Below, one piece after another: positions 1 through 43,587 of a DNA stretch of 43,587 nucleotides. A model generated the notes under the pieces. The model made no database searches and was not told the origin of the DNA. It was given only the letters and a program-made list of their open reading frames with translations. The stretch comes from Escherichia phage K1G. Position 1 is the first letter of the stretch, and every line of letters starts with the position of its first letter. The stretch is from the sequence record NC_027993.1; one strand, given 5' to 3'. The translations under genes and the position numbers were made by a program.

Positions 1-1251
1 ATGAGTATTCAGCTATCCGCACCGCAGGCGCTGTTCCTGAATTGTGATAACAAATATAAGGCATATGTCGGCGGCTTCGGTAGCGGAAAGACATTTGTTG
101 GCTGCCTTGACCTGCTTACGTTTATGCTCAAGCATCCAGGTACGCGCCTGGGTTACTTCGGCCCGACATACCCGGCTATCCGTGACATCTTCTACCCGAC
201 ATTTGAGGAAGCCGCTAACCTGCTCGGCCTCGATGTGCTGGTTAAATCTGGCGACAAAGAAGTCGTGGTTACTCGCGGTAAGACGGTGCTCGGTACAGTT
301 ATCTGCCGTTCTATGGATAACCCAGGCTCGATAGTCGGCTTCAAAATCGCTGCTGCGGTCGTGGATGAGCTTGATGTATTGAGCCGTGAGAAAGCTGAGC
401 TGGCGTGGAACAAAATTGTCGCCCGTATGCGTCTTGTTATTCCTGGTGTAATTAACCACATCTCTGTCACCACGACACCGGAAGGGTTCAAGTTCGTCTA
501 CGCCAAGTTCAAAGAGAACCCGACGCCGAGTTACTCGATGGTGCAGGCTTCTACACACGAGAACGCGCGATTCCTGCCACCTGACTACATTAGTTCGCTG
601 ACCGAGACTTATCCGGCGCAGTTGATTAACGCGTATCTGAATGGTGAGTTCGTCAACCTTACCTCCGGCAGCGTGTATTACGCATATGACCGCCGTAAGC
701 ACCGCAGCAAAGAGGTAATTCAACCGGGCGACACGTTGTACATCGGGCAGGACTTCAACGTTACGAAGAACGCAAGCGCCGTGTATGTGCAACGTAAAGA
801 CGGCTGGCACGCGGTAGCAGAACTGAAAGGCCTGTTCGATACACCGGATACCGTGCGCGTAATTACTGAGAAGTGGAAGTCGCAGGGCCACCGCATAGTC
901 GTTTACCCGGATGCCAGCGGCAAGAACCGCAAGACCAACTCGGCGTCAATATCAGATATTGCGTTACTCCAGCAGGCAGGTTTCGATGTTCGCGCTAAAT
1001 CCGCCAACCCTCCGGTTAAAGACCGTGTTTTAGCCGTGAATACCGCACTGGAAAAAGGTAAGCTGTGGGTTAACGACCACTTATGCCCTGAGATAGCAAA
1101 GACGCTGGAACAGCAGGCATACGACGATAACGGCGAGCCAGCTAAAGACGGCATTATCGACCATATGGCAGATGCGCTTGGCTATCCTGTAGTTTACGAG
1201 ATGCCGGTGGTTAAACCAGTAATCAACATCCCGGTGACTTTCGCACTTTAA
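1..1251 (+). CDS. terminase large subunit
   Basis: 416-aa ORF with N-terminal Walker A-like GGFGSGKT; immediately upstream of portal; preceded (across the window ends) by a terS-like ORF whose stop would overlap this ATG. Confidence 0.85.
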   Translation: MSIQLSAPQALFLNCDNKYKAYVGGFGSGKTFVGCLDLLTFMLKHPGTRLGYFGPTYPAIRDIFYPTFEEAANLLGLDVLVKSGDKEVVVTRGKTVLGTVICRSMDNPGSIVGFKIAAAVVDELDVLSREKAELAWNKIVARMRLVIPGVINHISVTTTPEGFKFVYAKFKENPTPSYSMVQASTHENARFLPPDYISSLTETYPAQLINAYLNGEFVNLTSGSVYYAYDRRKHRSKEVIQPGDTLYIGQDFNVTKNASAVYVQRKDGWHAVAELKGLFDTPDTVRVITEKWKSQGHRIVVYPDASGKNRKTNSASISDIALLQQAGFDVRAKSANPPVKDRVLAVNTALEKGKLWVNDHLCPEIAKTLEQQAYDDNGEPAKDGIIDHMADALGYPVVYEMPVVKPVINIPVTFAL

Positions 1252-1263
1252 GAGGATTATTCA

Positions 1264-2745
1264 ATGTTAACTATGAACGGTCAGAATCAGGGTGTTAAGA
1301 CAAAACACCGGGAATGGCTGCATCACTTCGATAAATGGCAGAAGGTGCGCCACGCACTGGAGGGTGACCTTATCCGCTATCTGCGAAACGTCGGGAAGAA
1401 CGAGCCGGACCCAACTTATGCAGCCCAGCGCCAGGAAGAATACGAGAACGGCGCTATCTGCTACAATTTCACCAAGCGTACCCTGTCGGGTATGGTTGGC
1501 TCGGTAATGCGAAAAGACCCGGAGCAGATTATTCCACGTGAACTGGAATACCTGTTACGCAATGCCGATGGCTCGGGTGTTGGCCTGTGGCAGCACGCGC
1601 AGGATACGCTGATGGAGATTGACTCGGTGGGTCGTGGCGGTTTACTGGTGGATGCGCCGGAGACAGCGGCAGCGACGGCAGCCGAACAGAACGCCGGATT
1701 ATTAAACCCGGTCATCGCATTCTATACCGCAGAGAACATCATCAACTGGCGACTCACTCGCGTAGGCTCTGTTAACCGCGTTACGATGGTAGTGCTGCGT
1801 GAGGTATGGGAATATTCAGAACCTAGAGCCGAGTTTGAAACCAAGTCTGGGGAACAATACCGCGTTCTCGACTTGATTGACGGGCGCTACCGTCAGCGCA
1901 TATACCGATTCGATGCGGAAGGCGGCGCGCAAGACGAAGTAATAGAAATCTTCCCGGAACTGGGCGAACAGTTGCGCGGTAAAATCCCGTTCACGTTCAT
2001 CGGGGCCAGCAACAACGACGCGACGGTTGATGACGCGCCTTTGCTGCCGTTAGCTGAGCTTAATATCGGGCATTTTCGCAACAGCGCAGACAATGAGGAG
2101 TCCAGCTTCGTTGTGGGCCAGCCAACCTTGTTCATTGCGCCAGGTGAGAACATGAGCATGGCTCAGTGGAAAGAAGCTAACCCTCACGGAGTGCGCATGG
2201 GGTCGCGTTCAGGCCATAACATCGGTTACGGCGGCAATGCGTTTCTGATTCAGGCGGGAGAGAACAACCTCGCCAAACAGAACATGTTGGATAAAGAGAA
2301 TCAGGCAATCCAGATTGGTGCACAGCTTATCACGCCTACGCAGCAAATCACCGCCGAATCCGCTCGCCTGCAACGTGCTGCCGATACGTCCGTAATGGCA
2401 ACCATTGCGCGTAACGTAAGCATGGCGTACACCGAAGCGTTGCGTTGGGTGGCTGCGATGCTGGGTCTACGCGAAGGAACAGAAATTGAGTTCAAGCTGA
2501 ATATGGAATTCTTCCTGCAACCAATGACCGCTCAGGACCGTGCGCAGTGGATGACAGACATTAATGCCGGTTTACTACCGGCAACTGCTTACTACGCCGC
2601 GTTGCGTAAGGCTGGGGTAACTGACTGGACTGACGAGGAGATTACAACGGCTATTGAGGATGCACCTGTGCCGTTAGGCGATGTTACTCAGGTAACTGGC
2701 GAGATTCCGCAGTCGGCGCAACAGCAGGATGCCACCCAGCAATAA
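1264..2745 (+). CDS. portal protein
   Basis: 493-aa ORF directly after terL; RBS AAGAGGA 8 nt upstream; size and position typical of portal. Confidence 0.75.
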   Translation: MLTMNGQNQGVKTKHREWLHHFDKWQKVRHALEGDLIRYLRNVGKNEPDPTYAAQRQEEYENGAICYNFTKRTLSGMVGSVMRKDPEQIIPRELEYLLRNADGSGVGLWQHAQDTLMEIDSVGRGGLLVDAPETAAATAAEQNAGLLNPVIAFYTAENIINWRLTRVGSVNRVTMVVLREVWEYSEPRAEFETKSGEQYRVLDLIDGRYRQRIYRFDAEGGAQDEVIEIFPELGEQLRGKIPFTFIGASNNDATVDDAPLLPLAELNIGHFRNSADNEESSFVVGQPTLFIAPGENMSMAQWKEANPHGVRMGSRSGHNIGYGGNAFLIQAGENNLAKQNMLDKENQAIQIGAQLITPTQQITAESARLQRAADTSVMATIARNVSMAYTEALRWVAAMLGLREGTEIEFKLNMEFFLQPMTAQDRAQWMTDINAGLLPATAYYAALRKAGVTDWTDEEITTAIEDAPVPLGDVTQVTGEIPQSAQQQDATQQ

Positions 2746-2755
2746 GTTCACCTGT

Positions 2756-2776
2756 AGCCCCGAAAGGGGCTTTCTT
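2756..2776 (+). terminator. hairpin AGCCCC-GAAA-GGGGCT followed by T-rich run
   Basis: perfect 6-bp GC stem with GAAA loop then TTCTTATAAT; identical hairpin recurs at 4325. Confidence 0.45.
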
Positions 2777-2781
2777 ATAAT

Positions 2782-3858
2782 ATGCTATTAACTTTAGCGC
2801 CACAGGGTTTATTTATGAGCTTACTGACATCATTAATCAGTCACCAGATTTGGCTGCAACGCACCGCATCTGGTGAGGTGAAAGACCTAGCACCATTCAT
2901 TCAGGAGATGCGCGATGAAATCAAACGGCAGGTGTTGTTGTTCGGCGACGACGGGCGAAGCACAGCACGTCTGAATAAATTGTTACGCGACCTAGAAGAA
3001 GCACTGACCGGGTTAACCGGTGACTGGCAAACGAAGCTGACAGAAGACCTTAAGGAACTGGCGGCGTACGAGGCCGAGTGGAATGTGAAGACACTCGCGG
3101 CTAACGTTAACACGGAATTTGTTACCCCTACCGCTGAGCAGGTGTGGTCCGCCGCTGTGTTCCAACCGCTGGCTTTAAGCGACAAGCCAGCAGATTTCAC
3201 GAAACTTATGGAAGGCTGGGGTGAAACAGAAGTGTCGCGCCTAGTAACTGGCGTTAAGATGGGGTTTGTACAGGGCCAGACAACACGGCAGATTATCAAG
3301 AGCGTTGTTGGCTCCGGCGGGCTGGCGGACATCTCAGAGCGCAATGCCGCTACCGTAATCCGCACCGCACTTTCACACGTATCTAACGAAGCCCGCAACG
3401 AGACTTATCGGCAGAACAGCGACATCATCGAGAAATACGAATGGGTGTCAACACTGGACAGCCGTACCAGCACGATATGCAAGGCCAGAGATGGCATGAC
3501 ATGGGAAATCGGTAAAGGCCCTACGCCGCCAGCCCATCCGAATTGTCGAAGTACCACAGCACCTGTAATTAGCTCAGAGTTCGACTTCCTTGATGCAGGC
3601 GCAAAACGTGCTGCCAAAGGTGCTGATGGCGGAACGCAAGTAAGCGCGGATACCACTTACTACGAGTTCCTTAAACAACAACCGGCGTGGTTTCAGGACC
3701 AGGCGCTCGGCCCGGTGCGAGGTAAGATTTTCCGTAACAGCGGTATATCGCCGGAAGAGTTTCGCGTAATATCTGTAGATGGTTTCGGGAATCCGCTCAC
3801 GCTTAAGCAGATGGCGGAACTCGATAAACGTGTTGCTGATTATCTGAAAGGGGAATAA
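2782..3858 (+). CDS. head morphogenesis / minor capsid protein (start uncertain, alt ATG 2815)
   Basis: 358-aa ORF following portal, the usual position of the head-morphogenesis gene in siphovirus late operons; no strong RBS. Confidence 0.55.
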   Translation: MLLTLAPQGLFMSLLTSLISHQIWLQRTASGEVKDLAPFIQEMRDEIKRQVLLFGDDGRSTARLNKLLRDLEEALTGLTGDWQTKLTEDLKELAAYEAEWNVKTLAANVNTEFVTPTAEQVWSAAVFQPLALSDKPADFTKLMEGWGETEVSRLVTGVKMGFVQGQTTRQIIKSVVGSGGLADISERNAATVIRTALSHVSNEARNETYRQNSDIIEKYEWVSTLDSRTSTICKARDGMTWEIGKGPTPPAHPNCRSTTAPVISSEFDFLDAGAKRAAKGADGGTQVSADTTYYEFLKQQPAWFQDQALGPVRGKIFRNSGISPEEFRVISVDGFGNPLTLKQMAELDKRVADYLKGE

Positions 3859-4319
3859 TGATGGGCTTTTTCAAAGTAACTGACGTACCGTCACGCCGCG
3901 TAGTCCAGTACGCCCGCGTGTCTGGCTCTGGTGAGAACGTGGTGTTTATTGATGATGAAAGTGTACTCGGTACACCCGAAGACGATATGCCGTTTGCAGA
4001 TAAAACCGGTATTGCGTTACCCGCGGCGGGCATGCTTTATGAAATTCCGTATCTGGCGGATGCTGGCGACGTGTATTTCTCAGTGCAACCCGCCGATACA
4101 GAACTGGTAGACGGCCGCGCAACTATCACTGTCGAAGTTAAGGCGGGCAAAGCGCCATATGCGTTGACCTGGTACAAAGACGGGAAGGAAGTGGTCAACG
4201 CCCCGGAAGAGGCTTTGTCTCTGAAGGTTAATGCAGTCGGTGAATACTTCGTTAAAGTCACCGATGCCGATGGGGTAGAGGCCGTCAGTAAAGCGGCGAA
4301 GGTTACTAAGCCAGAATAA
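3858..4319 (+). CDS. Ig-like domain structural protein
   Basis: RBS AAGGGGA; C-terminal segment APYALTWYKDGKEV...GEYFVKV resembles Ig-like fold motif shared with ORF 7366..7716. Confidence 0.5.
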   Translation: MMGFFKVTDVPSRRVVQYARVSGSGENVVFIDDESVLGTPEDDMPFADKTGIALPAAGMLYEIPYLADAGDVYFSVQPADTELVDGRATITVEVKAGKAPYALTWYKDGKEVVNAPEEALSLKVNAVGEYFVKVTDADGVEAVSKAAKVTKPE

Positions 4320-4324
4320 ACTGA

Positions 4325-4344
4325 AGCCCCGAAAGGGGCTTTTT
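4325..4344 (+). terminator. rho-independent terminator
   Basis: AGCCCC-GAAA-GGGGCT hairpin followed by TTTTT. Confidence 0.7.
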
Positions 4345-4408
4345 AGTGCCTGTGATTATTCCAGTTATTCCACTCAATTGTAAATGTTGGAATAAACTAT
4401 TCGAATAG

Positions 4409-4437
4409 TTGACTTTTCACCAAAAATGTGCTAAGCT
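4409..4437 (+). promoter_or_regulatory. sigma70-like promoter TTGACT-N17-TAAGCT with TGn extension; -35 overlaps 16-bp perfect palindrome AACTATTCGAATAGTT (4395-4410)
   Basis: hexamers and spacing read directly; -10 is weak (3/6) but preceded by TG. Confidence 0.45.
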
Positions 4438-4617
4438 CCACCTGAGCTTGTGAAGTATGAACAAGCGACCGCGGCGCGGGCAGGTAACGGAGCGGGACGT
4501 AAGTCCTGAGTGTAGTTACGCTGACGCGTTCGGAAGGGCCATAGTCTATCGCTTGTGTAAAAAAGTAACTGGTTTACTGAGATTACGCCGTTTCTATGTT
4601 TAAATGATAAGGACTAG

Positions 4618-4640
4618 CGCCCCGCTTTATGGCGGGGCTT
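4618..4640 (+). promoter_or_regulatory. leader hairpin GCCCCGC-TTTATG-GCGGGGC (possible attenuator or processing site) just upstream of spanin RBS
   Basis: 7-bp GC stem followed by short TTTA; same hairpin in reverse orientation at 36779-36798. Confidence 0.4.
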
Positions 4641-4662
4641 TACTTATCGAGAAAGGAGAAAC

Positions 4663-5049
4663 ATGAATCTTAACGCAACTGTCGTAGCAGGAGCATGTTT
4701 CATCCTCCTGACATACGGCTACGGAATCTACCAGTATCGCAGCGGCTGGAACGAAGGCCGGGCGAATCTCGTTTCGCAGCAACAGCAGAAAGCACAGGCT
4801 GAGTTAGCGAAGAAAACACAACGGCAGCAGCAGGATGAATCAAAGGCCGCAGCCGCTGACAACGAAGGCAAGACGAAATCAGAGGTGATCACACGTGAAG
4901 TCGTTAAGTACATTAAAACGCCTGGTCGCAGCGTGTGCGCTTTTGACCCTGAGCGCGTGCAGCTCAAGTCCCGCGCCGTCGCAAACGCCAATTCCATCCC
5001 CGGATACGACGATGATGCAGCCGCCGTGCAAACTGGCGCCGCCAAGTAG
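4663..5049 (+). CDS. i-spanin (Rz-like)
   Basis: 128 aa; N-terminal TM segment VVAGACFILLTYGYGIY, Gln/Ala-rich coiled-coil periplasmic region; RBS AAGGAG; embedded out-of-frame lipoprotein ORF. Confidence 0.65.
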   Translation: MNLNATVVAGACFILLTYGYGIYQYRSGWNEGRANLVSQQQQKAQAELAKKTQRQQQDESKAAAADNEGKTKSEVITREVVKYIKTPGRSVCAFDPERVQLKSRAVANANSIPGYDDDAAAVQTGAAK

Positions 5050-5158
5050 CGACGCTGACGAGGATTTAGCTGCCGACGTCCGGAACGCCGAATGCGCACG
5101 GCAACTGCGCCTGAAAGTATTCCAGTTGCAGGATTATGTGAGGAATATTCTGGAATAG
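4895..5158 (+). CDS. o-spanin (Rz1-like lipoprotein), GTG start, +1 frame embedded in and extending past i-spanin
   Basis: signal peptide with lipobox LTLSAC, proline-rich mature region; RBS AGAGGTG upstream of GTG. Confidence 0.65.
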   Translation: MKSLSTLKRLVAACALLTLSACSSSPAPSQTPIPSPDTTMMQPPCKLAPPSSDADEDLAADVRNAECARQLRLKVFQLQDYVRNILE

Positions 5159-5240
5159 TTGCCTTGCATGTTGGAATAATTTATTCTTGACATGTAAATC
5201 CGGGTGGCCCGGGTTCCAACGTCCAGGGGACATACTGACT

Positions 5241-5942
5241 ATGAATCGTTTTTTACGTTATCCGTTCCAGGAAGAAGCTGGAGCAGAAGATAAATCAGGC
5301 GGCGGTGACGCACCTAAAATGTACACAGCCGAAGAAGTGCAGGCGCTGATTGAGAAAGAAGTCGCCGGGCTTAAGGCTAACCAGGAAGCATTGCTGAACG
5401 AGAAGAAAGAAGCCGCTCGTAAAGCAAAAGAGGCCGAAGAAGAGCGGCAGCGTGCACACCAGGAGGCCCTGAAAGCCGCCGGTAAGATGGACGAGTTCGA
5501 AAAGACGATTCGTAGCCAGTATGACCCGGTGTTAGCCGAGAAAGATGGTCGCATCTCCAGAATGGCAGAGCGCATCCTCGGCAGCGAACGCAAAGCGGTG
5601 TTAGGTTCTTTCGCGGGTGACTTCATTACCCCGGAAGCAGTAGACATTCTCGCGCCGTTCGTTAAGACTGAGTTTGAAGGTGATGATGTGGTTACTAAGT
5701 TTGTCGGCGCGGATGGCAACGTAGTCACAACTGACCCGGAACAGTTCCGCAAATACCTGCGCGAACATAAAGCGTTTTCGCATTTGATTAAAGCAAATGC
5801 AGCTTCCGGCGGCGGGGCTTCCGGTAGCAAAGGCGGCGGGGCCGCACCAGCGTTTAAAGACATGAGTGAAGCAGAGCGTTTAGCCCTGTATAAATCGAAC
5901 CCTGCCGAATTTGAACGGCAACTTAAAGCCCTGAGGAAATAA
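5241..5942 (+). CDS. scaffolding protein
   Basis: Ala/Glu/Lys-rich coiled-coil protein immediately upstream of major capsid gene; RBS AGGGGA before ATG at 5241 (track ORF begins further upstream at 5187). Confidence 0.55.
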   Translation: MNRFLRYPFQEEAGAEDKSGGGDAPKMYTAEEVQALIEKEVAGLKANQEALLNEKKEAARKAKEAEEERQRAHQEALKAAGKMDEFEKTIRSQYDPVLAEKDGRISRMAERILGSERKAVLGSFAGDFITPEAVDILAPFVKTEFEGDDVVTKFVGADGNVVTTDPEQFRKYLREHKAFSHLIKANAASGGGASGSKGGGAAPAFKDMSEAERLALYKSNPAEFERQLKALRK

Positions 5943-5944
5943 TA

Positions 5945-6994
5945 ATGGCAATTACCACTATCGGCGATATCGTAACTGGCAACATCCCGGTCCTGGCGTC
6001 TTATATGACCGAGGACCCGGTAGAAAAAACCGCGTTCTTCCAGTCTGGTATTCTGACCCCGACTCCGTACGCTGCCGAGATTGCTCGCGGTCCGTCCAAC
6101 GTCGCCAACATTCCTTTCTGGAAAGCGATTGATACTTCTATCGAGCCTAACTACTCGAACGATGTTTATCAGGACATCGCTACCCCGCGTAATGTGCAGA
6201 CTGGCGAGATGATGGCCCGCGTTGCGTACCTGAACGAAGGTTTCGGTCAGGCGGACCTGACTGTCGAACTGACCAGCCAGAACCCTCTGCAATCCGTAGC
6301 GTCCCGTCTGGATAACTTCTGGCAGCGTCAGGCACAACGCCGTCTGATTGCTACCGCGCTCGGTCTGTACAACGACAACGTAGCTGCTACCGATGCTTAC
6401 CATACGCAGAACGATATGGTTATCGACGTGTCCGCTACTCTGGGCTTCGACGCAGGTGCGTTCATCGACGCCACTCAGACTATGGGCGATGCTCTGATGG
6501 GTAACGGTGGTGAGGTGCTGGGCGCTATCGCGATGCACAGCTTCGTTTATGCACAGGCGCGTAAGCAGCAGCTTATCGACTTCATTCGCGACGCTGACAA
6601 CAACACCATGTTTGCTAGCTACCAGGGCTACCGTGTGATTGTTGACGACAGCATGACCGTAGTCGGCACCGGCCCGAGCCGTAAGTTCATCTCCATCATC
6701 TTTGGCAACGGTGCCATCGGTTATGGTGAAGGCAACCCGTCCAACCCGCTGGAATACGAACGTGAAGCGTCCCGCGGCAATGGTGGCGGCGTTGAAACCC
6801 TGTGGACCCGTAAGACCTGGTTGCTGCACCCACTGGGCTACAGCTTCACCAGCGCGGTAATCACCGGCAACGGCACCGAGACTGTCGCCCGCTCCGCTTC
6901 CTGGCAGGACCTGGCGAACGCCTCCAACTGGAACCGTGTGGTTGACCGTAAGCATGTACCGATTGCCTTCCTGGTAACTGGTGTCGGGGCTTAA
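5945..6994 (+). CDS. major capsid protein
   Basis: 349-aa ORF after scaffold, RBS GAGGA, followed by strong terminator; position and size. Confidence 0.7.
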   Translation: MAITTIGDIVTGNIPVLASYMTEDPVEKTAFFQSGILTPTPYAAEIARGPSNVANIPFWKAIDTSIEPNYSNDVYQDIATPRNVQTGEMMARVAYLNEGFGQADLTVELTSQNPLQSVASRLDNFWQRQAQRRLIATALGLYNDNVAATDAYHTQNDMVIDVSATLGFDAGAFIDATQTMGDALMGNGGEVLGAIAMHSFVYAQARKQQLIDFIRDADNNTMFASYQGYRVIVDDSMTVVGTGPSRKFISIIFGNGAIGYGEGNPSNPLEYEREASRGNGGGVETLWTRKTWLLHPLGYSFTSAVITGNGTETVARSASWQDLANASNWNRVVDRKHVPIAFLVTGVGA

Positions 6995-7010
6995 GGTTAA
7001 GATATAATCG

Positions 7011-7037
7011 AGAGGGACTTCGGTCCCTCTTTTCATT
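7011..7037 (+). terminator. rho-independent terminator
   Basis: AGAGGGAC-TTCG-GTCCCTCT hairpin (UUCG tetraloop) followed by TTTCATTT. Confidence 0.7.
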
Positions 7038-7053
7038 TACTAAGAGGTAAATT

Positions 7054-7353
7054 ATGGCTAAGACCGGAAAAGGCTTGCCTCGCAGCCTTCAGAATGTCGA
7101 CTTCGGCGACTTTGACATCCCAGTAACGCCGGCTACTACCAGCGTAGTTGGTGGGGTTAAAAAGTCAGCTACTGTAGCCGCCCCCGCGGCCATTACCGCT
7201 GCCGCCGGGTCGCAGTCCGCTGCGGACCCGACTAAGACCGAGTTCGATGCCCTTGTAGCCGAGTACAACAAACTTCGAACTGATGTAACCGCGCTGCGCA
7301 CTACCGTAGCAAATCTGTTGACTGCGCTTAAAAATGCAGGAACTGTAAGCTAA
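7054..7353 (+). CDS. hypothetical structural protein
   Basis: 99-aa ORF with RBS AAGAGG; in head gene block. Confidence 0.5.
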   Translation: MAKTGKGLPRSLQNVDFGDFDIPVTPATTSVVGGVKKSATVAAPAAITAAAGSQSAADPTKTEFDALVAEYNKLRTDVTALRTTVANLLTALKNAGTVS

Positions 7354-7365
7354 AGGAGCTTAAAA

Positions 7366-7716
7366 ATGGTTGATGTAATCAAACGTCGTATTACTGGTGT
7401 TTCTGATGATTCTCCTGCCGATGGTCAGGTTGAAATCGATATGGCGAATATCTCGCCCGCATCTTTTTCTACCGCACTTGCCGCTACCACTACCAAGTCT
7501 ACGGGGCAGACGATGACCCTTACTGTAGCCGTAATCGGCGGTCTGGCCCCGTACACATACCAGTGGTACAAAGATAACAACGCTATCCCTGGCGCTACCG
7601 CCGCCACCTACGAGAAAACTTCGCTCGCTACTACCGATTCCGGTACGTATAAAGTGGTTGTTCACGATGTGTATGGTAATATTATCTCCAGCAGCACTGT
7701 AGCAACTGTGTCTTAA
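7366..7716 (+). CDS. Ig-like domain protein
   Basis: RBS AAAGGAG; motif APYTYQWYKDNNAI...SGTYKVVV paralogous to C-terminus of 3858..4319. Confidence 0.5.
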   Translation: MVDVIKRRITGVSDDSPADGQVEIDMANISPASFSTALAATTTKSTGQTMTLTVAVIGGLAPYTYQWYKDNNAIPGATAATYEKTSLATTDSGTYKVVVHDVYGNIISSSTVATVS

Positions 7717-7752
7717 TACAACGGCCCTTCGGGGCCGTAATAAGGAAAGGTC

Positions 7753-7932
7753 ATGGCAGATAATTATGTAATCCGCGAAAAGTACACCCACGTTGATATG
7801 GTTGATGGTCAGGTGATACCCGTGCGCGGTGTTGTAGAGGCGGATGAGCTGGTTGCAACCCAACCGGACAGCGAAGAAGCGCACAACAACGGCGGTGGGA
7901 CTAAACGTCGTCGCCGTAAGTCTGAGGAATAG
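7753..7932 (+). CDS. small hypothetical protein (59 aa, below ORF-track cutoff)
   Basis: ATG preceded by AAGGAAAGG RBS and by hairpin ACGGCCC-TTCG-GGGCCGT (7721-7738); basic C-terminus. Confidence 0.4.
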   Translation: MADNYVIREKYTHVDMVDGQVIPVRGVVEADELVATQPDSEEAHNNGGGTKRRRRKSEE

Positions 7933-7986
7933 TAATATCTGGCGTAGTGGTATAATGAATCCATCCTCCATTGAAAAGGGTGAATC

Positions 7987-8736
7987 ATGAACTACGCCAA
8001 AATCTATGAACAGTTAATATCGAACGCAAAAATCAATCCGTTTAGTGGGTATACCGAAAAACATCACATAGTCCCGAAATGCATGGGTGGTGGGGATACT
8101 TTTGACAATATTGTATCTTTGAGCGCTAGACAGCATTTTATTGCGCATTGGCTTCTCTATAAGATACACGGGACTAAAGAACTAGCTTTCGCCTGGAGGG
8201 TTATGTGTATTAACCCTAAAAACAATCAAAGGTCAAAAGTTAACTCACATTCCTTTAAGTTGGCGAAAGAGGCTTGGGCTATAGAGATGTCCAGGTTGAA
8301 TACTGGTGTTAAATTTTCTGATAAACGTATAGAAAATCTCAGACAAGCACATCTAGGGCAAAAGGCGTGGAATAAAGGAATTGCTACCGGGGAAACTGCA
8401 AGTAGAAAAGCCAGAATAGAGCATTACATGGCGAACCCACAACGATGTGTAACATGCGACCAGCCGATCCACTACCGTTTTAAATCACGAGCGCGTAAAT
8501 ATTGCTGCAAGAAATGCCAGTTCGCGGACCCAAATAGAATCGTTGGCAAGGTTAATAGAAAACCTAACTCCGGAAGTTTTAAGAAGGGCCATACGTTAAA
8601 GGGCGAGACTGTCAAGAAAATTTCAGATAAACTTACTGGAATGAAACGCCCGCGCGGGGTATGCCCACATTGCGGAACCGAAGGGGCGCTATCTCTTCTA
8701 AAGAGGTGGCACTTTGATAACTGTAAGAAGGGGTGA
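7987..8736 (+). CDS. HNH endonuclease
   Basis: motif HHIVPKCMGGGDTFDNIVSLSARQHFIAHW (HNH His-Asn-His core) plus C-terminal CxxC pairs; RBS AAAAGGGTG. Confidence 0.8.
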   Translation: MNYAKIYEQLISNAKINPFSGYTEKHHIVPKCMGGGDTFDNIVSLSARQHFIAHWLLYKIHGTKELAFAWRVMCINPKNNQRSKVNSHSFKLAKEAWAIEMSRLNTGVKFSDKRIENLRQAHLGQKAWNKGIATGETASRKARIEHYMANPQRCVTCDQPIHYRFKSRARKYCCKKCQFADPNRIVGKVNRKPNSGSFKKGHTLKGETVKKISDKLTGMKRPRGVCPHCGTEGALSLLKRWHFDNCKKG

Positions 8737-8739
8737 AAA

Positions 8740-9252
8740 GTGTCCTTAACCGTAGAAACAGGTCAAATTATAGAAGGGGCCGATTCGTACATCTCACTGG
8801 CTGACGCCCGCGCGTTAGCGGCTAATTACGGTCTTGAGTTACCTGCCGACGACACTGACGCCGAAGTAGCTCTGCGTAATGGTGCTGCTTATGTCGGGCT
8901 CGCCGAAACGCAGATGTGCGGCCGCCGTGTATCCGCCGAACAGTCTCTGGCGTATCCTCGCACTGGGGTAACGTTAAACGGATTCCCCGTAGCTAACAAC
9001 GTCATCCCGAAGCAGGTAATTCTTGCGCAGGTAATTGCTGCTGTTACCTATGGCGCGGGTACTGAGGTGCGGGCTAACTCAGACGGGCGTTCCGTGCAGA
9101 CTGAGCGTGTCGAGGGTGCGGTGACAGTGACCTACTTCAACAACGGCAACAGCGGGGCTACAACTGCTATTACCGCTGCGGACGACGCTTTACGCCCGTT
9201 ACTGTGTGGCGGTCTTAACAACGGCTTCTCATTTAATGTGTACCGGGGTTAA
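8740..9252 (+). CDS. head-tail connector-region protein (function by position only), GTG start
   Basis: 170-aa ORF between head and tail blocks. Confidence 0.5.
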   Translation: MSLTVETGQIIEGADSYISLADARALAANYGLELPADDTDAEVALRNGAAYVGLAETQMCGRRVSAEQSLAYPRTGVTLNGFPVANNVIPKQVILAQVIAAVTYGAGTEVRANSDGRSVQTERVEGAVTVTYFNNGNSGATTAITAADDALRPLLCGGLNNGFSFNVYRG

Positions 9253-9254
9253 AA

Positions 9255-9701
9255 ATGGCGAAGACTAAAACAGAGATATTTACGCTAATCGGGTCCGAGC
9301 TACCTGACAACACGACCGGGAAAATTACACCAGCTAAATTGCGTGGCGTACTTACGCAGATGGCCGACTCGCCTATTTACACCACTCCTGGGGTGAAAGA
9401 GGTCGAAGTTCTCCGCGCTGCGTCGACCATAGCGCAAGCGCCGACCGCGGTAGATACAGCATTGCAATTAACTTTCGGCTCCGCTAAGGGAAGTGCATCT
9501 GACCCGGTAATGATTAATGCCGCAGGGCTGGTTACGTTCAACACCGCAGGTAACTACGCCGCTCGCATCAAGTTACAGGCGGGGCGTACTGGCGCTAGTG
9601 GGACATCAATCCTGCTATCACGTATTTTAGTAAACGGTGCTCAGTACGGCTCTCCCGCAGCAACTAAGCTGGTAAGCGCGGACGTGACCCATCCCGATTG
9701 A
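9255..9701 (+). CDS. hypothetical structural protein
   Basis: 148-aa ORF; followed by a 260-bp stretch lacking an annotated gene in which the +1 frame stays open. Confidence 0.5.
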   Translation: MAKTKTEIFTLIGSELPDNTTGKITPAKLRGVLTQMADSPIYTTPGVKEVEVLRAASTIAQAPTAVDTALQLTFGSAKGSASDPVMINAAGLVTFNTAGNYAARIKLQAGRTGASGTSILLSRILVNGAQYGSPAATKLVSADVTHPD

Positions 9702-9870
9702 ATCCCGCGTCGTTATTAACCCCGCAGCAGGCCAGACGTTTGCCGTTCAGATTATGCGGGATGGTGCCGGAAGCAACTTCGGCGGCGTGTACCCACAAGC
9801 CGCTACCGTAACAGCATGGGGCACAGCACCGTCCGCGCTACTGGTTATTTCGAGACTGGAGGCCGCTTGA
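9688..9870 (+). other. stop-free +1 frame segment downstream of 9255..9701 (possible frameshifted C-terminal extension, pseudogene fragment or small unannotated gene)
   Basis: 60 sense codons reading ...INPAAGQTFAVQIMRDGAGSNFGGVYPQAATVTAWGTAPSALLVISRLEAA with no RBS-linked start; overlaps upstream stop at CCC GAU UGA. Confidence 0.3.
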
Positions 9871-9964
9871 TGAATAAGTTCACATGTGGTGTAGTTTTTG
9901 GTTTTCTTACCGCGGTAGTCTTGCACAGTTACGGTGTTCTTTTGACGCTGCAAGAGGTGCTAAA

Positions 9965-10324
9965 ATGAGCACCGCTTTCAGTAAACGTATGCAAGGCGTG
10001 GGTACGCGCCTGCTAACCAAATTCGGTAGCACGGTATCTCTGATTCGCGCTGGTTCAAAAGTATGGGATGAAGTTCTCGGTGAGTACGTATGGTCTGACG
10101 ATGAAGTGTTGCCGTTGAAGGCCGTTCCGGTTCCGGTAAACGCGGGACTGGTAAATGGTATGACGATTCAGGCCGGCGACATGATTGTTAAAGCTGATTG
10201 CAGTGTCGTTCCGAAGATGGAAGACAAGGTGCAATTCGGCGGCGAGCAATGGTCCATCGTAGCTATTGAGAAGAAGATGGTTAACGATGACGTCGTGGCG
10301 TACTTTATTCAGGTGAGAAAATGA
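9965..10324 (+). CDS. hypothetical head-tail joining protein
   Basis: ATG at 9965 with RBS GAGGTG; track ORF 9884 extension upstream is not protein-like. Confidence 0.5.
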   Translation: MSTAFSKRMQGVGTRLLTKFGSTVSLIRAGSKVWDEVLGEYVWSDDEVLPLKAVPVPVNAGLVNGMTIQAGDMIVKADCSVVPKMEDKVQFGGEQWSIVAIEKKMVNDDVVAYFIQVRK

Positions 10325-10716
10325 GTTTCGCGCTCGATGTCTCTAAGTTCGTGGAAAAGGCGAAGAAGAACCCTGAGAAGGTGATGCGTCAGGTGTCTAT
10401 CAAGCTGTTTTCCGCTATCATAAAGGCGAGTCCGGTAGACACGGGCCGCTTTCGTATGAACTGGATGGCATCTGGCGGTACTCCTGCTTCCGGGATTACG
10501 GACGCTACGGATAAATCAGGAAACACAGCAACCGGAAACGCTACGAGTTTCGTGCTGAAAGCCGCTGACTGGCATGAGTTCACGCTGACAAATAATCTGC
10601 CGTATGCGCAACGGCTGGAGTATGGTTGGTCGCAACAGGCGCCAGCCGGGGTTGTCAGGACTAATGTGTCTCGCTTCCAGCAACTCATTAACGAAGAAGC
10701 CAACAAGGTGAAATGA
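10321..10716 (+). CDS. hypothetical tail-associated protein
   Basis: ATGA start/stop overlap with upstream gene; in tail block. Confidence 0.55.
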   Translation: MSFALDVSKFVEKAKKNPEKVMRQVSIKLFSAIIKASPVDTGRFRMNWMASGGTPASGITDATDKSGNTATGNATSFVLKAADWHEFTLTNNLPYAQRLEYGWSQQAPAGVVRTNVSRFQQLINEEANKVK

Positions 10717-11129
10717 TGGGCTACTTTGAGGACTTAACAAAAGCGTTCGATGTTCCGCTGGTAGCCTTCGGAACCGCCAACGGCATCAAGGTCGCGCTTG
10801 AAAACATCGACGCGCCGACGTCAACCGATACGCCATATCTGGCAAGTTACATGTTACTGGCGGATACCGAGCAAGCAGATTTGTTCTTCACGGAACAACG
10901 CGCGGGTGTTTATCAGGTCGACATTAACTACGCATCGGTGAAAGGTAGCGCGCCAATCAATAAAATGGCAGACTTACTTAACACGGCATTCAAAGCAGGT
11001 AAGTCATTTTCTCGTAACGACATCTGCGCCGAGGTTCAATCGGTTAGCCTGGGGCCGCTGATTGTAGAAAACGGATGGGCCAAACGACCATTGTCAATTA
11101 ACTTTATTGCATTCACCAAGAGGCTGTGA
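10713..11129 (+). CDS. hypothetical tail-associated protein
   Basis: ATGA overlap with upstream gene. Confidence 0.55.
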   Translation: MMGYFEDLTKAFDVPLVAFGTANGIKVALENIDAPTSTDTPYLASYMLLADTEQADLFFTEQRAGVYQVDINYASVKGSAPINKMADLLNTAFKAGKSFSRNDICAEVQSVSLGPLIVENGWAKRPLSINFIAFTKRL

Positions 11130-11131
11130 AT

Positions 11132-12298
11132 ATGGCTACAACTCCTTTTAAGGGCGCGAATACTGCGCAATTCTATGTGGCAGAAACTACCCCTGGCGTA
11201 ACACCGACTAACCCGGTCTGGTCGCCATTGCGTAACACAGGTGGCGTTCCTGCCATTACCCGCGACACGCTGACCTCCAACGAACTGGACGGCAGCCGTG
11301 AAACTACGTCAATCCGCACCGGTAACAAGCAGGTTAGCGGAGAATACGCTATTGAGCTTAGCTCGAAAAGCCAGGACGACTGGCTGGCGGGTGCTTTAGG
11401 CTCTACATGGCAATCCGGTAGTTCTCTGACCGGGCTATCAATTACCGTCGCGCCTGCAGACAAGACCTTTACCCGTGCCGAAGGTAGCTTTATTTCTGAC
11501 GGCGTTGAAGTGGGCGACCTGATTGCGTTTACCGACTTAACCGGTGACAACGCAAAACCGTTTATCGTAACTGCAGTAGAGGCGCTGGTAGTGACCGGGG
11601 CGGGTATCCAGCATACCCTGACCACAGAGACAGTAACTACCGCCGCTAAGACAGGGGATAAACTGGAAACGGGAAGCCAGTGCAAGACGTTCTCTATTCT
11701 CACCTGGTACAAAGGCCAGTGCGGCGGGACTGACGCGTACACACTAACCAAAGGCGTGGAAGTTTCTGGTTTTACCATCGAACAGGCTGTTAACGCTATG
11801 GTAACTGGCAGCTTCCCGTTCATCGGTCGCAGTCAGGAGATTCTCACCACGCAGCCGTCTGGTTCTGATTTCTCCTCTGTTACGTTTGGTGACGAGCCAT
11901 TCTCCTCGGTCGATGTTTCTGTGTTCGACGGTTCTACGCCGTTGCGTTGCGACAGCCTGACCATCACCAACGACAACAGCGCGTCCGCACAGTTCGAACT
12001 CGGCAACACTAACGTAGCGTTTGTGGAGCGTAGCCGAGCAGCTAACACCTTCTCCATCTCCGGTAAGCTGTACGACATGGCGATGATTCAGAAGTTTATC
12101 AACGAGCAGCAGGTGGAGATTAACTCTATTCTGGCGGGGGTAAACGGGGCTATGTCTTTCAGTTTGAAACGTGCAGAACTTACGGCGGTTACACCTGAGA
12201 TTGGAGGACCTGAGTCAATCACTCAGTCTATTGAAGGCCAGGCTACCGGCAACCAGTACCAGTCGTCTATTGTTATTCAGCGTATCACATACGCATAA
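11132..12298 (+). CDS. major tail protein (by position)
   Basis: 389-aa Thr/Ser/Gly-rich protein upstream of chaperone and tape measure genes, followed by strong terminator; RBS AGAGG before ATG 11132. Confidence 0.55.
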   Translation: MATTPFKGANTAQFYVAETTPGVTPTNPVWSPLRNTGGVPAITRDTLTSNELDGSRETTSIRTGNKQVSGEYAIELSSKSQDDWLAGALGSTWQSGSSLTGLSITVAPADKTFTRAEGSFISDGVEVGDLIAFTDLTGDNAKPFIVTAVEALVVTGAGIQHTLTTETVTTAAKTGDKLETGSQCKTFSILTWYKGQCGGTDAYTLTKGVEVSGFTIEQAVNAMVTGSFPFIGRSQEILTTQPSGSDFSSVTFGDEPFSSVDVSVFDGSTPLRCDSLTITNDNSASAQFELGNTNVAFVERSRAANTFSISGKLYDMAMIQKFINEQQVEINSILAGVNGAMSFSLKRAELTAVTPEIGGPESITQSIEGQATGNQYQSSIVIQRITYA

Positions 12299-12302
12299 AA
12301 CT

Positions 12303-12328
12303 AAGGCCCCGTTTGGGGCCTTTTTCTT
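12303..12328 (+). terminator. rho-independent terminator (convergent junction)
   Basis: AAGGCCCC-GTTT-GGGGCCTT hairpin then TTTCTT; reverse complement of the hairpin at 24829. Confidence 0.7.
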
Positions 12329-12881
12329 ACAAACCTAATCTTAAAGCAATGCCTATAGCGTTCGATTTAACGTAACCCGGTATGATGTAGGTGTCATAAT
12401 CTTTTACACCATCAATATCGTACAGGTAACCGCGGCTGTCCCCTTCAAACGTATGGCCGTCTCTGTGCAAGCGGACGATTCTCACATCATGCCCTGCGGC
12501 AACGATAGGGGCTACTTCGCTGGCGAACCCGCCATCAGACACCACAAAAACTTCGTCGCCGTCGGGCAAGTTTCCGGCAAGATACTTACCGAAATAATCA
12601 TCACCGAATACCGGTTTAATGAATTGCTCGGAAATGGCAATCATTAACTGACGCCGAGACAACCCGTTAAGGAAACCCTCTGGCTTTTCTTTCCGCGCCC
12701 GGTCGTCGTAGCCGTCGAGAAACTCGCGGTAAGCATCCTGGCCTAACGCAGCCATAGCAATATTGAACATCGGATTCTTGAAACTGGCGACACCCTTCGC
12801 AAAGCCCATTTCTACCAGCGCCCTAGCAAGTGTGTCTTTCCCGCAGCCCGCAGGACCATTAAGAATAATTACCTTAGCCAT
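12327..12881 (-). CDS. P-loop nucleotide/polynucleotide kinase (dNMP-kinase-like or Pnk-kinase-like)
   Basis: Walker A GPAGCGKDT near N-terminus; 184 aa; start overlaps stop of upstream HAD gene. Confidence 0.75.
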   Translation of the reverse strand: MAKVIILNGPAGCGKDTLARALVEMGFAKGVASFKNPMFNIAMAALGQDAYREFLDGYDDRARKEKPEGFLNGLSRRQLMIAISEQFIKPVFGDDYFGKYLAGNLPDGDEVFVVSDGGFASEVAPIVAAGHDVRIVRLHRDGHTFEGDSRGYLYDIDGVKDYDTYIIPGYVKSNAIGIALRLGL

Positions 12882-13366
12882 TATTTATCACTCCCATGTG
12901 GTTTTAAGTGTGTAGAGTTCCCGTTACAGTCGTATTCAGTAACTGCGTGAGTGGTTATGCCGAGTTCGCGGAAATGCTTTATTACCGCTGGAGAGTCGTC
13001 GAATGCACACAAGATTCTCTCCGGCCCAATAGCACGCAACACCTCTTCTTTAATTACGATGTCTTTTCTGTTGTCGTGTTTGCTGCGCATGATTAACTGA
13101 TAAAATTCGACGCGGTGGCGCTGCAACCACATTCTGGTTTCTTTTTCCGCGTCATCACTACGGCCTGTTAAGATAATAACGGCATAGCGACGATTAAGGG
13201 CGTTACACAGTTCGATGTTATCTTTAATGGGTGCATCGTCTTTGCACGCCATGTTAAATGGTTTCCACGCCCAGGTTTCGCCGTAGTTATCTTTCGGCAG
13301 CAGGTGTAAACGATGAGTACCATCTGCCAATGTCCCGTCTAAATCGAAAATCACAATATCTTTCAT
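12881..13366 (-). CDS. HAD-superfamily phosphatase (polynucleotide 3'-phosphatase-like or 5'-nucleotidase-like)
   Basis: HAD motif I FDLDGTLAD, motif II ILTGR, motif IV AFDDSP; 161 aa. Confidence 0.75.
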   Translation of the reverse strand: MKDIVIFDLDGTLADGTHRLHLLPKDNYGETWAWKPFNMACKDDAPIKDNIELCNALNRRYAVIILTGRSDDAEKETRMWLQRHRVEFYQLIMRSKHDNRKDIVIKEEVLRAIGPERILCAFDDSPAVIKHFRELGITTHAVTEYDCNGNSTHLKPHGSDK

Positions 13367-14493
13367 CCAAGCATCTCCGGTGAAATAGTTAAACGTGCGA
13401 CCTCGCCATATTCGGCGCTATAAGTAATTACGTTTGCGCTACGGCCTGACATCCACCCGCCGCGGGAAGCATATGCATCTTTCGCCGCTAAGGTGCGATG
13501 TTGCTCAACAACCATGTTACGGCTTTCTACAATCTTTTGGTGGTGGAGATGCCCGACATGTGCGTAACTGTACTCGCTTTCGCCGAACGCTTTGCGGAAC
13601 TTGGCGATCATAACCGGTTCGATAGCATCGAAGCGTGCTTTATGGCCGTGGTGAAAGAACAGCGTAGTTTTGCCGTGTTGCACCATCTTGTAAACATCCG
13701 GCGACGTATCGACGAACACACGCGGCTCATTGTCGTACAGCGTACTAAACATCTCAGCTAACCAAATCATTCCGCTTTCGTCGTGGTTACCTTGCACAAT
13801 AAGCAAGCGAACATTTTTATGCTTAACAAGGGCCATATCAACGACACGGCGGACCATACGAATCATGTAGCGGACCAGTTTCTGATAGCGCGTGTCCGCA
13901 TCGAGAACATGACCACTTGCCGGTGTAACGGCGTCCAGACTATCGAAATGCGCAAGGTCGCCCAGCAGATTAATAACTCCTGTTCCGGCATCCGGTGCTT
14001 TCTGGAACGCTGCGTCGAACCAGCGGGAGAACAGGTCTTCCGCAATCTTCATGTCCCAGTCGTCGCCGCTCTCGTCAGCCCAGGCCAGCATACCGAGATG
14101 GAAATCAGACACAGTGTAAAGGTTGAGTAGCTTGTCGTCTCGTTTGGCGCGAACGGCTTTAACAGGTGCAACTGGTGTAATCTCCGACTTCATGCCTTCG
14201 ATTACGGCTTTCATCAATTCAACCTGACGTTCGGCATCGGTGTCGGTCTTAACCCATTGCAACTTGGTGTTGCCAAACTCATCCACCAGTGATGACGTTC
14301 CTTTAATCTTGTAGCCGTCCGGTACAAGGTAACTAACGTCACGCCCGTGGCCTACACCTTTCTTAGCCAGCTTCGCTTTACGGATACGAATAACGCGGTC
14401 GGAGATGCCGTATTTACGGGCGATGTCGATATTCTTCATACCGGCGTTCAATTCTTCCTGTAACTGTTCGTCGGTTATTTTCTTCCTGGCCAT
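13363..14493 (-). CDS. calcineurin-like metallophosphoesterase with N-terminal HTH
   Basis: motifs DFHLG, GDLAHFD, GNHDE, GHLHH in order; N-terminal segment NIDIARKYGISDRVIRIRK HTH-like; RBS GAGGAA. Confidence 0.75.
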   Translation of the reverse strand: MARKKITDEQLQEELNAGMKNIDIARKYGISDRVIRIRKAKLAKKGVGHGRDVSYLVPDGYKIKGTSSLVDEFGNTKLQWVKTDTDAERQVELMKAVIEGMKSEITPVAPVKAVRAKRDDKLLNLYTVSDFHLGMLAWADESGDDWDMKIAEDLFSRWFDAAFQKAPDAGTGVINLLGDLAHFDSLDAVTPASGHVLDADTRYQKLVRYMIRMVRRVVDMALVKHKNVRLLIVQGNHDESGMIWLAEMFSTLYDNEPRVFVDTSPDVYKMVQHGKTTLFFHHGHKARFDAIEPVMIAKFRKAFGESEYSYAHVGHLHHQKIVESRNMVVEQHRTLAAKDAYASRGGWMSGRSANVITYSAEYGEVARLTISPEMLG

Positions 14494-14530
14494 GCTTATT
14501 CCTCGTGTTTAGGATTTGTCCTATACTAGC

Positions 14531-14722
14531 TCACTTCTCTTTGACATTCGAGTTGCACGCCCAGATTAAGATAAATACCCACGGCAGCAGAACCCAACCA
14601 AGAAACAGATTAGCCATGAATATCGCTAACTTCGCTTTATGGTTACGGAAGTACGCAACCAGGAAAGGCGCGAAATAAGCGAGCAGTGCAAACAGAATTA
14701 AGGAAACTGGTAAACTGGACAT
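14531..14722 (-). CDS. small 2-TM membrane protein, superinfection-immunity-like (Imm-type motif)
   Basis: 63 aa from ATG 14722 (RBS AAGGGG; track ORF starts 15 nt upstream); motif RNHK...NLFLGWVLLPWVFILIWA recalled as typical of Imm_superinfect family. Confidence 0.5.
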   Translation of the reverse strand: MSSLPVSLILFALLAYFAPFLVAYFRNHKAKLAIFMANLFLGWVLLPWVFILIWACNSNVKEK

Positions 14723-14752
14723 TTTAAACCCCTTCATTGTTGGTGTAAGTGA

Positions 14753-14781
14753 ATAGTACCCTATTATATTGGGGTGTGCAA
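14753..14781 (-). promoter_or_regulatory. early-type promoter TTGCAC-N17-TACTAT (family 2) driving the antisense cassette
   Basis: minus-strand sequence cTTGCACaccccaatataatagggTACTATtcac nearly identical to + strand promoter at 37043; contains AATAG-N4-CTATT. Confidence 0.5.
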
Positions 14782-14889
14782 GTAATGTGATAGAATAAGT
14801 TTGCGCCTAGTGTCGCACACGAAAAGCGGGTGGTTCCCGTCTGGCGCATTTATCGTTAACCTGTAACCTCTTAACCAAAGGATTAAAGA

Positions 14890-15306
14890 ATGAAACTTTC
14901 TGATTTTTATTTCGAAGAGAAAGCACTGGTAGGCAAGAAGATGCCCATTCTGCTGCCAAACGGCGAAGACTCCGGTGAATGGCTTAACGTTGTAAGTCCC
15001 GATGCGGATGTCGCCGTTAAAGCGGGGCGTGCTTTCATTATTGCGTACCGTCGCGGGTTGGCGCGTTTCGAAGAACTGGAAAAAGCCGCCAAAGAATCCG
15101 GCGACTATACTGAATATAACCTGGCTATTAACGAACTGGCGGAAGACCTCAACCGGCAACTCGCGGCAGAAGTCGTAAACGGCTGGAGCTTTGATGAGCC
15201 TTTCTCTAAAGAAGCATTTAACAAATTGCTGGACCAGTTCAAGGCATTAGGCACACAGGTAGCAGCGTTCCATAACGCTGAGCGCAAAGCATTACAGGAA
15301 AAGTAG
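14890..15306 (+). CDS. tail assembly chaperone (G-like)
   Basis: 138-aa acidic ORF immediately upstream of tape measure gene; -1 frame ORF overlaps its 3' end. Confidence 0.55.
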   Translation: MKLSDFYFEEKALVGKKMPILLPNGEDSGEWLNVVSPDADVAVKAGRAFIIAYRRGLARFEELEKAAKESGDYTEYNLAINELAEDLNRQLAAEVVNGWSFDEPFSKEAFNKLLDQFKALGTQVAAFHNAERKALQEK

Positions 15307-15671
15307 ACGCGCTGTACAGGTTCGCCACCTATGAGTTTGTGGATAAGCATAAAATCAGAGAGTTTGATTCTATAGCCGACGGACACGAACAGGCGCTTAT
15401 CGCGATGGGTGTAATCGATAAGAAAAAACGTGCAGCGCGACGGGGTGGGCCAGAATGCCCGCCCCTTTTTATATCCACCTTCGAGACGTACTGCGACATT
15501 AAGTTTACGCGACACGTGCGCGAGGACGCTGTAGTATTGTTCGCAAGAGAATCCGTTACGTGGCAAGACCTGAAAGCCTATCTCGATGTTACGCAAAAAC
15601 AGCTTAGCCTGTTCGAGATAGACATTATCATGGGCTTAGAAGCAATCTTTGAAGGTAGAAATCATGGCTGA
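14890..15671 (+). CDS. putative G-T fusion via -1 frameshift near 15298-15304
   Basis: -1 frame is open from 15282 to 15671 and overlaps tape measure start; slippage candidate GAA AAG UAG (Lys tRNA AAG to AAA next to stop). Confidence 0.4.
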
Positions 15672-17937
15672 TACCGCTAGCTTGATCGTACGAGTATCAT
15701 CGACCGGCGTCGATAAAACCACATCACAACTGAACGGGCTTACCAAAGCCGCGGGGGCCGCCGCCGCTGCCGTTGTCAGTCTGGAAACTGCCAAACAGGT
15801 GTTCAGTGCGCTGGTGGACTCCCAGCGCAACTTCGATAAGCTGAACTCCGGCCTCATCACAATGACCGGGAGCGCCGAGAACGCTGCTAAGGCATTCAGC
15901 GTCCTGCAACAGTTCGCAAAAGAAACTCCGTATGGCCTCAATCAGGCGGTAGAGGGGTTTACCAAGCTCGTGGCGCTAGGTCTTAACCCCAGCAAAGAGG
16001 CGTTAATATCCTACGGCAACACCGCCGCAGCTATGGGCAAAGACCTTAACCAAATGATTGAGGCAGTTGCCGACGCCAGTACATTTGAATTTGAGCGCTT
16101 AAAAGAGTTCGGTATCAAGTCTTCCCAACAGGCGGATACAGTTTCGTTTACGTTCCGTGGCGTAACGACCACGGTTAAAAAGAACTCCGAAGAGATTCAG
16201 AAATACCTGCTAAATATCGGTAACACTGATTTCGCCGGAGCGATGGAGACGCGCTCGAAGACCTTAGATGGTCAGTTATCTAGCCTGGCGGACTCCTTCG
16301 ATGGTCTTGTTCTTGCGGTAGCGCAATCCGGTTTTGGCGACGCGGTAGGCGAACAAGCGGCAACAGCGGAAGATGCTATCACCGCACTCACCGACGCCAT
16401 CGCGTCCAATGAGATCTCCGCCACGCTCCAGGATTGGGTGACACTGTTCAATGAGTCGTTCAAGTTTATTTCTGATGCCCTGAATGACCTGGCATTCGAT
16501 ACCGAGGACAAATCCGTTGATATGTCCGACTCGCTGGGGGATATACCGGATGCCATCCGTGAGTGGTTGCCGGATATCCAGCAGACATTCCACGAGGTTA
16601 TTGCGTGGTTCCAGCGCATTGACGACTACGCGGTAGCGTTAGGCCAGACCCTTGCTGATGTGTTTGACCCGAGCAAAACGTCGGCGCTCACATTTAAAAA
16701 ACTGACTGCAGAGGCTGATGCCGCATACGACGCCAGTATAAAACGTGCAGAGGCCGAATCCCAAGCCATTACCGACAGGTCTAAGCAGCGTAAGAAAGAA
16801 ATTGAGGAACAGCGCAAGCAGTACGACGAGCGTAAGAAGCAAGAAATTGACTTAGCCAGCCTTGTTAATAAAAAGGGCGGAACTGGTGGGGTGGGGACAA
16901 CCGACGATAAAGCAGCAAAAGCCGCCGCCAAGAAAGCAGAGCAATTGCGGAATCAGGCGCAAGATTACCTCGACACTTTGGCCCGTCAGAACAACGACGA
17001 GTTAAAGGCTATCGACGCGCAGGAACAGCAGAAACTGGCTAAGGCAAAAGAGTTCTACAGCCAGGGCGCGTTGTCCCTGAAAGAATATGAACAAGCTAAA
17101 ACAGCTATCGTCCTCGAAGCCGGGCAAAAACGACAAGATGAACTGGATAAACGCCAGAAAGAAGCCCAGGAAAAGCAACAGAAAGGTGACGACTTCATGG
17201 CTCAGATTATGGGCCAGAACGCTACTGAGCTTGAGCTTCTCGACATCCAGGAACAGCAGAAGCTGGCGGTAGCAGATAAGTACCGTGAGCAGGGACTTAT
17301 TAGCGAGAAGCAGTATCAGGCCGCGCTTAACGCCATCAACGAGCAATACGCCACCAAGCGCGCCGACGCAACGGCAACCGCCTTCGGTAACATGGCCTCA
17401 AACATCGGGTCTGCGTTGGGTGAGGCTTCCGGCGCGTACAAAGCATTCGCTATTGTGCAGGCCACTATCGCCACGTACACCGCGGCTATTGAGGCGTACA
17501 AGTCTACGGCGGCTATCCCTGTTGTTGGCCCCTTTCTGGCTCCTGTAGCCGCTGCCGCTGCCGTTGGGGCGGGTATGGCGCAGATTTCCGCTATCAGGTC
17601 AGCACGTGAACAGGGCGGTCAGTTATCCGCGGGGCAGGCTTCTACTATCGCTGAACGTGGTAAACCCGAAGTTATCATGCCCGCTGGCGCATCGCGTGTG
17701 CGCACTGCACAGCAGATGAAAGAAATTATGGGGCAAAACGGGTCTTCCTCCGGCCCATCTAATGTTACCATTGTAAATAATACATCGAGTCAGATTGGCA
17801 ACGTATCCACCGAGCAGGATGATGAAGGCCGTCTGCGTATCATCATAGAAGAGCAAGTTGCTGCATCTTTGCAGAACAGCAACAGTAAGATTAGCAAGGC
17901 CCGCAAGGCCACAAGAAACGCGCCGGGGTTTAAATAA
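15649..17937 (+). CDS. tail tape measure protein
   Basis: 762 aa, Ala/Gln/Glu/Lys-rich coiled-coil, located after G/GT. Confidence 0.8.
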   Translation: MKVEIMADTASLIVRVSSTGVDKTTSQLNGLTKAAGAAAAAVVSLETAKQVFSALVDSQRNFDKLNSGLITMTGSAENAAKAFSVLQQFAKETPYGLNQAVEGFTKLVALGLNPSKEALISYGNTAAAMGKDLNQMIEAVADASTFEFERLKEFGIKSSQQADTVSFTFRGVTTTVKKNSEEIQKYLLNIGNTDFAGAMETRSKTLDGQLSSLADSFDGLVLAVAQSGFGDAVGEQAATAEDAITALTDAIASNEISATLQDWVTLFNESFKFISDALNDLAFDTEDKSVDMSDSLGDIPDAIREWLPDIQQTFHEVIAWFQRIDDYAVALGQTLADVFDPSKTSALTFKKLTAEADAAYDASIKRAEAESQAITDRSKQRKKEIEEQRKQYDERKKQEIDLASLVNKKGGTGGVGTTDDKAAKAAAKKAEQLRNQAQDYLDTLARQNNDELKAIDAQEQQKLAKAKEFYSQGALSLKEYEQAKTAIVLEAGQKRQDELDKRQKEAQEKQQKGDDFMAQIMGQNATELELLDIQEQQKLAVADKYREQGLISEKQYQAALNAINEQYATKRADATATAFGNMASNIGSALGEASGAYKAFAIVQATIATYTAAIEAYKSTAAIPVVGPFLAPVAAAAAVGAGMAQISAIRSAREQGGQLSAGQASTIAERGKPEVIMPAGASRVRTAQQMKEIMGQNGSSSGPSNVTIVNNTSSQIGNVSTEQDDEGRLRIIIEEQVAASLQNSNSKISKARKATRNAPGFK

Positions 17938-18437
17938 TGAGCGACTTATATTTCCCACGTAGCCTTAAGCCGGTGGTGTCGAAAGGCTATTCGATGACCA
18001 GACGCAACAACGTCTGGAGTGTTGATTTAGCTGGCGGCGGTGTACGTCAGGGGCGCGACACGTATTACGACGTGTTCCCGATAAGCGTAACCCTGATTAC
18101 CTCAGCGCTGGGGCGTCAGGCGTTTCTGTCGTTCCTCGAAAAAGTCGATGGTGGTGCGTCAAGTTTCTGGATGGCGCATGACTTCGGCATGGGTATTCAG
18201 GATTACCAAGTAACAATCACGTCAACCATCGCAGAGTCCACAGAAGACGGCATTAACTGGACGATTACTTTCACGGCAACCGCCGAGAAGTCACCGTTCC
18301 AGGACCTTGAGAACCAGTGCCTGATTAACAATCTGCCGGATTTGTTTGGTTGCTATGGTGACGGGCTGGGGTGTTTCCTTAAAGCCTACGGAACCGCGCA
18401 ATCAACGTTTCCACGAATTTGGGACCCGATGCAATGA
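17937..18437 (+). CDS. minor tail protein
   Basis: follows tape measure with TAATG overlap. Confidence 0.55.
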   Translation: MSDLYFPRSLKPVVSKGYSMTRRNNVWSVDLAGGGVRQGRDTYYDVFPISVTLITSALGRQAFLSFLEKVDGGASSFWMAHDFGMGIQDYQVTITSTIAESTEDGINWTITFTATAEKSPFQDLENQCLINNLPDLFGCYGDGLGCFLKAYGTAQSTFPRIWDPMQ

Positions 18438-18949
18438 GTCAGGAATCAGTAGAAGCAGCCTACCGCCGTAAGCTGGCGTCGAACCCAGATGGTGAGATGG
18501 ACTACATCACGTTGCAAATCAGCCACCCGTTGCTGTCAAAGACGTATTATCTTGTGCGCGGGCTACAGGAACTTACGGCAACACTGGAGACAGGCGAAAC
18601 AATAACATTCGAGCCAACCCCGATGGAGGCGTCGGGCGCGGCTAACAACAGTGACATGGACCAGACGACCACGTTTACTCTACCGGATATCCTCAATCAA
18701 CTTGATGATGAGATGGATAAAATCCCGATGAGTAACACCGAGTTGCCGAAGTTCGTATTTCGCCGTTACGTCAGCACCGACCTGTCTTACCCGGCTGACG
18801 GCCCGGTCGTGTACGAGTTACAGGCCATCAACCAGGAGAATGGCGAGTTCTCCGCAGATGTTGGTACACCTATGCTGAACCAACGAAGCACTGGTATACT
18901 GATGACACCTAAAGAGATACCGTTATTACGCGGCCTGTTGACCACATGA
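18434..18949 (+). CDS. minor tail protein
   Basis: ATGA overlap with upstream gene (track start 18419 is TTG). Confidence 0.55.
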   Translation: MSQESVEAAYRRKLASNPDGEMDYITLQISHPLLSKTYYLVRGLQELTATLETGETITFEPTPMEASGAANNSDMDQTTTFTLPDILNQLDDEMDKIPMSNTELPKFVFRRYVSTDLSYPADGPVVYELQAINQENGEFSADVGTPMLNQRSTGILMTPKEIPLLRGLLTT

Positions 18950-19311
18950 ATATTAACGACTACACGGGCATACCTTACGACTTTCGCAAGCGCAATTGCT
19001 GGCATCACGTGCGCATTGTCCGCGCGGATGCCGGGTTAGAAACCCCGGCGTTCGACGTCACAAGCCCAACGGCAATTAATGAAGCGTTCGACGAAGGACA
19101 TCGCAACACGAAGGGGCTTACGAAAATAGATAAGCCTGAAAACTTCTGTGCGGTGCTTATGGGGTATCGCCGTGGTGGTCGTATCGTGTGGCACGCAGGA
19201 GTATACTTCGACGGGATGGTTAGCCATTGCGAGCTTGCTTCTCGTCAGGTACGGCTTGACAGGCTGGCGGACCTCAGAGACACGTACACGGAGATTGAAT
19301 TTTGGCGATAA
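18946..19311 (+). CDS. tail assembly protein (gpK-like position)
   Basis: 121 aa with conserved Cys/His (RKRNCWHHV ... HAGVYFDGMVSHCE) suggestive of NlpC/P60-like fold. Confidence 0.5.
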   Translation: MNINDYTGIPYDFRKRNCWHHVRIVRADAGLETPAFDVTSPTAINEAFDEGHRNTKGLTKIDKPENFCAVLMGYRRGGRIVWHAGVYFDGMVSHCELASRQVRLDRLADLRDTYTEIEFWR

Positions 19312-21815
19312 TCCTGCACTACACGCGAAACGCTGATGGCGCTTTCGACCGTACAAAACACGTCGGGATGCCGATGGAGTTTGTCGTTAACCGTATCCCG
19401 GACGGCGTGCCGGTGCGCGTCTACCTCGGCGAAATTGGTGATGATACCGACGTAACTGACGACTTCGACGCACTCAAAGACGAAGACGCCGTGTACCACA
19501 TTATAGAGGGTGCTGGTAGCGGGGCGCTTGGTGCCGTTAGTAAGGTGTTCGGTTTTATCCTTAAGCCAATCGCTAAGTTGTTTGGTCTGAACATGTCCGC
19601 AAACGCCAACTATACGGCGACTAACAACCAGACAACATCACCAAATAACAGCCTCACAGACCGCTCAAACAAACCACGCCCTTACGAGCGCTCCTATGAC
19701 ATCTGCGGGACTGTGCAGACAATCCCTAACGACCTGATGCAGACGTATAAAGCGTTCAACTCCACGGGTGCTTTGCTGGAGTATTCGTATTATGACGCGG
19801 GGCGTGGGCATCTGCATATTGAGGCTGATGGCGTAACGGAAGGCGACACCCTGATAAGCGACATCACAGGTTCTTCTGTTGCCGTATACGCGCCGTATAC
19901 CTCCCCGAACAACACCACATCGCCGCAACTACAAATCGGCGACGTCATTGATCAGAAACTCTATGTGACATACTCCAACGACGACGTTGACGGTATTGTG
20001 CTGAAAGCGCCAAACGACATCGGAGCTAACCCAAGCTCCGACGGCACCGCCAAACGTATTTCAAACACCGGCTACATTTATGACCCGTCTGGTGATTCTG
20101 CTTTTTCTGAGTTTCTTAGCGTCGGTGATGTCGCGGTGCTGAGCAACTTTGACGTTGCTGATGTCACTAACCTGAACGGCTCGTTTGAGGTTTTATACGT
20201 TGACGACTTCGAAGTAAGATTAGCGGTAAACGGTGCGTCTAACTGGGCGGCGTTGACCAGCGGGCAGACGTACACGTTAACAGAGCGTTCAGATACGTTT
20301 ATGGGCCCGAGCAACACCTATGACGTATCCCTTACCGACTGGTATTACATGGTGCGCGGAGAAGTTGACCGAGTACTTGCTAACGTTGCCGGGCAGAACG
20401 GCCTCTACAAATACGACGGTGGCTATAATCGCACCAGCGTAACGGTAGAACTCCAGTACCAGATGATTGACTCTCGGCGCAACCCATTGAGCGATATTTA
20501 CACAGTACAGGCTACAATTACCGGTAATAGCACGGATTACGTCGGTACGTCTATCTACGGGCAATTGCCTACTGCATCGCGTTTCCGCGCCCGTATGCGC
20601 CGTATAACGAATTTTGATAAGGACTACAACGGTACAGTAAGCGACGAGATAACCTTCATCAACCTGTACGGGCAGTCGCTGGACACAACCCCACACTACG
20701 GCAACCGAACTACCGTGCATTGCGCACGTAAACAGACGCCGCGTGCCGCCAGTATCGACAACCCAGAACTGCGCATGATTGCGACCGAGATGTGTTACAA
20801 ATACCTCGGCAATGGGGTATTCGATACAGTAATGACGCCTAATACACAGGCGGTGCAGTCGCTAATCAGACTGGCGCGTGACCCGGCGGTTGGTAATCTG
20901 GAGCTGACAACGGCAAACATGGACAAGTTACTTGCTGTGCAGGAAGAGATTGAATCTTATTTTGGCAGCGAATTAGCCGGGCAATTCTGCTACACGTTCG
21001 ACGACTACGACACGACGATGCAGGACATTGTTCAGACCATAGCTGAAGCCGTGTTCTGTACTGCGTACCGTAAAGGCGCGGACATTATGCTGCGTTTCGA
21101 CCGTCCGGTTGCAGGGCCTGAAATGGTGTTCACCCACCGTAGTAAGACGACCGGTACGGAGAAATGGACACGCACGTTCAACGATTCTACGACCTACGAT
21201 AGCCTGTCGTTCTCGTACATCGACCCGGATACGAACGTACAGGAAACGATTTATATCCCGGAAGAACTCGGTGCAAACACTGAGGAGTACGAATCGAAGG
21301 GCGTGCGCAACTATCAGCAGGCGTACTGGCTGGCATGGCGTCGCTACCAGCGCAATGCGTTAAGTAAAGTTGTCGTAGAGTTCGAAGCTACCGAAGAGGG
21401 GGCACTCGCTACACCGGGCGGCGTAATCAGCGTGGTTAAAGGCTCACGCATCGCGCCGCAGGATGGTTATGTTGTTGCCGTTAACGGGCTTACGCTTACG
21501 CTGTCTCAGCCAGTTACGTTTACCCCCGGAGACGACCACTCCATCATCCTCAAGAAGCGCGATGGCTCTGTGCAGAGTATCTCGGTTATCAAAGGAAGCC
21601 ACGACCGCGAGGTGATTATGCTCTCCGCGCCGGAAGAAGCAATCTACACGGGGAATAGCGCGCTAAAAACTGAGTTTTCATTCGGCAACGAAGCAAGGCA
21701 TAATGCTCAGAAGATAGTTGTTTCTTCAATCGACCCGGGCGACGACCGCACGGTCAAGATTACTGGCTACAACTATGACGACGGATTCTATAAATACGAC
21801 GGCGTCGCGCCATAA
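19302..21815 (+). CDS. tail tip / central tail fibre protein (gpJ-like); start uncertain
   Basis: 837-aa ORF between tail assembly genes and tailspike. Confidence 0.65.
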   Translation: MAIILHYTRNADGAFDRTKHVGMPMEFVVNRIPDGVPVRVYLGEIGDDTDVTDDFDALKDEDAVYHIIEGAGSGALGAVSKVFGFILKPIAKLFGLNMSANANYTATNNQTTSPNNSLTDRSNKPRPYERSYDICGTVQTIPNDLMQTYKAFNSTGALLEYSYYDAGRGHLHIEADGVTEGDTLISDITGSSVAVYAPYTSPNNTTSPQLQIGDVIDQKLYVTYSNDDVDGIVLKAPNDIGANPSSDGTAKRISNTGYIYDPSGDSAFSEFLSVGDVAVLSNFDVADVTNLNGSFEVLYVDDFEVRLAVNGASNWAALTSGQTYTLTERSDTFMGPSNTYDVSLTDWYYMVRGEVDRVLANVAGQNGLYKYDGGYNRTSVTVELQYQMIDSRRNPLSDIYTVQATITGNSTDYVGTSIYGQLPTASRFRARMRRITNFDKDYNGTVSDEITFINLYGQSLDTTPHYGNRTTVHCARKQTPRAASIDNPELRMIATEMCYKYLGNGVFDTVMTPNTQAVQSLIRLARDPAVGNLELTTANMDKLLAVQEEIESYFGSELAGQFCYTFDDYDTTMQDIVQTIAEAVFCTAYRKGADIMLRFDRPVAGPEMVFTHRSKTTGTEKWTRTFNDSTTYDSLSFSYIDPDTNVQETIYIPEELGANTEEYESKGVRNYQQAYWLAWRRYQRNALSKVVVEFEATEEGALATPGGVISVVKGSRIAPQDGYVVAVNGLTLTLSQPVTFTPGDDHSIILKKRDGSVQSISVIKGSHDREVIMLSAPEEAIYTGNSALKTEFSFGNEARHNAQKIVVSSIDPGDDRTVKITGYNYDDGFYKYDGVAP

Positions 21816-21869
21816 GGCAGCGGTTTCTCCGATGGATTCAGCAATGGTTTTAATTAAAGAGGACTCTAT

Positions 21870-24824
21870 ATGTCAAGCGGATGTGGTGACGTTTTAAGCC
21901 TGGCGGATTTACAGACCGCCAAGAAGCACCAGATTTTTGAAGCCGAGGTTATCACGGGTAAATCCGGCGGAGTAGCCGGGGGCGCAGATATTGATTACGC
22001 GACAAACCAGGTTACAGGGCAGACCCAGAAGACACTACCTGCCGTGTTGCGTGACGCTGGTTTTAAACTGGCAGATTTTGATTTCACGTCAGGCGGTACA
22101 CTATCCGCTAACGACCGAAACACCGCAGTTTTGTGGCCGTCGTCCTCTGGCGGTGACGGGGATTGGTACTATTGGTTGGGTGCTCTACCAAAAATTATCC
22201 CGGCGTCATCTTCTCCGCAGTCCACCGGTGGCGTGGCAGATGGGGCGTGGCAGCCTGTCGGGTCGGTCATACTGCGGCAGCAAATATCTGATGTAAACGG
22301 TGCAATTCTGTACCCAGATTTACATGTGGCGCGATGGAAGGACGAATACGACCCGCGCGCATGGGGCGCCGTGGGCGACGGCGTAACTGATGATACTCAA
22401 TCTATTTTTAATGTATTAGCAGCTTCCCCCAACAATTGGATTATAGACGGCAGGGGTTTGACTTATAAAGTTTCCCAATTACCTGACATTAGTAAATTTA
22501 AGAATGCTGCATTCGTTTACGAGCGCGTAGCCGGGCAACCGCTTACTTATGTAGCTGATGGCTTCTTTAACGGTTCACTAACTAAGGTGACGGATACCCC
22601 GTTCTACAACGCATGGACGCAGGATAAAACTTTCGTCTACGACCATGTTATTTACGCCCCGTTTATGGCGGGCGAACGACATGGTGTTCAAAACTTACAT
22701 GTAGCTTGGGTTCGCTCTGGAGACGACGGGCAGACTTGGTCAATGCCTGAGTGGTTGACTCCAATCCATGCTGACTATAATGCTAGTGTTTCTACGGACA
22801 GAGTTAACTACCACTGCATGAGCATGGGTACGTGCGGCAACCGATTATATGCAGTTATAGAAACCCGCTACTTATCTAATATGCGGATGAAGAAGGCAGA
22901 ACTTTGGTCACGCCCAATGCCGTATTTTAGACACCCAACCGGCGGAATAACTATTAGTTCTGGCTCCACTACTGCTACCATTGTCATAGAAAATCATGGC
23001 CTAAAAGCAGGAGATGCGGTTAACTTCTCTAATACATCGGCAACTGGCGTATCGGGTAATATGACGGTTTCGTCTATAATTAACCGAAATACGTTCACTG
23101 TTACGCTCTCAAGCCCGGCGAGTTCCACCATAAACAATGCGGGTGTTACCTGGAACTTCGCAACGCGATTCTGGGACAGCCCGTGGGAAATTACCGAATT
23201 GCCTGGGGTAGCATACTCCACTAACGCTGATTTGTGTGTCACGGAGACACATAGTTTTGCGGTTATAGATGATGTTAACTACACTATCGCTGTCGGCTAT
23301 CACAACGGCGATGTGTCCCCTAGGCGTCTCGGTGTCTTGTATTTTAGTAACGTGTATGACAATCCTGGCGTATTCGTTCGTCGCACTGTCGCTCAGGCAT
23401 ACGCTGATAACGCTTCTGAGCCGTGCGTGAAAAGTTATGGTGGTGTGTTATACCTTACCACACGCGGCACATTACCTACTTCCCCTGGCTCTACACTGGC
23501 GATGAGCACCGATTCTGGGCAAAACTGGAGCTACTTGCGATTTCCGAACAATGTACATCACTCCAATCTTCCGTTCGCTAAAGTAGGTGACTATCTCTAC
23601 ATCTTTGGTACAGAACGTGCCTTTGGTGAGTGGGAAGGTGGCGAGCAGGACAGCCGCTATGAAGGTTCGTATCCGAGGACCTTTATGTGCAAAGTTAATG
23701 TGTCGTCCTGGCCTTCATCTTTAGATGATGTTCAGTGGTTTAATATTACCGACCAAATATACCAGGGTCATATCGTTAACTCTGCTGTCGGCGTCGGCTC
23801 GGTCTGTGTTAAAGATGGCTGGTTGTACTATATCTTTGGTGGGGAAGACTTCTTCTCTCCCTGGAGCATAGGGGATAACAGTGCGAAGTTATGGTACAAA
23901 CATGATGGGCATCCGGCTGACTTATATAGCTACCGGATAAAGATTGAAGACCACCCGTACGTATCACGTGATTTCAAATACGGAGCAACTCCTAACCGTA
24001 CAATACCTGTCGCCATGGGGGTAGATGGTGTACGCCATGTAGAAGCACCTTTAACGTTTGACAATGATGTAAGCGTGTACTCCCTGCATGTAACGGGGCT
24101 GGAATACGATGGTACACAACAGTCTGCCGTGCGCGCACGGTTTGATGGTGATTACGGGCTGATTTCAAAAACAGTCCCCACTAAAACCCCATCGGCTCAA
24201 AGACTGATAGTTAGCGGTGGTGATGGCGCATCCAGTTCCGATGGTGCGTTGCTGCAACTGTACGGGGCAAACCATGCAACGCCTAACAGGGCTATTATGT
24301 ATGCGTCAGGAGGCTTCTACTCATACAACAATTTCCTTCCTTACTTAGACTCGCAAGTGTCTTTAGGTTCGGCAGGTAATAGGTGGACTACGGTGTACGC
24401 GACCACCGGTACGATAAACACGTCTGATGGTACACTTAAGACGAACAAAGAGGAAATTGAGGGACAACTCCTTACCGCATGGGAAGATATACATGTAATA
24501 TCTTTTAAGTGGCTTGAAAGCCTAGCAATCAAGGGTGACACTGCAAGGATACACTTCGGTGTGATAGCCCAAGATGTGCGAGACATCTTGGTCAACCATG
24601 GGCTTATGGAGAAAGATTCTACCAGTTGTAAATATGCTTTCTTGTGCTACGACTCAATTGAAGCTGCGTATGATATTGATGAAGATGGCCAGACTGTACA
24701 AGTATCCCCTCCCGGCGGCAGATGGGGAGTTAGGGCGGACCAGATGTTCTTCATAGAGATTGCCTATCAGCGTAAGAAGATGCGCGAGTTCGAGAAGAGG
24801 CTGGCAGCACTAGAAGATAAATAA
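21870..24824 (+). CDS. endosialidase tailspike (endo-N-acetylneuraminidase) with C-terminal intramolecular chaperone domain
   Basis: 984 aa; Asp-box motifs SGDDGQTW and STDSGQNW; long stretches matching recalled K1F-type endosialidase (e.g. GDGVTDDT, NYHCMSMG, HNVHHSNLPFAKVGD, ARIHFGVIAQDVRD); RBS AAAGAGGA. Confidence 0.85.
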   Translation: MSSGCGDVLSLADLQTAKKHQIFEAEVITGKSGGVAGGADIDYATNQVTGQTQKTLPAVLRDAGFKLADFDFTSGGTLSANDRNTAVLWPSSSGGDGDWYYWLGALPKIIPASSSPQSTGGVADGAWQPVGSVILRQQISDVNGAILYPDLHVARWKDEYDPRAWGAVGDGVTDDTQSIFNVLAASPNNWIIDGRGLTYKVSQLPDISKFKNAAFVYERVAGQPLTYVADGFFNGSLTKVTDTPFYNAWTQDKTFVYDHVIYAPFMAGERHGVQNLHVAWVRSGDDGQTWSMPEWLTPIHADYNASVSTDRVNYHCMSMGTCGNRLYAVIETRYLSNMRMKKAELWSRPMPYFRHPTGGITISSGSTTATIVIENHGLKAGDAVNFSNTSATGVSGNMTVSSIINRNTFTVTLSSPASSTINNAGVTWNFATRFWDSPWEITELPGVAYSTNADLCVTETHSFAVIDDVNYTIAVGYHNGDVSPRRLGVLYFSNVYDNPGVFVRRTVAQAYADNASEPCVKSYGGVLYLTTRGTLPTSPGSTLAMSTDSGQNWSYLRFPNNVHHSNLPFAKVGDYLYIFGTERAFGEWEGGEQDSRYEGSYPRTFMCKVNVSSWPSSLDDVQWFNITDQIYQGHIVNSAVGVGSVCVKDGWLYYIFGGEDFFSPWSIGDNSAKLWYKHDGHPADLYSYRIKIEDHPYVSRDFKYGATPNRTIPVAMGVDGVRHVEAPLTFDNDVSVYSLHVTGLEYDGTQQSAVRARFDGDYGLISKTVPTKTPSAQRLIVSGGDGASSSDGALLQLYGANHATPNRAIMYASGGFYSYNNFLPYLDSQVSLGSAGNRWTTVYATTGTINTSDGTLKTNKEEIEGQLLTAWEDIHVISFKWLESLAIKGDTARIHFGVIAQDVRDILVNHGLMEKDSTSCKYAFLCYDSIEAAYDIDEDGQTVQVSPPGGRWGVRADQMFFIEIAYQRKKMREFEKRLAALEDK

Positions 24825-24828
24825 AACT

Positions 24829-24854
24829 AAGGCCCCAAACGGGGCCTTTTCTCT
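24829..24854 (+). terminator. rho-independent terminator (convergent junction, bidirectional)
   Basis: AAGGCCCC-AAAC-GGGGCCTT hairpin then TTCTCT. Confidence 0.7.
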
Positions 24855-24990
24855 ACTCTTCTGATAGCTTCTCCAGTACAAACGCCAGTTGCGCATTAGC
24901 GGCGTCTCTTTGCTGTCGTAGTCGTAGAACCTCTTCTTCGAGTTCCTTGATACGTTTTTGCAATGCGGGAATCGGGGCTATGACGTTCAT
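24853..24990 (-). CDS. small coiled-coil protein (45 aa)
   Basis: ATG overlaps stop of upstream gene (ATGA); sequence MNVIAPIPALQKRIKELEEEV... Confidence 0.3.
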   Translation of the reverse strand: MNVIAPIPALQKRIKELEEEVLRLRQQRDAANAQLAFVLEKLSEE

Positions 24991-25172
24991 TTCTTACCTT
25001 CGCTTTTCTTGAAACTGCGCTTTATATCCGGCAGAGTGTAGCATCGTGAATTTTCGTACTTACCGTCCGAGCTTACCAAAACAAAGCTGTTGCCGTCTTT
25101 TGATATGTACTCGATGGTGAAAGTATTGAATGAATGTACGCTGTATATTTCGTCTCCAACATTAAGTTTCAT
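24987..25172 (-). CDS. hypothetical protein
   Basis: 61-aa ORF, start overlaps helicase stop. Confidence 0.45.
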   Translation of the reverse strand: MKLNVGDEIYSVHSFNTFTIEYISKDGNSFVLVSSDGKYENSRCYTLPDIKRSFKKSEGKK

Positions 25173-26593
25173 TTCTTACCTCGTCTCTTCATATAATTAA
25201 GCAACTCTTCTTGCACAGATTTCTTTTCGTCAGTACGCGCGGCGACAACCTCGTCCAGCGTGTCTTTAGCAACGATGTGGTACAGGAACACCGGCCTCTC
25301 GTGTCCTGCCTGTTTCTGGCGGACCGGGCCTATTCGCTCGACAACCTGCAAATAGTGCTCAAGGTTCCAGCCTTGCGAGATGAATGCCAGATGATGTCCG
25401 CCGTCCTGTAAATTCAAACCATGTCCGGCCGACGCAGGATGCACGCATAAGATTTCGATTTCGCCGCGGTTCCATGCTTCCATCTGCTTATTACCCTTAG
25501 CACCTTTCGCGAATGCCTGCGCCTGCGGGAAACGTTTCAGGATACGCTCCAGTTCGTGCTTGAACTGATAGGCTACCAGTAGCGGAGCACCCTGTAACTC
25601 CTCAACAATTGACTCCAGCGCATCCAGTTTCATGTCGTGCACTTTCTCCCAGTCTTTGGTTGCTTCTCCGTCTGGCCCTGATACATACACAGCACCAGAA
25701 GCAATCTGCAAACACTTTGACGTCTTTGCCGCGGCGTTAGCCGCTTCAACTTCTCCGCTTTCCAGTTCCGCGAATAACTTTTCCTCCATATCGATGTACG
25801 CCTGACGCGCTTTCTTCGGCAGATCTATTTCAACCGGCACTATAATAGGCGCTTCACAACCGAACCACTCAGCGGCGTCAATCGTGAGACTAATGTCCTT
25901 CATCTTCTGGTGGATCTCATTATCTGCACCAGGACGCGCATGATACTCCCGCGCCATCGCCGACTTACCTTTTTGCACAGAGTTGAACCAGCGGTCGGTG
26001 AACGCAGTGTACGATGAACCGAGGCGCTCGCCAGCGTCGATAAACCAGTTCTGGCCCCACAGGTCTTTGAGGCCGTTAGGCGACGGTGTGCCCGTCAGAT
26101 TGATGAAACGCTTAACTTTACCGAACGCCACTTTGCTGAGCGCCTTTGCCCGCTTGCTACCACCAGAACGGCTACGGAATGACTTCAGTTTCGTACTCTC
26201 ATCTGCAACGATAACCGTAAAAGGCCAGTCGTCTTTGCCGTAGTAGTCAATCAGCCACTCGATAACTTCGTAGTTGGTACACACCACGTTAACATCTGAC
26301 TCCAGCGCCGCGATGCGGCGTTTCTCTGAACCTGTCGCATCTACGACACGCAGGCACGGGAATCGCCATTTCTCTTGTTCTGCCGGCCATGTACCTGATG
26401 CAACGCGCAACGGGGCGAGAATTAACACGCGGTCGTCGTCCGTAAGTTGCCCGTTGCGGAACAGGCGGTTTAAAGTCCACAGGACGCTGCCAGTCTTCCC
26501 GGCGCCCATGCTCGCCCAAATATTACAGCGATGGTGTTGCAGCATGAACGAAGTCATGAGCTTCTGGTATTCGCGCCTTTGAAACTTACTCAT
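25169..26593 (-). CDS. SNF2-family DNA helicase/ATPase
   Basis: motif I GAGKTG, motif II DESTKL, LTGTP; 474 aa. Confidence 0.8.
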   Translation of the reverse strand: MSKFQRREYQKLMTSFMLQHHRCNIWASMGAGKTGSVLWTLNRLFRNGQLTDDDRVLILAPLRVASGTWPAEQEKWRFPCLRVVDATGSEKRRIAALESDVNVVCTNYEVIEWLIDYYGKDDWPFTVIVADESTKLKSFRSRSGGSKRAKALSKVAFGKVKRFINLTGTPSPNGLKDLWGQNWFIDAGERLGSSYTAFTDRWFNSVQKGKSAMAREYHARPGADNEIHQKMKDISLTIDAAEWFGCEAPIIVPVEIDLPKKARQAYIDMEEKLFAELESGEVEAANAAAKTSKCLQIASGAVYVSGPDGEATKDWEKVHDMKLDALESIVEELQGAPLLVAYQFKHELERILKRFPQAQAFAKGAKGNKQMEAWNRGEIEILCVHPASAGHGLNLQDGGHHLAFISQGWNLEHYLQVVERIGPVRQKQAGHERPVFLYHIVAKDTLDEVVAARTDEKKSVQEELLNYMKRRGKK

Positions 26594-27410
26594 TTACGGC
26601 CCCCATAAACGCCTTTATAAATTCGGCGGCTACTTGCGGGACGATGGCATTGCCGTAACCGCGCAATCGTCCCACTCTTGCGGGTATCCCATTAGCCAGC
26701 GGGAATGCGCCGGGTTCAACCGGCCGGAACTTTCCATCACGGCATCCGAGCCAGTCAGCATCTGACCAGAAGCCGTGGTGCGGGTTGGTTGACTCGCTTT
26801 CAATCCCTGCTCTGTTGAGTAGTCCAGCCTGTCGAATGTTCTGTCCCTCCCGTCCGTGCGAATCACTGTCTCTCCGCTCCCTCTGAAGTCGTTCGCTGTC
26901 GGTGTAGGCCAGTTCGTGCGCGCCAAAGAAGAGTCGTTCTCTTTTGTGCGGTGCGCCGACGCTACAAGCTGGGAGTACAGCAAACCCGACGGCGTAGTCT
27001 TCTCCTTCCAGGTGAGCTTGTAAATCGCACATCCACGATTTTGCAATTGCTGCCGCAACCTGCTCCCCAAAGATGACTGGAGGGCGGCACTCGCTGATGA
27101 GGTCGAGGAAGACCGGCGCGAGGTGTCTCGGGTCGAACTGTCCGAGTTGCTTTCCCGCCGCGCTAAACGGTTGGCAAGGCGGGCTTCCCGTCCAGAGAGG
27201 CGCATCTTCCGGAACTCCCGCAAGTCTGAGCGCGAGAGGCCAGCCGCCGATACCCGCGAAAAAATGACACTGGGTGAACCCGTCAAGGTCTTCTGGCTTA
27301 ACTTCGGTAATGCTTCTTTCATCTACAACTCCAAAAGGTATGTGACCCTGTTTTATCAACTCACGCAGCCACGCGGCTGCGCCTTTATCCCATTCATTGT
27401 AATAGTTCAT
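26586..27410 (-). CDS. DNA (cytosine-5)-methyltransferase
   Basis: motif I FFAGIGGW, motif [19 protein letters not shown] (ENV-like), C-terminal GYGNAIVP. Confidence 0.8.
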
Positions 27411-27598
27411 TTCGCCACCAGAACTAACTCTTTACGCCCGAACGCCGTAACGTTACCGGTTACATCTTCGATAACCAGTTTACCGTTCGACTCGACGAAC
27501 ACCGTATCAACGGCAACAGGTTGACGTGTCTTAACGTTGAAAATCATGTCACCCGGTACGATGTCACGTGCTGGTTTGCGGTCATATTCGTGTTTCAT
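27407..27598 (-). CDS. hypothetical protein
   Basis: 63 aa, RBS AAGGAA, first gene downstream of promoter at 27632-27660. Confidence 0.5.
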   Translation of the reverse strand: MKHEYDRKPARDIVPGDMIFNVKTRQPVAVDTVFVESNGKLVIEDVTGNVTAFGRKELVLVAK

Positions 27599-27628
27599 TT
27601 CTCAATTCCTTATATTGTTGGTGTAGGA

Positions 27629-27913
27629 CTAACTATAATAGCTAGCTATTAGGTCGTCAACCTGTTTAAACGAACCAACGACAAAAACATTCGCACCACG
27701 TTTACGCATCCGCTCATGTTCCCGTAGCTGGTGCGGGTCTGGCTTCGTGTTCTCGTCTTTCTTAACCTCGACGAACCAGACTATGCCGCCGGGGAGAATT
27801 ACCAGCAGGTCTGGGGCGCCGGAACGCCCCTCGTAGGAGAGTTTGCGAACGAGGCCGCCAAGGGCCTCGAATCGGTCTTTTGCGTATTTCTGTACGCGGC
27901 CCTCTTTAGTCAT
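27629..27913 (-). CDS. VRR-NUC domain nuclease
   Basis: PD-(D/E)xK signature GAPDLLV...VEVKK; ATG at 27913 overlaps upstream stop. Confidence 0.6.
   Translation of the reverse strand: MTKEGRVQKYAKDRFEALGGLVRKLSYEGRSGAPDLLVILPGGIVWFVEVKKDENTKPDPHQLREHERMRKRGANVFVVGSFKQVDDLIASYYS
27632..27660 (-). promoter_or_regulatory. early promoter TTGACG-N17-TATAGT (family 1) with 16-bp perfect palindrome TAATAGCTAGCTATTA in spacer
   Basis: read on minus strand: TTGACGacctAATAGCTAGCTATTATAGTT. Confidence 0.6.
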
Positions 27914-28062
27914 GAGCGTAGATCCCAAGTAAGGAAAGCCCCTCCTAGAACGGCGACACCGACAAACTTAAAGAACAGGCCGTAACAGAACATCGCGGCT
28001 ATTCCTGCACCGAGTAGCAGTGCGAGCATGGTTACTATCACCCGAAATACGAACATTGTCAT
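27910..28062 (-). CDS. small membrane protein (50 aa, 2 predicted TM)
   Basis: strong RBS GGGAGGGG 9 nt upstream of ATG; hydrophobic MTMFVFRVIVTMLALLLGAGIAAMF... Confidence 0.4.
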   Translation of the reverse strand: MTMFVFRVIVTMLALLLGAGIAAMFCYGLFFKFVGVAVLGGAFLTWDLRS

Positions 28063-28144
28063 AATACGCACCCCTCCCGTTTGGTATGCTCAATTCCGCA
28101 GCGCGGGCAGATTCGACAGTCTTCTTCATAAAACCAGTAAATTT

Positions 28145-28276
28145 TCATTCCAGCACCCACAGATAAATTGCGATGAACATGCCCAATATGGCAACCATCA
28201 TGCCGTATTGACCCTCGTGACAGTAGACACCGGCAGCAAATCCCGCCAGTACCGCGATAATCAGTTTACTTGGCAT
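28145..28276 (-). CDS. small membrane protein (43 aa)
   Basis: ATG overlaps 3' end of polymerase gene; hydrophobic sequence MPSKLIIAVLAGFAAGVYCHEGQYGMMVAILGMFIAIYLWVLE. Confidence 0.3.
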   Translation of the reverse strand: MPSKLIIAVLAGFAAGVYCHEGQYGMMVAILGMFIAIYLWVLE

Positions 28277-30446
28277 AACGCTTCATCTCCGCGCCTTCTG
28301 CTACAAGAGGGAACCCCTCGGCCCACTCTGGTAATTCGCACATCAATCGTTCCAGTTCTGCGACATTGTATTCTGGTAAATCTGGTGTCTCGCAGATAAT
28401 CTCATCGTGAACATGAAGCACAATCGGGTAGCCGTTTGCTTCGACGTTCAGCAGTGCATTAGCCAACAAATCACGGCACAGCGCCTGAGTGCAGTTTTCC
28501 ACCAGTTTACCAGAGTAGGTGTACTGGAAGCCCCACTGACGGGTTAACTGGTTTTCGCCCTGGTACTTGATGCGCACGTTGGTAGACACCTTCCCGTCTT
28601 CGTCTGTCTCTTTCGACACGCTTAGCCCAACACCCGGATAAGACATAACGCGGCCCGACGGCAACGTCATCCGCAACCACCAACCGGCGACTTTGTTGCC
28701 GTTGTTGTCCGTTTCTACGTTGCGCGAAAACTTAACTCCCCGCGGCCCTGCGGTGAACTCTTTGCCCGGATTGCGGATAGCTGCCATAGCTGCGTCTTCA
28801 ATATCCCGCCAGAAAGCTACTGTTTCCGGGTGTGACTCACGCCACATACGCTTGATAGCGTCGCAGGTACGCCACACTTTCTTATCAAGAATATAAGATG
28901 GTCGGTCATCATTTTCACCTGGACGTGGTGGTCGCTTGGCTTCCTGAATACGCGCCCACTCATATCCACGTGCGGTAGCAGCCCAGATGTAGTCGGGGAA
29001 AGTCCCGTCCATTGTTTTTGCCATATCAACGAGGTCAAGGCCGAGGTTCTTGGCGAACTGTACGAATGCGCCGACACCACCCGCGTAGCCAAGTCCAAGT
29101 TCGCATGCCTTACCAATCTGGCGTAAGTCTTTACGTTCTTTCTTAATGTAATCCGGCTCCATGCCGAACATCTTGCCTGCGGTTACGCAGTAAATATCCA
29201 GCCCGGCACGGAACGTATCAAGCGCGGTTTCTTCGCCAGCCAGCCACGCCAAACCGCGGCCTTCAACGTTCGAGTAGTCGGCGACGACAAACTTATGTCC
29301 GGCTTCCGGGATAATGCAGCTGCGAACCGTAGATGCCGTTAGCTTGGCTACATCAAAACGGCGATGTGCTCGGCCCTTAAGTAATGCTGAAATACCTTTA
29401 TCCAGTTCATCATCGTGATAGTACCCACGCGCCAGGTTCTGCGGCTGGAAGCCTTTACCCGCAAATCGTAACGTACGTTTAGCTCCACCATACTGGATGC
29501 AACCGCGACGGCGGTCGTCAGACGAGCGGCCTAACAGCAGCGGGTTATATTTCGTTGACGCAGTGGATGCCGCCCCGAGGCGCATTTCTATAATCGTGCG
29601 GGCGTCGTCCGGTAAATCATCGTCAGCAAGCAGGTCGTTAAGCGTAGACTTCTGCGCGTTGTGGATGCGATGCGCAGGTGCCAGTTCACGCAGAATCGGC
29701 AGGAAGTCCTTACCTGTAAGCGAGCCGCCGTATTTACGTTGGGCTTCTTCCTGTAACTGTGCCTTGTGTTTCTCCACAGCTTCAATTGCGGCTTCCGCCA
29801 GCGCAACGTCGACCTTAAACCCGCGGTCGTTAATTAACTGGTCCAGTTCCAGTACACGGTCTTCGAACTCGGAGTTACCCCAACGCGGCAACTTATGGAA
29901 CACTTCACGCATCGCGGTGATGTCGCTAACGGCGTACTTGATGAACAGCGCCCACTCATCCGGGTGCGTTTCAGCAGTGTAGCGGCGAATTTTGTAGTTC
30001 TTCGGCGTCGGTTTAGAGAAACGCTGAATAAGCGCTTTGCCTCGTTTGTCTTTCGCGTTGTCTGCAGACACGCCAAGCACTTCGCACAATGCGTCGAGTG
30101 AACCCGGCAGCGCGTGACGAAACGCCCAAATCATCGTATCAATGGTGTTGCTTACGGGAATATCAAAACCCCAGCAGTGCTTCATGATGAGTCTGTCGAA
30201 CATTGAGCCGTTGTGCCACACCATCTTAATACGGCTGTTTGGTTTCACCAGACGGCGTAACGCGCGGTGCAAATCACCCGGCATGTCGCTGCCGTTGGTG
30301 CAATCCCATACCTGCACAGGCTCGTCGTCAAAAGCATATGTGCAGATTAGAACTTCGGTGGTTGGATGTTCGGCGTAAGCGTAGGAGCCGACTTTCTTCA
30401 AATCGGCTTCGGAGAATGTTTCAAAGTCTAAGAACAGGTAACTCAT
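28266..30446 (-). CDS. family-A DNA polymerase with 3'-5' exonuclease domain
   Basis: N-terminal Exo I motif FLDFETFS, C-terminal motif C HVHDEIICE; 726 aa. Confidence 0.85.
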   Translation of the reverse strand: MSYLFLDFETFSEADLKKVGSYAYAEHPTTEVLICTYAFDDEPVQVWDCTNGSDMPGDLHRALRRLVKPNSRIKMVWHNGSMFDRLIMKHCWGFDIPVSNTIDTMIWAFRHALPGSLDALCEVLGVSADNAKDKRGKALIQRFSKPTPKNYKIRRYTAETHPDEWALFIKYAVSDITAMREVFHKLPRWGNSEFEDRVLELDQLINDRGFKVDVALAEAAIEAVEKHKAQLQEEAQRKYGGSLTGKDFLPILRELAPAHRIHNAQKSTLNDLLADDDLPDDARTIIEMRLGAASTASTKYNPLLLGRSSDDRRRGCIQYGGAKRTLRFAGKGFQPQNLARGYYHDDELDKGISALLKGRAHRRFDVAKLTASTVRSCIIPEAGHKFVVADYSNVEGRGLAWLAGEETALDTFRAGLDIYCVTAGKMFGMEPDYIKKERKDLRQIGKACELGLGYAGGVGAFVQFAKNLGLDLVDMAKTMDGTFPDYIWAATARGYEWARIQEAKRPPRPGENDDRPSYILDKKVWRTCDAIKRMWRESHPETVAFWRDIEDAAMAAIRNPGKEFTAGPRGVKFSRNVETDNNGNKVAGWWLRMTLPSGRVMSYPGVGLSVSKETDEDGKVSTNVRIKYQGENQLTRQWGFQYTYSGKLVENCTQALCRDLLANALLNVEANGYPIVLHVHDEIICETPDLPEYNVAELERLMCELPEWAEGFPLVAEGAEMKRYAK

Positions 30447-30460
30447 TATTTTTGACCCTT

Positions 30461-30486
30461 AGTAAAAAGGCCCAATGAAGGGCCTT
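30461..30486 (-). terminator. rho-independent terminator for leftward transcripts
   Basis: minus-strand AAGGCCC-UUCAUU-GGGCCUU followed by UUUAC. Confidence 0.6.
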
Positions 30487-30505
30487 AGTTAAATTGATTC
30501 AGATA

Positions 30506-31132
30506 TTAGCGACGACGACGCTCGCGGCGCGGTGCTTCATCTTCTTCGTCGTCTTCCAGGTCATTTACGCTGGCAGCGACTTTAGAACCGCCAAACGCTT
30601 TACCTTCACCAACGTATTTAATAGCCAGCAGGTTAACGCCGAGGACTTTGTATTTCTGGCTGAACCAGATTTCAACGCTTACGTTAGCGACGCAGCCGCT
30701 GTAAACCTGTTCACCTTCAATCTGTTCGCCGTCTACATTGAAGTCCTGTTCTACCTGAGTCTCGCCTTTTTTAGAGGTTACAATCAGTGGCTGTTTCTGT
30801 GCCTTCGCCTTGAAGTAGAAGCCTTCCGGGAAGTCTTCAAACGGATTGTCGCGCTCGGCAATGTCTTTAATCGCACATTTATCCATGTGCTTACCTTCGC
30901 CGTAGTTGGACTTCATCCACTTCTCAGCGGCAGCTGCGCCCAACGCTTCTTCAACCACAGCGTAAACGGTGTCGTAGAGCGCGTCGATTTGTGCGTGGTC
31001 AGACGGCAGGATGATAGTCGCGCTGTACTGGCCTTTAGTGATTGAGCCATCATCGTTTTCACGGTCTTTTTCGCGTTCGAATACGTTAACCCATGCAGTG
31101 TTTACTTTACGCAGATTCAGTTTAATACCCAT
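30506..31132 (-). CDS. ssDNA-binding protein (DUF2815-like) with acidic C-terminal tail
   Basis: 208 aa, C-terminus DLEDDEEDEAPRRERRRR; adjacent to Cas4-like exonuclease and polymerase as in known phage replication modules. Confidence 0.65.
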   Translation of the reverse strand: MGIKLNLRKVNTAWVNVFEREKDRENDDGSITKGQYSATIILPSDHAQIDALYDTVYAVVEEALGAAAAEKWMKSNYGEGKHMDKCAIKDIAERDNPFEDFPEGFYFKAKAQKQPLIVTSKKGETQVEQDFNVDGEQIEGEQVYSGCVANVSVEIWFSQKYKVLGVNLLAIKYVGEGKAFGGSKVAASVNDLEDDEEDEAPRRERRRR

Positions 31133-31185
31133 CGTGATTTCTCGCTTTTCAGTTTACTCCGGGAACTGCCCGGCCAGTGATTAGA

Positions 31186-31214
31186 ACTATAATAGCTAAC
31201 TATTCGGGTGTCAA
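31186..31214 (-). promoter_or_regulatory. early promoter TTGACA-N17-TATAGT (family 1)
   Basis: minus strand TTGACAcccgAATAGTTAGCTATTATAGTT; near-palindromic AATAG-N4-CTATT. Confidence 0.6.
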
Positions 31215-31218
31215 CACT

Positions 31219-32469
31219 TTATTCCAAATCTTCTTCACTAACCTGATTCCACTCAGGACGTTTGTCGTCTGCCGTTGCGACACATGGTGCGCCTGGCTTA
31301 CGGGTAATAAACGGCTCAAGCGCTGCCATCTCATCCGCAGAAAGAACTTTTGCTGCCTCCGTAGGGGACATCAATACCTCTTTTTTGAGAATGTCGCCGT
31401 GTGACACTTCAATCGCATCGGCATCTTTCCACGCACGATTACCCAGGCGGCCTTCTACCAGTTTGTACCCTGGCACTTTATTACCGGAATGCAATGCGGC
31501 GGACATCGCTTTCTCAACCTTGTCGATGTGCTGGCGCAACAGCGGCAACTTCTCATACTCAACTACGAGTTGCTCCGTCGTCAGTTCCAGCACAAAGTCG
31601 TCTTCAAGTTCTTCCGCTAGTACAGAATTAACCGTCTTTGTACGCGCGGCACACTGTTCAGAGAACCGGCACCACTGGCAACCATCGACCGACGGTTTAA
31701 AGTCCGACGCTTTCAGGTTCTTCTTTCCACGGAAATAAGCATCAAGCGCTAACAGTGCCCGTTTCTGTGCGAACTTAGCGAACAGTTCCAGACCTTCGAC
31801 CGAGATGTCCCACTCTGACGCACCCCCCGCGTACGGCTGGAAGATGACCAGGCGCACTACTGTGATGTTATAACGTCTCTTGAGTCGGCGATAAACACCG
31901 AGAGCGTAAAGCATAAGCTGCTTGTTTTCTTTCGCTTCAACACGATGCCGTCCAGTTTTAAGGTCGCCAATAATGAGCATGTGCTCGTCGGTGTTCGCCA
32001 GTTCCTGGACAGCAACGAGGTCAGCCGTTCCGAACGTCTCGACACCTTCATACCCAGGATGCAATACCTCAGTAAGATTGACTCGCATTTCCAGCTTGGC
32101 GTAAGTCGCTACGTCGATAATCGCTTTGCAGTAGTCGGTGTACTTGCGCACCTGCTCAATCATGTCCGCCGTAATCAGTACCGCGCCTTTCATTGGGCTG
32201 ATTAGCGCCTTAATCTGGCCTTTACCTTCATCCAGCACGTAAGCGCCGACTTCACGCTCTAATGGCAGAGCAGTGCCTTTGATGTACTGGTTAAGGTGCA
32301 TCTCCGCTATGGTGTGGCATGCAGTCCCTGTAACGGCGGCTTTACCAGACGTGTTGGGAATATCTTTCTCACAGGCCAGTGATGCACTGCACGCCAGCCA
32401 CTTTTTAGCGCCAGACGGCGACAGTAAGGCGTGCACATCGTTATTGCCGCCGCGTTCCTTTAAAATCAT
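31219..32469 (-). CDS. Cas4/RecB-like PD-(D/E)xK exonuclease (DUF2800-like)
   Basis: N-terminal LLSPSGAKKWLACSA, nuclease motif IIGDLKTG...QLMLYA, C-terminal Cys cluster CQWCRFSEQC; ATG at 32469 with RBS GGGAGAG. Confidence 0.7.
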   Translation of the reverse strand: MILKERGGNNDVHALLSPSGAKKWLACSASLACEKDIPNTSGKAAVTGTACHTIAEMHLNQYIKGTALPLEREVGAYVLDEGKGQIKALISPMKGAVLITADMIEQVRKYTDYCKAIIDVATYAKLEMRVNLTEVLHPGYEGVETFGTADLVAVQELANTDEHMLIIGDLKTGRHRVEAKENKQLMLYALGVYRRLKRRYNITVVRLVIFQPYAGGASEWDISVEGLELFAKFAQKRALLALDAYFRGKKNLKASDFKPSVDGCQWCRFSEQCAARTKTVNSVLAEELEDDFVLELTTEQLVVEYEKLPLLRQHIDKVEKAMSAALHSGNKVPGYKLVEGRLGNRAWKDADAIEVSHGDILKKEVLMSPTEAAKVLSADEMAALEPFITRKPGAPCVATADDKRPEWNQVSEEDLE

Positions 32470-32738
32470 ACCCTGCTCTCCCACTGGTCAATTAAATGTC
32501 GTGTCTTATGGTCGCAGTGCATAGCCCAGCCATACATCGACTCGAAGACGTAAAAGTCCGGTTTGGCGAAAGTCGAGCGCTTAATATGTGACACGTGGCG
32601 GCCTATGTCTTTAGGCCGTGGCACTTTGCCTAAGTACGCCATATCTTCCATCTGGTGTGCACCGGACGGCGCACGCAATAACCATAGTGCCTCTGTGTTA
32701 TCCCGCCGGTCAACGGCGCGGTATAGTTGGTAAATCAT
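32466..32738 (-). CDS. hypothetical protein
   Basis: 90-aa ORF, stop overlaps exonuclease start. Confidence 0.5.
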   Translation of the reverse strand: MIYQLYRAVDRRDNTEALWLLRAPSGAHQMEDMAYLGKVPRPKDIGRHVSHIKRSTFAKPDFYVFESMYGWAMHCDHKTRHLIDQWESRV

Positions 32739-32781
32739 AATCCCGACCCTCAGTTAAAGCGGCCCGAAGGCCGCGGGATAG

Positions 32782-33303
32782 TTATTCTTCTTCGAAATAC
32801 TTGTTCTTGATTGCTGTCAGGCGCTCCAGATACTCAGCCAGGTCTTCGTCTTTAATCGCTGCAATCTTCATCTTCTTACCGGTAAACTCTTCCAGCAGTT
32901 CGTCAGAATCGTCGCACGCGGCATCGCTTGGGCCTTCGTTAATCGCATCGTCGATAGCCTGAATCTGGTCGCGCAGAGACTGGTAATCGACTTCTTCTTT
33001 CTCTTCTTCCGGCTCTGGCGTTGGTTCCTCTACTTTGTCCTTACGCGGCTTGCGCTTCGGCTTCTCTTCTTCTGCTGGTTTAGTGTCGACGATGTCTTCA
33101 CCTTCAACCGGGATTTCTTTCGCCTTCTCGACTTCTTCAAGTGCTTTAGCCAGTTCTTTTTTAACTGTCTCTACCCCAGTTACCGCGACGTCAACAGTCA
33201 ATTCACCTACAGATTTGCTAGTCGGTTGTTTCACACTGTTTGCAGCAATCAGTTCGTGGGCGACTACGAAACGTTCCAGTAATACCAAGAATTTCTCTAA
33301 CAT
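32782..33303 (-). CDS. acidic early protein
   Basis: 173 aa, strongly acidic C-terminal two thirds; strong RBS GAGGAGAG; first gene after promoter 33335-33363. Confidence 0.6.
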   Translation of the reverse strand: MLEKFLVLLERFVVAHELIAANSVKQPTSKSVGELTVDVAVTGVETVKKELAKALEEVEKAKEIPVEGEDIVDTKPAEEEKPKRKPRKDKVEEPTPEPEEEKEEVDYQSLRDQIQAIDDAINEGPSDAACDDSDELLEEFTGKKMKIAAIKDEDLAEYLERLTAIKNKYFEEE

Positions 33304-33334
33304 TTGTTTCTCTCCTCTCGTTTGGTATGGGCTA

Positions 33335-33363
33335 ACTATAATAGCGAACTATTCACTTGTCAA
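33335..33363 (-). promoter_or_regulatory. early promoter TTGACA-N17-TATAGT (family 1)
   Basis: minus strand TTGACAagtgAATAGTTCGCTATTATAGTT. Confidence 0.6.
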
Positions 33364-33427
33364 TGGGCTTTTCTAAAATAATTAATATGGTACTATTCAC
33401 ATATCAACTGACTAAGGAGTAATTGGC

Positions 33428-33643
33428 ATGCAACCATCTGAACTAGGTATCCGTGTAGAGCAACGCCGTAAAGAACTCGGTATCTCCCAGCGCCATCTGG
33501 CTGTCCTGGCCGGTGTTTCCCAAGGCGCGATTAACCAGCTGGCACTTGGGGTAACTCAGGACGTCCGCCCAGCGACGCTGTTTAAACTGGCGGAAGTGCT
33601 GCAAGTAGACGCCAAGTGGCTGGCGTTCGGTGAAGGGGCTTAA
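33428..33643 (+). CDS. XRE/Cro-type HTH transcriptional regulator
   Basis: 71 aa; HTH segment ISQRHLAVLAGVSQGAINQL; RBS AAGGAG; divergent from leftward early operon. Confidence 0.7.
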   Translation: MQPSELGIRVEQRRKELGISQRHLAVLAGVSQGAINQLALGVTQDVRPATLFKLAEVLQVDAKWLAFGEGA

Positions 33644-33660
33644 CGCCCCTTTCTTTTTAT
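33635..33660 (+). terminator. rho-independent terminator
   Basis: GGGGC-TTAAC-GCCCC hairpin followed by TTTCTTTTTAT. Confidence 0.7.
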
Positions 33661-33854
33661 TGCACCTTTATCGGGTATCTTTTGCGAAACTTACCTAACC
33701 CGCAGTATACGCTGTAAGCCTCTGTGTAACTGTACACAACATGATACCCGCGCCCGTAAGGAACTACGTTAAGAACTTCCACTACTTCGCCTCTGTGGTT
33801 GGTGTATTTATTACCTTTAAGTTCGTCGCTTACTTCTTTAAATTTACCGCTCAT
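33657..33854 (-). CDS. hypothetical protein
   Basis: 65-aa ORF, start overlaps primase-helicase stop. Confidence 0.5.
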   Translation of the reverse strand: MSGKFKEVSDELKGNKYTNHRGEVVEVLNVVPYGRGYHVVYSYTEAYSVYCGLGKFRKRYPIKVQ

Positions 33855-36118
33855 TCCAAATCCTCCTCTGTCACTGTCAGCATCTCATTCGGTTCATATA
33901 TTGTCTTCGGAATCTTGTTATCAGTTATCCGGGTGTTCAGCCTGTAACGGCCAGGGATTATCTGATTGTTTTCGTCAGTCCCCGGAACAAGATACCCAGC
34001 CTCAACCATTTTCTTAATCTTCCCGCGTTCTATGGCTTCTTTGGAGTTAAACGCCTTTGCATTGGGGTCAGACTGTGCGAGCTTATTAGCGGCGGCGACT
34101 GTGATGCCTTCGTTGCCGTTGTAGGTTCCTTCCGCCAGTTCAAACGCCGCCAGTATCGTGGCTTCTGAACTGTTGACGGCGTTCTCTATGGTTTTACGTA
34201 CGTTTTCTTTACCTTCTTTCGTCAACCCTTCTTCCCGCTCTTTCTCCTCGTCAGTCTTGAACGGCTCGAAACCCCACGGCATTAACACAAGTGCCTTATG
34301 CGGCTCCGGCAGGTCTAGGTTTACGATTGTGCCGTATTCCTCCGTGCTACCGAGGAACTCAACCGCACGGTACTCTTTCGGCGGCGGCGCTTCACGGAAC
34401 TGTACAGACTCCAGCACCATACCAACCGTCTTCTGTTGAGGCCCGTGCTTGAATTTCGAGTGGTATACATTTATCTGGCGGTCGGTAGCTCGTTCGATTG
34501 TCAGTTCCACGTCGACGCCAGCATACAGCGCCCCACTGCCACGGGCTTTCTTTCCGCCCTTCGGCGTATGGTGGACAACGCCTACCGCAGCTTTAGTCGC
34601 GTCACGTACTTCTTTCAGGATGGCGATAACCTTACCCATGCCGATTGCCGTTGATGAACTGTTCTCGTCGAACTTATCAATCGTCAGGGCTAGCGTCTGG
34701 TTGAGGGTGTCGAACGCAACCATGCCGATGGGTTCGTCACCCGCAGTTTCACGCATCAACTTAATCAGGCTTTTCAGTTTTCCGACTTCGCCCATGTCGA
34801 TGACATGTACATAATCTTTACCTTCCTCGCTATACTTAGCTGCGAGCGCATCGATACGGGTGCGTGTAGCTGCGCCGCCCTCACCGTCGATATAAAAATG
34901 GTGGCAACGCTGCGTATCTGCCCCCGCAAACCGGTATCCGGCGGCGCTCAGGTACATCATCCCCAGCGTATAGAACGATTTGTACGTGCCGGATTCCCCG
35001 ACAATATCCCAGATACAATCTGACGGCATGTACCCTTCAACGACGAAATCCGCCTTTACCGGTTCCGGTAACTCGTCATCCTCTGAGTCCTCGTCATCTT
35101 CCAGGTCGTCGAGGCTGCATGAAACAGATTCACGTGCACCCCATCCGATGGCCTCTGCGACTTCACTGAACGGCAGCCCCGTCGCATCGCACGCATACTT
35201 CCACACCTCTTTCGGTGACATGCCTTCGGTCGCCGTAATGTCAGTGTCGTGAATCATGGTTACGTTCGGCGCCTCATATCCCTCTCGCGGGAAGCACAGC
35301 AGGAAGTCATCCGGGCGCGGCGTCGGGTCGCTGTAGTTTTCTGCGTGTTCTGGCGTAGCTGGCATCTTAAGGCCTCGTGGCGTCATGATACCGCCATACT
35401 CGAACGCCAGTGCCTCGAACGCGTCGGTAAACGCGGTGCGCAGTTCTTCCGGTATCTGGTAATCCGATGCGCTGCTAACGTCAACGGCGGGGATGCCTTC
35501 CAGTAACTCGTCCGGGTCAATCAGGTCGTTGCGGCGTGACCAGATAACGGTAGAGCCAACCGGAGGCAGGTACATCGGTTGCGAAAGAGTGAACCCGCTG
35601 CGGTCAGCACCCATGCTTTTGAAGAAGTGTTCCAGCAATCCATGGCGAACACGGATGATGTCACCACCTTCGACCGGACGGGCCAGCGGCATGACGACGC
35701 GAAAGCGCGGGGACTCGTCGGTATGTGATGCCGTGGTATAGATACACATGCCCCGGCGGCTGCGTTTAACTAAGCGCACCGCTTCCTGATACTCTTCTGG
35801 TGTTGCGCTGTCGAAGTCCAGATACGCCAGCGACGATTTGCTTACAGACGCGTCACAGCGATAGAAAAAGCCTTTACGCGCTTGCTTAAAGTCGCCGGTT
35901 TCCGGGTCTTTTACAGTGCTGTGCGTCGAGTCGCACGCGGCGGTGATATAACCGGGCGCGGTCTTCGGGTTAATTCCGTCACGGACAGCATCGAGTGGCT
36001 GGATTAACTCTTTCAGGTCGTCCAGTGTTGCCGTGTGTGTGGTTCTGACGTTTATATCCTTTTTCTCAGCCCGCGCGTTGCGACGCGACCACGAGTAGGA
36101 TAAAATTACATCGGACAT
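33851..36118 (-). CDS. DNA primase/helicase (RecA-fold ATPase)
   Basis: 755 aa; Walker A-like GESGTYKSF, large N-terminal domain; RBS GAAGGAAA. Confidence 0.7.
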   Translation of the reverse strand: MSDVILSYSWSRRNARAEKKDINVRTTHTATLDDLKELIQPLDAVRDGINPKTAPGYITAACDSTHSTVKDPETGDFKQARKGFFYRCDASVSKSSLAYLDFDSATPEEYQEAVRLVKRSRRGMCIYTTASHTDESPRFRVVMPLARPVEGGDIIRVRHGLLEHFFKSMGADRSGFTLSQPMYLPPVGSTVIWSRRNDLIDPDELLEGIPAVDVSSASDYQIPEELRTAFTDAFEALAFEYGGIMTPRGLKMPATPEHAENYSDPTPRPDDFLLCFPREGYEAPNVTMIHDTDITATEGMSPKEVWKYACDATGLPFSEVAEAIGWGARESVSCSLDDLEDDEDSEDDELPEPVKADFVVEGYMPSDCIWDIVGESGTYKSFYTLGMMYLSAAGYRFAGADTQRCHHFYIDGEGGAATRTRIDALAAKYSEEGKDYVHVIDMGEVGKLKSLIKLMRETAGDEPIGMVAFDTLNQTLALTIDKFDENSSSTAIGMGKVIAILKEVRDATKAAVGVVHHTPKGGKKARGSGALYAGVDVELTIERATDRQINVYHSKFKHGPQQKTVGMVLESVQFREAPPPKEYRAVEFLGSTEEYGTIVNLDLPEPHKALVLMPWGFEPFKTDEEKEREEGLTKEGKENVRKTIENAVNSSEATILAAFELAEGTYNGNEGITVAAANKLAQSDPNAKAFNSKEAIERGKIKKMVEAGYLVPGTDENNQIIPGRYRLNTRITDNKIPKTIYEPNEMLTVTEEDLE

Positions 36119-36176
36119 GTTATATTTCCTTCAGCAAGTAATTTGGCCTCGGCGTTCACCGCGTCGGGGCTTTCTT

Positions 36177-36452
36177 TTATTCCAGGTCGCGGGAGATATT
36201 ACCCTCGGGCACCAACACTTTTCCAATACTTCTCGCTTTCTCTGTAATAGGCGTCGCTCTTGTTGCCCGATAAAACTTTCCTTTATTAAGAATCTCACCA
36301 TGTCGCTCGAGCACATCTAAAGCATGTTTGATCGGGTTTACACCGTAATTATCCAACCGGTATCTCCGAAGCCCGTCTACCGTAAAAGCGCCGTTCGCTT
36401 CGGTCAGTCTGCGTGCACACATTAATATGTGTTTCTGGAATTTAGTTAGCAT
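36177..36452 (-). CDS. hypothetical protein
   Basis: ATG at 36452 with RBS AAGGAG; overlaps 3' end of upstream HTH gene. Confidence 0.45.
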   Translation of the reverse strand: MLTKFQKHILMCARRLTEANGAFTVDGLRRYRLDNYGVNPIKHALDVLERHGEILNKGKFYRATRATPITEKARSIGKVLVPEGNISRDLE

Positions 36453-36621
36453 CTTTAACGTTCTCCTTAATCCACGCCTCCACAGTAGCGCGGTCAAAGG
36501 TACCTGGCTGACGGTAGCCGTTGATAACGCGGCAACACTCCGGGAACTTTCCTGACCGAAGCCAGCGATTAAGAGTCATAGGGGAAACCCCGATTAAGTC
36601 TGCTACTTCTTTCTGTGTCAT
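36442..36621 (-). CDS. AlpA/Xis-like HTH DNA-binding protein
   Basis: MTQKEVADLIGVSPMTLNRWLRSGKFP; ATG at 36621 with RBS GAGGG (track ORF begins at TTG 36651). Confidence 0.6.
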   Translation of the reverse strand: MTQKEVADLIGVSPMTLNRWLRSGKFPECCRVINGYRQPGTFDRATVEAWIKENVKDAN

Positions 36622-36778
36622 TTTACGCGCCCTCTCTATCAAGTGAAACAACTATAACACCTACAATAGACAAACACAACCTATTGACAAAATAAAATGT
36701 AGCTGTAAAATCAACGTATCGAATGGCTTTAGTTAAGAATTACTTAGAAACAATATTCTTAAGTCTCGGGTACTTAAA

Positions 36779-36798
36779 GCCCCGCCATAAAGCGGGGC
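36779..36798 (-). promoter_or_regulatory. leader hairpin, reverse-orientation copy of the 4618-4637 hairpin
   Basis: GCCCCGC-CATAAA-GCGGGGC on + strand equals reverse complement of the spanin leader hairpin. Confidence 0.35.
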
Positions 36799-37042
36799 GC
36801 TAAATAGTACTCTTGGTAACGTTAGTATCTAAGTTTCCTCAAAGTAACAGCAAGTGGCAAGAAAGCCCCCGTCTATTTAAATTTTACCCTCCTTCATAAG
36901 CCACTGATAATTAAAAGTTTCTATAGTTGCCGTAAACGTGGAAGAGAGTACTTCACTTCGCTGGGGTGGGCTAACGCCCACCCACTGCGTTGCGTACTCT
37001 TTTAAGAAACGAAAGAATCACAACGGCAACGTAACTATTCTC

Positions 37043-37071
37043 TTGCACACCCCAACATAATAGGATACTAT
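37043..37071 (+). promoter_or_regulatory. early promoter TTGCAC-N17-TACTAT (family 2)
   Basis: cTTGCACaccccaacatAATAGGATACTATTcac. Confidence 0.5.
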
Positions 37072-37096
37072 TCACTTATCGAAACGAGACAGAGGA

Positions 37097-37297
37097 GTGA
37101 GGGTTATGTTTAAACGTGGTCAGTTGGTTAAATACTCCGACGATAAACACGGCATAATTGAATTAAAATCTGCTTTATTTCCAGGAAAGTACGTAGTTAC
37201 CGTGCAAAATGTGAGAGGAGTAAATTCACAAATATACGTAGCGGAGGAGAACTTAAAACTCATCGGCAACAATTTTAAATTTAAAGGGGGAGGGTGA
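37097..37297 (+). CDS. hypothetical early protein
   Basis: 66 aa, RBS GAGGAGTGAGGG. Confidence 0.5.
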   Translation: MRVMFKRGQLVKYSDDKHGIIELKSALFPGKYVVTVQNVRGVNSQIYVAEENLKLIGNNFKFKGGG

Positions 37298-37301
37298 AGT
37301 G

Positions 37302-37502
37302 ATGGAAGAATTATTTGAAGAACTGAAACATCATGATTTCGAGGAAATATATTTCGTAGCTGAACGCTACGAGGTGCATCTGGCGGACGGTATAACGGTT
37401 ATTACATCTACCAGCGAGCGAATGTTAAATAGCTTACGAGCAATACGAACGGCATCGAATCATGATGCTTGTGCCGACGACGCTGAGGGAGGTTGCCGTT
37501 AA
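37302..37502 (+). CDS. hypothetical early protein
   Basis: 66 aa from ATG 37302, RBS GGGGGAGGG. Confidence 0.5.
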   Translation: MEELFEELKHHDFEEIYFVAERYEVHLADGITVITSTSERMLNSLRAIRTASNHDACADDAEGGCR

Positions 37503-37705
37503 TGCGAATCCGTATAACTGACCGCAGGCTTATCCGTATAACTGACCGCAGGCTTATCCGTATAACTGACCGCAGGCTTATAGATTTCGGTATCTCGGTA
37601 GGTGATGTTTTTCCGGCGTTCAGCATCAACCATTATGGTTTTATGATTGAGTACAAAGGGTCGTTATTGTTCGTGTATCGGGATGAATGTGAGGTTCTGG
37701 TATGA
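37502..37705 (+). CDS. small protein containing three RITDRRLI repeats
   Basis: ATG overlaps upstream stop (TAATG), RBS GAGGGAGG; 3 x 24 bp tandem repeat is in frame. Confidence 0.4.
   Translation: MRIRITDRRLIRITDRRLIRITDRRLIDFGISVGDVFPAFSINHYGFMIEYKGSLLFVYRDECEVLV
37510..37581 (+). repeat. perfect tandem direct repeat, 3 x 24 bp (CCGTATAACTGACCGCAGGCTTAT)
   Basis: three identical consecutive 24-mers read directly. Confidence 0.9.
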
Positions 37706-37857
37706 GAGAAGCATTTGAACGGTGGGCTGTGGTCGAGGGTCTGCCGGTTAACAAGGGTTCAAAGAAAGAGTACCTGAACGTTAAGACGCGTCTCGCGTGG
37801 CGGGCGTGGAAAGCTGGTGTGCAATCCTTGATTGAAAGAGGTGTGAGGTATGGGTGA
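37702..37857 (+). CDS. small hypothetical protein (51 aa)
   Basis: ATGA overlap with upstream gene; sequence MREAFERWAVVEGLPVNKGSKKEYLNVKTRLAWRAWKAG... Confidence 0.4.
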   Translation: MREAFERWAVVEGLPVNKGSKKEYLNVKTRLAWRAWKAGVQSLIERGVRYG

Positions 37858-38050
37858 GTGGATTAAGTGTAGTGAGATGCTGCCGGGTAATGGGTATACG
37901 GATAAAGAGTTCCTGGTGTATGAAACGTTAAATAACGCAGTTCAGCACGATTATTACATAGTTCCTGATGACGGGAGAAAGCCTTTCTGGAATCACTACG
38001 ATAAGTACGTGACGCACTGGATGCCGTTACCCGAGCCGCCAGAAGTGTGA
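37850..38050 (+). CDS. DUF551-like protein
   Basis: N-terminus MGEWIKCSEMLPGNG resembles DUF551 proteins (W-I...LP motif). Confidence 0.5.
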   Translation: MGEWIKCSEMLPGNGYTDKEFLVYETLNNAVQHDYYIVPDDGRKPFWNHYDKYVTHWMPLPEPPEV

Positions 38051-38184
38051 TGTTCAATAGTTTGGGATTTTACTGAGTGACTTACGCTGCTACACAGCAG
38101 CGTACAACTTTAACTTAGTGTCGTCAAAAGGCGACACTTTCATCAAACGCAACAATCGAAGCGACTATTGCAGGAGATGCAACA

Positions 38185-38358
38185 ATGATTACTAAAGAAC
38201 AGGCTGAACGACTAATCACGTTAATCGACACGATGGTTGATGCGAAAACCGATTTAGCAACGGCAACAGAGGAATCCGCTACCTGGTCGCTTGAAGAAAG
38301 AGAAGCAGAAGCGGAAAGGGAGTTACTGGCGTTCATCGACTCTATAACACACCAATAA
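38185..38358 (+). CDS. small acidic hypothetical protein (57 aa)
   Basis: RBS AGGAG 10 nt upstream of ATG. Confidence 0.45.
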   Translation: MITKEQAERLITLIDTMVDAKTDLATATEESATWSLEEREAEAERELLAFIDSITHQ

Positions 38359-38365
38359 AATTTAC

Positions 38366-38394
38366 TTGCACACTAAGATAGAATAGGCTACTAT
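38366..38394 (+). promoter_or_regulatory. early promoter TTGCAC-N17-TACTAT (family 2)
   Basis: cTTGCACactaagatagAATAGGCTACTATTcat. Confidence 0.5.
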
Positions 38395-38425
38395 TCATTT
38401 ACACAAACGAGAGGAGAGACGGAAG

Positions 38426-38614
38426 ATGTTTAATTCAAACGAGCATTTGATTAAGGTTACCCCGTGTTGGGCCGGGTATCAGTTGGCGCACGACGGAAAG
38501 CACGTACCTAAACTTGTATTTGCCAATTATGAAGTTGCCCGCGGTTGGGTTAGCGCCGGAAAGAAAGGCGAACGCGGAATAATGAAGGTTGGATTTGTAG
38601 GAGATACGAAATGA
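38426..38614 (+). CDS. hypothetical early protein
   Basis: 62 aa, RBS GAGAGGAGAG. Confidence 0.5.
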   Translation: MFNSNEHLIKVTPCWAGYQLAHDGKHVPKLVFANYEVARGWVSAGKKGERGIMKVGFVGDTK

Positions 38615-39039
38615 ATAACAACGACGCAGTATTCGAGTACTTGGTAGCGGCAATGCACCTAACACTGGACGAACGTAAGGCGCACAAGCAGCAGTGCGAA
38701 GACCTGGCGCACGAGGTGCAGTCACTTAAGAACCAGTTACGTGATGCTTCGGCGCAGATTAAGGAGCTACACATGGCGTTGGCTACTGCTACAGGCGACG
38801 TGGAGGCGTACAAACTTATCCGCAAGGGCGAGCAATCTGGTTGCCGTAAGGAAGACGTTCAGGGATGCGTGCACGAGTGGGCGCTTGATGAAAAAGGTGA
38901 CTACTTCGTTTGCACTAAATGCGGTAAGCAAGAAGCGGAATTGAACGATTGCCAACACACTAATACTGTTGGTTTGCGTAAGGGTTTTGCGCCGGGGTTT
39001 ACTAAAAAGTGTCTGGATTGCGGGGCTAAACTGAAATGA
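38611..39039 (+). CDS. coiled-coil plus Zn-ribbon protein
   Basis: C-terminal CVHEW...CTKCGK...CLDCG; paralogous motif to 41292 and 41530 ORFs. Confidence 0.55.
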   Translation: MNNNDAVFEYLVAAMHLTLDERKAHKQQCEDLAHEVQSLKNQLRDASAQIKELHMALATATGDVEAYKLIRKGEQSGCRKEDVQGCVHEWALDEKGDYFVCTKCGKQEAELNDCQHTNTVGLRKGFAPGFTKKCLDCGAKLK

Positions 39040-39239
39040 CCAGCATCTTATTTATCTGGGTACTGTCGGCGGGCCAGATGCAACTAGCGGCATCGGAAAC
39101 GTTTTATTCGATGGAGGCGTGCCAGTCAGCGGCACGCGCCGCAGAGAACGCGCACTTTCTGTTTCAGGGTGACAAGCCCAACGATTCAGAGGTACGCGCT
39201 ATCTGCTCACCTAAGCGACTTGGTAAACAGGAGAAATAA
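39036..39239 (+). CDS. small protein with N-terminal hydrophobic/signal segment
   Basis: 67 aa, ATGA overlap. Confidence 0.5.
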   Translation: MTSILFIWVLSAGQMQLAASETFYSMEACQSAARAAENAHFLFQGDKPNDSEVRAICSPKRLGKQEK

Positions 39240-39532
39240 TGTCGTTAGCAACTGACATCCTGAAACGAAGCGGCCTTGCGCCGCTGTCGCCGAGAGCGAA
39301 TACGCGTATACACAAGCGCCGCCGTAATGCACTGTACCCCGAGATTCAGGCCAGACGCAAAGCGGTACGCGCCTGTGGATTCCAGAACGGGAAGGCTGTG
39401 AATCTCGGTGAGTTTAAAACACAGGAACGCGCAGCAATCGCTAATCGGCTATTTAATTACTGGAAATCGTTGGGATACGATGATATTCCGACGAAACCAC
39501 AGAGACGACAATACATCTGGCGCCATAAATAA
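39239..39532 (+). CDS. hypothetical basic protein
   Basis: 97 aa, Arg/Lys-rich. Confidence 0.5.
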   Translation: MSLATDILKRSGLAPLSPRANTRIHKRRRNALYPEIQARRKAVRACGFQNGKAVNLGEFKTQERAAIANRLFNYWKSLGYDDIPTKPQRRQYIWRHK

Positions 39533-39607
39533 ACCGTTATTAAGATAATTCCTACCCGTGGTATCCTCCAGTTACTGCATACTTAATACGCACCTGGAGG
39601 ATTCATC

Positions 39608-39916
39608 TTGGATAAATTTACTGAAACAGTGACGGGGTGGCTTCTCGCCGCCGCACTGGTCGGTGGATTGGTCGGGCTAAGACAACATAAAAAGTCTATA
39701 TCCGGGCCGATTGACGGACTGGTATTTCTTCTCACCGGCTTCGCGTGTGCTATTTTCGGTGCACCTCTTGCCGCTCAATGGTTCGGTATTACCGGTGAGC
39801 GTGAGATAGCTGGCCTCGGATTCATCATTGCCATTCTCTGGATGCCTATCTATTCCCGCCTTTCTGGCATCGTATCGGGTGGCGATATTGCCCGCCCAGG
39901 AGGACCGCATGACTGA
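39608..39916 (+). CDS. holin candidate (TTG start)
   Basis: 102 aa with 2-3 hydrophobic helices; RBS GGAGGA 6 nt upstream of TTG; immediately upstream of endolysin cassette. Confidence 0.5.
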   Translation: MDKFTETVTGWLLAAALVGGLVGLRQHKKSISGPIDGLVFLLTGFACAIFGAPLAAQWFGITGEREIAGLGFIIAILWMPIYSRLSGIVSGGDIARPGGPHD

Positions 39917-40181
39917 GCTATTCTGGTTTGTCACAATGCTTTCAATGGGCGCTTCGTCCCTGTTCAACGTGTATAATGAACGCGTGGACGACGGGCTGTT
40001 CGGGCGTGTTCTCTATATCCTGACTGCTATCGTCTGTGCCGCCGGATGTGTTCACCTGTTACAGGGCAGCATGTCGCCTACGCTGCCTGAGACATTAATC
40101 ACATTAGTCGCGCTGCGCCAGATTCGCCAGGCGTGGCTGTCATACGGAGGACATAAGCGTGTCTCGAAATATTTCAGATAA
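39909..40181 (+). CDS. second holin-like membrane protein (holin/antiholin)
   Basis: ATG 39909 with RBS AGGAGG; two hydrophobic segments; overlaps neighbours. Confidence 0.5.
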   Translation: MTELFWFVTMLSMGASSLFNVYNERVDDGLFGRVLYILTAIVCAAGCVHLLQGSMSPTLPETLITLVALRQIRQAWLSYGGHKRVSKYFR

Positions 40182-40644
40182 TGGATTGCATTTCTGTGCC
40201 GCGTTCGAGGGATTCCGCGGAACTGCGTATCGCGCTACGCCGAATGAGAAGTATCTTACTATTGGCTACGGTCACTACGGGCCAGACGTAACACCAGGTA
40301 AGACCATCACACCAGGACAGGGCTTGCTGTTACTGAATCGCGATATGGCTAAGGCTGTAGCTGCTGTTGACGCAGCAGCACACCATTCGCTTACACAGGC
40401 ACAGTTCGATGCGGTGTGTGACCTGGTCTATAACGTGGGGGCTGGCGTGATTTCGGCTACTACCGGTACAGGTAAGGCACTGCGCTCCGGTGATATCGCG
40501 ACGTTACGGGCTAAGCTGGCGCTGTTCATCAACCAGAACGGCAAACCACTACTTGGCCTGCGTCGCCGTACAGCCGGGCGTCTGGCGCTGTTCGACGGTA
40601 AACCGTGGCAAGAGGCTGAGGCTATCGGTAGGGCGGTTAAATGA
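40159..40644 (+). CDS. endolysin, T4-lysozyme-like (GH24), GTG start
   Basis: AAFEGFRGTAY...TIGYGHYG catalytic-region motif; RBS ACGGAGGA. Confidence 0.8.
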   Translation: MSRNISDNGLHFCAAFEGFRGTAYRATPNEKYLTIGYGHYGPDVTPGKTITPGQGLLLLNRDMAKAVAAVDAAAHHSLTQAQFDAVCDLVYNVGAGVISATTGTGKALRSGDIATLRAKLALFINQNGKPLLGLRRRTAGRLALFDGKPWQEAEAIGRAVK

Positions 40645-40771
40645 TGGACGAATACGAAGGCGTTTAGTAAACTTACATCCACGCTGTTTGTGCCTGCATA
40701 CTAAGCCCCGGTAAACCCGAAGCAGCAGCCCAAGCGGTGGAGACTGCGTAGGGTTCAGGGGCTTATGCCCG

Positions 40772-40803
40772 AAACCCGGACCGCGAATCCGGGTTTTATT
40801 TTA
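40772..40803 (+). terminator. rho-independent terminator
   Basis: ACCCGGA-CCGCGAA-TCCGGGT hairpin followed by TTTATTTTA. Confidence 0.6.
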
Positions 40804-40807
40804 CCAA

Positions 40808-40836
40808 TTGACACCTGAGACTAATCCGACGATACT
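40808..40836 (+). promoter_or_regulatory. candidate promoter TTGACA-N17-GATACT
   Basis: perfect -35, 4/6 -10; sits between two terminators. Confidence 0.35.
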
Positions 40837-40842
40837 TAAATC

Positions 40843-40909
40843 ACCTCCTGTTCCATCCCTCTGCTCTCCAGTTTTATCCCGGCCCTTACCCAGCCGGGAT
40901 TTTTTTTAT
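40843..40909 (+). ncRNA. candidate ~65-nt small RNA with anti-Shine-Dalgarno-like motif AUCACCUCCU
   Basis: promoter-terminator unit with no ORF; C/U-rich body; 10-nt match to 16S rRNA 3' end sequence. Confidence 0.25.
40878..40909 (+). terminator. rho-independent terminator
   Basis: CCCGGC-CCTTACCCA-GCCGGG hairpin followed by ATTTTTTTT. Confidence 0.7.
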
Positions 40910-40929
40910 CCGTTTTCTGTAATGACTAG

Positions 40930-40958
40930 TTGACTATTACCTTAGACCCTATTATATT
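40930..40958 (+). promoter_or_regulatory. promoter TTGACT-N17-TATATT
   Basis: hexamers and 17-bp spacer read directly; upstream of ORF 40992. Confidence 0.5.
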
Positions 40959-40991
40959 TACTCCATCGACAACGAGAACGGAGTAGAGAAA

Positions 40992-41141
40992 ATGAAAATC
41001 ACAGACATCGAAGCATTCAAAGACGCACAACTGATGGCACGCATCGCCGTTAGTAACCTGAGCAACAGCATTCCAGCGGACGCGTTCTGGTTCGCTGCGA
41101 TGCAGACACTTAAAGCAGCTTATGCAGGAGAGAAGAAATGA
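40992..41141 (+). CDS. small hypothetical protein (49 aa)
   Basis: RBS GGAGTAGAG; ATGA overlap with next ORF. Confidence 0.45.
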   Translation: MKITDIEAFKDAQLMARIAVSNLSNSIPADAFWFAAMQTLKAAYAGEKK

Positions 41142-41299
41142 GCGAACAAGGCCCAGTAAGCCAGCCGTTACGAGTAGGCCGTAAAGTCAGTCACACCCCG
41201 TTCCCGACACGCGAGGAACTGATGAAACGTAACAGTTTCCCCGGCCCGGACAAGAACAAGTATCTCAATCGCATGTGGGGAGAGTGTAAAAATGACTGA
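41138..41299 (+). CDS. small hypothetical protein (53 aa)
   Basis: translationally coupled chain of ORFs. Confidence 0.4.
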   Translation: MSEQGPVSQPLRVGRKVSHTPFPTREELMKRNSFPGPDKNKYLNRMWGECKND

Positions 41300-41537
41300 C
41301 CGTGAATACGAAAAGATGATGGTTGAGGCCGTTAACGGCGGCGCAGACATTAGCCATGTGATGCACGTCCTGAATACTAAAATCGCTGTAGCTGAGCAAA
41401 TGGTTGAGTCGCTTTATGAGACGCGCCGTGAACTGATTAACCGCTTCAACCTGAACAAGTGCGAACATGAGTTCGACTACAATCCGAAGGATATGTGTGG
41501 GCAGTGTATTAAATGCGGGGTACAGCGTCATGCCTAA
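41292..41537 (+). CDS. small Zn-ribbon protein
   Basis: C-terminal CEHEFDYNPKDMCGQCIKCG. Confidence 0.5.
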   Translation: MTDREYEKMMVEAVNGGADISHVMHVLNTKIAVAEQMVESLYETRRELINRFNLNKCEHEFDYNPKDMCGQCIKCGVQRHA

Positions 41538-41778
41538 AATCACAATCGCATCGCTCGAGCGCCGTATTCTGGTGCTTGAGTCGGAGAAACAGACGCTAGG
41601 CGGGCAACTGTCGATTAACGGTGAGTACCAGTTAGCCGCATTTAAGGTTCTTCTCATGTTGTTGAGAGGAGAAGAGGAAAAGATGAACGCCTGCGAGCAT
41701 GATTACCGCCTGCATTTAGTTGATGGGGAGCATCGAGTCACATGCTTAAAATGCGGTAAAGCGTATGAAAGCGCCTGA
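41530..41778 (+). CDS. small Zn-ribbon protein (paralog)
   Basis: ATG 41530; C-terminal CEHDYRLHLVDGEHRVTCLKCGK. Confidence 0.5.
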   Translation: MPKITIASLERRILVLESEKQTLGGQLSINGEYQLAAFKVLLMLLRGEEEKMNACEHDYRLHLVDGEHRVTCLKCGKAYESA

Positions 41779-41947
41779 ACCCGTAGTTATCGATGGCGTC
41801 CTGTGGAAACCATACTCGGTTAACCACATCGACGCCGACGGGAAGAAGTTCAGCTTCTACATTTTTGCAATTAGCCGTGAGCACGCCGCTTGTGTGGTCG
41901 ACGATATACGAGAAACGGCGTGGCTCGGTGATGAGATAGTGGGGTGA
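41765..41947 (+). CDS. hypothetical protein
   Basis: 60-aa ORF in coupled series. Confidence 0.45.
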   Translation: MKAPEPVVIDGVLWKPYSVNHIDADGKKFSFYIFAISREHAACVVDDIRETAWLGDEIVG

Positions 41948-42180
41948 GTATGTTTCACGAACTGAAGATATTACCTGATCATTTTGAGCCTGTTATGGCG
42001 GGAATCAAGCGGGCGGAACTTCGATTAAACGACCGCGACTTTAAGGAATATGACACTCTGTGCCTGCGAGAATACGAAAACGGTGAGTACACAGGCCGTA
42101 TCGTTTACCGCCGCATCATTCATGTTGCGGACGTAGGGGCTTACCTACCAGGGTACGTGCTATTAAGTATGGAGGGTTGA
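41944..42180 (+). CDS. ASCH/PUA-like (DUF3850-like) protein
   Basis: HELKILPDHFEPVMAGIKRAELRLNDRDFKEYDTLCLREY matches recalled DUF3850 pattern. Confidence 0.5.
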   Translation: MSMFHELKILPDHFEPVMAGIKRAELRLNDRDFKEYDTLCLREYENGEYTGRIVYRRIIHVADVGAYLPGYVLLSMEG

Positions 42181-42182
42181 GT

Positions 42183-42275
42183 ATGAGTCTTGAGGTGGTT
42201 ATTGGCCTTGTCGCAGCAGGTTATTTTATCGGCGTATTGATTGGGTTTATGTGGGGTAGAGACAGTGTTCAGTGA
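42183..42275 (+). CDS. tiny hydrophobic peptide (30 aa)
   Basis: RBS GGAGGG; single predicted TM segment. Confidence 0.3.
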   Translation: MSLEVVIGLVAAGYFIGVLIGFMWGRDSVQ

Positions 42276-42435
42276 CATTAATGCGGCAATCGAAGAAGCA
42301 ATCTGGCGACGCTACAACGGTGAGCAACAACGGCACTTCTGCCTGGTGCAACGCGGAAACATGATTGCTGTGGTACAGGACCGTGATAATAAATATCCGA
42401 ATGCGATGTGGACAACGAGGAATTTCTTAGGATGA
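42241..42435 (+). CDS. hypothetical protein, start uncertain (TTG/GTG)
   Basis: ORF-track ORF; no ATG start. Confidence 0.35.
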   Translation: MGLCGVETVFSDINAAIEEAIWRRYNGEQQRHFCLVQRGNMIAVVQDRDNKYPNAMWTTRNFLG

Positions 42436-42668
42436 TTACCAGCATTCCGAACCTGATTAAAGAATTTGGCACGATGGCGGAGACATGCCGACAAACCGGC
42501 ATCAACGAAATGACGATTGCGAAGTACAGCAAAGACGTCGATTGTGAACGCCATGTAATTTATAACAATCGTCTGATGACGCACGTTAAGACAAGCCCGG
42601 TGTTATTCACGCGCCGGGGTATTACTAAAACAGAGCAACGTATTGCTAAAGAGGAGAGTGGGGAATGA
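42432..42668 (+). CDS. hypothetical protein with HTH-like segment
   Basis: ATG 42432 with RBS GAGGAA; TCRQTGINEMTIAKYSKD. Confidence 0.45.
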   Translation: MITSIPNLIKEFGTMAETCRQTGINEMTIAKYSKDVDCERHVIYNNRLMTHVKTSPVLFTRRGITKTEQRIAKEESGE

Positions 42669-42823
42669 TTAGTATTCTGGAGTTCATCGACAACCAAGTT
42701 TGGTACGAGCCAGAGTTAAATAAGTATTCAGTTAATGGGAAAATATTTCGGCGCAAAGGCCAGGCAGAGCGTTACGCAGCTAAACTATACCGCCAGCTTG
42801 TCAAGGATGGTTTCTTCAAATGA
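42665..42823 (+). CDS. small hypothetical protein (52 aa)
   Basis: ATGA overlap with upstream gene. Confidence 0.4.
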   Translation: MISILEFIDNQVWYEPELNKYSVNGKIFRRKGQAERYAAKLYRQLVKDGFFK

Positions 42824-42925
42824 GACTACTAATCATCCCTAACGCCTGGGCCATTCCCGTAGCTAACGACCATTACGGCGGCGACGGTAAAAGAGCACCA
42901 CGCCACGGCCTATACAACTGATACA

Positions 42926-42949
42926 AGCCCTCTACCGAGGGCTTTTCTG
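42926..42949 (+). terminator. rho-independent terminator ending the early rightward operon
   Basis: AGCCCTC-TACC-GAGGGCT hairpin followed by TTTCTGT. Confidence 0.6.
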
Positions 42950-43042
42950 TACATCCCGCCCAATCCCCTTATATAATCCCTTTAGACGCGTAGGGCGCGT
43001 CTGATGCGCTCTGATGGTCAGACGCATATGCAAGGGGATTCT

Positions 43043-43587
43043 ATGAAGCTGAAACTCAAGCAGCCATCGCCAGAGGTGGTGCAAGCTGCACATGAAGAAG
43101 CTGTTAGCGCAAACCGCCGACGTAAACGACCGCGCGGTAAACAGAGCCTTTATCAATCGTCCCGTAATTCCGCAGCGTTGTGGGACCCGGACTATTGCGA
43201 CGAATTAATTCGTTTCTTCGACCGCACGTCATGGGAGGCTATGCCGACAGGAGCGCACGGAGACTACAAAGCAGTCATTGCGGATAAACCGCCATCACTG
43301 GCTCGCTTCGCCTTACACATCGGTGTAACTATCCCGATTATTAAGCTGTGGCTGCGTGAGATTCCCGCATTTGCAGAAGCCTATGAAACAGCACAGGCGC
43401 TGGAAGAGGCATATTTCACTGAGACAGGGGCCGCGGGCATCTCGGCTACATTTGCTGCCGCTAAGCTGAGCCTCGGCAAAGAGAAACCAGTTGAATCCAC
43501 CGAAGAAACGGCACCGACCGAGATTATTTTTAGTGTTGCAGAGCCTGTAGGTAAAATTGTAACAACGAATATGGGTGAGGTAGAGGA
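43043..43587 (+). CDS. putative terminase small subunit, 3' end runs off window (continues into position 1-4 if circularised)
   Basis: RBS AGGGGA; 181 codons open to the window end; last partial codon GA + A(1) then TGA(2-4) overlapping terL ATG; position upstream of terL. Confidence 0.55.
   Translation, partial: MKLKLKQPSPEVVQAAHEEAVSANRRRKRPRGKQSLYQSSRNSAALWDPDYCDELIRFFDRTSWEAMPTGAHGDYKAVIADKPPSLARFALHIGVTIPIIKLWLREIPAFAEAYETAQALEEAYFTETGAAGISATFAAAKLSLGKEKPVESTEETAPTEIIFSVAEPVGKIVTTNMGEVE

What the first reader, a model, noticed from the sequence alone, without database searches (positions are those of the whole stretch)
12327..14781. Early-promoter-driven antisense cassette inside the tail-gene block: Imm-like membrane protein, HTH-metallophosphoesterase, HAD phosphatase and P-loop kinase
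Four minus-strand genes interrupt the plus-strand late operon between the major tail gene and the chaperone/tape-measure genes. They are driven by a promoter (14753-14781) almost identical to the early promoters at 37.0 and 38.4 kb and end at a bidirectional terminator. The last three genes are translationally coupled through ATGA overlaps at 13363-13366 and 12879-12882. A P-loop kinase, a DxDGT HAD phosphatase and a binuclear metallophosphoesterase together cover the activities of polynucleotide kinase-phosphatase end-healing enzymes (T4 Pnk uses a HAD phosphatase, bacterial Pnkp a metallophosphoesterase), with phosphatase-then-kinase order as in eukaryotic PNKP. No ligase is seen nearby. Alternatives are nucleotide-pool remodelling (the kinase also resembles dNMP kinases with GKDT) or a nucleic-acid damage/anti-defence function. 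The linkage with a superinfection-immunity-like membrane protein and an HTH on the phosphoesterase is unusual.
Basis: partly seen in the sequence, partly recalled or inferred. Interest (0 to 1): 0.75.

Follow-up and report, generated by a model that had tools for sequence, protein, structure and literature searches.

The report
Accessory nuclease, phosphatase, kinase operon in phage
Four backward-facing genes inside the tail-gene block of this E. coli phage (a Kagunavirus) are real but already annotated in many close relatives, and they look more like a kit for breaking down DNA and handling free nucleotides than a kit for repairing broken RNA or DNA ends.

Summary
Four minus-strand genes lie between the major tail gene and the tail chaperone: Imm-like 14531-14722/14737, HTH-metallophosphoesterase (MPE) 13363-14493, HAD phosphatase 12881-13366 and P-loop kinase 12327-12881. 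A promoter repeated at 37.0 and 38.4 kb precedes them and a two-way hairpin terminator follows. The window is a Kagunavirus, 98.5% identical here to deposited phages that already annotate these genes.

The PNKP end-healing reading is only partly supported.
- The HAD is a T4-Pnk-type phosphatase domain, but it is also distantly related to T5 Dmp, a dNMP 5'-phosphatase.
- The kinase has the T4 gp1 / T5 Dnk dNMP-kinase fold and matches T4 Pnk only at the P-loop.
- The MPE is closest to the nucleases DP1, Mre11 and SbcD, not to lambda-phosphatase/Pnkp enzymes.
- The window has no ligase.

The cassette is composite. Imm+MPE is the conserved core in Guernseyvirinae. HAD->kinase is a separate mobile pair, adjacent in 74 of 80 loci. 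MPE->HAD->kinase recurs in three phage families.

Best reading (about 0.45): DNA breakdown and dNMP processing, paralleling T5 A1, Dmp and Dnk. No member has been tested biochemically. Interest is low to moderate.

The parts
14753..14781 (-). Sigma-70-type promoter: -35 TTGCAC at 14781-14776, 17-nt spacer, -10 TACTAT at 14758-14753. The palindrome AATAGGGTACTATT (14765-14752) overlaps the -10 element.
   Evidence: Conserved in Kagunavirus relatives.
14531..14737 (-). Imm-like small membrane protein. The probable true start is 14722, giving 63 aa.
   Evidence: PF14373 at 9.3e-13, 48.3 bits against a cut-off of 27.9. phrog_1039 at 4.7e-23. K1ind1 annotates 63 aa. 75% identical to the Jersey homologue.
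13363..14493 (-). N-terminal HTH fused to a binuclear metallophosphoesterase (376 aa), predicted to be a nuclease.
12881..13366 (-). Stand-alone HAD phosphatase of the PNKP-phosphatase clade (161 aa). Its start overlaps the MPE stop in ATGA.
   Evidence: PF25109 at 6.7e-20. Profile against Pnkp1 4.6e-15 and T4 Pnk 8e-10. hhalign against T4 Pnk 97.7% over residues 159-298. hhalign against T5 Dmp 79%.
12327..12881 (-). P-loop (GKDT) kinase with the gp1/Dnk dNMP-kinase fold (184 aa). Its start overlaps the HAD stop in TAATG.
12303..12322 (.). GC-rich hairpin with T-runs on both strands. It is a predicted bidirectional intrinsic terminator shared by the major tail gene and the cassette.
   Evidence: A near-identical hairpin lies at 24821-24850.
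37043..37071 (+). Sister promoter TTGCAC-17-TACTAT with palindrome 37059-37072. It drives small ORFs that start at 37097/37106.
38366..38394 (+). Sister promoter TTGCAC-17-TACTAT with palindrome 38382-38395. It drives ORFs that start at 38426.

Best explanation
The cassette is a separately transcribed accessory operon built from three units that can occur apart.
1. A small Imm-type inner-membrane protein, presumably for superinfection exclusion.
2. An HTH-fused Mn-type metallophosphoesterase that most likely cuts DNA. It is a core gene of Guernseyvirinae and Drexlerviridae.
3. A mobile gene pair: a capless HAD phosphatase of the T4-Pnk-phosphatase / T5-Dmp clade followed by a gp1/Dnk-fold dNMP kinase.

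It is read from a sigma-70-type promoter that carries the same palindromic operator as the replication-gene and right-arm promoters. It is therefore regulated with the non-structural genes, not with the tail genes that surround it.

The most likely joint job of the three enzymes is DNA breakdown and processing of the resulting nucleotides. The nuclease fragments (host) DNA. The phosphatase removes terminal or free phosphates: either 3'-phosphate ends that block further digestion, or dNMPs as T5 Dmp does. The kinase converts 5'-dNMPs to dNDPs for phage DNA synthesis.

Shown here: gene anatomy, homology and fold assignments, recurrence of the gene order. Inferred: substrates, host DNA as the target, timing.
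For: Kinase.
- The GKDT P-loop and downstream motifs are shared with T5 Dnk (97%) and T4 gp1.
- In rV5-like phages the homologue sits next to thymidylate synthase and ribonucleotide reductase.
- In rV5-like phages and ICP1 it is followed by a different, NT5C-type HAD nucleotidase. The kinase therefore pairs with a HAD phosphatase through two unrelated HAD subfamilies.

HAD.
- It is related to T5 Dmp, a dNMP 5'-phosphatase, as well as to the T4 Pnk phosphatase domain.

MPE.
- All metal-binding motifs are invariant and the fold is nearest to DNA nucleases.
- Precedents for phage MPEs that degrade host DNA are T5 A1, which lies in one operon with dmp (bioRxiv 10.64898/2026.04.02.716235), and mycobacteriophage Gp48 (PMC12287305).

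Gene order.
- MPE->HAD->kinase recurs in Kagunavirus, Webervirus-like Drexlerviridae and Era103-like podophages: 44 of 80 loci.
- HAD->kinase are adjacent in 74 of 80 loci.
- A 2026 survey of 522 Drexlerviridae independently saw the same neighbourhood and proposed a role in nucleotide supply (PMC13164509).

Other.
- No ligase is present in the window.
- The promoter family is shared with the replication block.
- In a Kagunavirus RNA-seq study, imm falls in the same temporal class as DNA polymerase and the methylases, not with the tail genes (PMC12645636).
Against: - No member of any of the three families from these phages has been assayed.
- The HAD is closer in sequence to polynucleotide 3'-phosphatase domains (E 1.7e-12) than to T5 Dmp (E 1.6e-5). 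Capless HADs usually act on macromolecules.
- Similarity of the MPE to T5 A1 is negligible (18.6% probability, one motif).
- In T1 and many other phages the MPE lies far from HAD+kinase or occurs without them, so a joint pathway is not required.
- A phosphatase plus a kinase acting on the same dNMP pool would be a futile cycle unless their specificities differ.
- In Era103-like and phi-A318 podophages the kinase is followed by a DNA ligase, which would also suit end healing.
Confidence: 0.45

Rival explanations
1. Split polynucleotide kinase-phosphatase. The HAD removes 3'-phosphates and the kinase phosphorylates 5'-OH ends of broken DNA or RNA. The MPE acts as a 2',3'-cyclic phosphodiesterase or trimming nuclease. 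Ends are then sealed by a host ligase, or by the phage ligase in some relatives, for example to undo damage from host defence nucleases.
For: - The HAD is a PNKP-type phosphatase above the Pfam threshold. The six positions I recall as essential in T4 Pnk align with conserved residues (D8, D10, R19, R69, D102, D123/124).
- A phosphatase and a kinase are strictly adjacent in 74 of 80 loci, echoing the two domains of Pnkp.
- In Era103-like phages the order is MPE-HAD-kinase-DNA ligase. In phi-A318 the order is MPE, one gene, kinase, ligase.
- Pseudomonas putida MPE makes 3'-PO4 ends that would need such healing (PMC7826289).
Against: - The MPE is not of the lambda-phosphatase/Pnkp clade.
- The window has no RNA or DNA ligase. 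From general knowledge, E. coli RtcB needs unhealed ends.
- The ligase in T7-type phages is a standard replication gene, so adjacency may be incidental.
- There are no PADLOC hits and no defence-related context.
Confidence: 0.2
2. The genes share a transcription unit but have unrelated jobs. The MPE is a core replication, recombination or DNA-maturation nuclease (Mre11-like) acting on phage DNA, or a late nuclease linked to lysis. HAD+kinase is an independent nucleotide-metabolism insertion. Imm is an exclusion moron. No joint pathway exists.
For: - The MPE occurs alone in 2052 phage records across many families and is a persistent gene in 508 of 522 Drexlerviridae, next to the lysis cassette.
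- T1 keeps HAD+kinase 35 kb away from the MPE.
- Jerseyvirus has Imm+MPE with an HNH endonuclease and an antirepressor-like gene in place of HAD+kinase.
- Imm is replaceable.
Against: - The identical order MPE->HAD->kinase, with overlapping or near-abutting genes, has arisen or been kept in three unrelated phage families. That is more than a random insertion site would predict.
- No Rad50/SbcC partner is annotated.
Confidence: 0.25
3. Counter-defence by destroying or converting signalling or trigger nucleotides. The MPE would act as a cyclic or linear nucleotide phosphodiesterase. HAD and kinase would remove or convert nucleotide triggers such as m6-dAMP released from degraded host DNA.
For: - A defence system triggered by m6-dAMP from phage-induced chromosome degradation has been described (bioRxiv 10.64898/2026.01.15.699771).
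- The promoter is of an early type.
Against: - There is no homology to known anti-defence enzymes and there are no PADLOC hits.
- An N-terminal DNA-binding HTH suits a DNA enzyme better than a small-molecule one.
- The idea is purely speculative.
Confidence: 0.07

Closest known systems
The same cassette in published Kagunavirus genomes (K1ind1-3, K1G/K1H group, vB_EcoS-UTI89UKE1, fKuEco01, RP180)
   Same: The sequence is 95.6-98.5% identical over 11800-15400. The same four genes occur in the same place and are already annotated as immunity protein, metallophosphoesterase or DNA repair exonuclease, polynucleotide kinase/phosphatase, and deoxynucleotide kinase or ATP-binding protein.
   Different: Nothing material differs. 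K1H-like members replace imm with a 108-aa signal-peptide protein.
Phage T5 A1 (metallophosphatase, host DNA degradation), Dmp (dNMP 5'-phosphatase) and Dnk (dNMP kinase)
   Same: The three enzyme classes match. In T5, A1 and dmp lie in one operon with the MPE upstream of the HAD. The kinase is homologous to Dnk (97%). The HAD is distantly homologous to Dmp (79%).
   Different: A1 is 556 aa, lacks the HTH and is barely alignable. dnk is in a different operon in T5. According to that paper, T5 excretes host nucleosides rather than recycling them. The HAD here is closer to Pnk phosphatase domains than to Dmp.
T4 polynucleotide kinase-phosphatase (PseT) and Capnocytophaga Pnkp1
   Same: The HAD domain is homologous, with a DxDGT nucleophile motif and conserved Arg and Asp residues.
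   Different: The proteins here are separate rather than fused. The order is phosphatase then kinase. The kinase belongs to another family. There is no RNA ligase partner.
T4 gp1 deoxynucleoside monophosphate kinase (PDB 1DEK)
   Same: It is the best structural match, with 170 residues aligned, and shares the GKDT P-loop.
   Different: Identity is only 20%. The protein here is shorter (184 against 241 aa). It has DGGF where T4 has PDTR. Substrate range is unknown.
Mre11/SbcD and archaeal PolD DP1 nucleases; Pseudomonas putida MPE (PdeM)
   Different: An N-terminal HTH plus beta-hairpin module stands in place of a capping domain. No Rad50/SbcC partner is present. Sequence-level matches are absent (TIGR04123 E 0.09).
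Mycobacteriophage A10ZJ24 Gp48 metallophosphoesterase
   Same: It is an early-expressed phage MPE that damages host genomic DNA (PMC12287305).
   Different: Homology to the window's MPE was not tested here, and the host and phage lineage differ.

Membership tests
Polynucleotide kinase-phosphatase, T4 Pnk type | HAD (DxDGT) 3'-phosphatase domain homologous to T4 Pnk residues ~160-300 | tested here: met
   PF25109 scores 72.1 bits against a cut-off of 27.6. hhalign gives 97.7%, E 1.7e-12, 130 columns. A profile search of PDB sequences gives 4.6e-15 for Pnkp1 and 8e-10 for T4 Pnk.
Polynucleotide kinase-phosphatase, T4 Pnk type | 5'-OH polynucleotide kinase domain homologous to the Pnk kinase | tested here: not met
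Polynucleotide kinase-phosphatase, T4 Pnk type | Kinase and phosphatase in one polypeptide, with a ligase partner encoded by the same genome | tested here: not met
   The two are separate ORFs with a TAATG overlap. tblastn with four ligases finds none in the window, and none is annotated in K1ind1.
Bacterial Pnkp (Clostridium thermocellum type) / lambda-phosphatase clade of metallophosphoesterases | MPE domain of the lambda-phosphatase / protein-phosphatase clade | tested here: not met
Binuclear metallophosphoesterase superfamily | Five metal-binding motifs (DxH, GD, GNH[D/E], H, GHxH) and the alpha/beta sandwich fold | tested here: met
   D130, H132, G178, D179, N236, H237, H282, G314 and H317 are invariant and H315 is nearly invariant across 53 sequences. 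The model has pLDDT 93.3. Foldseek gives 105 matches with E<=0.001, all of those listed being MPE-fold proteins. Pfam matches are below threshold.
Mre11/SbcD nuclease | Rad50/SbcC ATPase partner and capping domain | tested here: not met
   No SbcC/Rad50-like gene is annotated in the near-identical genome K1ind1. The adjacent P-loop protein is a 184-aa NMP-kinase fold. The model has an N-terminal HTH and no C-terminal capping domain.
Mre11/SbcD nuclease | DNA nuclease activity | not testable with these tools
   Only fold similarity is available.
gp1/Dnk-type deoxynucleoside monophosphate kinase | GKDT P-loop and an NMP-kinase fold with a helical NMP-binding insert similar to T4 gp1 | tested here: met
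gp1/Dnk-type deoxynucleoside monophosphate kinase | Phosphorylation of dNMPs | not testable with these tools
   No assay exists for any member of this subfamily, as far as the searches found.
T5 Dmp-type dNMP 5'-phosphatase | Sequence homology to T5 Dmp over the HAD core | tested here: inconclusive
   hhalign gives 79% probability, E 1.6e-5, 136 columns. BLASTP gives E 1e-4 over 48 residues. This is weaker than the match to T4 Pnk.
Imm superinfection immunity protein (PF14373) | Pfam model above the gathering score; small hydrophobic protein | tested here: met
   The score is 48.3 bits against 27.9. phrog_1039 scores 4.7e-23. Exclusion activity is not testable here.
Anti-phage defence or anti-defence proteins in PADLOC | Match to any PADLOC model | tested here: not met
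   Only P-loop noise appears for the kinase (E>=0.017). The other three proteins have no matches.

The most novel reading that the evidence does not exclude
The PNKP-type HAD phosphatase and the gp1-fold kinase, almost always adjacent, form a split polynucleotide kinase-phosphatase in which a dNMP-kinase scaffold has replaced the usual Pnk kinase. Together with the HTH-MPE nuclease, they would trim and heal 3'-phosphate/5'-hydroxyl DNA breaks, for example those made by host defence nucleases. Sealing would be by host LigA, or by the adjacent phage ligase in Era103-like phages.
Probability: 0.15. Interest if true: 0.65.

Novelty: already known. Interest (0 to 1): 0.3.

Why it matters
The gene set is common. 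The MPE occurs in about 2,000 sequenced phages, the kinase in about 1,500 and the HAD clade in about 3,000. The trio recurs in three phage families, several of which are used for phage therapy of E. coli and Klebsiella. No member from these phages has been assayed.

GenBank labels are inconsistent and partly misleading. Examples are 'polynucleotide kinase' for a phosphatase-only protein, and 'DNA polymerase II small subunit', 'replication factor C' or 'GTP-binding protein Era' for the others.

Showing that the kinase has the dNMP-kinase fold, that the HAD is related both to Pnk phosphatases and to T5 Dmp, and that the MPE is nuclease-like gives a concrete, cheap hypothesis to test: host-DNA breakdown and nucleotide handling as in T5 A1, Dmp and Dnk. 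It also corrects the tempting RNA-repair reading. If the hypothesis is confirmed it adds a detail to phage nucleotide economy, not a new principle.

Tried and rejected
- Sequence search of the kinase and the MPE against PDB gave only P-loop noise or nothing. Structure prediction was needed.
- NCBIfam gave nothing above threshold, and PADLOC gave no matches beyond P-loop noise for the kinase.
- The search for homologous proteins with the MPE returned only near-identical proteins and was of little use for diversity. The 50%-representative search supplied the alignment instead.
- I looked for a HAD-kinase fusion (a Rosetta stone). The Pbunavirus 346-aa 'polynucleotide kinase/phosphorylase' has an N-terminal HAD_PNKP domain, but its C-terminal domain is unrelated to the kinase family.
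- T5 A1 against the MPE family matched only one motif, at 18.6% probability. This is not evidence of specific homology.
- tblastn with T4 gp1 showed that its BLAST-level family is essentially the T4-like phages and does not reach this kinase family. The link rests on fold and profile comparison only.
- The Kagunavirus RNA-seq paper has coarse classes, with 5-120 min sampling and DNA polymerase called 'late'. The text and held supplements do not give the class of the MPE, HAD and kinase genes, so timing stays unresolved.
- Literature searches for T1 host DNA degradation and for experimental work on these proteins found nothing.
- A weak tblastn hit of the Era103 ligase N-terminus inside the primase-helicase ORF (35536-35733, E 3e-4 in a single-subject search) was judged to be chance.
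Full report
WHAT IS THERE. The window is a Kagunavirus (Guernseyvirinae). The stretch 11800-15400 is 98.5% identical to Escherichia phages vB_EcoS-UTI89UKE1 and fKuEco01, and 95.6-95.8% identical to K1ind1-3. In all, 294 phage records match. Four minus-strand ORFs lie between the major tail gene (11126-12298, +) and the tail assembly chaperone and tape measure genes (14890-15306 and 15649-17937, +):
- KIN, 12327-12881, 184 aa
- HAD, 12881-13366, 161 aa
- MPE, 13363-14493, 376 aa
- IMM, 14531-14737, 68 aa

The deposited relatives already annotate them as immunity protein, metallophosphoesterase or DNA repair exonuclease, polynucleotide kinase/phosphatase, and deoxynucleotide kinase or ATP-binding protein.

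SIGNALS. On the minus strand, TTGCAC (14781-14776), a 17-nt spacer and TACTAT (14758-14753) form a promoter-like site. A 34-nt stretch around it recurs at 37042-37075 (+) with two mismatches, against none in 100 shuffles. A 47-nt stretch recurs at 38362-38408 (+) at 83%. All three carry the palindrome AATAG-N4-CTATT over the -10 element.

The same palindrome occurs at three further minus-strand promoters inside the replication block, of the form TTGAC(G/A)-17-TATAGT, at 27637, 31191 and 33340. That makes six sites against 0.04 expected. The cassette therefore belongs to one regulon with the non-structural genes. The promoter is conserved in most Kagunavirus loci, and the palindrome is also present upstream of imm in Jersey.

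'Early' remains an inference. The only Kagunavirus RNA-seq study places imm in one class with DNA polymerase and the methylases, not with the tail genes. Its classes are coarse, and it gives no class for the three enzyme genes (PMC12645636).

The hairpin at 12303-12322 folds at -15.5 kcal/mol on the + strand and -19.0 kcal/mol on the - strand, with T-runs on both sides. The MPE/HAD overlap is ATGA. The HAD/KIN overlap is TAATG, not ATGA. The Imm start is probably 14722, which has a Shine-Dalgarno sequence and gives 63 aa as in K1ind1.

THE FOUR PROTEINS.

IMM. It passes the Pfam Imm_superinfect threshold, with 48.3 bits against 27.9.

HAD. It passes PF25109 HAD_PNKP at 6.7e-20. A 12-sequence profile gives 4.6e-15 against Pnkp1 and 8e-10 against T4 Pnk among solved structures. 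hhalign against T4 Pnk gives 97.7% over residues 159-298. The invariant residues D8, D10, R19, R69, D102 and D123/D124 align with the positions I recall as essential in T4 Pnk; that recollection is from knowledge and was not tested here. The same profile also matches T5 Dmp, the dNMP 5'-phosphatase, at 79% probability and E 1.6e-5 over 136 columns. The substrate, a polynucleotide 3' end or a free nucleotide, is therefore not settled by homology.

- T5 Dnk: 97.1% over 61 columns
- T4 gp1: 79.6% over 73 columns
- T4 Pnk: 25 P-loop columns only

COMPARATIVE CONTEXT. The cassette is composite.
- MPE distribution. It occurs in 2052 phage records of many families and has 4661 representatives at 50% clustering. 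It is often alone, as in SECphi27, Vibrio K137 and Rhodobacter RcMcDreamy. A 2026 survey found it persistent in 508 of 522 Drexlerviridae, next to the lysis genes. The same survey found 'polynucleotide kinase' and 'dNMP kinase' to be its most frequent downstream neighbours and suggested a role in nucleotide supply (PMC13164509).
- Jersey. It keeps Imm+MPE but has an HNH endonuclease, a 76-aa protein and a Rha/KilAC antirepressor-like protein in place of HAD+KIN.
- K1H-like Kagunaviruses. They replace imm with a 108-aa signal-peptide protein.
- T1. HAD, an HNH endonuclease and KIN lie at about 5 kb, and the MPE lies at 40.8 kb.
- 80 IMG/VR loci found with a kinase alignment. HAD lies just upstream of KIN on the same strand in 74. 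MPE->HAD->KIN occurs in 44, spanning Kagunavirus, Webervirus-like phages and Era103-like podophages.
- phiEa100. The order is endonuclease VII, MPE, HAD, KIN, DNA ligase.
- Vibrio phi-A318. An unrelated MPE lies two genes upstream of KIN, which is followed by a ligase.
- rV5-like phage and ICP1. KIN is followed by an NT5C-type HAD nucleotidase unrelated to the window's HAD. In the rV5-like phage this lies beside thymidylate synthase and ribonucleotide reductase.

The kinase therefore pairs with a HAD phosphatase through two independent HAD lineages, one of which is a nucleotidase family.

INTERPRETATION. The kinase belongs to the dNMP-kinase lineage, the MPE to the nuclease side of its superfamily, and the genome has no ligase.

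The best-documented parallel is phage T5. A1 is a predicted metallophosphatase that is essential and sufficient for host chromosome degradation. Dmp is a dNMP 5'-phosphatase in the same pre-early operon, downstream of A1 (bioRxiv 10.64898/2026.04.02.716235; gene map). Dnk is a dNMP kinase. A mycobacteriophage MPE that wrecks host DNA early in infection is a second precedent (PMC12287305).

I therefore favour DNA breakdown plus nucleotide processing at about 0.45. The MPE would cut DNA. The HAD would clear 3'-phosphates or dephosphorylate nucleotides. The kinase would feed dNMPs towards dNDPs. The steps are inferred, and none has been assayed.

The rivals are as follows:
- independent functions sharing an operon (0.25)
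- a split, non-orthologous Pnkp for DNA end healing (0.2), supported mainly by the strict phosphatase-kinase adjacency and the ligase neighbour in podophages
- nucleotide-signal or trigger removal as counter-defence (0.07)

NOVELTY AND SCORE. The cassette is essentially identical to published, annotated genomes, and the trio's neighbourhood has been described in print. It is already known as a feature, although its biochemistry is unexplored.

This analysis adds four things: the family placement of the kinase and the MPE, the dual kinship of the HAD, the modular history of the cassette, and the shared operator-bearing promoter family. A specialist would not be very surprised. Interest is 0.3. 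The most novel reading not excluded is the split Pnkp built on a dNMP-kinase scaffold, with probability about 0.15.

Noticed in passing
window 14752-14765, 27637-27650, 31191-31204, 33340-33353, 37059-37072, 38382-38395: A perfect palindrome AATAG-N4-CTATT sits on six promoter-like sites, against 0.04 expected. There are two promoter layouts: TTGCAC-17-TACTAT and TTGAC(G/A)-17-TATAGT. It looks like one operator controlling all non-structural operons. The regulator is unknown; candidates are the 69-aa HTH ORF at 36442-36651 (-) or the HTH of the MPE itself.
   Followed up: partly
window 37508-37581: Three perfect tandem copies of a unit (26-nt copies at 24-nt spacing, ATCCGTATAACTGACCGCAGGCTTAT) lie inside small ORFs just downstream of the 37.0-kb promoter. 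They could be iterons or a binding array.
   Followed up: no
window 4315-4344, 12295-12324, 24821-24850, 30460-30498; also 4615-4642 and 36775-36802: Near-identical GGCCCC-N4-GGGGCC hairpins are reused at several operon ends. A perfect 28-nt inverted pair is separated by 32 kb. These appear to be recycled terminator modules.
   Followed up: partly
L009, L014, L015, L019, L021 (K1H-like Kagunavirus loci), about 3997-4323 in locus coordinates: The imm slot upstream of the MPE is occupied by a 108-aa protein with a signal peptide (MRKLVLALG...), and the TTGCAC promoter is not found in the 407 nt upstream of the MPE. The first position of the cassette is a variable slot for envelope-related genes.
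   Followed up: partly
L007 (Jerseyvirus jersey) 4681-6196: Downstream of the MPE, Jersey carries an HNH endonuclease (PF13392), a 76-aa protein and a Rha/KilAC antirepressor-like protein in place of HAD+kinase.
   Followed up: yes
L089 3004-4205 (rV5-like ECP2309); L090 2953-4271 (ICP1 gp170-gp171): The kinase homologue is directly followed by an NT5C-like HAD nucleotidase (PF06941, 26.5 bits). The rV5-like and ICP1 proteins are 32% identical to each other and are unrelated to the window's HAD family. This is a second, independent kinase plus HAD pairing.
   Followed up: yes
L098 2477-3517 (Pbunavirus C_MDJ-2023): A 346-aa protein has an N-terminal HAD_PNKP domain and an unrecognised C-terminal domain of about 190 aa. 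It lies between thymidylate synthase and the DNA polymerase genes. The C-terminal domain is not related to the kinase family here.
   Followed up: partly
window 14890-15306 and 15339-15671: Two chaperone ORFs lie upstream of the tape measure gene. The near-identical K1ind1 record annotates them as a joined (frameshift) tail assembly chaperone pair.
   Followed up: no
L092 124-858 (T5 dmp): T5 Dmp has no Pfam family in this library, yet it aligns with the PNKP-type HAD family (DLDGT...HR...N.ACK.D). The classical T5 dNMP phosphatase seems to be an unrecognised member of, or neighbour to, the HAD_PNKP clade.
   Followed up: partly

Follow-up and report, generated by a model that had tools for sequence, protein, structure and literature searches.

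The Cro protein of phage 434 recognizes 14-bp operators with conserved outer bases, and the late regions of phages are said to carry morons, i.e. independently transcribed inserts. In the Guernseyvirinae (Kagunavirus and Jerseyvirus), which are common therapy and biocontrol phages, the transcription programme is essentially unstudied; we found no mapped 5' ends in the literature for any phage of this subfamily, and the only time-course RNA-seq of a Kagunavirus, vB_Eco_K1B4, had poor synchrony (PMC12645636). For two relatives, vB_EcoS-Golestan (PMC7203180, Table S4) and fBC-Eco01 (PMC9825357, Table S2), PHIRE was used to list "conserved phage promoters". Their motif is the same 20-mer as that analysed here (TAATAGGnTACTATTCAC / tgAATAGTa-ccTATTat-T), and its seven kinds of position agree as well, among them sites in front of the antisense cassette and in front of two rightward gene blocks (PMC7203180, PMC9825357). 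In PMC9825357 it is labelled a phage RNA polymerase promoter, though the phage encodes no such polymerase. The motif itself is already listed for relatives, and it is a fairly ordinary regulatory feature.

The window, i.e. the whole 43,587-nucleotide stretch of DNA analysed here, is a complete Kagunavirus genome (Guernseyvirinae) of a K1G-like coliphage. A sequence-only reading had proposed that three sites align as a second promoter family. These sites, with the features assigned to them here, are:

14753..14781, minus strand: P_imm, with -35 TTGCAC (14781-14776), a 17-bp spacer and -10 TACTAT (14758-14753); palindrome AATAGGGTACTATT at 14752-14765; predicted start A at 14746; faces Imm (ATG 14722)
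37043..37071, plus strand: P_37k, TTGCAC-N17-TACTAT; palindrome at 37059-37072; predicted start ~37078; putative targets a 63-aa ORF (ATG 37106) and rightward small genes
38366..38394, plus strand: P_38k, TTGCAC-N17-TACTAT; palindrome at 38382-38395; predicted start ~38401; putative targets a 62-aa ORF (ATG 38426) and genes toward holin and endolysin

The alignment was reproduced: TTGCAC-N17-TACTAT is exact at all three sites and found nowhere else in the window (three occurrences against none in 100 dinucleotide shuffles, 0 being expected by chance), and the longer consensus cTTGCAC-N17-TACTATTCA(c/t)TTA is present at 3/3. P_imm and P_37k, said to differ at about 3 of 30 positions, are closer still, with 2/37 mismatched (CTTGCACACCCCAAyATAATAGGrTACTATTCACTTA). 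Each of the three genes faced has a Shine-Dalgarno sequence, and the predicted leaders are 24-29 nt long. Sigma-70 geometry, with TTGnnn and TAnnnT hexamers at 17-bp spacing, was observed at 3/3 sites, and TTG and TAnnnT are retained at these promoters in more than 40 relatives. Compared with TTGACA/TATAAT, the hexamers match at only 3/6 and 4/6 positions (7/12, TG extension absent), which explains why the three sites are missing from the list of a sigma-70 consensus scan with a threshold of 9/12. Judged by these sequences, the three TTGCAC sites are genuine host-type (sigma-70) promoters of a conserved family, with predicted activity. T4 MotA-dependent middle promoters, where the MotA box (a/t)(a/t)(a/t)TGCTTtA centred at -30 stands in for the -35 element, were rejected as a match from the site sequences: TTGCAC lies at the normal -35 distance and the TGCTT box is absent.

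The conserved core of the three-site family is not the hexamers, but a 14-bp palindrome, AATAG-N4-CTATT. Perfect copies number six in the whole window against 0.04 expected, and when up to one mismatch is allowed there are nine (the six perfect and three more) against 1.24 expected. All nine adjoin promoter hexamers or promoter-like sites, the further ones being:

33384..33397, plus strand: predicted promoter of a Cro-like gene; weak palindrome AATATGGTACTATT with 1 mismatch, including -10 TACTAT (33391-33396); no recognisable -35 at this site
33335..33363, minus strand: P_33k, TTGACA-N17-TATAGT (11/12 consensus match); palindrome at 33340-33353, inside the spacer; runs divergently from the Cro-like gene and is predicted to drive a 173-aa ORF and exonuclease
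31186..31214, minus strand: P_31k, TTGACA-N17-TATAGT; palindrome at 31191-31204; predicted to drive the Gp2.5-like SSB and DNA polymerase block
27632..27660, minus strand: P_27k, TTGACG-N17-TATAGT; palindrome at 27637-27650; overlaps the final codons of the VRR-NUC ORF, predicted to drive a 63-aa ORF, methyltransferase and helicase
40925..40958, plus strand: P40930, near-palindrome ACTAGTTGACTATT (40925-40938) over -35 TTGACT, -10 TATATT (40953-40958); directly past a terminator; may drive the packaging and structural operon
4404..4437, plus strand: P4404, near-palindrome AATAGTTGACTTTT over -35 TTGACT, -10 TAAGCT (4432-4437); may drive the spanin, scaffold and capsid genes

P_33k, P_31k and P_27k are the top three sigma-70 matches within 24.7-34 kb, and the near-palindrome of P40930 is kept in Jerseyvirus as AATAGTTGACTAGT. 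In the TTGCAC family the right half-site includes the -10 hexamer, with the dyad spanning about -19 to -6. It lies inside the spacer and -10 region of the three leftward TTGACA-N17-TATAGT promoters (about -25 to -12), and overlaps the -35 of the two candidate late promoters. Since the register relative to the -35 thus shifts (N4, N7, N10, or over the -35) while the sequence is constant, the palindrome is not explicable by RNA polymerase contacts. The idea of an independent second promoter family had to be abandoned: the TTGCAC sites represent one register of a dyad that is also present at the replication, Cro-like and candidate late promoters. The spacer conservation is best read as operator rather than promoter sequence, and the palindrome is probably where a small repressor of the phage docks.

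Comparison with relatives showed that 29 Kagunavirus and 13 Jerseyvirus loci (>40 contigs) have the palindrome at syntenic promoters, with the half-sites fixed and the centre free. At five orthologous promoters of the window and Jerseyvirus Ent1, the half-sites are identical at 49/50 positions, as against 6/20 for the four central bases, of which many variants occur. The promoter of the Cro-like gene has the identical 1-mismatch form in 29/29 Kagunavirus loci. AATAG-N4-CTATT is absent from Cornellvirus VSiA, where TATTA-N6-TAATA was identified instead (6 matches vs 0.78 expected); promoters and registers are unchanged, and both half-sites are altered symmetrically at all sites. No palindrome at all is present at the promoter of the homologous cassette in Dhillonvirus, whose genome lacks both of the helix-turn-helix (HTH) genes that are candidates for encoding the binder:

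33428..33643, plus strand: monocistronic gene of a 71-aa HTH_3 (Cro/CI-type) protein; terminator at 33632-33652
36442..36621, minus strand: gene of a 59-aa HTH_17 (excisionase/BldC-like) protein, first in the leftward primase operon

The 71-aa protein matches Pfam HTH_3 with E=1e-11 (45 bits, cut-off 23), its best sequence match is 434 Cro (E=5e-7), which is likewise 71 aa long, and its AF2 model (pLDDT 86.7) has 2cro as the top Foldseek match (TM 0.76/0.83). It is present in Kagunavirus, Jerseyvirus and Cornellvirus alike. This phyletic pattern, the weak, putatively autoregulatory site at its own promoter and the operator geometry make the 434-Cro-like protein most likely the best candidate for the predicted binder. 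No second CI-like gene or integrase is found in the annotated relatives and the divergent 173-aa ORF has no Pfam match, so that the system appears Cro-like rather than a lambdoid immunity region.

From the observed sequences, their statistics and conservation, and the fold of the candidate protein, we infer as follows that the promoters are active and bound by a protein, which protein this is, in which direction it regulates and when. We lean towards host sigma-70 promoters combined with a dyad operator bound by a phage dimeric HTH protein, likeliest the 71-aa Cro-like one. Host sigma-70 RNA polymerase would read the three TTGCAC sites, starting about 7 nt downstream of the -10, and AATAG-N4-CTATT would be the operator of the phage-encoded dimer. 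The same operator would lie over the spacer and -10 of the three leftward replication promoters, and binding should exclude RNA polymerase because the dyad covers core promoter DNA. Cassette, rightward small genes and replication genes would in this way be throttled together, and the weakened operator over the promoter of the Cro-like gene would let the regulator limit its own synthesis. At two candidate late promoters the -35 is overlapped by 1-mismatch copies, so that the role of the regulator may go beyond switching off early genes. This overlap counts against the mechanism, as do the 7/12 hexamers that the consensus scan did not flag. Nor do the recognition helix of the Cro-like protein and the operator vary in parallel: one operator is common to Kagunavirus (helix SQGAINQ) and Jerseyvirus (SQSLITH), and Cornellvirus TQSAISH is nearer to the Jerseyvirus helix, though those operators differ. 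In addition, the K1B4 peaks are unlike a simple early shut-off, though synchrony was poor.

We also considered a bolder form of this mechanism, which is speculative and on balance doubtful, in which the 71-aa protein is the master timer of this lytic siphophage family, acting at nine promoters in four registers. The moron, rightward and replication promoters would be shut where the operator covers the -10 or spacer, and the action would differ at the late promoters, where a weaker dyad lies over the -35. If the tail operon has a divergent start, as is possible, the P_imm dyad would lie ~44.5 bp upstream of it, in a dual position like lambda OR2, and operator and protein would have switched specificity together in Cornellvirus (half-site position 2, A to T).

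The proposed control touches on the antisense cassette, for which the following features were assigned, the gene functions from Pfam, PHROGs and the annotation of relatives:

12327..14722, minus strand: antisense cassette, predicted to be driven by P_imm
14531-14722, minus strand: Imm_superinfect
13363-14493, minus strand: metallophosphoesterase
12881-13366, minus strand: HAD PNKP-type phosphatase
12327-12881, minus strand: AAA_18 kinase
12303..12322: bidirectional intrinsic terminator, ending both the cassette and the head/tail-tube operon

The cassette, flanked by the genes for tail tube and tail chaperone, runs on the opposite strand. It has its own P_imm and terminator between conserved late genes, and its content differs in fFiEco03, Ent1 and VSiA, all of which is moron-like. 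P_imm is conserved in more than 40 related contigs, even where the first downstream gene, which varies among relatives, is a different one. In some relatives the head region has another, clamp-like antisense gene with the same promoter type. Read-through cannot feed the cassette, because the leftward replication operon ends at a terminator at 24829-24848. Of the earlier proposal that the cassette is tied to an early regulon, the shared set with the rightward genes, defined by promoter type, stood; the "early" timing was not supported by the poorly synchronised K1B4 RNA-seq, in which the latest-peaking class contains Imm, together with DNA polymerase and methylase (PMC12645636). Capsid and tail genes and the Cro-like gene were "middle" in the same data (PMC12645636). 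By its promoter sequence, the Imm/phosphoesterase/kinase cassette shares a single regulon with the rightward genes and those for replication.

Among other explanations, the palindrome could be an operator with a different binder, i.e. the HTH_17 protein, another small phage protein or a host factor, which we regard as unlikely. HTH_17 is the less likely of the two HTH candidates. Its distribution follows that of AATAG-N4-CTATT, being present in Kagunavirus and Jerseyvirus and missing from Cornellvirus and Dhillonvirus, and a different binder would also fit the Cro-like helix differences, which are out of step with the operator. Yet Cornellvirus, which lacks HTH_17, carries a related palindrome at these promoters, and in the Kagunavirus contigs L138 and L147 perfect palindromes persist (3 and 6, respectively) although unrelated genes take the place of HTH_17. 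Among solved structures, its nearest relative is BldC, a protein that binds head-to-tail to direct repeats, not to dyads. In favour of HTH_17, its homologue is among only four "early" genes in K1B4 (PMC12645636). A host factor would leave the lineage-specific switch between phages of the same hosts unexplained.

It is quite unlikely that the sites are plain constitutive sigma-70 promoters without a dedicated regulator, the palindrome being a legacy of duplication or recombination, or a symmetry of the -10. P_imm and P_37k also share the non-palindromic spacer ACCCCAAyAT, P_imm is identical to P_37k in some relatives, suggesting exchange between the two, and leader and first gene change right past the promoter, like mosaic joints. 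Such a legacy does not account for half-sites kept at 49/50 positions across genera while centre and flanks drift, for a palindrome maintained in four registers relative to the hexamers, or for its place in the spacer of the TTGACA family, where RNA polymerase imposes no such constraint. The symmetric change of both half-sites at all Cornellvirus sites also argues against it.

Very unlikely, in our view, is an activator or dual controller, similar to the controller (C) proteins of restriction-modification systems or to lambda CI at OR2, that fires the weak TTGCAC/TACTAT promoters or switches divergent ones. It would suit the 7/12 hexamers, the Cro-like gene's promoter without a -35 and the late rather than early K1B4 peaks of Imm, DNA polymerase and methylase. 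The structural neighbours of the 71-aa model include C-proteins, and the putative position of the P_imm dyad ~44.5 bp upstream of a divergent tail-operon start points the same way. Nevertheless, with its centre at about -12.5 or -18.5 the dyad covers the -10 and spacer, a repressing position in all well-studied cases, and the TTGACA-N17-TATAGT promoters are near consensus and need no activator. Promoters of a phage-encoded RNA polymerase or sigma factor, as the label "phage (RNAP) promoter" in two genome papers would have it, are hardly credible, since no such gene is found among the window ORFs or three annotated relatives, all ORFs >700 aa are tape measure, tail, tailspike, DNA polymerase or primase, the sites have ordinary TTG-N17-TAnnnT geometry, and PHIRE only finds repeated 20-mers.

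The favoured reading, sigma-70 promoters under a Cro-like repressor, corrects this label and, with one operator at nine promoters and a plausible regulator, provides a testable wiring diagram. It would account for separate expression of an antisense superinfection-immunity and end-healing cassette amid structural genes, and the compact repressor-operator pair, with its natural Cornellvirus specificity variant, may be of use in phage engineering. No new kind of mechanism emerges from it.

The published PHIRE results (PMC7203180, PMC9825357) are repeat lists where the -35 hexamer, dyad symmetry, two orientations and candidate regulator are not noted. Among known systems, 434 and lambda Cro with their OR/OL operators are close to the one proposed here. 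The likeness extends to the regulator, a small HTH_3 protein of five helices (71 aa), to a 14-bp dyad whose outer bases are conserved and whose centre is free, to putative operators over early promoters with a weaker copy at the regulator's own promoter, and to a divergent promoter region that holds two operators (33340 and 33384, separated by 44 bp). Unlike 434 and lambda, the phage is obligately lytic, with no CI partner or integrase; its operators are dispersed over nine promoters rather than clustered in threes at two sites, and the half-site, to which the 71-aa protein is predicted to bind, is AATAG instead of ACAA. C-proteins are likewise small HTH_3 dimers that bind promoter dyads for timed, concentration-dependent control, but C-boxes are paired sites at one promoter, including an activating site, whereas single dyads lie here over the -10 or spacer of many promoters. 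The cassette is like a moron in being an opposite-strand insert with its own promoter and terminator and variable content among relatives; it differs in that its position and promoter are conserved subfamily-wide, and in that the promoter appears to be wired into a phage operator regulon rather than autonomous.

The window was placed by BLAST against phage genomes as a complete Kagunavirus genome (Guernseyvirinae) of the K1G/K1H/K1ind group, collinear with K1ind2 and with the large terminase at base 1. Its layout is as follows.

1-12298, plus strand: head and tail-tube genes
12303-12322: bidirectional terminator
12327-14722, minus strand: four-gene cassette
14890-24824, plus strand: tail genes
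24987-36621, minus strand: replication genes
36652-37042: non-coding stretch of 390 bp between the replication genes and the rightward small genes
From 37106 on, plus strand: small genes, lysis genes and small terminase

No RNA polymerase or sigma gene was identified in the window or in its annotated relatives, and the host polymerase must therefore serve all transcription. No Rfam family or tRNA was detected in the window. The terminators at 12303-12322 and 24829-24848 consist of the same 20-nt GC hairpin, AAGGCCCCGTTTGGGGCCTT, in opposite orientations, which marks both junctions of converging plus- and minus-strand operons.

The pattern TTGCAC-N17-TACTAT, proposed in the sequence-only reading as a promoter shared by the antisense cassette and the rightward early genes, was found as exact matches at 14753-14781 (minus strand, P_imm), 37043-37071 (plus strand) and 38366-38394 (plus strand), is confined to these three sites in the window, and had no match in any of 100 shuffled sequences. 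The extended consensus TACTATTCAyTTA is likewise present at all three, and the close similarity claimed for the first two was borne out, with differences at only 2 of 37 positions. P_imm faces the Imm superinfection-immunity gene (ATG 14722; Pfam E=7.5e-13), the second site a 63-aa ORF (ATG 37106) and the third a 62-aa ORF (ATG 38426), all three genes having a Shine-Dalgarno sequence. The predicted start is an A 7 nt past the -10, resulting in leaders of 24-29 nt. Since the hexamers match the consensus at only 7 of 12 positions, the sites were missed in a generic promoter scan. An alternative -10, TATAAT, within the P_imm spacer (ATCACA-N17-TATAAT) was rejected, as the other two sites have no -35 in that register.

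In the genome paper of phage fBC-Eco01, seven 'phage promoters' are listed with the consensus tgAATAGTa-ccTATTat-T (PMC9825357), which equals the central part of the motif described here when read on the opposite strand. Searching with the fBC-Eco01 core led to a 14-bp palindrome, AATAG-N4-CTATT, with six perfect copies in the window (0.04 expected) and nine when up to one mismatch was allowed (1.24 expected). No shuffled sequence held as many in either case, and a chance origin of the promoter pattern and of the dyad is excluded by the shuffle tests. Promoter-like hexamers adjoin all nine copies, which are arranged as follows.

14753-14781 (minus strand), 37043-37071 and 38366-38394 (plus strand): three copies at about -19 to -6, with the -10 within the right half-site (TACTAT-T)
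33384-33397, plus strand: fourth copy, with one mismatch, sharing TACTATTCA with the preceding three, without a -35
33335-33363, 31186-31214 and 27632-27660, minus strand (P_33k, P_31k and P_27k): three leftward copies, TTGAC(A/G)-N4-dyad-ATAGT, so that the dyad occupies the spacer of TTGACA-N17-TATAGT
40925: one-mismatch copy over the -35 TTGACT of a candidate promoter for packaging/structural genes
4404: one-mismatch copy over the -35 TTGACT of a candidate promoter (P4404) for spanin/capsid genes

The fourth copy lies upstream of a 71-aa gene on the plus strand, inside the leftward replication block. The three leftward copies are the top three sigma-70 matches in 24.7-34 kb and head the exonuclease, SSB/DNA-polymerase and methylase/helicase blocks. 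The orientation of the dyad relative to transcription is flipped between the two main promoter families. The dyad element is common to nearly all recognisable phage promoters, and what had been termed a second promoter family is not separate but one register of this element. A likeness to the E. coli trp operator, an ACTAGT-type dyad, was dropped because the palindrome has no CTAG core.

The dyad is present at syntenic promoters in all 29 Kagunavirus and all 13 Jerseyvirus loci recovered via the 71-aa gene, as well as in the complete genomes of K1ind2, fFiEco03 and Salmonella phage Ent1. When five promoters of the window are compared with their Ent1 orthologues, 49 of 50 half-site positions are unchanged; of the 20 positions in the four-base centres only 6 match, and the flanking sequence has drifted apart. 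The dyad is placed 4, 7, 10 or 11 bases from the -35, or over it, with its sequence constant; contacts of RNA polymerase therefore cannot explain it, and a putative dimeric DNA-binding protein can account for this constancy across registers. More than 40 contigs keep the cassette promoter in front of the metallophosphoesterase gene, with four versions of the leader and first gene that follow the promoter. At loci L177-L231 the sequences ahead of the metallophosphoesterase gene diverge into the four leaders/first genes within about 1-15 nt past TACTATTCAC, making the cassette promoter a mosaic recombination joint. A second antisense gene among the head genes, DNA polymerase III beta-clamp-like and with a TTGCAn-N17-TACTAT promoter and dyad, was identified in fFiEco03 (L122, 4896-4909), Golestan ('before ORF7') and fBC-Eco01 (PP1/PP2); the promoter type thus recurs on antisense inserts.

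In Cornellvirus VSiA no copy of AATAG-N4-CTATT was found at up to one mismatch. Its syntenic promoters carry TATTA-N6-TAATA instead (core ATTAn-N4-nTAAT; 6 matches vs 0.78 expected), in registers that equal those of the Kagunavirus dyad; the window shows no enrichment of this sequence. Both half-sites are altered symmetrically, with T in place of A at position 2 and A in place of T at its mirror position. Dhillonvirus has replication and phosphoesterase genes in common with the window, and its cassette promoter is recognisably homologous but dyad-free; neither the Cro-like nor the HTH_17 gene, which encode the two small HTH proteins of the window (71 and 59 aa), was found in this genus. In VSiA (L124, 34354-37005) the primase/helicase gene lies behind the Cro-like gene and is read from the same strand, an inversion of its orientation in Kagunavirus and Jerseyvirus; the divergent promoter region would therefore be the main control point in Cornellvirus.

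The 71-aa protein matches Pfam HTH_3, and its closest solved relative by sequence is 434 Cro, also of 71 aa (E=5e-7). The predicted fold (pLDDT 86.7) likewise has 434 Cro as best match (2cro; TM 0.76/0.83, 1.8 Å), the targets of which are 14-bp dyads with conserved outer bases. The Cro-like gene (33428-33643, plus strand) forms a monocistronic unit between a weak-dyad promoter and a terminator of its own, and is divergent from P_33k, hence two dyads 44 bp apart. The protein was found in Kagunavirus, Jerseyvirus and Cornellvirus. HTH_17 (36442-36621, minus strand) has the same phyletic pattern as the AATAG dyad: both are missing from Cornellvirus and Dhillonvirus. It is replaced by unrelated genes in two Kagunavirus contigs that retain 3 and 6 perfect dyads, Cornellvirus retains a dyad without it, and its closest solved relative is BldC, which binds direct repeats. 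With this replacement (L138, 3624-4209; L147, 12559-13144, minus strand), the primase operon begins with genes for a 47-aa CxxC...CxxC protein and for a protein of 149 aa. On these grounds we lean, at little better than even confidence, towards the Cro-like protein as the dyad binder. A point against it is the recognition helix, which is unlike in the two genera sharing an operator and closer between two genera with different operators, and across the three genera no clean covariation of its residues with the operator change was observed. Distant Cro-like homologues from other phage types (33-48% identity) gave nothing informative on related dyads upstream of genes.

Between P_imm and the tail assembly chaperone gene lies a conserved structured element (14803-14847, plus strand) with an outer stem GCGCC/GGCGC, two inner hairpins and compensatory changes in 4 of 14 pairs among Kagunavirus, Jerseyvirus and Cornellvirus; it matches no Rfam family and may be a tail-operon leader. 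A possible tail-operon promoter with an extended -10, TTGGGG-N16-TGaTAGAAT (14769-14796, plus strand), is divergent from P_imm, the dyad of which would be about 44.5 bp upstream of its predicted start; its ATAGAAT is conserved in Cornellvirus, not in Jerseyvirus Ent1. Downstream of P4404, a leader of ~200 nt (4438-4640, plus strand) is closed directly before the spanin ribosome-binding site by a strong terminator-like hairpin (4619-4638) that could be an attenuator or small RNA. In the P_31k leader, upstream of the SSB gene, a hairpin CCGGGcagttCCCGG (~31145-31165, minus strand) is conserved in Ent1 and VSiA. The non-coding region at 36652-37042 has no dyad; it contains back-to-back promoters with overlapping -35 hexamers, and may hold immediate-early promoters and/or a replication origin.

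36684-36711, plus strand: promoter TTGACA-N16-TAAAAT
36690-36663, minus strand: promoter TTGTCA-N16-TATTGT, heading the HTH_17/primase operon
36771-36806 and 36962-36985: two GC hairpins

In the probable working scheme, of which the sequence anatomy is observed and the rest inferred, host polymerase would start transcription from the dyad promoters on phage entry, and accumulating Cro-like protein would fill the dyads over the -10 or spacer, dampening the cassette, the rightward small genes and the replication operons, and its own gene more weakly. The cassette products (Imm, metallophosphoesterase, HAD PNKP-type phosphatase and P-loop kinase) have functions needed before assembly, which fits with co-regulation alongside the non-structural genes. 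The only Kagunavirus time course, RNA-seq of vB_Eco_K1B4, is poorly synchronised (phage reads at most 8.9%; sampling to 120 min vs a 30-min latent period), which limits the data to which genes cluster, and it was used here solely for gene co-clustering. The HTH_17 homologue is classed there as 'early', the Cro-like, primase, capsid, tail and lysozyme genes as 'middle', and Imm, methylase and DNA polymerase as 'late' (PMC12645636). These classes set Imm apart from the surrounding structural genes, beside the dyad-bearing leftward operons. An 'early' assignment of the cassette is not supported by this time course.

The motif at these positions has already been tabulated, in 2020 for Golestan (PMC7203180) and in 2023 for fBC-Eco01 (PMC9825357), as PHIRE 'conserved' or 'phage RNAP' promoters. 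A paper on Serratia phage eta, which has only structural genes in common with this group, is silent on this region, and a full-text literature search on the motif strings gave no relevant paper. No earlier description was found in the literature of the -35 hexamer, the dyad, its several registers, the genus-level switch or the Cro-like candidate. All these features belong to a well-known type of regulation, in which sigma-70 promoters are repressed by Cro-type proteins.

What the first reader, a model, noticed from the sequence alone, without database searches (positions are those of the whole stretch)
15282..15306. Probable -1 programmed frameshift joining the tail chaperone to a downstream extension (G/GT)
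The -1 frame is open from 15282 through 15671 and overlaps the tape-measure start, the conserved G/GT arrangement of siphoviruses. There is no canonical X_XXY_YYZ heptamer; the only candidate is GAA_AAG_UAG, where Lys-tRNA could slip from AAG to AAA next to the stop codon.
Basis: partly seen in the sequence, partly recalled or inferred. Interest (0 to 1): 0.35.

Follow-up and report, generated by a model that had tools for sequence, protein, structure and literature searches.

The report
Tail chaperone G/GT frameshift site
This is the ordinary, already annotated -1 ribosomal frameshift that makes the long form of a phage tail-assembly chaperone, unusual only in that the slip occurs on a four-base A_AAG motif pressed against the stop codon rather than on a classic seven-base site.

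Summary
The window is a Kagunavirus, almost certainly Escherichia phage K1G. ORF 14890-15306 (138 aa) is a tail assembly chaperone. The -1 frame is open from 15282 to 15671 and ends 8 nt inside the tape-measure gene (ATG 15664).

Slipping tRNA-Lys from AAG (15301-15303) to AAA (15300-15302) gives a 260-aa, 29.6-kDa fusion. That sequence is identical to the deposited K1G protein ADA82267.1 / YP_009168804.1, so the frameshift is already in public annotation.

In 74 distinct relatives, with chaperone identity down to 43%, the only invariant feature of the overlap is NNA_AAG followed at once by a stop codon:
- The -1 overlap shrinks to 10 nt in some relatives.
- The extension is conserved from its first codon.
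- The first possible start codon lies anywhere from 0 to 324 nt downstream.
- GTG 15339 is GTT in close relatives.

No conserved downstream RNA structure or upstream Shine-Dalgarno (SD) sequence was found. The adjacent stop codon is therefore the likely stimulator ("shifty stop").

Two side observations remain unexplained:
- An invariant GCGYTG lies 5 nt after the site.
- A terminator-like hairpin sits inside the extension ORF.

Novelty is low. No frameshift product or efficiency has been measured.

The parts
14890..15306 (+). G-type tail assembly chaperone gene (138 aa, 15.5 kDa), 0-frame product ending ...ALQEK-TAG
15282..15306 (+). Overlap in which both the 0 frame and the -1 frame are open (25 nt).
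   Evidence: The overlap length varies from 10 to 208 nt among relatives.
15300..15303 (+). Slip site A_AAG. tRNA-Lys re-pairs from AAG (15301-15303) to AAA (15300-15302).
   Evidence: The motif is invariant in 76 of 76 unique junctions. This includes the third position of the preceding codon, although that residue varies among E, A, V, K, G and S.
15304..15306 (+). 0-frame stop codon TAG directly abutting the slip site; proposed pause element ('shifty stop')
   Evidence: A stop codon sits at this exact position in 74 of 74 distinct relatives (TAG 53, TAA 20, TGA 1). It is the only TAG stop among 26 large ORFs of the window.
15303..15671 (+). T extension read in the -1 frame after the slip (122 codons, VDALYRFATYEF...EGRNHG, then TGA 15669-15671). 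The GT product is join(14890..15303,15303..15671).
   Evidence: Coordinates and sequence are. Family hits are Pfam Phage_TAC_18 and PHROG 15027 positions 139-259. The fusion is identical to ADA82267.1 / YP_009168804.1. The extension is 120-122 aa long in all relatives and conserved from its first codon.
15339..15341 (+). GTG that gene callers use as the start of a 110-aa ORF; here it is an internal Val codon of T
   Evidence: There is no SD sequence upstream. The codon is GTT in three close relatives that keep the same YEFVDKH peptide.
15309..15314 (+). Invariant GCGCTG (GCG YTG) 5 nt after the slip tetramer; role unknown
   Evidence: Entropy is zero at both third codon positions in 76 sequences, whereas another conserved Ala five codons later uses all four codons. 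No stem-loop accounts for it.
15442..15474 (+). Terminator-like hairpin (9 bp, 8 of them G-C, loop of 6) plus a T-run, inside the T ORF
   Evidence: Found. It folds at -20.6 kcal/mol with z = -1.9. The hairpin recurs in many relatives with compensatory changes. Its function is untested.
15664..17937 (+). Tape measure protein gene, overlapping the end of T by 8 nt
   Evidence: Pfam TMP_3, below the family cut-off. Relatives are annotated as tape measure protein.
11126..12298 (+). Major tail tube protein gene, the expected upstream partner of G/GT. Here it is separated from G by a 2.6-kb stretch, most of it a minus-strand gene module.
   Evidence: Pfam Phage_tube_2 at E=5e-41.

Best explanation
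Ribosomes translating the chaperone gene (14890-15306) reach the last sense codon, AAG (Lys138), with the stop codon TAG in the A site. A minority slip back one base. The single host tRNA-Lys (anticodon UUU) re-pairs from AAG to the overlapping AAA (15300-15302). Decoding then resumes at GTA (15303-15305) in the -1 frame and adds 122 residues up to TGA 15669-15671.

The outcome is two proteins from one start codon. One is abundant G (138 aa). The other is rare GT (260 aa, 29.6 kDa), whose T part would recruit the tail tube protein onto the tape-measure/chaperone complex, as in lambda.

The site is a bare A_AAG tetramer. Slow release-factor decoding of the adjacent stop codon is the most likely stimulator, because no RNA structure or SD element is conserved.

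Shown here: the frame layout, the coding nature and conservation of T, the position of the slip, and the identity of the fusion to the deposited protein. Inferred: that slippage happens at all, its timing (P-site slip at the stop), its efficiency, and the functions of G and T.
For: 1. Frame anatomy.

2. Both halves are tail-assembly-chaperone families. Pfam TAC_4 and TAC_18 match the two halves. PHROG 15027, a 259-position profile, is matched by G over positions 1-138 and by T over positions 139-259.

3. The predicted fusion equals deposited K1G, K1ind2 and fFiEco03 proteins, and joined CDS features exist in related records.

4. In 74 distinct G+T pairs, all end NNA AAG stop. The penultimate codon is GAA, GCA, GTA, AAA, GGA or TCA. 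That is six different amino acids, always with an A-ending codon. The product of this phage's own A-ending codon fractions for those residues is 3e-4.

5. The -1 overlap is only 10 nt in L049 and L051, which confines the shift to C_GCA_AAG.

6. T is 120-122 aa everywhere and conserved from codon 1 (V-x-A-L-Y-x-F-A). The first -1-frame start codon lies at +0 to +324 nt. GTG 15339 is GTT in close relatives.

7. The same T N-terminal segment (..L..YA..EF) is reached in distant relatives by a canonical T_TTT_TTC heptamer, or by CGA_AAG in Tlacuache. This shows that the segment is frameshift-accessed across the wider family.

8. Literature supports the motif. Z_ZZN is the minimal -1 motif. A_AAG is the most efficient tetramer in E. 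coli, which has a single tRNA-Lys for AAA and AAG (PMC5009743; PMC4066793). Ribosomes stalled at stop codons undergo recoding by P-site re-pairing (PMC6815119). A stop-adjacent slip site (GGGAAAC-TGA) has been predicted for phage KL1 gp18/gp19 (PMC3483164).

9. The phage carries no tRNA genes that could alter Lys decoding.
Against: - There is no protein, ribosome-profiling or reporter evidence for this phage or any close relative. The public 'frameshift' CDS features are predictions.
- In E. coli reporters, tetramers without a stimulator are close to background (0.147% against 0.112%; PMC4066793).
- No stimulatory structure was found here, so the efficiency could be very low unless the stop codon or the invariant GCGYTG helps.
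- The stop codon's exact position could be conserved simply because it terminates G.
- The G and T bases of A_AAG_T are also constrained by the Val codon of T.
- Many public records annotate T as a separate gene.
Confidence: 0.85

Rival explanations
1. The site and product are the same, but the timing differs. Lys-tRNA slips while in the A site or during translocation, the classical tetramer mechanism of IS3/IS1222. It would be helped by an unrecognised 3' element such as the invariant GCGYUG 5 nt downstream. On this view the adjacent stop codon is only the G terminator and not a stimulator.
For: GCG YTG is invariant in 76 sequences, including two synonymous positions. It sits at the 5-nt spacing typical of 3' stimulators. 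In some relatives the site is a full heptamer suited to two-tRNA slippage: G_GGA_AAG in L019 and A_AAA_AAG in L075 and L076. Characterised A_AAG sites use a 3' pseudoknot (PMC4066793).
Against: No conserved stem-loop or pseudoknot begins at GCGYUG. RNAalifold gives -0.27 kcal/mol on 27 representatives with a mean z of +0.31, and searches agree. The stop codon is immediately adjacent in 74 of 74 relatives and takes three different forms. In distant relatives that use a strong heptamer, the stop is 18-54 nt away.
Confidence: 0.25
2. There is no frameshift. The downstream ORF is a separate gene translated from its own start (GTG 15339 or ATG 15405), possibly by termination-reinitiation after TAG 15304-15306.
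For: Gene callers and many GenBank records annotate a separate ORF of 88-119 aa. ATG 15405 is conserved as a Met codon in most relatives. The Pfam TAC_18 match begins near that Met.
Against: - The 34 codons between the slip site and ATG 15405 are strongly conserved as protein in all relatives.
- GTG 15339 is GTT in close relatives and has no SD sequence.
- The first available start codon lies at +171, +282 and +324 nt in L009/L077, L072 and L090.
- The Met is Ile in SP-031.
- The annotated starts of the separate ORF differ from record to record.
Confidence: 0.05
3. Transcriptional slippage: RNA polymerase adds or drops an A in the A-run, so a fraction of mRNAs encode the fusion in a single frame.
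For: A run of four A residues lies at 15299-15302.
Against: The run is only 4 nt in the window. It is only 3 nt in relatives with GCA AAG, GTA AAG or TCA AAG. From established knowledge, productive transcriptional slippage in bacteria needs runs of roughly 7-9 or more. Conservation is of A_AAG in a fixed frame next to a stop codon, which points to a translational signal.
Confidence: 0.02
4. Stop-codon readthrough or a +1 shift extends G instead.
For: TAG is the leakiest stop codon and is followed by A.
Against: In the 0 frame only 22 further codons follow TAG before the next stop. That tail is not conserved, because the sequence is constrained in the -1 frame. The +1 frame is closed in the distant relatives examined.
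Confidence: 0.02

Closest known systems
Lambda gpG/gpGT and the conserved G/GT frameshift of long-tailed phages (Levin et al. 1993; Xu, Hendrix & Duda 2004, as cited in PMC5009743)
   Same: - Two overlapping ORFs lie directly upstream of the tape-measure gene.
- The second ORF is in the -1 frame, has no start of its own, and ends at or overlaps the tape-measure start.
- The short product is a TAC-fold protein.
- The shift lies near the 3' end of G, with no RNA structure needed.
   Different: - Lambda slips on the heptamer G_GGA_AAG several codons before the G stop. Here the site is a bare tetramer, A_AAG, in G_GAA_AAG, and the stop codon follows immediately.
- G is separated from the tail tube gene by a 2.6-kb stretch, most of it a minus-strand module.
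- There is no sequence similarity to lambda G or T (different Pfam families).
Annotated GT fusions of Kagunavirus phages K1G, K1ind1-3, fTaEco03, fKuEco01, fFiEco03 and fPoEco01 (GenBank/RefSeq; PHROG 15027)
   Same: The protein is identical (ADA82267.1 / YP_009168804.1). The joined CDS spans the same 782 nt.
   Different: Nothing differs at the sequence level. The records give a prediction without experimental support. In the papers I could search, no discussion of the slip motif was found.
A_AAG tetranucleotide/hexanucleotide -1 sites: IS3, IS1222 (G_CGA_AAG), B. subtilis cdd (A_CGA_AAG) (PMC5009743, PMC4066793)
   Same: A single-tRNA slip of tRNA-Lys from AAG to AAA. The preceding codon cannot re-pair well in the -1 frame. 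The relative Tlacuache even has C_CGA_AAG.
   Different: Those sites rely on a 3' pseudoknot or hairpin and/or an upstream SD-like sequence. None is detectable here. Instead the 0-frame stop codon is immediately adjacent.
'Shifty stop' frameshifting (Weiss et al. 1987; prfB +1 at CUU_UGA; as reviewed in PMC5009743 and PMC6815119)
   Same: The slip-prone codon is in the P site, a slowly decoded stop codon is in the A site, and the stop's position is conserved.
   Different: prfB shifts +1 and uses a closely spaced upstream SD sequence. Here the shift is -1 and no SD sequence is conserved. A role for the stop codon is inferred from conservation only.
Burkholderia phage KL1 gp18/gp19 (142/264 aa), predicted slip GGGAAAC immediately upstream of the TGA stop (PMC3483164)
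   Same: The protein sizes are nearly the same, the slip site abuts the stop codon, and the neighbouring tail protein is reported as similar to those of K1G, K1H and K1ind phages.
   Different: KL1 has a canonical heptamer, and an extra tail gene lies between the pair and the tape-measure gene. Homology of its chaperone to this one was not tested here.

Membership tests
Phage G/GT tail assembly chaperone pair (lambda-type, Xu et al. 2004) | Two overlapping ORFs immediately upstream of the tape measure gene, downstream of the major tail protein gene | tested here: met
   G spans 14890-15306, T spans 15303-15671, and the tape-measure ATG is at 15664. The tail tube gene lies upstream at 11126-12298, but minus-strand genes intervene at 12327-14737.
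Phage G/GT tail assembly chaperone pair (lambda-type, Xu et al. 2004) | The second ORF is in the -1 frame relative to the first and lacks a conserved start codon or ribosome-binding site of its own | tested here: met
   The frames were checked. The first -1-frame start codon lies at +0 to +324 nt across 74 relatives. GTG 15339 becomes GTT in close relatives.
Phage G/GT tail assembly chaperone pair (lambda-type, Xu et al. 2004) | Canonical X_XXY_YYZ slippery heptamer in the overlap | tested here: not met
   The window has G_GAA_AAG, so only the A_AAG tetramer is slippery. Full heptamers occur at the same place only in L019 (G_GGA_AAG) and in L075 and L076 (A_AAA_AAG). This feature is typical of the family rather than obligatory.
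Phage G/GT tail assembly chaperone pair (lambda-type, Xu et al. 2004) | The short product has the tail-assembly-chaperone (TAC) fold or belongs to a TAC sequence family | tested here: met
Phage G/GT tail assembly chaperone pair (lambda-type, Xu et al. 2004) | The fusion protein GT is actually made, at a few per cent of G, and both forms are required for tail assembly | not testable with these tools
   This needs a western blot or mass spectrometry, plus genetics. No such data were found in the searchable literature.
Z_ZZN tetranucleotide -1 frameshift sites (A_AAG class; IS3/IS1222/cdd) | A_AAG in the 0 frame, so that tRNA-Lys can re-pair cognately to AAA | tested here: met
   The motif is at 15300-15303 and is invariant in 76 of 76 junctions. 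E. coli has a single tRNA-Lys for AAA and AAG (PMC5009743). The phage has no tRNA genes.
Z_ZZN tetranucleotide -1 frameshift sites (A_AAG class; IS3/IS1222/cdd) | A flanking stimulator: a 3' hairpin or pseudoknot and/or an SD-like sequence about 10 nt upstream | tested here: not met
   The window fold gives z = -0.7. Alignment folding gives -1.07 and -0.27 kcal/mol. No conserved upstream SD sequence appears in the alignment.
'Shifty stop' recoding sites | A stop codon immediately 3' of the slip-prone codon | tested here: met
   TAG is at 15304-15306. A stop codon is adjacent in 74 of 74 relatives (TAG 53, TAA 20, TGA 1). The base after the stop is A or C in 72 of 74.
'Shifty stop' recoding sites | Frameshift level depends on termination efficiency (release-factor level, stop-codon context) | not testable with these tools
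   This requires reporter assays with stop-to-sense substitutions and modulation of RF1.

The most novel reading that the evidence does not exclude
The Guernseyvirinae-type chaperone genes may use a structure-free frameshift cassette: A_AAG plus the stop codon plus the invariant GCGYUG lying in the mRNA entry channel. This could be coupled to a conserved intrinsic-terminator-like hairpin inside the rarely translated T ORF (15442-15474). Together, translation and transcription would then set the G : GT : tape-measure ratio. Neither the GCGYUG element nor the embedded terminator appeared in the papers I could search.
Probability: 0.2. Interest if true: 0.5.

Novelty: already known. Interest (0 to 1): 0.2.

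Why it matters
For genome annotation, T (15303-15671) should not be called as a separate 110-aa or 88-aa gene. Many public records of related phages still do so, with inconsistent starts.

For recoding biology, this clade is a clean natural example of about 75 diverged sequences. A bare A_AAG tetramer abutting a stop codon, with no RNA structure, has been kept by selection at the homologous protein position. More distant relatives use T_TTT_TTC or CGA_AAG there instead.

The clade is also a convenient E. coli system for measuring how much a stop codon alone can stimulate a -1 slip. Beyond that, the feature is the expected tail-chaperone frameshift.

Tried and rejected
- **Downstream stimulatory structure.** The single-sequence fold of 15304-15400 gave z = -0.7. 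RNAalifold gave -1.07 kcal/mol on 11 sequences and -0.27 kcal/mol on 27 representatives, with mean z +0.31 for the 60 nt after the stop. Nothing was found.
- **Upstream SD-like stimulator.** The AGGA in CAGGAAAAG is not conserved; relatives have TCGGAAAAG, TCGGCAAAG or AACGCAAAG. It is also too close to the site for a -1 stimulator.
- **Tandem (two-tRNA) slippage on G_GAA_AAG.** Rejected as the conserved mechanism, because the P-site codon varies (GCA, GTA, TCA).
- **Independent start at GTG 15339 or ATG 15405.** Rejected.
- **The search for homologous proteins with the fusion.** It returned only 4 weak or partial hits and did not help locate annotated joins. The exact-sequence look-up did.
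- **Literature searches.** Searches for Kagunavirus, Jerseyvirus or K1ind with 'frameshift' found no paper that discusses this site. Xu et al. 2004 is not held in the library.
- **GE_vB_HIL record (L092).** It has broken frames and is marked UNVERIFIED, so it was not used.

Full report
**What the window is.** A 2-kb stretch around the finding is 93-97% identical to about 40 Kagunavirus (Guernseyvirinae) E. coli siphophages. The 260-aa fusion protein I derived is identical to ADA82267.1 / YP_009168804.1, 'tail assembly chaperone [Escherichia phage K1G]'. The longest contig holding that protein is 43,587 bp, the length of the window. The window is therefore almost certainly phage K1G itself.

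**Checking the observation.**
- ORF 14890-15306 encodes 138 aa ending ...ALQEK, with codons CAG GAA AAG TAG.
- In the -1 frame, a TGA at 15279-15281 is followed by 129 open codons up to TGA 15669-15671.
- The tape-measure ATG at 15664 overlaps that end by 8 nt.
- The 25-nt overlap contains no X_XXY_YYZ heptamer. A_AAG (15300-15303) is its only Z_ZZN motif, and it touches the stop codon.
- The octamer AAAAGTAG is not rare by itself: one occurrence against 1.34 expected. In-frame A_AAG occurs 32 times in the phage's genes. The case therefore rests on coding content and conservation, not on the motif.

**What the two ORFs are.**
- The 138-aa protein matches Pfam Phage_TAC_4 above its cut-off. The -1 ORF matches Phage_TAC_18 at E=1e-18.
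- PHROG 15027, a 259-position 'tail assembly chaperone' profile, is matched by G over positions 1-138 and by the post-slip T segment over positions 139-259. That family was evidently built from fused proteins.
- Foldseek and a sequence search of the PDB gave nothing significant.
- The tail tube gene (Phage_tube_2, 11126-12298) lies upstream. It is separated from G by a minus-strand module of kinase, HAD phosphatase, metallophosphoesterase and superinfection-immunity genes.

**Where the shift happens.** I collected 91 loci from GenBank phages and IMG/VR. They give 74 distinct G+T pairs, with G identity to the window down to 43%.
- All 74 end NNA AAG stop. The penultimate codon is GAA (50), GCA (16), GTA (4), AAA (2), GGA (1) or TCA (1). 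That is six different amino acids, always with the A-ending codon. Using this phage's own codon usage, the product of those A-ending fractions is 3e-4.
- The last codon is AAG in 74 of 74, although AAA and AAG are used about equally in the phage.
- The stop is TAG (53), TAA (20) or TGA (1).
- Per-column entropy over 76 unique junctions is zero for A AAG T, while neighbouring third codon positions carry 1-2 bits.
- The -1 overlap varies from 10 to 208 nt. In L049 and L051, a -1-frame stop lies 7 nt before the G stop, which confines the shift to C_GCA_AAG.

**Conservation of T.** After the slip, the T segment is 120-122 aa in every relative. It is conserved from its first codon (V-x-A-L-Y-x-F-A-x-W/Y-x-F...), whereas the -1-frame translation upstream of the slip is not conserved.

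**Independent initiation is excluded.**
- The first ATG, GTG or TTG in the -1 frame after the slip lies at +0, 9, 12, 30, 36, 84, 93, 96, 102, 141, 150, 171, 282 or 324 nt in different relatives.
- The window's GTG 15339 has no SD sequence. It is the synonymous GTT in three K1ind1-like relatives that keep the peptide YEFVDKH.
- Public records that annotate T as a separate gene give it inconsistent starts, and gene callers produce 110-, 119- or 88-aa versions.
- The Pfam TAC_18 match begins near the internal conserved Met. This suggests the family was built from such truncated calls.

**The wider family.** More distant G homologues (27-32% identity: Queuovirinae, Knuthellervirus, Pamexvirus, Serratia phage Tlacuache) also have a -1 ORF running to the tape-measure start.
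- That ORF carries the homologous N-terminal T motif (..L..YA..EF.L...PKGSK).
- They reach it through a canonical T_TTT_TTC heptamer 18-54 nt before the G stop, or through C_CGA_AAG in Tlacuache.
- The T segment is thus frameshift-accessed across the family. What is specific to the Guernseyvirinae-like clade is the A_AAG tetramer pressed against the stop.
- Within that clade, two lineages have turned the site into a full heptamer at the same position: G_GGA_AAG in L019 (44,851 bp, the size of Raoultella phage RP180) and A_AAA_AAG in L075 and L076.

**Mechanism.** From the literature:
- Z_ZZN is the minimal -1 motif. A_AAG is by far the best tetramer in E. coli, up to 5.6% with the IS3 pseudoknot. 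Tetramers without a stimulator are near background, at 0.147% against 0.112% (PMC4066793).
- E. coli has one tRNA-Lys for AAA and AAG (PMC5009743).
- A_AAG is used by IS1222 and occurs in B. subtilis cdd.

The phage encodes no tRNA. I found no conserved downstream structure and no conserved upstream SD sequence.

The one invariant contextual feature is the immediately adjacent stop codon, followed by A or C in 72 of 74 relatives. The most likely model is therefore a P-site slip of peptidyl-tRNA-Lys while the A site waits for a release factor, the 'shifty stop' of Weiss et al. 1987 as reviewed in PMC5009743. PMC6815119 notes that ribosomes stalled at stop codons undergo such re-pairing events.

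This step is inferred. The stop codon could be conserved simply as the terminator of G. An A-site or translocation slip helped by an unknown element remains possible.

Transcriptional slippage is unlikely, because the A-run is only 3-4 nt. Readthrough is unlikely, because only 22 unconserved 0-frame codons follow the stop.

**Comparison with what is known.** Functionally this is the lambda G/GT arrangement (Levin 1993 and Xu 2004, as cited in PMC5009743).
- It differs in using a tetramer instead of a heptamer.
- The stop abuts the site.
- The tube gene is displaced.
- The frameshifted CDS is already deposited for K1G, K1ind1-3, fTaEco03, fKuEco01, fFiEco03 and fPoEco01.
- A stop-adjacent slip site has been predicted in phage KL1 (PMC3483164).

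The finding is therefore already known as an annotation. I found no paper that discusses the motif in this clade and no experimental proof.

**Two things not explained.**
- GCG YTG (window 15309-15314), 5 nt after the tetramer, is invariant in 76 sequences, including two synonymous positions. Another conserved Ala five codons later uses all four codons. No pairing partner is conserved.
- A terminator-like hairpin with a U-run lies inside the T ORF at 15442-15474 (-20.6 kcal/mol, z = -1.9). It recurs in many diverged relatives with compensatory, amino-acid-changing substitutions at the stem base: GAGGGG/CCCCUC, AAGGGG/CCCCUU and ACGGGG/CCCCGU.
  - The covariation count exceeds all 500 shuffles (0.230 against 0.124). 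One slid control (+3) is as high, so this is suggestive only.
  - The hairpin is absent from Jerseyvirus-type and SP-031-type relatives.
  - Most ribosomes stop at 15306, so this stretch is largely untranslated. A partial terminator or 3'-end stabiliser there could raise G relative to GT and the tape-measure protein. This is speculation.

**Verdict.** The feature is an ordinary, already annotated tail-chaperone frameshift with a mildly unusual, well-conserved slip-site design. Interest is low (0.2). My confidence that a -1 frameshift at A_AAG makes GT is 0.85. Confidence that the stop codon is the stimulator is lower, about 0.6.

Noticed in passing
window 15442-15474 (+): An intrinsic-terminator-like hairpin (GGGGTGGGC-CAGAAT-GCCCGCCCC, then TTTTTATAT) lies inside the T ORF, where it encodes GGPECPPLF. 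An equivalent hairpin with a U-run recurs in many diverged relatives, with compensatory changes at the stem base. It is absent in Jerseyvirus-type and SP-031-type relatives. It could be a partial terminator or an mRNA 3'-end stabiliser in a stretch that few ribosomes translate.
   Followed up: partly
window 15309-15314 (+): GCG YTG, 5 nt after the slip tetramer, is invariant in 76 unique junction sequences, including two synonymous third positions. No conserved pairing partner was found.
   Followed up: partly
window 15304-15306: The chaperone gene is the only one of 26 large ORFs in the window that ends in TAG. All the others end in TAA or TGA.
   Followed up: no
window 12327-14737 (-): A minus-strand module is inserted between the tail tube gene and the chaperone gene, breaking the usual tube-G-T-tape measure synteny. 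It comprises an AAA-type kinase, a PNKP-like HAD phosphatase, a metallophosphoesterase and a small superinfection-immunity gene. The intergenic region 14738-14889 must hold divergent promoters.
   Followed up: no
L019 1501-1920; L075 and L076 1501-1920: At the same position as the window's G_GAA_AAG, some relatives carry full canonical heptamers, still followed directly by TAG. They are G_GGA_AAG in L019 (a 44,851-bp contig, the size of Raoultella phage RP180) and A_AAA_AAG in two metagenomic relatives.
   Followed up: partly
L093-L097 (Alteromonas R7M, Vibrio 1.207.B, Pseudomonas PMBT14, Serratia Tlacuache, Pseudomonas phiH2): Distant homologues of the chaperone reach a homologous T segment through T_TTT_TTC heptamers 18-54 nt before the G stop, or through C_CGA_AAG in Tlacuache. 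None of these five records annotates the frameshift.
   Followed up: partly
L003, L005-L011 (Ent3, Tsm2, Bas70, Eta, VLCpiS11a, SP-031, CR01, T102): Public records of related phages annotate the T ORF as a separate gene, with starts that differ from record to record (6 to 171 nt after the G stop, or overlapping it). The Pfam Phage_TAC_18 match begins only at the internal conserved Met. Both look like consequences of missing the frameshift.
   Followed up: partly
L092 (MG969408.1 GE_vB_HIL) 901-1311: The chaperone gene of this UNVERIFIED record is broken into different frames after 21 codons, probably by sequencing errors. It was excluded from the comparison.
   Followed up: no

What the first reader, a model, noticed from the sequence alone, without database searches (positions are those of the whole stretch)
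21870..24824. Tailspike is an endosialidase, implying K1 polysialic-acid capsule specificity
The 984-aa protein carries two Asp-boxes (SGDDGQTW, STDSGQNW) and many segments matching recalled K1-phage endosialidase sequence, including the C-terminal auto-processing chaperone region (ARIHFGVIAQDVRD...YQRKKMREFEKRLAALE). This predicts a host range restricted to polysialic-acid-encapsulated strains such as E. coli K1.
Basis: partly seen in the sequence, partly recalled or inferred. Interest (0 to 1): 0.5.

Follow-up and report, generated by a model that had tools for sequence, protein, structure and literature searches.

The report
Known K1G phage endosialidase tailspike

Summary
The observation and its interpretation both hold, and the feature is already known. 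Window 21870..24824 (+) is one 984-aa ORF. It matches all four Pfam endosialidase domains (beta-propeller E 2.5e-223) and the C-terminal Peptidase_S74 chaperone domain. It aligns to the solved endosialidases of phages phi92 (79% identity over the catalytic part) and K1F (54%). Every K1F residue reported as catalytic or functionally critical is conserved. So is the Ser/Lys autocleavage dyad, here T851|S852...K857.

An exact-sequence look-up identifies the protein as ADA82273.1, "tailspike 63D sialidase [Escherichia phage K1G]". It lies on a 43,587-bp contig, which is the window's own length, so the window is very probably the complete K1G genome.

The K1H enzyme is 97.4% identical. Published work shows it is processed to 93 kDa (92.9 kDa predicted here), forms trimers, degrades K1 capsule in vitro and rescues mice. 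Sibling phages ULINTec2 and JSSK01 are restricted to K1 strains but infect only some of them. The enzyme is therefore necessary for host range, not sufficient.

Comparison with phage K1ind1 shows a swapped cassette from about nt 22040 to 24840, behind a shared anchor of about 57 aa.

Novelty: none. Interest: low.

The parts
21856..21863 (+). Ribosome-binding site AAAGAGGA (GAGG core 21859-21862), 7 nt before the ATG
   Evidence: Read directly from the sequence. The start is the same one annotated in K1H, 63D and K1ind1.
21870..24824 (+). Tailspike endosialidase precursor gene: 984 aa, 108.0 kDa, stop codon included
   Evidence: ORF; Pfam; PDB. The exact sequence is ADA82273.1, the phage K1G tailspike 63D sialidase.
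21870..22040 (+). N-terminal virion anchor, about aa 1-57. It is shared with non-sialidase tailspikes of the same phage genus.
   Evidence: 59 of 60 aa are identical to the K1ind1 tailspike, whose C-terminal part is annotated as HK620-like. DNA identity falls from at least 85% to about 65% after nt ~22040. Megablast finds only the first 250-393 nt in other Kagunavirus and Salmonella phage tailspikes.
22041..22364 (+). Linker / Tail_spike_N-like neck, aa 58-165 (PF18668 match at aa 97-131)
   Evidence: Pfam PF18668 E 1e-13. PDB 9vvr, 4oj5 and 8x8m match this stretch. Residues 91-165 are 58% identical to K1F but only 37% identical to phi92.
22368..22568 (+). Endosialidase N-terminal extension domain, aa 167-233
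   Evidence: PF12218 E 7.4e-38, matching profile positions 1-67 of 67.
22569..23948 (+). Catalytic six-bladed beta-propeller, aa 234-693. It carries H271, R485, E517, R532 and R583, which correspond to K1F H350, R549, E581, R596 and R647.
   Evidence: PF12217 E 2.5e-223, profile 1-367 of 367. The list of critical residues comes from PMC12632334.
22716..22739 (+). Asp-box 1, SGDDGQTW (aa 283-290)
   Evidence: Regex S.D.G..W. The same motif is seen in K1F and phi92 in the printed alignment.
22920..23168 (+). Beta-barrel polysialic-acid-binding domain nested inside the propeller, aa 351-433
   Evidence: PF12195 E 5.6e-41, profile 1-83 of 83.
23505..23528 (+). Asp-box 2, STDSGQNW (aa 546-553)
   Evidence: Regex. 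It aligns to SRDIGQTW of K1F endoNF.
23949..24422 (+). Stalk (triple-beta-helix / tail-spike) domain, aa 694-851. It ends at the predicted mature C-terminus, T851.
   Evidence: PF12219 E 2.2e-75. The 4hiz chain ends at the equivalent ...TGTINT. The phi92 mat_peptide boundary maps to query 851|852.
24423..24821 (+). C-terminal intramolecular chaperone / autoprotease domain, aa 852-984, 15.2 kDa. The dyad is S852 and K857. The domain is released after trimer assembly.
   Evidence: PF13884 E 8e-13. 3gw6 matches at E 9e-56. K1F S911 maps to S852 and K916 to K857. The mechanism is described in PMC3828593. Masses were computed.
24829..24848 (.). GC-rich hairpin AAGGCCCC-AAAC-GGGGCCTT, lying 5 nt after the stop. 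It is a probable bidirectional terminator between the convergent tailspike gene and the minus-strand replication block.
   Evidence: The terminator scan called it on the minus strand only. On the plus strand it is followed by TTCTCT. It also marks the 3' edge of the swapped cassette, since identity to K1ind1 resumes at about 24816-24840.
19302..21815 (+). Context: TipJ-family host-specificity (central tail fibre) protein immediately upstream. It is the probable binder of the secondary receptor under the capsule.
   Evidence: NCBIfam NF040662 E 9.4e-114; phrog_469 E 9e-255.

Best explanation
This gene encodes the single tailspike of the siphovirus K1G (genus Kagunavirus). The protein is an endo-alpha-2,8-sialidase of glycoside hydrolase family 58.

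Inferred from homologues, not tested here:
- The 108-kDa precursor trimerises with the help of its C-terminal 133-residue chaperone domain.
- That domain then cuts itself off between T851 and S852, using the S852/K857 dyad, and leaves a 92.9-kDa mature spike.
- The first ~57 residues fix the spike to the tail tip.
- The beta-propeller, with H271, R485, E517, R532 and R583, binds and cleaves the polysialic-acid K1 capsule.
- This lets the virion tunnel to the outer membrane, where the neighbouring TipJ-family protein probably engages a second receptor.

Shown here:
- The domain architecture.
- Conservation of every tested critical residue.
- Exact identity to the published K1G protein.
- The boundaries of the exchangeable cassette.

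Consequence: infection depends on a polysialic-acid capsule, but not every K1 strain is susceptible.
For: Domain architecture: all four Pfam endosialidase domains match in full, and Peptidase_S74 is present.

Solved relatives: phi92 endoN92 (4hiz) scores 1306 bits and is 79% identical over aa 166-851. K1F endoNF scores E ~1e-229 and is 54% identical. The K1F chaperone domain 3gw6 scores E 9e-56.

Critical residues: all 11 K1F catalytic or critical residues are conserved, as are T910|S911 and K916. The residue lists come from PMC12632334 and PMC3828593.

Identity: the exact-sequence look-up returns ADA82273.1 / YP_009168811.1, tailspike 63D sialidase of Escherichia phage K1G, on a 43,587-bp contig. 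The protein is 98.0% identical to the 63D endo-N-acetylneuraminidase AB015437 and 97.4% identical to K1H.

Experiments on relatives: the K1H enzyme migrates at 93 kDa after proteolysis, is trimeric, degrades K1 capsule and rescues mice. The predicted mature mass here is 92.9 kDa. Hosts of the 96-99% DNA matches include O18:K1:H7 and other K1-typed strains, with most listed only as E. coli. ULINTec2 and JSSK01 have K1-restricted host ranges.

No second tailspike: the tail proteins scanned against PHROGs (minor tail/tube, tape measure, three small tail-tip proteins, TipJ) show no other tailspike, and the remaining ORFs of 110 aa or more were listed but not all scanned.
Against: Nothing in the sequence argues against this explanation.

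- No enzymology or plating was or could be done here on this exact protein.
- Two K1F stalk positions that I recalled from memory as sialic-acid-binding (K410, Q853) are not conserved (N337, L794). Q853 is L in the active phi92 enzyme too; phi92 was not mapped at K410.
- The residue after the cleavage serine is D853, not the N912 of K1F. Phi92, which is annotated as processed, also has D.
- A review reports the 63D enzyme as a homotetramer (PMC5380687), whereas K1H is a trimer.
Confidence: 0.97

Rival explanations
1. The tailspike is an active endosialidase, but its substrate range, and possibly the phage's host range, also covers the K92 capsule (alternating alpha-2,8/alpha-2,9 polysialic acid). 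This would mirror its nearest solved relative, phi92 endoN92, rather than being K1-only.
For: The catalytic part is 79% identical to endoN92 but only 54% identical to K1F endoNF. The phi92 record annotates endoN92 as depolymerising both poly-alpha-2,8 and poly-(alpha-2,8-alpha-2,9)-sialic acid. The query shares L794 with phi92, where K1F has Q853.
Against: Every host recorded with a capsule type for phages carrying this 63D-type spike is a K1 strain. JSSK01's recombinant enzyme distinguished K1 strains from K1-related ones. Infecting K92 strains would also need a compatible secondary receptor. Phi92's broad range comes from several different spikes.
Confidence: 0.3
2. The endosialidase alone does not set the host range. 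It is required, but susceptibility within K1 strains is decided by other factors, such as the TipJ secondary receptor, capsule O-acetylation or phase variation, and host defences. 'K1 specificity' would then over-predict the host range.
For: ULINTec2, whose tailspike DNA is 98.2% identical, plated productively on about half of the listed K1 strains. JSSK01 infected 16 of 27 strains that were K1-positive by PCR. A TipJ-family host-specificity protein lies immediately upstream.
Against: It does not contradict it. Some JSSK01-resistant strains may have been mis-typed as K1.
Confidence: 0.85
3. The protein is a catalytically dead tailspike that only binds polysialic acid, or it degrades a different glycan.
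For: None was found. The possibility was considered because binding-only endosialidase variants are used as detection reagents (PMC5380687).
Against: All catalytic residues are conserved. The K1H enzyme, 97.4% identical, is active on K1 capsule. The weak colanic-acid spike match (phrog_8280, E 1.8e-8) is dwarfed by phrog_1171 at E 5.5e-292. The BNR_2 exo-sialidase match is below threshold, at 14.9 against 31.4 bits.
Confidence: 0.01

Closest known systems
Escherichia phage K1G tailspike '63D sialidase' (ADA82273.1 / YP_009168811.1; genome 43,587 bp)
   Same: It is identical over all 984 residues, and its contig length equals the window length. The published 97.76% identity between the JSSK01 and K1G spikes is reproduced exactly as 962/984.
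   Different: Nothing. This is the same protein.
Coliphage 63D endo-N-acetylneuraminidase (AB015437, BAA32990.1) and the phage K1H tailspike (ADA82322.1)
   Same: All three are 984 aa. Identity is 98.0% to 63D and 97.4% to K1H. The start codon, domains and gene neighbourhood are the same. The K1H enzyme has been shown to process to 93 kDa, to trimerise and to degrade K1 capsule.
   Different: There are 20 substitutions against 63D and 26 against K1H. None is at a tested critical residue. K1H carries a cluster of 8 changes in aa 109-142.
Phage phi92 endosialidase endoN92 (PDB 4HIZ; gp143)
   Same: The catalytic part (aa 166-851) is 79% identical and the chaperone domain 71% identical. The cleavage context TINT|SDGTLKT is the same.
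   Different: The N-terminal attachment region is unrelated, since phi92 is a myovirus with several spikes. Phi92 was isolated on K92, and its enzyme is annotated as also cleaving the K92 polymer.
Phage K1F endoNF (PDB 1V0E, 3GVL, 3GW6), the reference GH58 enzyme
   Same: The domain order is the same, and identity is 54% over the catalytic part. The conserved features are H350, R549, E581, R596, R647, the S911/K916 dyad and two Asp-boxes.
   Different: K1F has a T7-type N-terminal capsid-binding domain and a longer chaperone domain with insertions. K410 and Q853 are not conserved here, and N912 is D.
Phage K1ind1 tailspike (ADA82374.1), the K1-independent sibling
   Same: The first ~57-60 aa are the same (59/60), as are the upstream TipJ gene, the ribosome-binding site and the downstream terminator region.
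   Different: Beyond about nt 22040 the gene is replaced by a module annotated as HK620-like, giving a 721-aa protein with no endosialidase and no S74 domain.

Membership tests
GH58 phage endosialidase (endo-N-acetylneuraminidase) | Six-bladed beta-propeller catalytic domain | tested here: met
   PF12217 E 2.5e-223 at aa 234-693, covering profile positions 1-367 of 367. It aligns end to end with 4hiz and 1v0e.
GH58 phage endosialidase (endo-N-acetylneuraminidase) | Beta-barrel domain inserted in the propeller, with an N-terminal extension and a C-terminal stalk domain | tested here: met
   PF12195 at aa 351-433 (E 5.6e-41), PF12218 at aa 167-233 (E 7.4e-38) and PF12219 at aa 694-851 (E 2.2e-75).
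GH58 phage endosialidase (endo-N-acetylneuraminidase) | Catalytic and critical residues of endoNF: H350, R549, E581, R596 and R647, plus Q330, D331, H527, S528, K585 and N699 | tested here: met
   All are conserved, as H271, R485, E517, R532, R583, Q251, D252, H461, S462, K521 and N637. The residue list is from PMC12632334.
GH58 phage endosialidase (endo-N-acetylneuraminidase) | Two Asp-boxes and no FRIP motif (from my knowledge of the family) | tested here: met
   S.D.G..W occurs at aa 283-290 and 546-553 only. There is no [FY]R[IVL]P motif.
GH58 phage endosialidase (endo-N-acetylneuraminidase) | Hydrolysis of alpha-2,8-linked polysialic acid | not testable with these tools
   This is inferred. 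The K1H enzyme, 97.4% identical, degrades K1 capsule in vitro (PMC5696595). Recombinant JSSK01 enzyme, 97.76% identical, strips capsule and gives halos.
Peptidase S74 / C-terminal intramolecular chaperone domain | Domain homology at the C-terminus of a trimeric fibre or spike | tested here: met
   PF13884 E 8e-13 at aa 852-912. 3gw6 matches at E 9e-56, and 3gud, 4uw8 and 7y5s also match.
Peptidase S74 / C-terminal intramolecular chaperone domain | Ser-Lys catalytic dyad at the domain boundary (endoNF S911/K916), with cleavage N-terminal to the Ser | tested here: met
   S852 and K857 align with S911 and K916, and T851 aligns with T910. The phi92 mat_peptide boundary maps to 851|852. The mechanism is described in PMC3828593.
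Peptidase S74 / C-terminal intramolecular chaperone domain | Actual autoproteolytic release of the domain | not testable with these tools
   The predicted mature mass is 92.9 kDa. This agrees with the 93 kDa observed for the processed K1H enzyme.
Kagunavirus modular tailspike | Conserved N-terminal anchor shared by spikes with unrelated catalytic modules, encoded directly after the TipJ-family gene | tested here: met
   59 of 60 aa are identical with the K1ind1 spike, then the sequences diverge. DNA breakpoints lie at about 22040 and about 24840. TipJ lies upstream.
GH33-type exo-sialidase (BNR/Asp-box neuraminidase) | Match to the BNR sialidase profile above threshold, and a FRIP motif | tested here: not met
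   BNR_2 scores 14.9 bits against a cut-off of 31.4. There is no FRIP-like motif. The protein is not filed under this family.

The most novel reading that the evidence does not exclude
The 63D/K1G-type endosialidase is much closer to phi92 endoN92 than to K1F endoNF. It may therefore also depolymerise the K92 alternating alpha-2,8/alpha-2,9 polymer. That would give Kagunavirus K1-dependent phages a latent K92 host range. Separately, the tetramer reported for the 63D enzyme and the trimer reported for K1H might reflect a real difference in assembly.
Probability: 0.25. Interest if true: 0.2.

Novelty: already known. Interest (0 to 1): 0.07.

Why it matters
It matters little as a discovery. The gene, its product name, its phage and its K1 dependence have been on public record since the K1G and K1H genomes were deposited. 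Near-identical enzymes have been purified and used therapeutically in mice.

The result is still useful as a positive control for the scan. A reader working from raw sequence correctly called the gene boundaries, the enzyme family, the Asp-boxes and the autoprocessing domain.

Practically, such spikes are of interest for phage therapy of K1 meningitis and urinary isolates, and as reagents for detecting polysialic acid. The cleanly bounded cassette (about nt 22040-24840) behind a 57-aa anchor illustrates how host range is swapped within one phage genus.

Tried and rejected
- NCBIfam has no model that hits the tailspike (0 families). This reflects a gap in that library and is not evidence against the call.
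- The primary K1G/K1H paper (Bull et al. 2010; DOI and PMC2843586) and Jakobsson et al. 2007 (PMC2267309) are not held. I therefore relied on later open papers that cite them.
- The exact-sequence look-up failed twice for technical reasons before succeeding.
- I did not run structure prediction, fold search or the large homology searches. A crystal structure at 79% identity and an exact database match already answer the question, so the cost was not justified.
- Inactive binding-only spike: rejected because all catalytic residues are conserved.
- Exo-sialidase (GH33): rejected because BNR_2 is below threshold and there is no FRIP motif.
- A second tailspike that would broaden host range: none among the tail proteins scanned against PHROGs/NCBIfam; the remaining ORFs of 110 aa or more were listed but not all scanned.
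- Residues K410 and Q853 of K1F, which I recalled from memory as substrate-binding, are not conserved. Phi92, an active enzyme, also has L at Q853 (it was not mapped at K410), so I give this no weight.
Full report
**Observation**

Window 21870..24824 on the + strand is a single ATG-initiated ORF of 984 codons. An AAAGAGGA ribosome-binding site ends 7 nt before the ATG. A GC-rich hairpin (24829-24848) lies 5 nt after the stop.

- SGDDGQTW at aa 283-290
- STDSGQNW at aa 546-553
- ARIHFGVIAQDVRD at aa 892
- YQRKKMREFEKRLAALE at aa 966

The two Asp-boxes are the only S.D.G..W matches in the protein.

**What it is**

Pfam places the complete endosialidase architecture on the protein:

| Domain | Residues | E-value |
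|---|---|---|
| End_N_terminal | 167-233 | 7.4e-38 |
| End_beta_propel (full profile) | 234-693 | 2.5e-223 |
| End_beta_barrel (nested in the propeller) | 351-433 | 5.6e-41 |
| End_tail_spike | 694-851 | 2.2e-75 |
| Peptidase_S74 | 852-912 | 8e-13 |
| Tail_spike_N-like neck | 97-131 | 1e-13 |

The exo-sialidase profile BNR_2 is below threshold at 14.9 against 31.4 bits. There is no FRIP-like motif.

Against solved structures, the best match is the phi92 endosialidase 4hiz at 1306 bits, covering aa 166-851. The K1F endoNF structures 1v0e and 3gvl follow at E ~1e-229. The K1F chaperone-domain structure 3gw6 matches aa 756-984 at E 9e-56.

Global alignments give these identities:
- 79% to phi92 over the catalytic part, and 71% over the chaperone domain
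- 54% to K1F over the catalytic part, and 49% over the chaperone domain
- 98.0% to the 63D endo-N-acetylneuraminidase (AB015437)
- 97.4% to the K1H tailspike

**Residue-level tests**

A deep mutational scan of the K1F spike names H350, R549, E581, R596 and R647 as catalytic. It names Q330, D331, H527, S528, K585 and N699 as critical (PMC12632334). All eleven are conserved here, as H271, R485, E517, R532, R583, Q251, D252, H461, S462, K521 and N637.

The chaperone domain of endoNF cleaves itself N-terminal to S911 using K916 as the base (PMC3828593). Here T851|S852 and K857 align with T910|S911 and K916. The annotated phi92 mature-peptide boundary maps to the same bond. The predicted products are 92.9 kDa and 15.2 kDa.

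**Identity of the sequence**

An exact-sequence look-up finds this protein as ADA82273.1 / YP_009168811.1 / UniRef100_D2XJ95, "tailspike 63D sialidase [Escherichia phage K1G]". It lies on a contig of 43,587 bp, which is the window's length.

Two independent results agree with this:
- The JSSK01 spike is 962/984 = 97.76% identical to the query. That is exactly the figure published for JSSK01 against K1G (PMC11641727).
- The flanks match Kagunavirus genomes. The left arm is 92.8% identical to K1ind1 and the right arm 97.0% identical to K1H.

The window is therefore very probably the complete genome of phage K1G, the type phage of the genus. The K1G record itself did not appear among the phage-collection hits.

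**Mechanism**

The following steps are inferred from homologues:
- The precursor trimerises with the help of the C-terminal domain.
- That domain then excises itself.
- The mature spike is held on the tail tip by its N-terminal anchor.
- The propeller binds and cleaves alpha-2,8 polysialic acid, so the virion can cross the K1 capsule.

The gene immediately upstream (19302..21815) is a TipJ-family host-specificity protein (NF040662 E 9.4e-114; phrog_469). It is the likely binder of a secondary receptor. The tail proteins scanned against PHROGs and NCBIfam include no second tailspike, though not every ORF of 110 aa or more was scanned.

Published experiments on near-identical proteins support each step:
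- Recombinant K1H enzyme migrates at 93 kDa "after proteolysis", is mostly trimeric, degrades K1 capsule and rescues infected mice (PMC5696595).
- Recombinant JSSK01 enzyme strips capsule, gives halos and agglutinates K1 strains specifically.
- ULINTec2, a Kagunavirus with 98.2% tailspike DNA identity, is K1-dependent.

**Modularity**

The K1-independent sibling K1ind1 has the same TipJ gene, ribosome-binding site and first ~57-60 tailspike codons (59/60 aa). From about nt 22040 the genes diverge. Its spike is annotated "N-term similar to 63D and C-term similar to HK620 Tsp". Similarity resumes at about nt 24816-24840, at the terminator hairpin.

Other Kagunavirus and Salmonella phage spikes share only the first 250-393 nt. 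The same catalytic module occurs in podoviruses (K1F, K1E, K1-5), myoviruses (phi92, phAPEC8) and, more distantly, Mannheimia phages. This is the textbook picture of horizontal exchange of endosialidase cassettes (review PMC5380687).

The endosialidase makes the capsule a requirement, but it does not guarantee infection. ULINTec2 plated productively on about half of the listed K1 strains. JSSK01 infected 16 of 27 strains typed as K1 by PCR.

The enzyme's closest solved relative is annotated as also cleaving the K92 polymer. K92 activity is therefore untested rather than excluded.

A review lists the 63D enzyme as a tetramer, in conflict with the K1H trimer.

**Verdict**

- Observation: confirmed.
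- Interpretation: supported.
- Novelty: none, since the exact protein is already annotated and its family is experimentally characterised.
- Interest: low. The case works well as a positive control for the first-stage reader.

Noticed in passing
window 26586..27410 (-) and 26630..27322 (-): A fully nested, out-of-frame gene pair lies on the same strand. The 274-aa ORF is a C5 DNA methylase (PF00145 E 5e-17, phrog_363 E 1.5e-88). The 230-aa ORF inside it, in another frame, matches a different family annotated as DNA methyltransferase (phrog_1008 E 2e-55, no Pfam hit). Both frames are annotated in K1H, as 'C-specific methylase' and 'Mte8-like'. That both frames have strong family support over ~690 nt is unusual, though already annotated.
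   Followed up: partly
window 7932..8796 (ORF 7987..8736, +): An insertion of about 0.8 kb relative to K1ind1 lies inside the head/tail structural module. It carries a homing endonuclease ORF (phrog_655 E 1.8e-55). Local G+C is low, at 0.46 for 8-9 kb.
   Followed up: partly
window 21813..21815: The TipJ-family gene ends at a TAA where K1H and K1ind1 have TAC (Tyr). This single C-to-A nonsense change removes the last 14 residues (YGSGFSDGFSNGFN) in this genome. The protein is 837 aa against 851 aa. Whether this is a laboratory adaptation or a natural variant is unknown.
   Followed up: partly
window 17937..18437 (+): The gene after the tape-measure gene encodes 166 aa here, identical to the K1H version. 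K1ind1 encodes 466 aa, because about 0.96 kb present there is absent here. Among the three phages compared, the C-terminal extension goes with the non-sialidase spike. It may be a carbohydrate-binding extension of a distal-tail-like protein. This was not tested.
   Followed up: partly
window 24829..24848: A GC-rich hairpin sits between the convergent tailspike gene and the minus-strand replication genes. It is a probable bidirectional terminator, although the scan called it on the minus strand only. It coincides with the 3' recombination boundary of the tailspike cassette.
   Followed up: partly
window 36000..38600: This is the stretch of lowest G+C (0.44-0.45). GC skew reverses sharply from -0.11 to +0.23 at about 37 kb, and there is no ORF of 110 aa or more between 36118 and 38611. 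It is probably the divergent early/regulatory region where gene orientation switches.
   Followed up: no
whole window: There are no tRNA or tmRNA genes. The window length equals the K1G genome length, and position 1 is the start of the terminase gene, as in the K1ind1 record.
   Followed up: yes
window 22194..22295 (aa 109-142 of the tailspike): K1H differs from this protein at 8 clustered positions in the neck region (89% identity over aa 91-165), while 63D is 97% identical there. This suggests a small recombination patch within the otherwise 97-98% identical genes.
   Followed up: no

Follow-up and report, generated by a model that had tools for sequence, protein, structure and literature searches.

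The window analysed here is the whole 43,587-nucleotide stretch of Escherichia phage K1G DNA (sequence record NC_027993.1), and the locus described below lies on its minus strand. The helicase and methyltransferase gene calls of an earlier note on this DNA were confirmed by the ORF list, which has 25169-26593 (474 aa) and 26586-27410 (274 aa), both on the minus strand. A further ORF of 230 codons (26630-27322, minus strand), overlooked in that note, lies within the methyltransferase gene in the +1 frame. The methyltransferase frame is referred to as alpha and the nested frame as beta. Both ORFs are already in GenBank: exact look-up returned ADA82277.1 ('putative C-specific methylase') for alpha in phage K1G, and beta is entered as ADA82276.1 ('putative Mte8-like protein') and is also annotated in relatives. 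The genes of the locus are:

25169..26593, minus strand: SNF2-type helicase, 474 aa (PF00176, E 1.6e-13; weak Helicase_C match)
26586..27410, minus strand: alpha, C5-cytosine methyltransferase, putative catalytic subunit, 274 aa (ORF, PF00145, phrog_363, hhalign and structure)
26630..27322, minus strand: beta, 230-codon ORF fully inside alpha in the +1 frame, proposed specificity subunit (ORF list; phrog_1008, E 1.3e-55)

The helicase ATG overlaps the alpha stop codon, and the resulting gene overlap of 8 nt (ATGAGTAA, 26586-26593) confirms the overlap reported in the earlier note. That note had also called the two genes coupled. The coupling amounts to this start/stop overlap alone; among 87 related loci, just 21 have an SNF2 helicase no more than 2.5 kb from the methyltransferase. 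Start/stop overlaps are typical of phage operons, and the connection between the helicase and the methyltransferase is ordinary operon packing.

The earlier description of the 274-aa protein as a C5-cytosine methyltransferase with motifs I and IV was upheld, FFAGIGG occupying residues 50-56 and the motif IV stretch residues 77-87. The Pfam model PF00145 (C-5 DNA methylase) matched alpha with E 4.8e-17 and 62.8 bits (cut-off 22), restricted to residues 71-168; phrog_363 matched with E 6e-89, and TIGR00675 scored 40 bits, under its cut-off of 100.65. Alignment of alpha to M.HhaI with hhalign gave a probability of 98%, and Foldseek aligned 168 columns of the AlphaFold alpha core with M.HhaI, the rmsd being 2.3-2.8 A and E about 1e-7; M.HaeIII was also matched. 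The FFAGIGG, PPCQPFS, GEQV (motif VI) and HKRERLFF (motif VIII) segments align to M.HhaI and are invariant in the family alignment. Alpha matches M.HhaI, M.HaeIII and E. coli Dcm in the fold of the catalytic core as well as in motifs I, IV, VI and VIII. The parts of alpha are:

26913..27410, minus strand: alpha catalytic core, residues 1-166 (pLDDT about 85-95; M.HhaI alignments)
Alpha residues 3-34, minus strand: motif II/III-like YYNEWD...VDERSI (aligned to M.HhaI)
27243-27263, minus strand: motif I, FFAGIGG
27162-27182, minus strand: motif IV, PPCQPFS
26769..26912, minus strand: alpha spacer, residues 167-214, non-conserved and low-complexity, at the usual place of the target-recognition domain
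26586..26768, minus strand: alpha C-terminal conserved block, residues 215-274, with invariant and near-invariant columns
26637-26654 onward, minus strand: motif X, GNAIVP, in the alpha C-terminal block

The canonical one-chain order, I-II-III-IV...VIII-target-recognition domain-IX-X, is not followed by alpha. In contrast to M.HhaI, M.HaeIII and Dcm, alpha has its II/III-like segment ahead of motif I, contains no recognition domain in its own frame and shares its gene with a nested second polypeptide. In the hhalign alignment a 35-residue gap in alpha stands opposite II-III of M.HhaI, and coverage of alpha by Pfam and hhalign stops at motifs I-VIII. The remark in the earlier note that the protein leaves little room for a target-recognition domain proved apt, since residues ~167-214 form a non-conserved, low-confidence spacer. 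Its length and sequence differ between relatives, its mean pairwise BLOSUM score across 80 genes is about 0 or lower and its pLDDT is 30-46, and no conserved recognition domain was found in the alpha frame of the 80 genes. Downstream of the spacer, residues 229-243 of alpha carry a motif-IX-like pattern (R-x-V-x-P...L..G-x-P, with motif IX spacing), encoded by the same nucleotides as that of beta. In an AlphaFold model of alpha joined to beta by a linker, the alpha motif X helix (258-273) had pLDDT of about 95 and alpha residues 215-247 had pLDDT <50.

The picture of a compact one-protein enzyme given in the earlier note is very probably wrong, since a conserved second polypeptide in the +1 frame holds the variable, modular part. 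The parts of beta and its candidate start signals are:

26954..27097, minus strand: beta N-block (residues 76-123), made up of a helix and a long beta-hairpin, overlapping alpha motifs V-VIII
26801..26911, minus strand: W-P-T-P module (one in K1G), beta residues 138-174, candidate target-recognition cassette
26663..26782, minus strand: beta C-block, residues 181-220, motif-IX-like element, the most invariant part of beta
27329..27332, minus strand: Shine-Dalgarno-like GGAG, 6 nt upstream of the beta ATG (27320-27322), read from the sequence
27203..27218, minus strand: alternative beta start, consisting of GGAG (27215-27218), a 9-nt spacer and ATG (27203-27205), the last being beta Met40

The beta family comprises 19,553 representatives of 50%-identity clusters. 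The N-block follows the pattern L..SL.SRL...GS.LY.LTWK...TP.G....L.AS and had pLDDT 80-94 whether beta was modelled by itself or linked to alpha, and a basic tail after the C-block reaches the stop codon at 26630. When beta was aligned to M.HhaI with hhalign, the sole segment aligned was residues 273-291, motif IX, at an E of 0.35 that is not significant, and this alignment shows the canonical L-x-P-(5)-x-[LV]-M-G-Y-P spacing. Profile searches with beta matched no Pfam family and no solved structure at E <= 10. AlphaFold gave no compact fold for beta alone (148 sequences, pTM 0.32), with the W-P-T-P module and the C-block at pLDDT <60. The alpha-linker-beta model, for which 23 paired sequences were used, was confident for the core and motif X helix of alpha and for the N-block of beta, and not for the parts that would form the interface. 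Neither a chimera of alpha (I-VIII), beta (module and IX) and alpha (X) nor isolated C-terminal pieces extended the PF00145 match. No in-frame alpha-beta fusion was present among the best 150 beta representatives, which included just read-through into Dam or DUF2800 nuclease genes.

Coding in the two frames was assessed on 80 distinct genes of relatives that range from Rhodobacter to T4-like phages. All 80 keep the +1 frame open, as against a median of 15 stops in the +2 frame, and the +1 offset is kept in Pseudomonas, Edwardsiella, Klebsiella, Xanthomonas, Rhodobacter and T4-like phages. In synonymous-codon shuffles of the K1G gene the open +1 length averaged 90 codons and never exceeded 169, compared with the 230 codons observed; for all genes, the observed length was reached in 176 of 16,000 shuffles (1.1%), and the +1 open stretch covers 89% of gene length versus 43% under the null. 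The alpha-synonymous rate is 0.18 in the overlap versus 0.43-0.45 in the post-beta tail and the helicase. Two estimates of beta dNN/dNS, 0.60 (0.45-0.81) and 0.58 (0.41-0.83), compare with 1.16 for the +2 control; such values of about 0.6 are just moderately below the control, and the helicase +1 control gave 0.86 (0.62-1.26). Blocks of beta are conserved above the level expected of a by-product: conservation of the N-block exceeds that of the +2-frame control and of alpha itself at alpha residues 123-142, and conservation of the C-block exceeds both at alpha residues 229-248. Over about 135 codons (beta N-block with alpha V-VIII, beta C-block with alpha 215-260) both frames are constrained together. 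Similarity in the beta frame reaches down to 32-49% identity across host phyla, counts of alpha and beta in phage records are almost identical genus by genus, and at every locus examined beta was seen solely inside alpha-type genes. Beta is a conserved protein family of its own that is under purifying selection and suppresses synonymous change in alpha.

In the corresponding part of the gene, a Shine-Dalgarno sequence with ATG in the +1 frame occurs in 64/80 relatives, versus a mean of 19 and a maximum of 27 in synonymous shuffles, and the pair is maintained through the synonymous codon choice of alpha. The same search in the +2 frame gave no excess (7/80 versus 8.5 expected). The +1 ATG recurs at alpha codons 30, 36 and 40, and the ATG of the alternative start, at alpha codon 69, is found in several Kagunavirus relatives, not in all.

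Composition alone would leave fairly long +1 stretches of alpha open (on average 43% of gene length under the null), and conserved alpha segments lift apparent conservation in both other frames, so that the +1 ORF could be taken for a non-coding by-product of the amino-acid and codon composition of alpha. The open frame in 80/80 relatives, the conservation of W-x-T-P, the Shine-Dalgarno-ATG excess, the suppressed synonymous change and the beta-frame similarity at 32-49% identity all speak against such an origin, which is effectively refuted by the synonymous-codon shuffles and +2-frame controls and which we regard as almost certainly wrong. Alternatively, programmed ribosomal frameshifting could fuse the frames into a chain of alpha I-VIII, beta modules plus IX, and alpha X. 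Along the DNA the elements do follow the order of a canonical single chain (frame 0 for I-VIII, +1 for the modules and IX, frame 0 again for X), and IX ends about 8 codons before X. However, two shifts would be required, no slippery heptamer was seen at either junction and the conserved Shine-Dalgarno sequence and ATG indicate separate initiation. Because both frames are conserved over about 135 codons, one path through the frames cannot explain the conservation. With the same codons constrained in both frames and the Shine-Dalgarno-ATG pair conserved, the two-frameshift single chain was rejected, and fusion by frameshifting is highly improbable. Coding in both frames is solidly supported.

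Variation in beta is modular. W-x-T-P modules number 1, 2, 3 and 4 in 20, 39, 10 and 3 of 72 relatives, respectively, and show conservation at places where alpha has none. Recombination of module subtypes has given at least 35 architectures. Single-linkage clustering at loose thresholds merges nearly all modules; stricter ones had to be used, and the subtype borders are approximate. The close relatives L013 and L014 have acquired one module by a 120-nt insertion. Cassette-like variation of this kind between near-identical phages suggests fast retargeting of protective methylation against host restriction systems.

M.EcoHK31I of E. coli HK31 (YGGCCR; Lee, Kam & Shaw 1995) offers a comparison. 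As described in PMC2836561 and PMC3404938, its alpha and beta subunits are both required; beta, the carrier of motif IX, is encoded wholly within the alpha gene but read in another frame, and internal methionine starts of beta are possible, the N-terminal part being dispensable. M.EcoHK31I was formerly adapted for engineered targeted 5mC (PMC2836561). Compared by description, the K1G beta ORF is likewise contained in the alpha gene, with the strand shared and the frame different, as it is in 80/80 relatives. Relative to M.EcoHK31I, motifs I-VIII and X are on alpha and IX-like elements are present in both beta (E 0.35) and alpha. Unlike M.EcoHK31I, in which alpha holds the target-recognition domain, K1G alpha has an unconserved, disordered spacer and the variable modules are in beta; and whereas the small beta of M.EcoHK31I adds motif IX alone, beta here has 230 codons (in relatives up to >390) and consists of the N-block and 1-4 modules in addition. 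M.EcoHK31I is a member of a restriction-modification pair, whereas the K1G enzyme is a phage orphan. To our knowledge, a nested beta has so far been shown experimentally for just this one bacterial enzyme.

A second natural two-subunit C5 methyltransferase, M.AquI of Agmenellum quadruplicatum (CYCGRG; Karreman & de Waard 1990), is split in the variable region according to PMC3404938, its subunits being encoded consecutively and its beta comprising the rest of the variable region with IX and X. Unlike in M.AquI, motif X is on alpha in K1G, and K1G beta is nested rather than consecutive. The Bacillus phages SPR, phi3T and rho11s encode multispecific C5 methyltransferases with tandem target-recognition modules between VIII and IX; each module recognizes one target and modules are exchanged between phages, and the enzymes are single polypeptides in one frame. 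As far as we know, the Bacillus phage modules are not of the W-x-T-P type. For the K1G-type family, by comparison with these enzymes, multispecificity is proposed as a hypothesis.

We consider it reasonably likely that one DNA stretch, read in two frames, specifies both subunits of a C5-cytosine DNA methyltransferase at this locus, and beta probably carries the sequence specificity; assembly of the subunits and their division of labour are what we infer from the sequence comparisons above. Translation of beta would begin within the alpha mRNA, at ATG 27322 or ATG 27205, and beta would bind alpha, supplying recognition through 1-4 exchangeable W-x-T-P modules (one in K1G) together with the motif-IX-like element, which normally packs beside motif X, and the basic tail. 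Nesting would lock the co-inheritance and co-expression of catalytic and specificity subunits, and mid-gene cassette swaps would change beta modules and, in alpha, alter only the tolerant spacer. The holoenzyme would methylate phage DNA during replication and shield it from host restriction, more modules possibly giving more target sequences. The self-methylation against restriction put forward in the earlier note is plausible from knowledge of phage orphan methyltransferases.

Beta might be translated and yet not be a methyltransferase subunit; it would then be a DNA-binding, regulatory or anti-defence protein in its own right, whose gene was overprinted on that of the methyltransferase and shares its expression. 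Its profile without a Pfam or solved-structure match, its pTM of 0.32 and the non-significant motif IX similarity would suit such a protein, as would the continuation of the beta frame into a Dam or nuclease gene in some phages and the intact beta beside a frame-broken alpha in PMG1. We nevertheless think an independent function unlikely, given that beta is confined to alpha-type genes at all loci examined, that alpha is without a conserved region at the place of the recognition domain, that the best local similarity to M.HhaI falls on motif IX with canonical spacing, and that M.EcoHK31I is an experimentally proven precedent. Because alpha has its own motif-IX-like pattern (R229-P243), alpha alone might also be a complete enzyme without a recognition domain, active with short or relaxed specificity via this segment (229-243), with beta as an optional modulator or retargeter. 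Motifs I, IV, VI, VIII and X accompany the motif-IX-spaced pattern in alpha, and Val231, Glu232 and Leu238 are near-invariant though beta codons permit alternatives, which argues that the alpha frame is selected there. However, characterised C5 enzymes all need a recognition domain between VIII and IX (PMC3404938), the spacer is unconserved, and strict co-conservation of beta would be hard to explain were beta dispensable; self-sufficiency of alpha is quite unlikely.

A broader reading, somewhat less likely than not, places the locus in a very large family of C5 methyltransferases of phages and prophages that would all depend on two subunits; at 50% identity beta forms ~20,000 clusters, whose range extends from phages of alphaproteobacteria to enterobacterial and T4-like ones. 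In this family the specificity subunit would be overprinted over 200-390 codons in the +1 frame of the catalytic subunit, and shuffled W-x-T-P cassettes would each add or change a target. The family would then be a natural and modular, possibly multispecific, system for writing 5mC that alpha-only annotation and cloning have missed, and its overlap would rank, in bacterial viruses, among the longest known same-strand gene overlaps that are deeply conserved.

Literature searches on Mte8, Kagunavirus methyltransferase and nested or overlapping phage methyltransferase genes found no paper interpreting the beta ORF, and NCBI PGAP calls alpha alone in E. coli prophage copies. Cloning of alpha without beta may give an inactive or mis-specified enzyme. 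Separate catalytic and modular specificity subunits would be attractive for engineered targeted 5mC. With its complete nested overlap of at least 690 nt, conserved from Rhodobacter to Escherichia hosts, the locus is a test case of a kind seldom found in nature: because each product can be recognised and is under selection, it shows how two proteins share one sequence. Runs of GGG and CCC, for example, yield Gly and Pro in either frame.

The minus-strand features of the locus in Escherichia phage K1G, a Kagunavirus with a genome of 43,587 bp, are listed below, with the three genes as they stand in the ORF list.

25169-26593, minus strand: SNF2-type helicase ORF, 474 aa (Pfam PF00176 SNF2-related, E 1.6e-13)
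26586-27410, minus strand: alpha, methyltransferase, 274 aa (Pfam PF00145 C-5 cytosine DNA methylase, E 4.8e-17)
26630-27322, minus strand: beta ORF, 230 codons, wholly within the alpha gene in the +1 frame
27320-27322, minus strand: beta ATG, GGAG 6 nt upstream
27203-27205, minus strand: second in-frame ATG (beta Met40), another GGAG 9 nt upstream

The earlier note had described a 474-aa SNF2 helicase overlapping a 274-aa C5-cytosine methyltransferase, and this was confirmed by the ORF list, the two Pfam families, the 8 nt shared by the genes (ATGAGTAA) and the methyltransferase motif strings, including FFAGIGG, found in the 274-aa protein. The nested beta ORF was absent from that note, though present in the same ORF list. 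The PF00145 match is confined to alpha residues 71-168, and beta gave no match in Pfam or NCBIfam. By exact look-up, alpha and beta are both identical to K1G GenBank entries, and GenBank has listed the two ORFs since 2010; the pair is already annotated in the GenBank/RefSeq records of K1G, K1H, K1ind1-3 and fTaEco01, with beta labelled 'putative Mte8-like protein' or 'DNA methyltransferase'. Within the phage collection, K1H comes closest across this region (94.8% identity), and PHROGs has two distinct families for alpha and beta (phrog_363 and phrog_1008).

Several independent tests show that the beta frame is genuine coding sequence. With the C-terminal 147 aa of beta as tblastn query, 251 phage records were matched, down to 30-45% identity, and relative to the CDS annotated as methyltransferase it was shifted by +1, with both frames uninterrupted, in Edwardsiella eiAU-183, Klebsiella Seifer, Xanthomonas PhiXhv-18, Rhodobacter RcMrWorf and a T4-like Krischvirus. 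In a profile search covering 1.84 billion cluster representatives, 19,553 relatives of beta passed a threshold of E <= 1e-3 and 4,313 one of E <= 1e-30. Genus tallies of phage records are nearly the same for the alpha N-terminal half and beta (Escherichia 72, Klebsiella 50, Salmonella 23, Rhodobacter 23, Burkholderia 19, Xanthomonas 13). A viral-contig scan yielded 80 additional loci, and every complete one carried a beta-type ORF at +1 relative to an ORF with motifs I, IV and X. Across 80 distinct genes, the median number of stops within alpha was 3 in the +1 frame, all outside beta, and 15 in the +2 frame, used as control. The longest open stretch in +1 covered 89% of gene length against 43% after synonymous-codon shuffling (20% against 24% in +2), and the observed +1 value was attained in just 176 of 16,000 shuffles; for the K1G gene itself the open stretch is 230 codons, and its shuffled versions averaged 90 with a maximum of 169. 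Conserved alpha segments also elevate the +2-frame conservation scores, but at alpha residues 123-142 and 229-248 conservation in beta exceeded the +2 control and even alpha. In mid-gene, the beta frame contains recognisable G-W-P-T-P-x-A-x-D modules where the alpha frame is unalignable low-complexity sequence.

Substitutions were analysed in 14 Kagunavirus genes using an OLGenie-style estimator. Changes synonymous in alpha and non-synonymous in beta occurred at 0.18 in the overlap, compared with 0.43-0.45 in the post-beta tail and the helicase, and beta dNN/dNS was 0.60 (0.45-0.81) compared with 1.16 for the +2 control; sites synonymous in both frames, which are rare, had a rate of 0.74.

These dual-coding genes were shown to carry an internal-start signal as well. 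In relatives, alpha codons 30, 36 and 40 are recurrent sites of +1-frame ATGs, within the conserved VDERSI-x-D, whose Arg-Ser is commonly coded AGG-AGC, giving AAGGAG. An ATG with a Shine-Dalgarno sequence was present in the +1 frame of 64 of 80 genes (synonymous-shuffle null mean 19, maximum 27) and in the +2 control of 7 of 80 (null mean 8.5). This excess over the shuffle null argues for synthesis of beta by internal initiation. Assembly of a single chain by frameshifting is unlikely, because both frames are constrained across the same ~135 codons; no slippery heptamer was seen at either possible frame junction of the K1G gene.

The first 166 residues of alpha are modelled with confidence as a methyltransferase core (pLDDT about 90), which fits M.HhaI at 2.3-2.8 A across 168 columns, and hhalign aligned alpha with M.HhaI at 98% probability over motifs I and IV-VIII. 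The expectation that so small a protein leaves little room for a target-recognition domain was borne out: residues 167-214 lack conservation and have pLDDT values of 30-46, and alpha therefore has no conserved region at the recognition-domain position. Residues 215-247 are strongly conserved and poorly modelled, and the motif X helix (258-273) has pLDDT about 95. A motif II/III-like segment including VDERSI (residues 3-34, 27309-27404) precedes motif I FFAGIGG (27243-27263), the M.HhaI alignment has a 35-residue gap in alpha precisely at motifs II-III, and AlphaFold places a strand-helix-strand ahead of the motif I strand. Sequence and model together suggest a permuted motif order, II-III-I-IV, of which we know no description for C5 methyltransferases.

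The first ~70 residues of beta, lying over alpha motifs I-IV, are unconserved. Residues 76-123 form a confident helix and long hairpin in models of beta alone and of an alpha-beta fusion, residues 138-174 a single W-P-T-P module, and residues 181-220 the most invariant block (including R.TASGQ.LTGS), followed by a basic tail. Among 72 relatives, one, two, three or four modules were found in 20, 39, 10 and 3, with module subtypes reshuffled into at least 35 architectures. The near-identical Kagunavirus genes L013 and L014 differ from the K1G gene at ~26800-26815 by a 120-nt in-frame insertion, through which beta gains a second W-P-T-P module (NWPTPRSSDGEKNVRTLEG...) and alpha gains spacer residues only; a third relative, L015, has yet another cassette.

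Natural two-subunit C5 methyltransferases have been described in M.AquI, with motifs I-VIII on alpha and IX-X on beta, and M.EcoHK31I, in which alpha bears motifs I-VIII and X together with the recognition domain, and beta, read in another frame from within the alpha gene, bears motif IX, both chains being needed for activity (PMC2836561, PMC3404938). Nested enzymes of the two-subunit type have been known since 1995; our literature search found no paper interpreting the phage ORF pair, tying it to M.EcoHK31I or noting its breadth or modularity. The K1G locus resembles M.EcoHK31I, by its published description, in its nested architecture and in motif X on alpha. It differs in bearing the conserved variable modules on beta, in a far larger beta with an additional N-block, in an IX-like pattern of alpha's own (R229-P243), and in being a phage orphan.

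We consider it fairly probable that the pair forms a two-subunit enzyme. Alpha and beta would be translated from one mRNA and then assemble, alpha binding AdoMet and flipping and methylating cytosine, and beta recognising the target through its modules and contributing a motif-IX-like element and basic tail; phage DNA would thereby be self-methylated against host restriction. A segment of the beta C-block is spaced like M.HhaI motif IX (KLHPRECARVMGYPDSY), and this site is the sole hhalign match of the beta profile to M.HhaI, at a non-significant E-value of 0.35; the Pfam match was not extended over an alpha-beta-alpha chimera. Of the two main alternatives, an unrelated function for beta is an unlikely reading. 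The motif-IX-like patterns of alpha and beta are read from the same nucleotides, 26682-26726 (minus strand), one base out of register, Gly and Pro appearing in both because of GGG and CCC runs. The other alternative, that alpha is active by itself and beta merely modulates it, is somewhat less likely still.

The proposed coupling of helicase and methyltransferase stands as regards the 8-nt overlap, which is ordinary translational coupling, but not as a dependency: of 87 related loci, 21 have an SNF2 helicase no more than 2.5 kb from the methyltransferase, frequently immediately downstream, and this proximity is a recurrent replication-module neighbourhood. ATGA-type 4-nt start/stop overlaps join an upstream 63-aa ORF to alpha (27407-27410) and the helicase to a downstream 61-aa ORF (25169-25172), so the whole block looks translationally coupled. 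The 984-aa tailspike gene (21870-24824, plus strand), an endosialidase ('tailspike 63D sialidase') per the K1H record, is convergent with this minus-strand replication operon.

In Edwardsiella phage eiAU-183 (L005, 1263-2685; representative protein P0266) the beta frame is stop-free into a downstream Dam gene (N6-adenine methyltransferase, PF05869), giving a beta-Dam reading frame of 474-497 aa, and in representative P0212 beta reads on into a DUF2800/PD-(D/E)XK nuclease. In Pseudomonas phage PMG1 (L004, 1000-2100) alpha is frameshifted within the VDERSI segment, also the beta start region, and beta is whole and the only annotated ORF of the pair; the break may stem from a sequencing error, or alpha may be a pseudogene or a split gene there. 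The tailed-phage genome 'Dunaliella viridis virus SI2' (L009, 1404-1808) holds a deletion relic in which the alpha N-terminus (YYNENDPFAAAWLR...) is joined to the C-terminal block without any catalytic motif; both frames are still open, and beta retains a W-P-T-P module and the C-block. Among 5,426 complete E. coli genomes, 68 carry prophage relatives of the gene (e.g. NC_017633.1 2990120-2990984, match H97), where the nested ORF is uncalled because the gene is annotated as one 'DNA cytosine methyltransferase' CDS. In Paenibacillus larvae phages (e.g. NC_048718.1 32706-32957, match H131) the match to alpha spans motifs IV-VIII only and overlies two 'DNA methyltransferase' CDS, which may be a different kind of split C5 methyltransferase.
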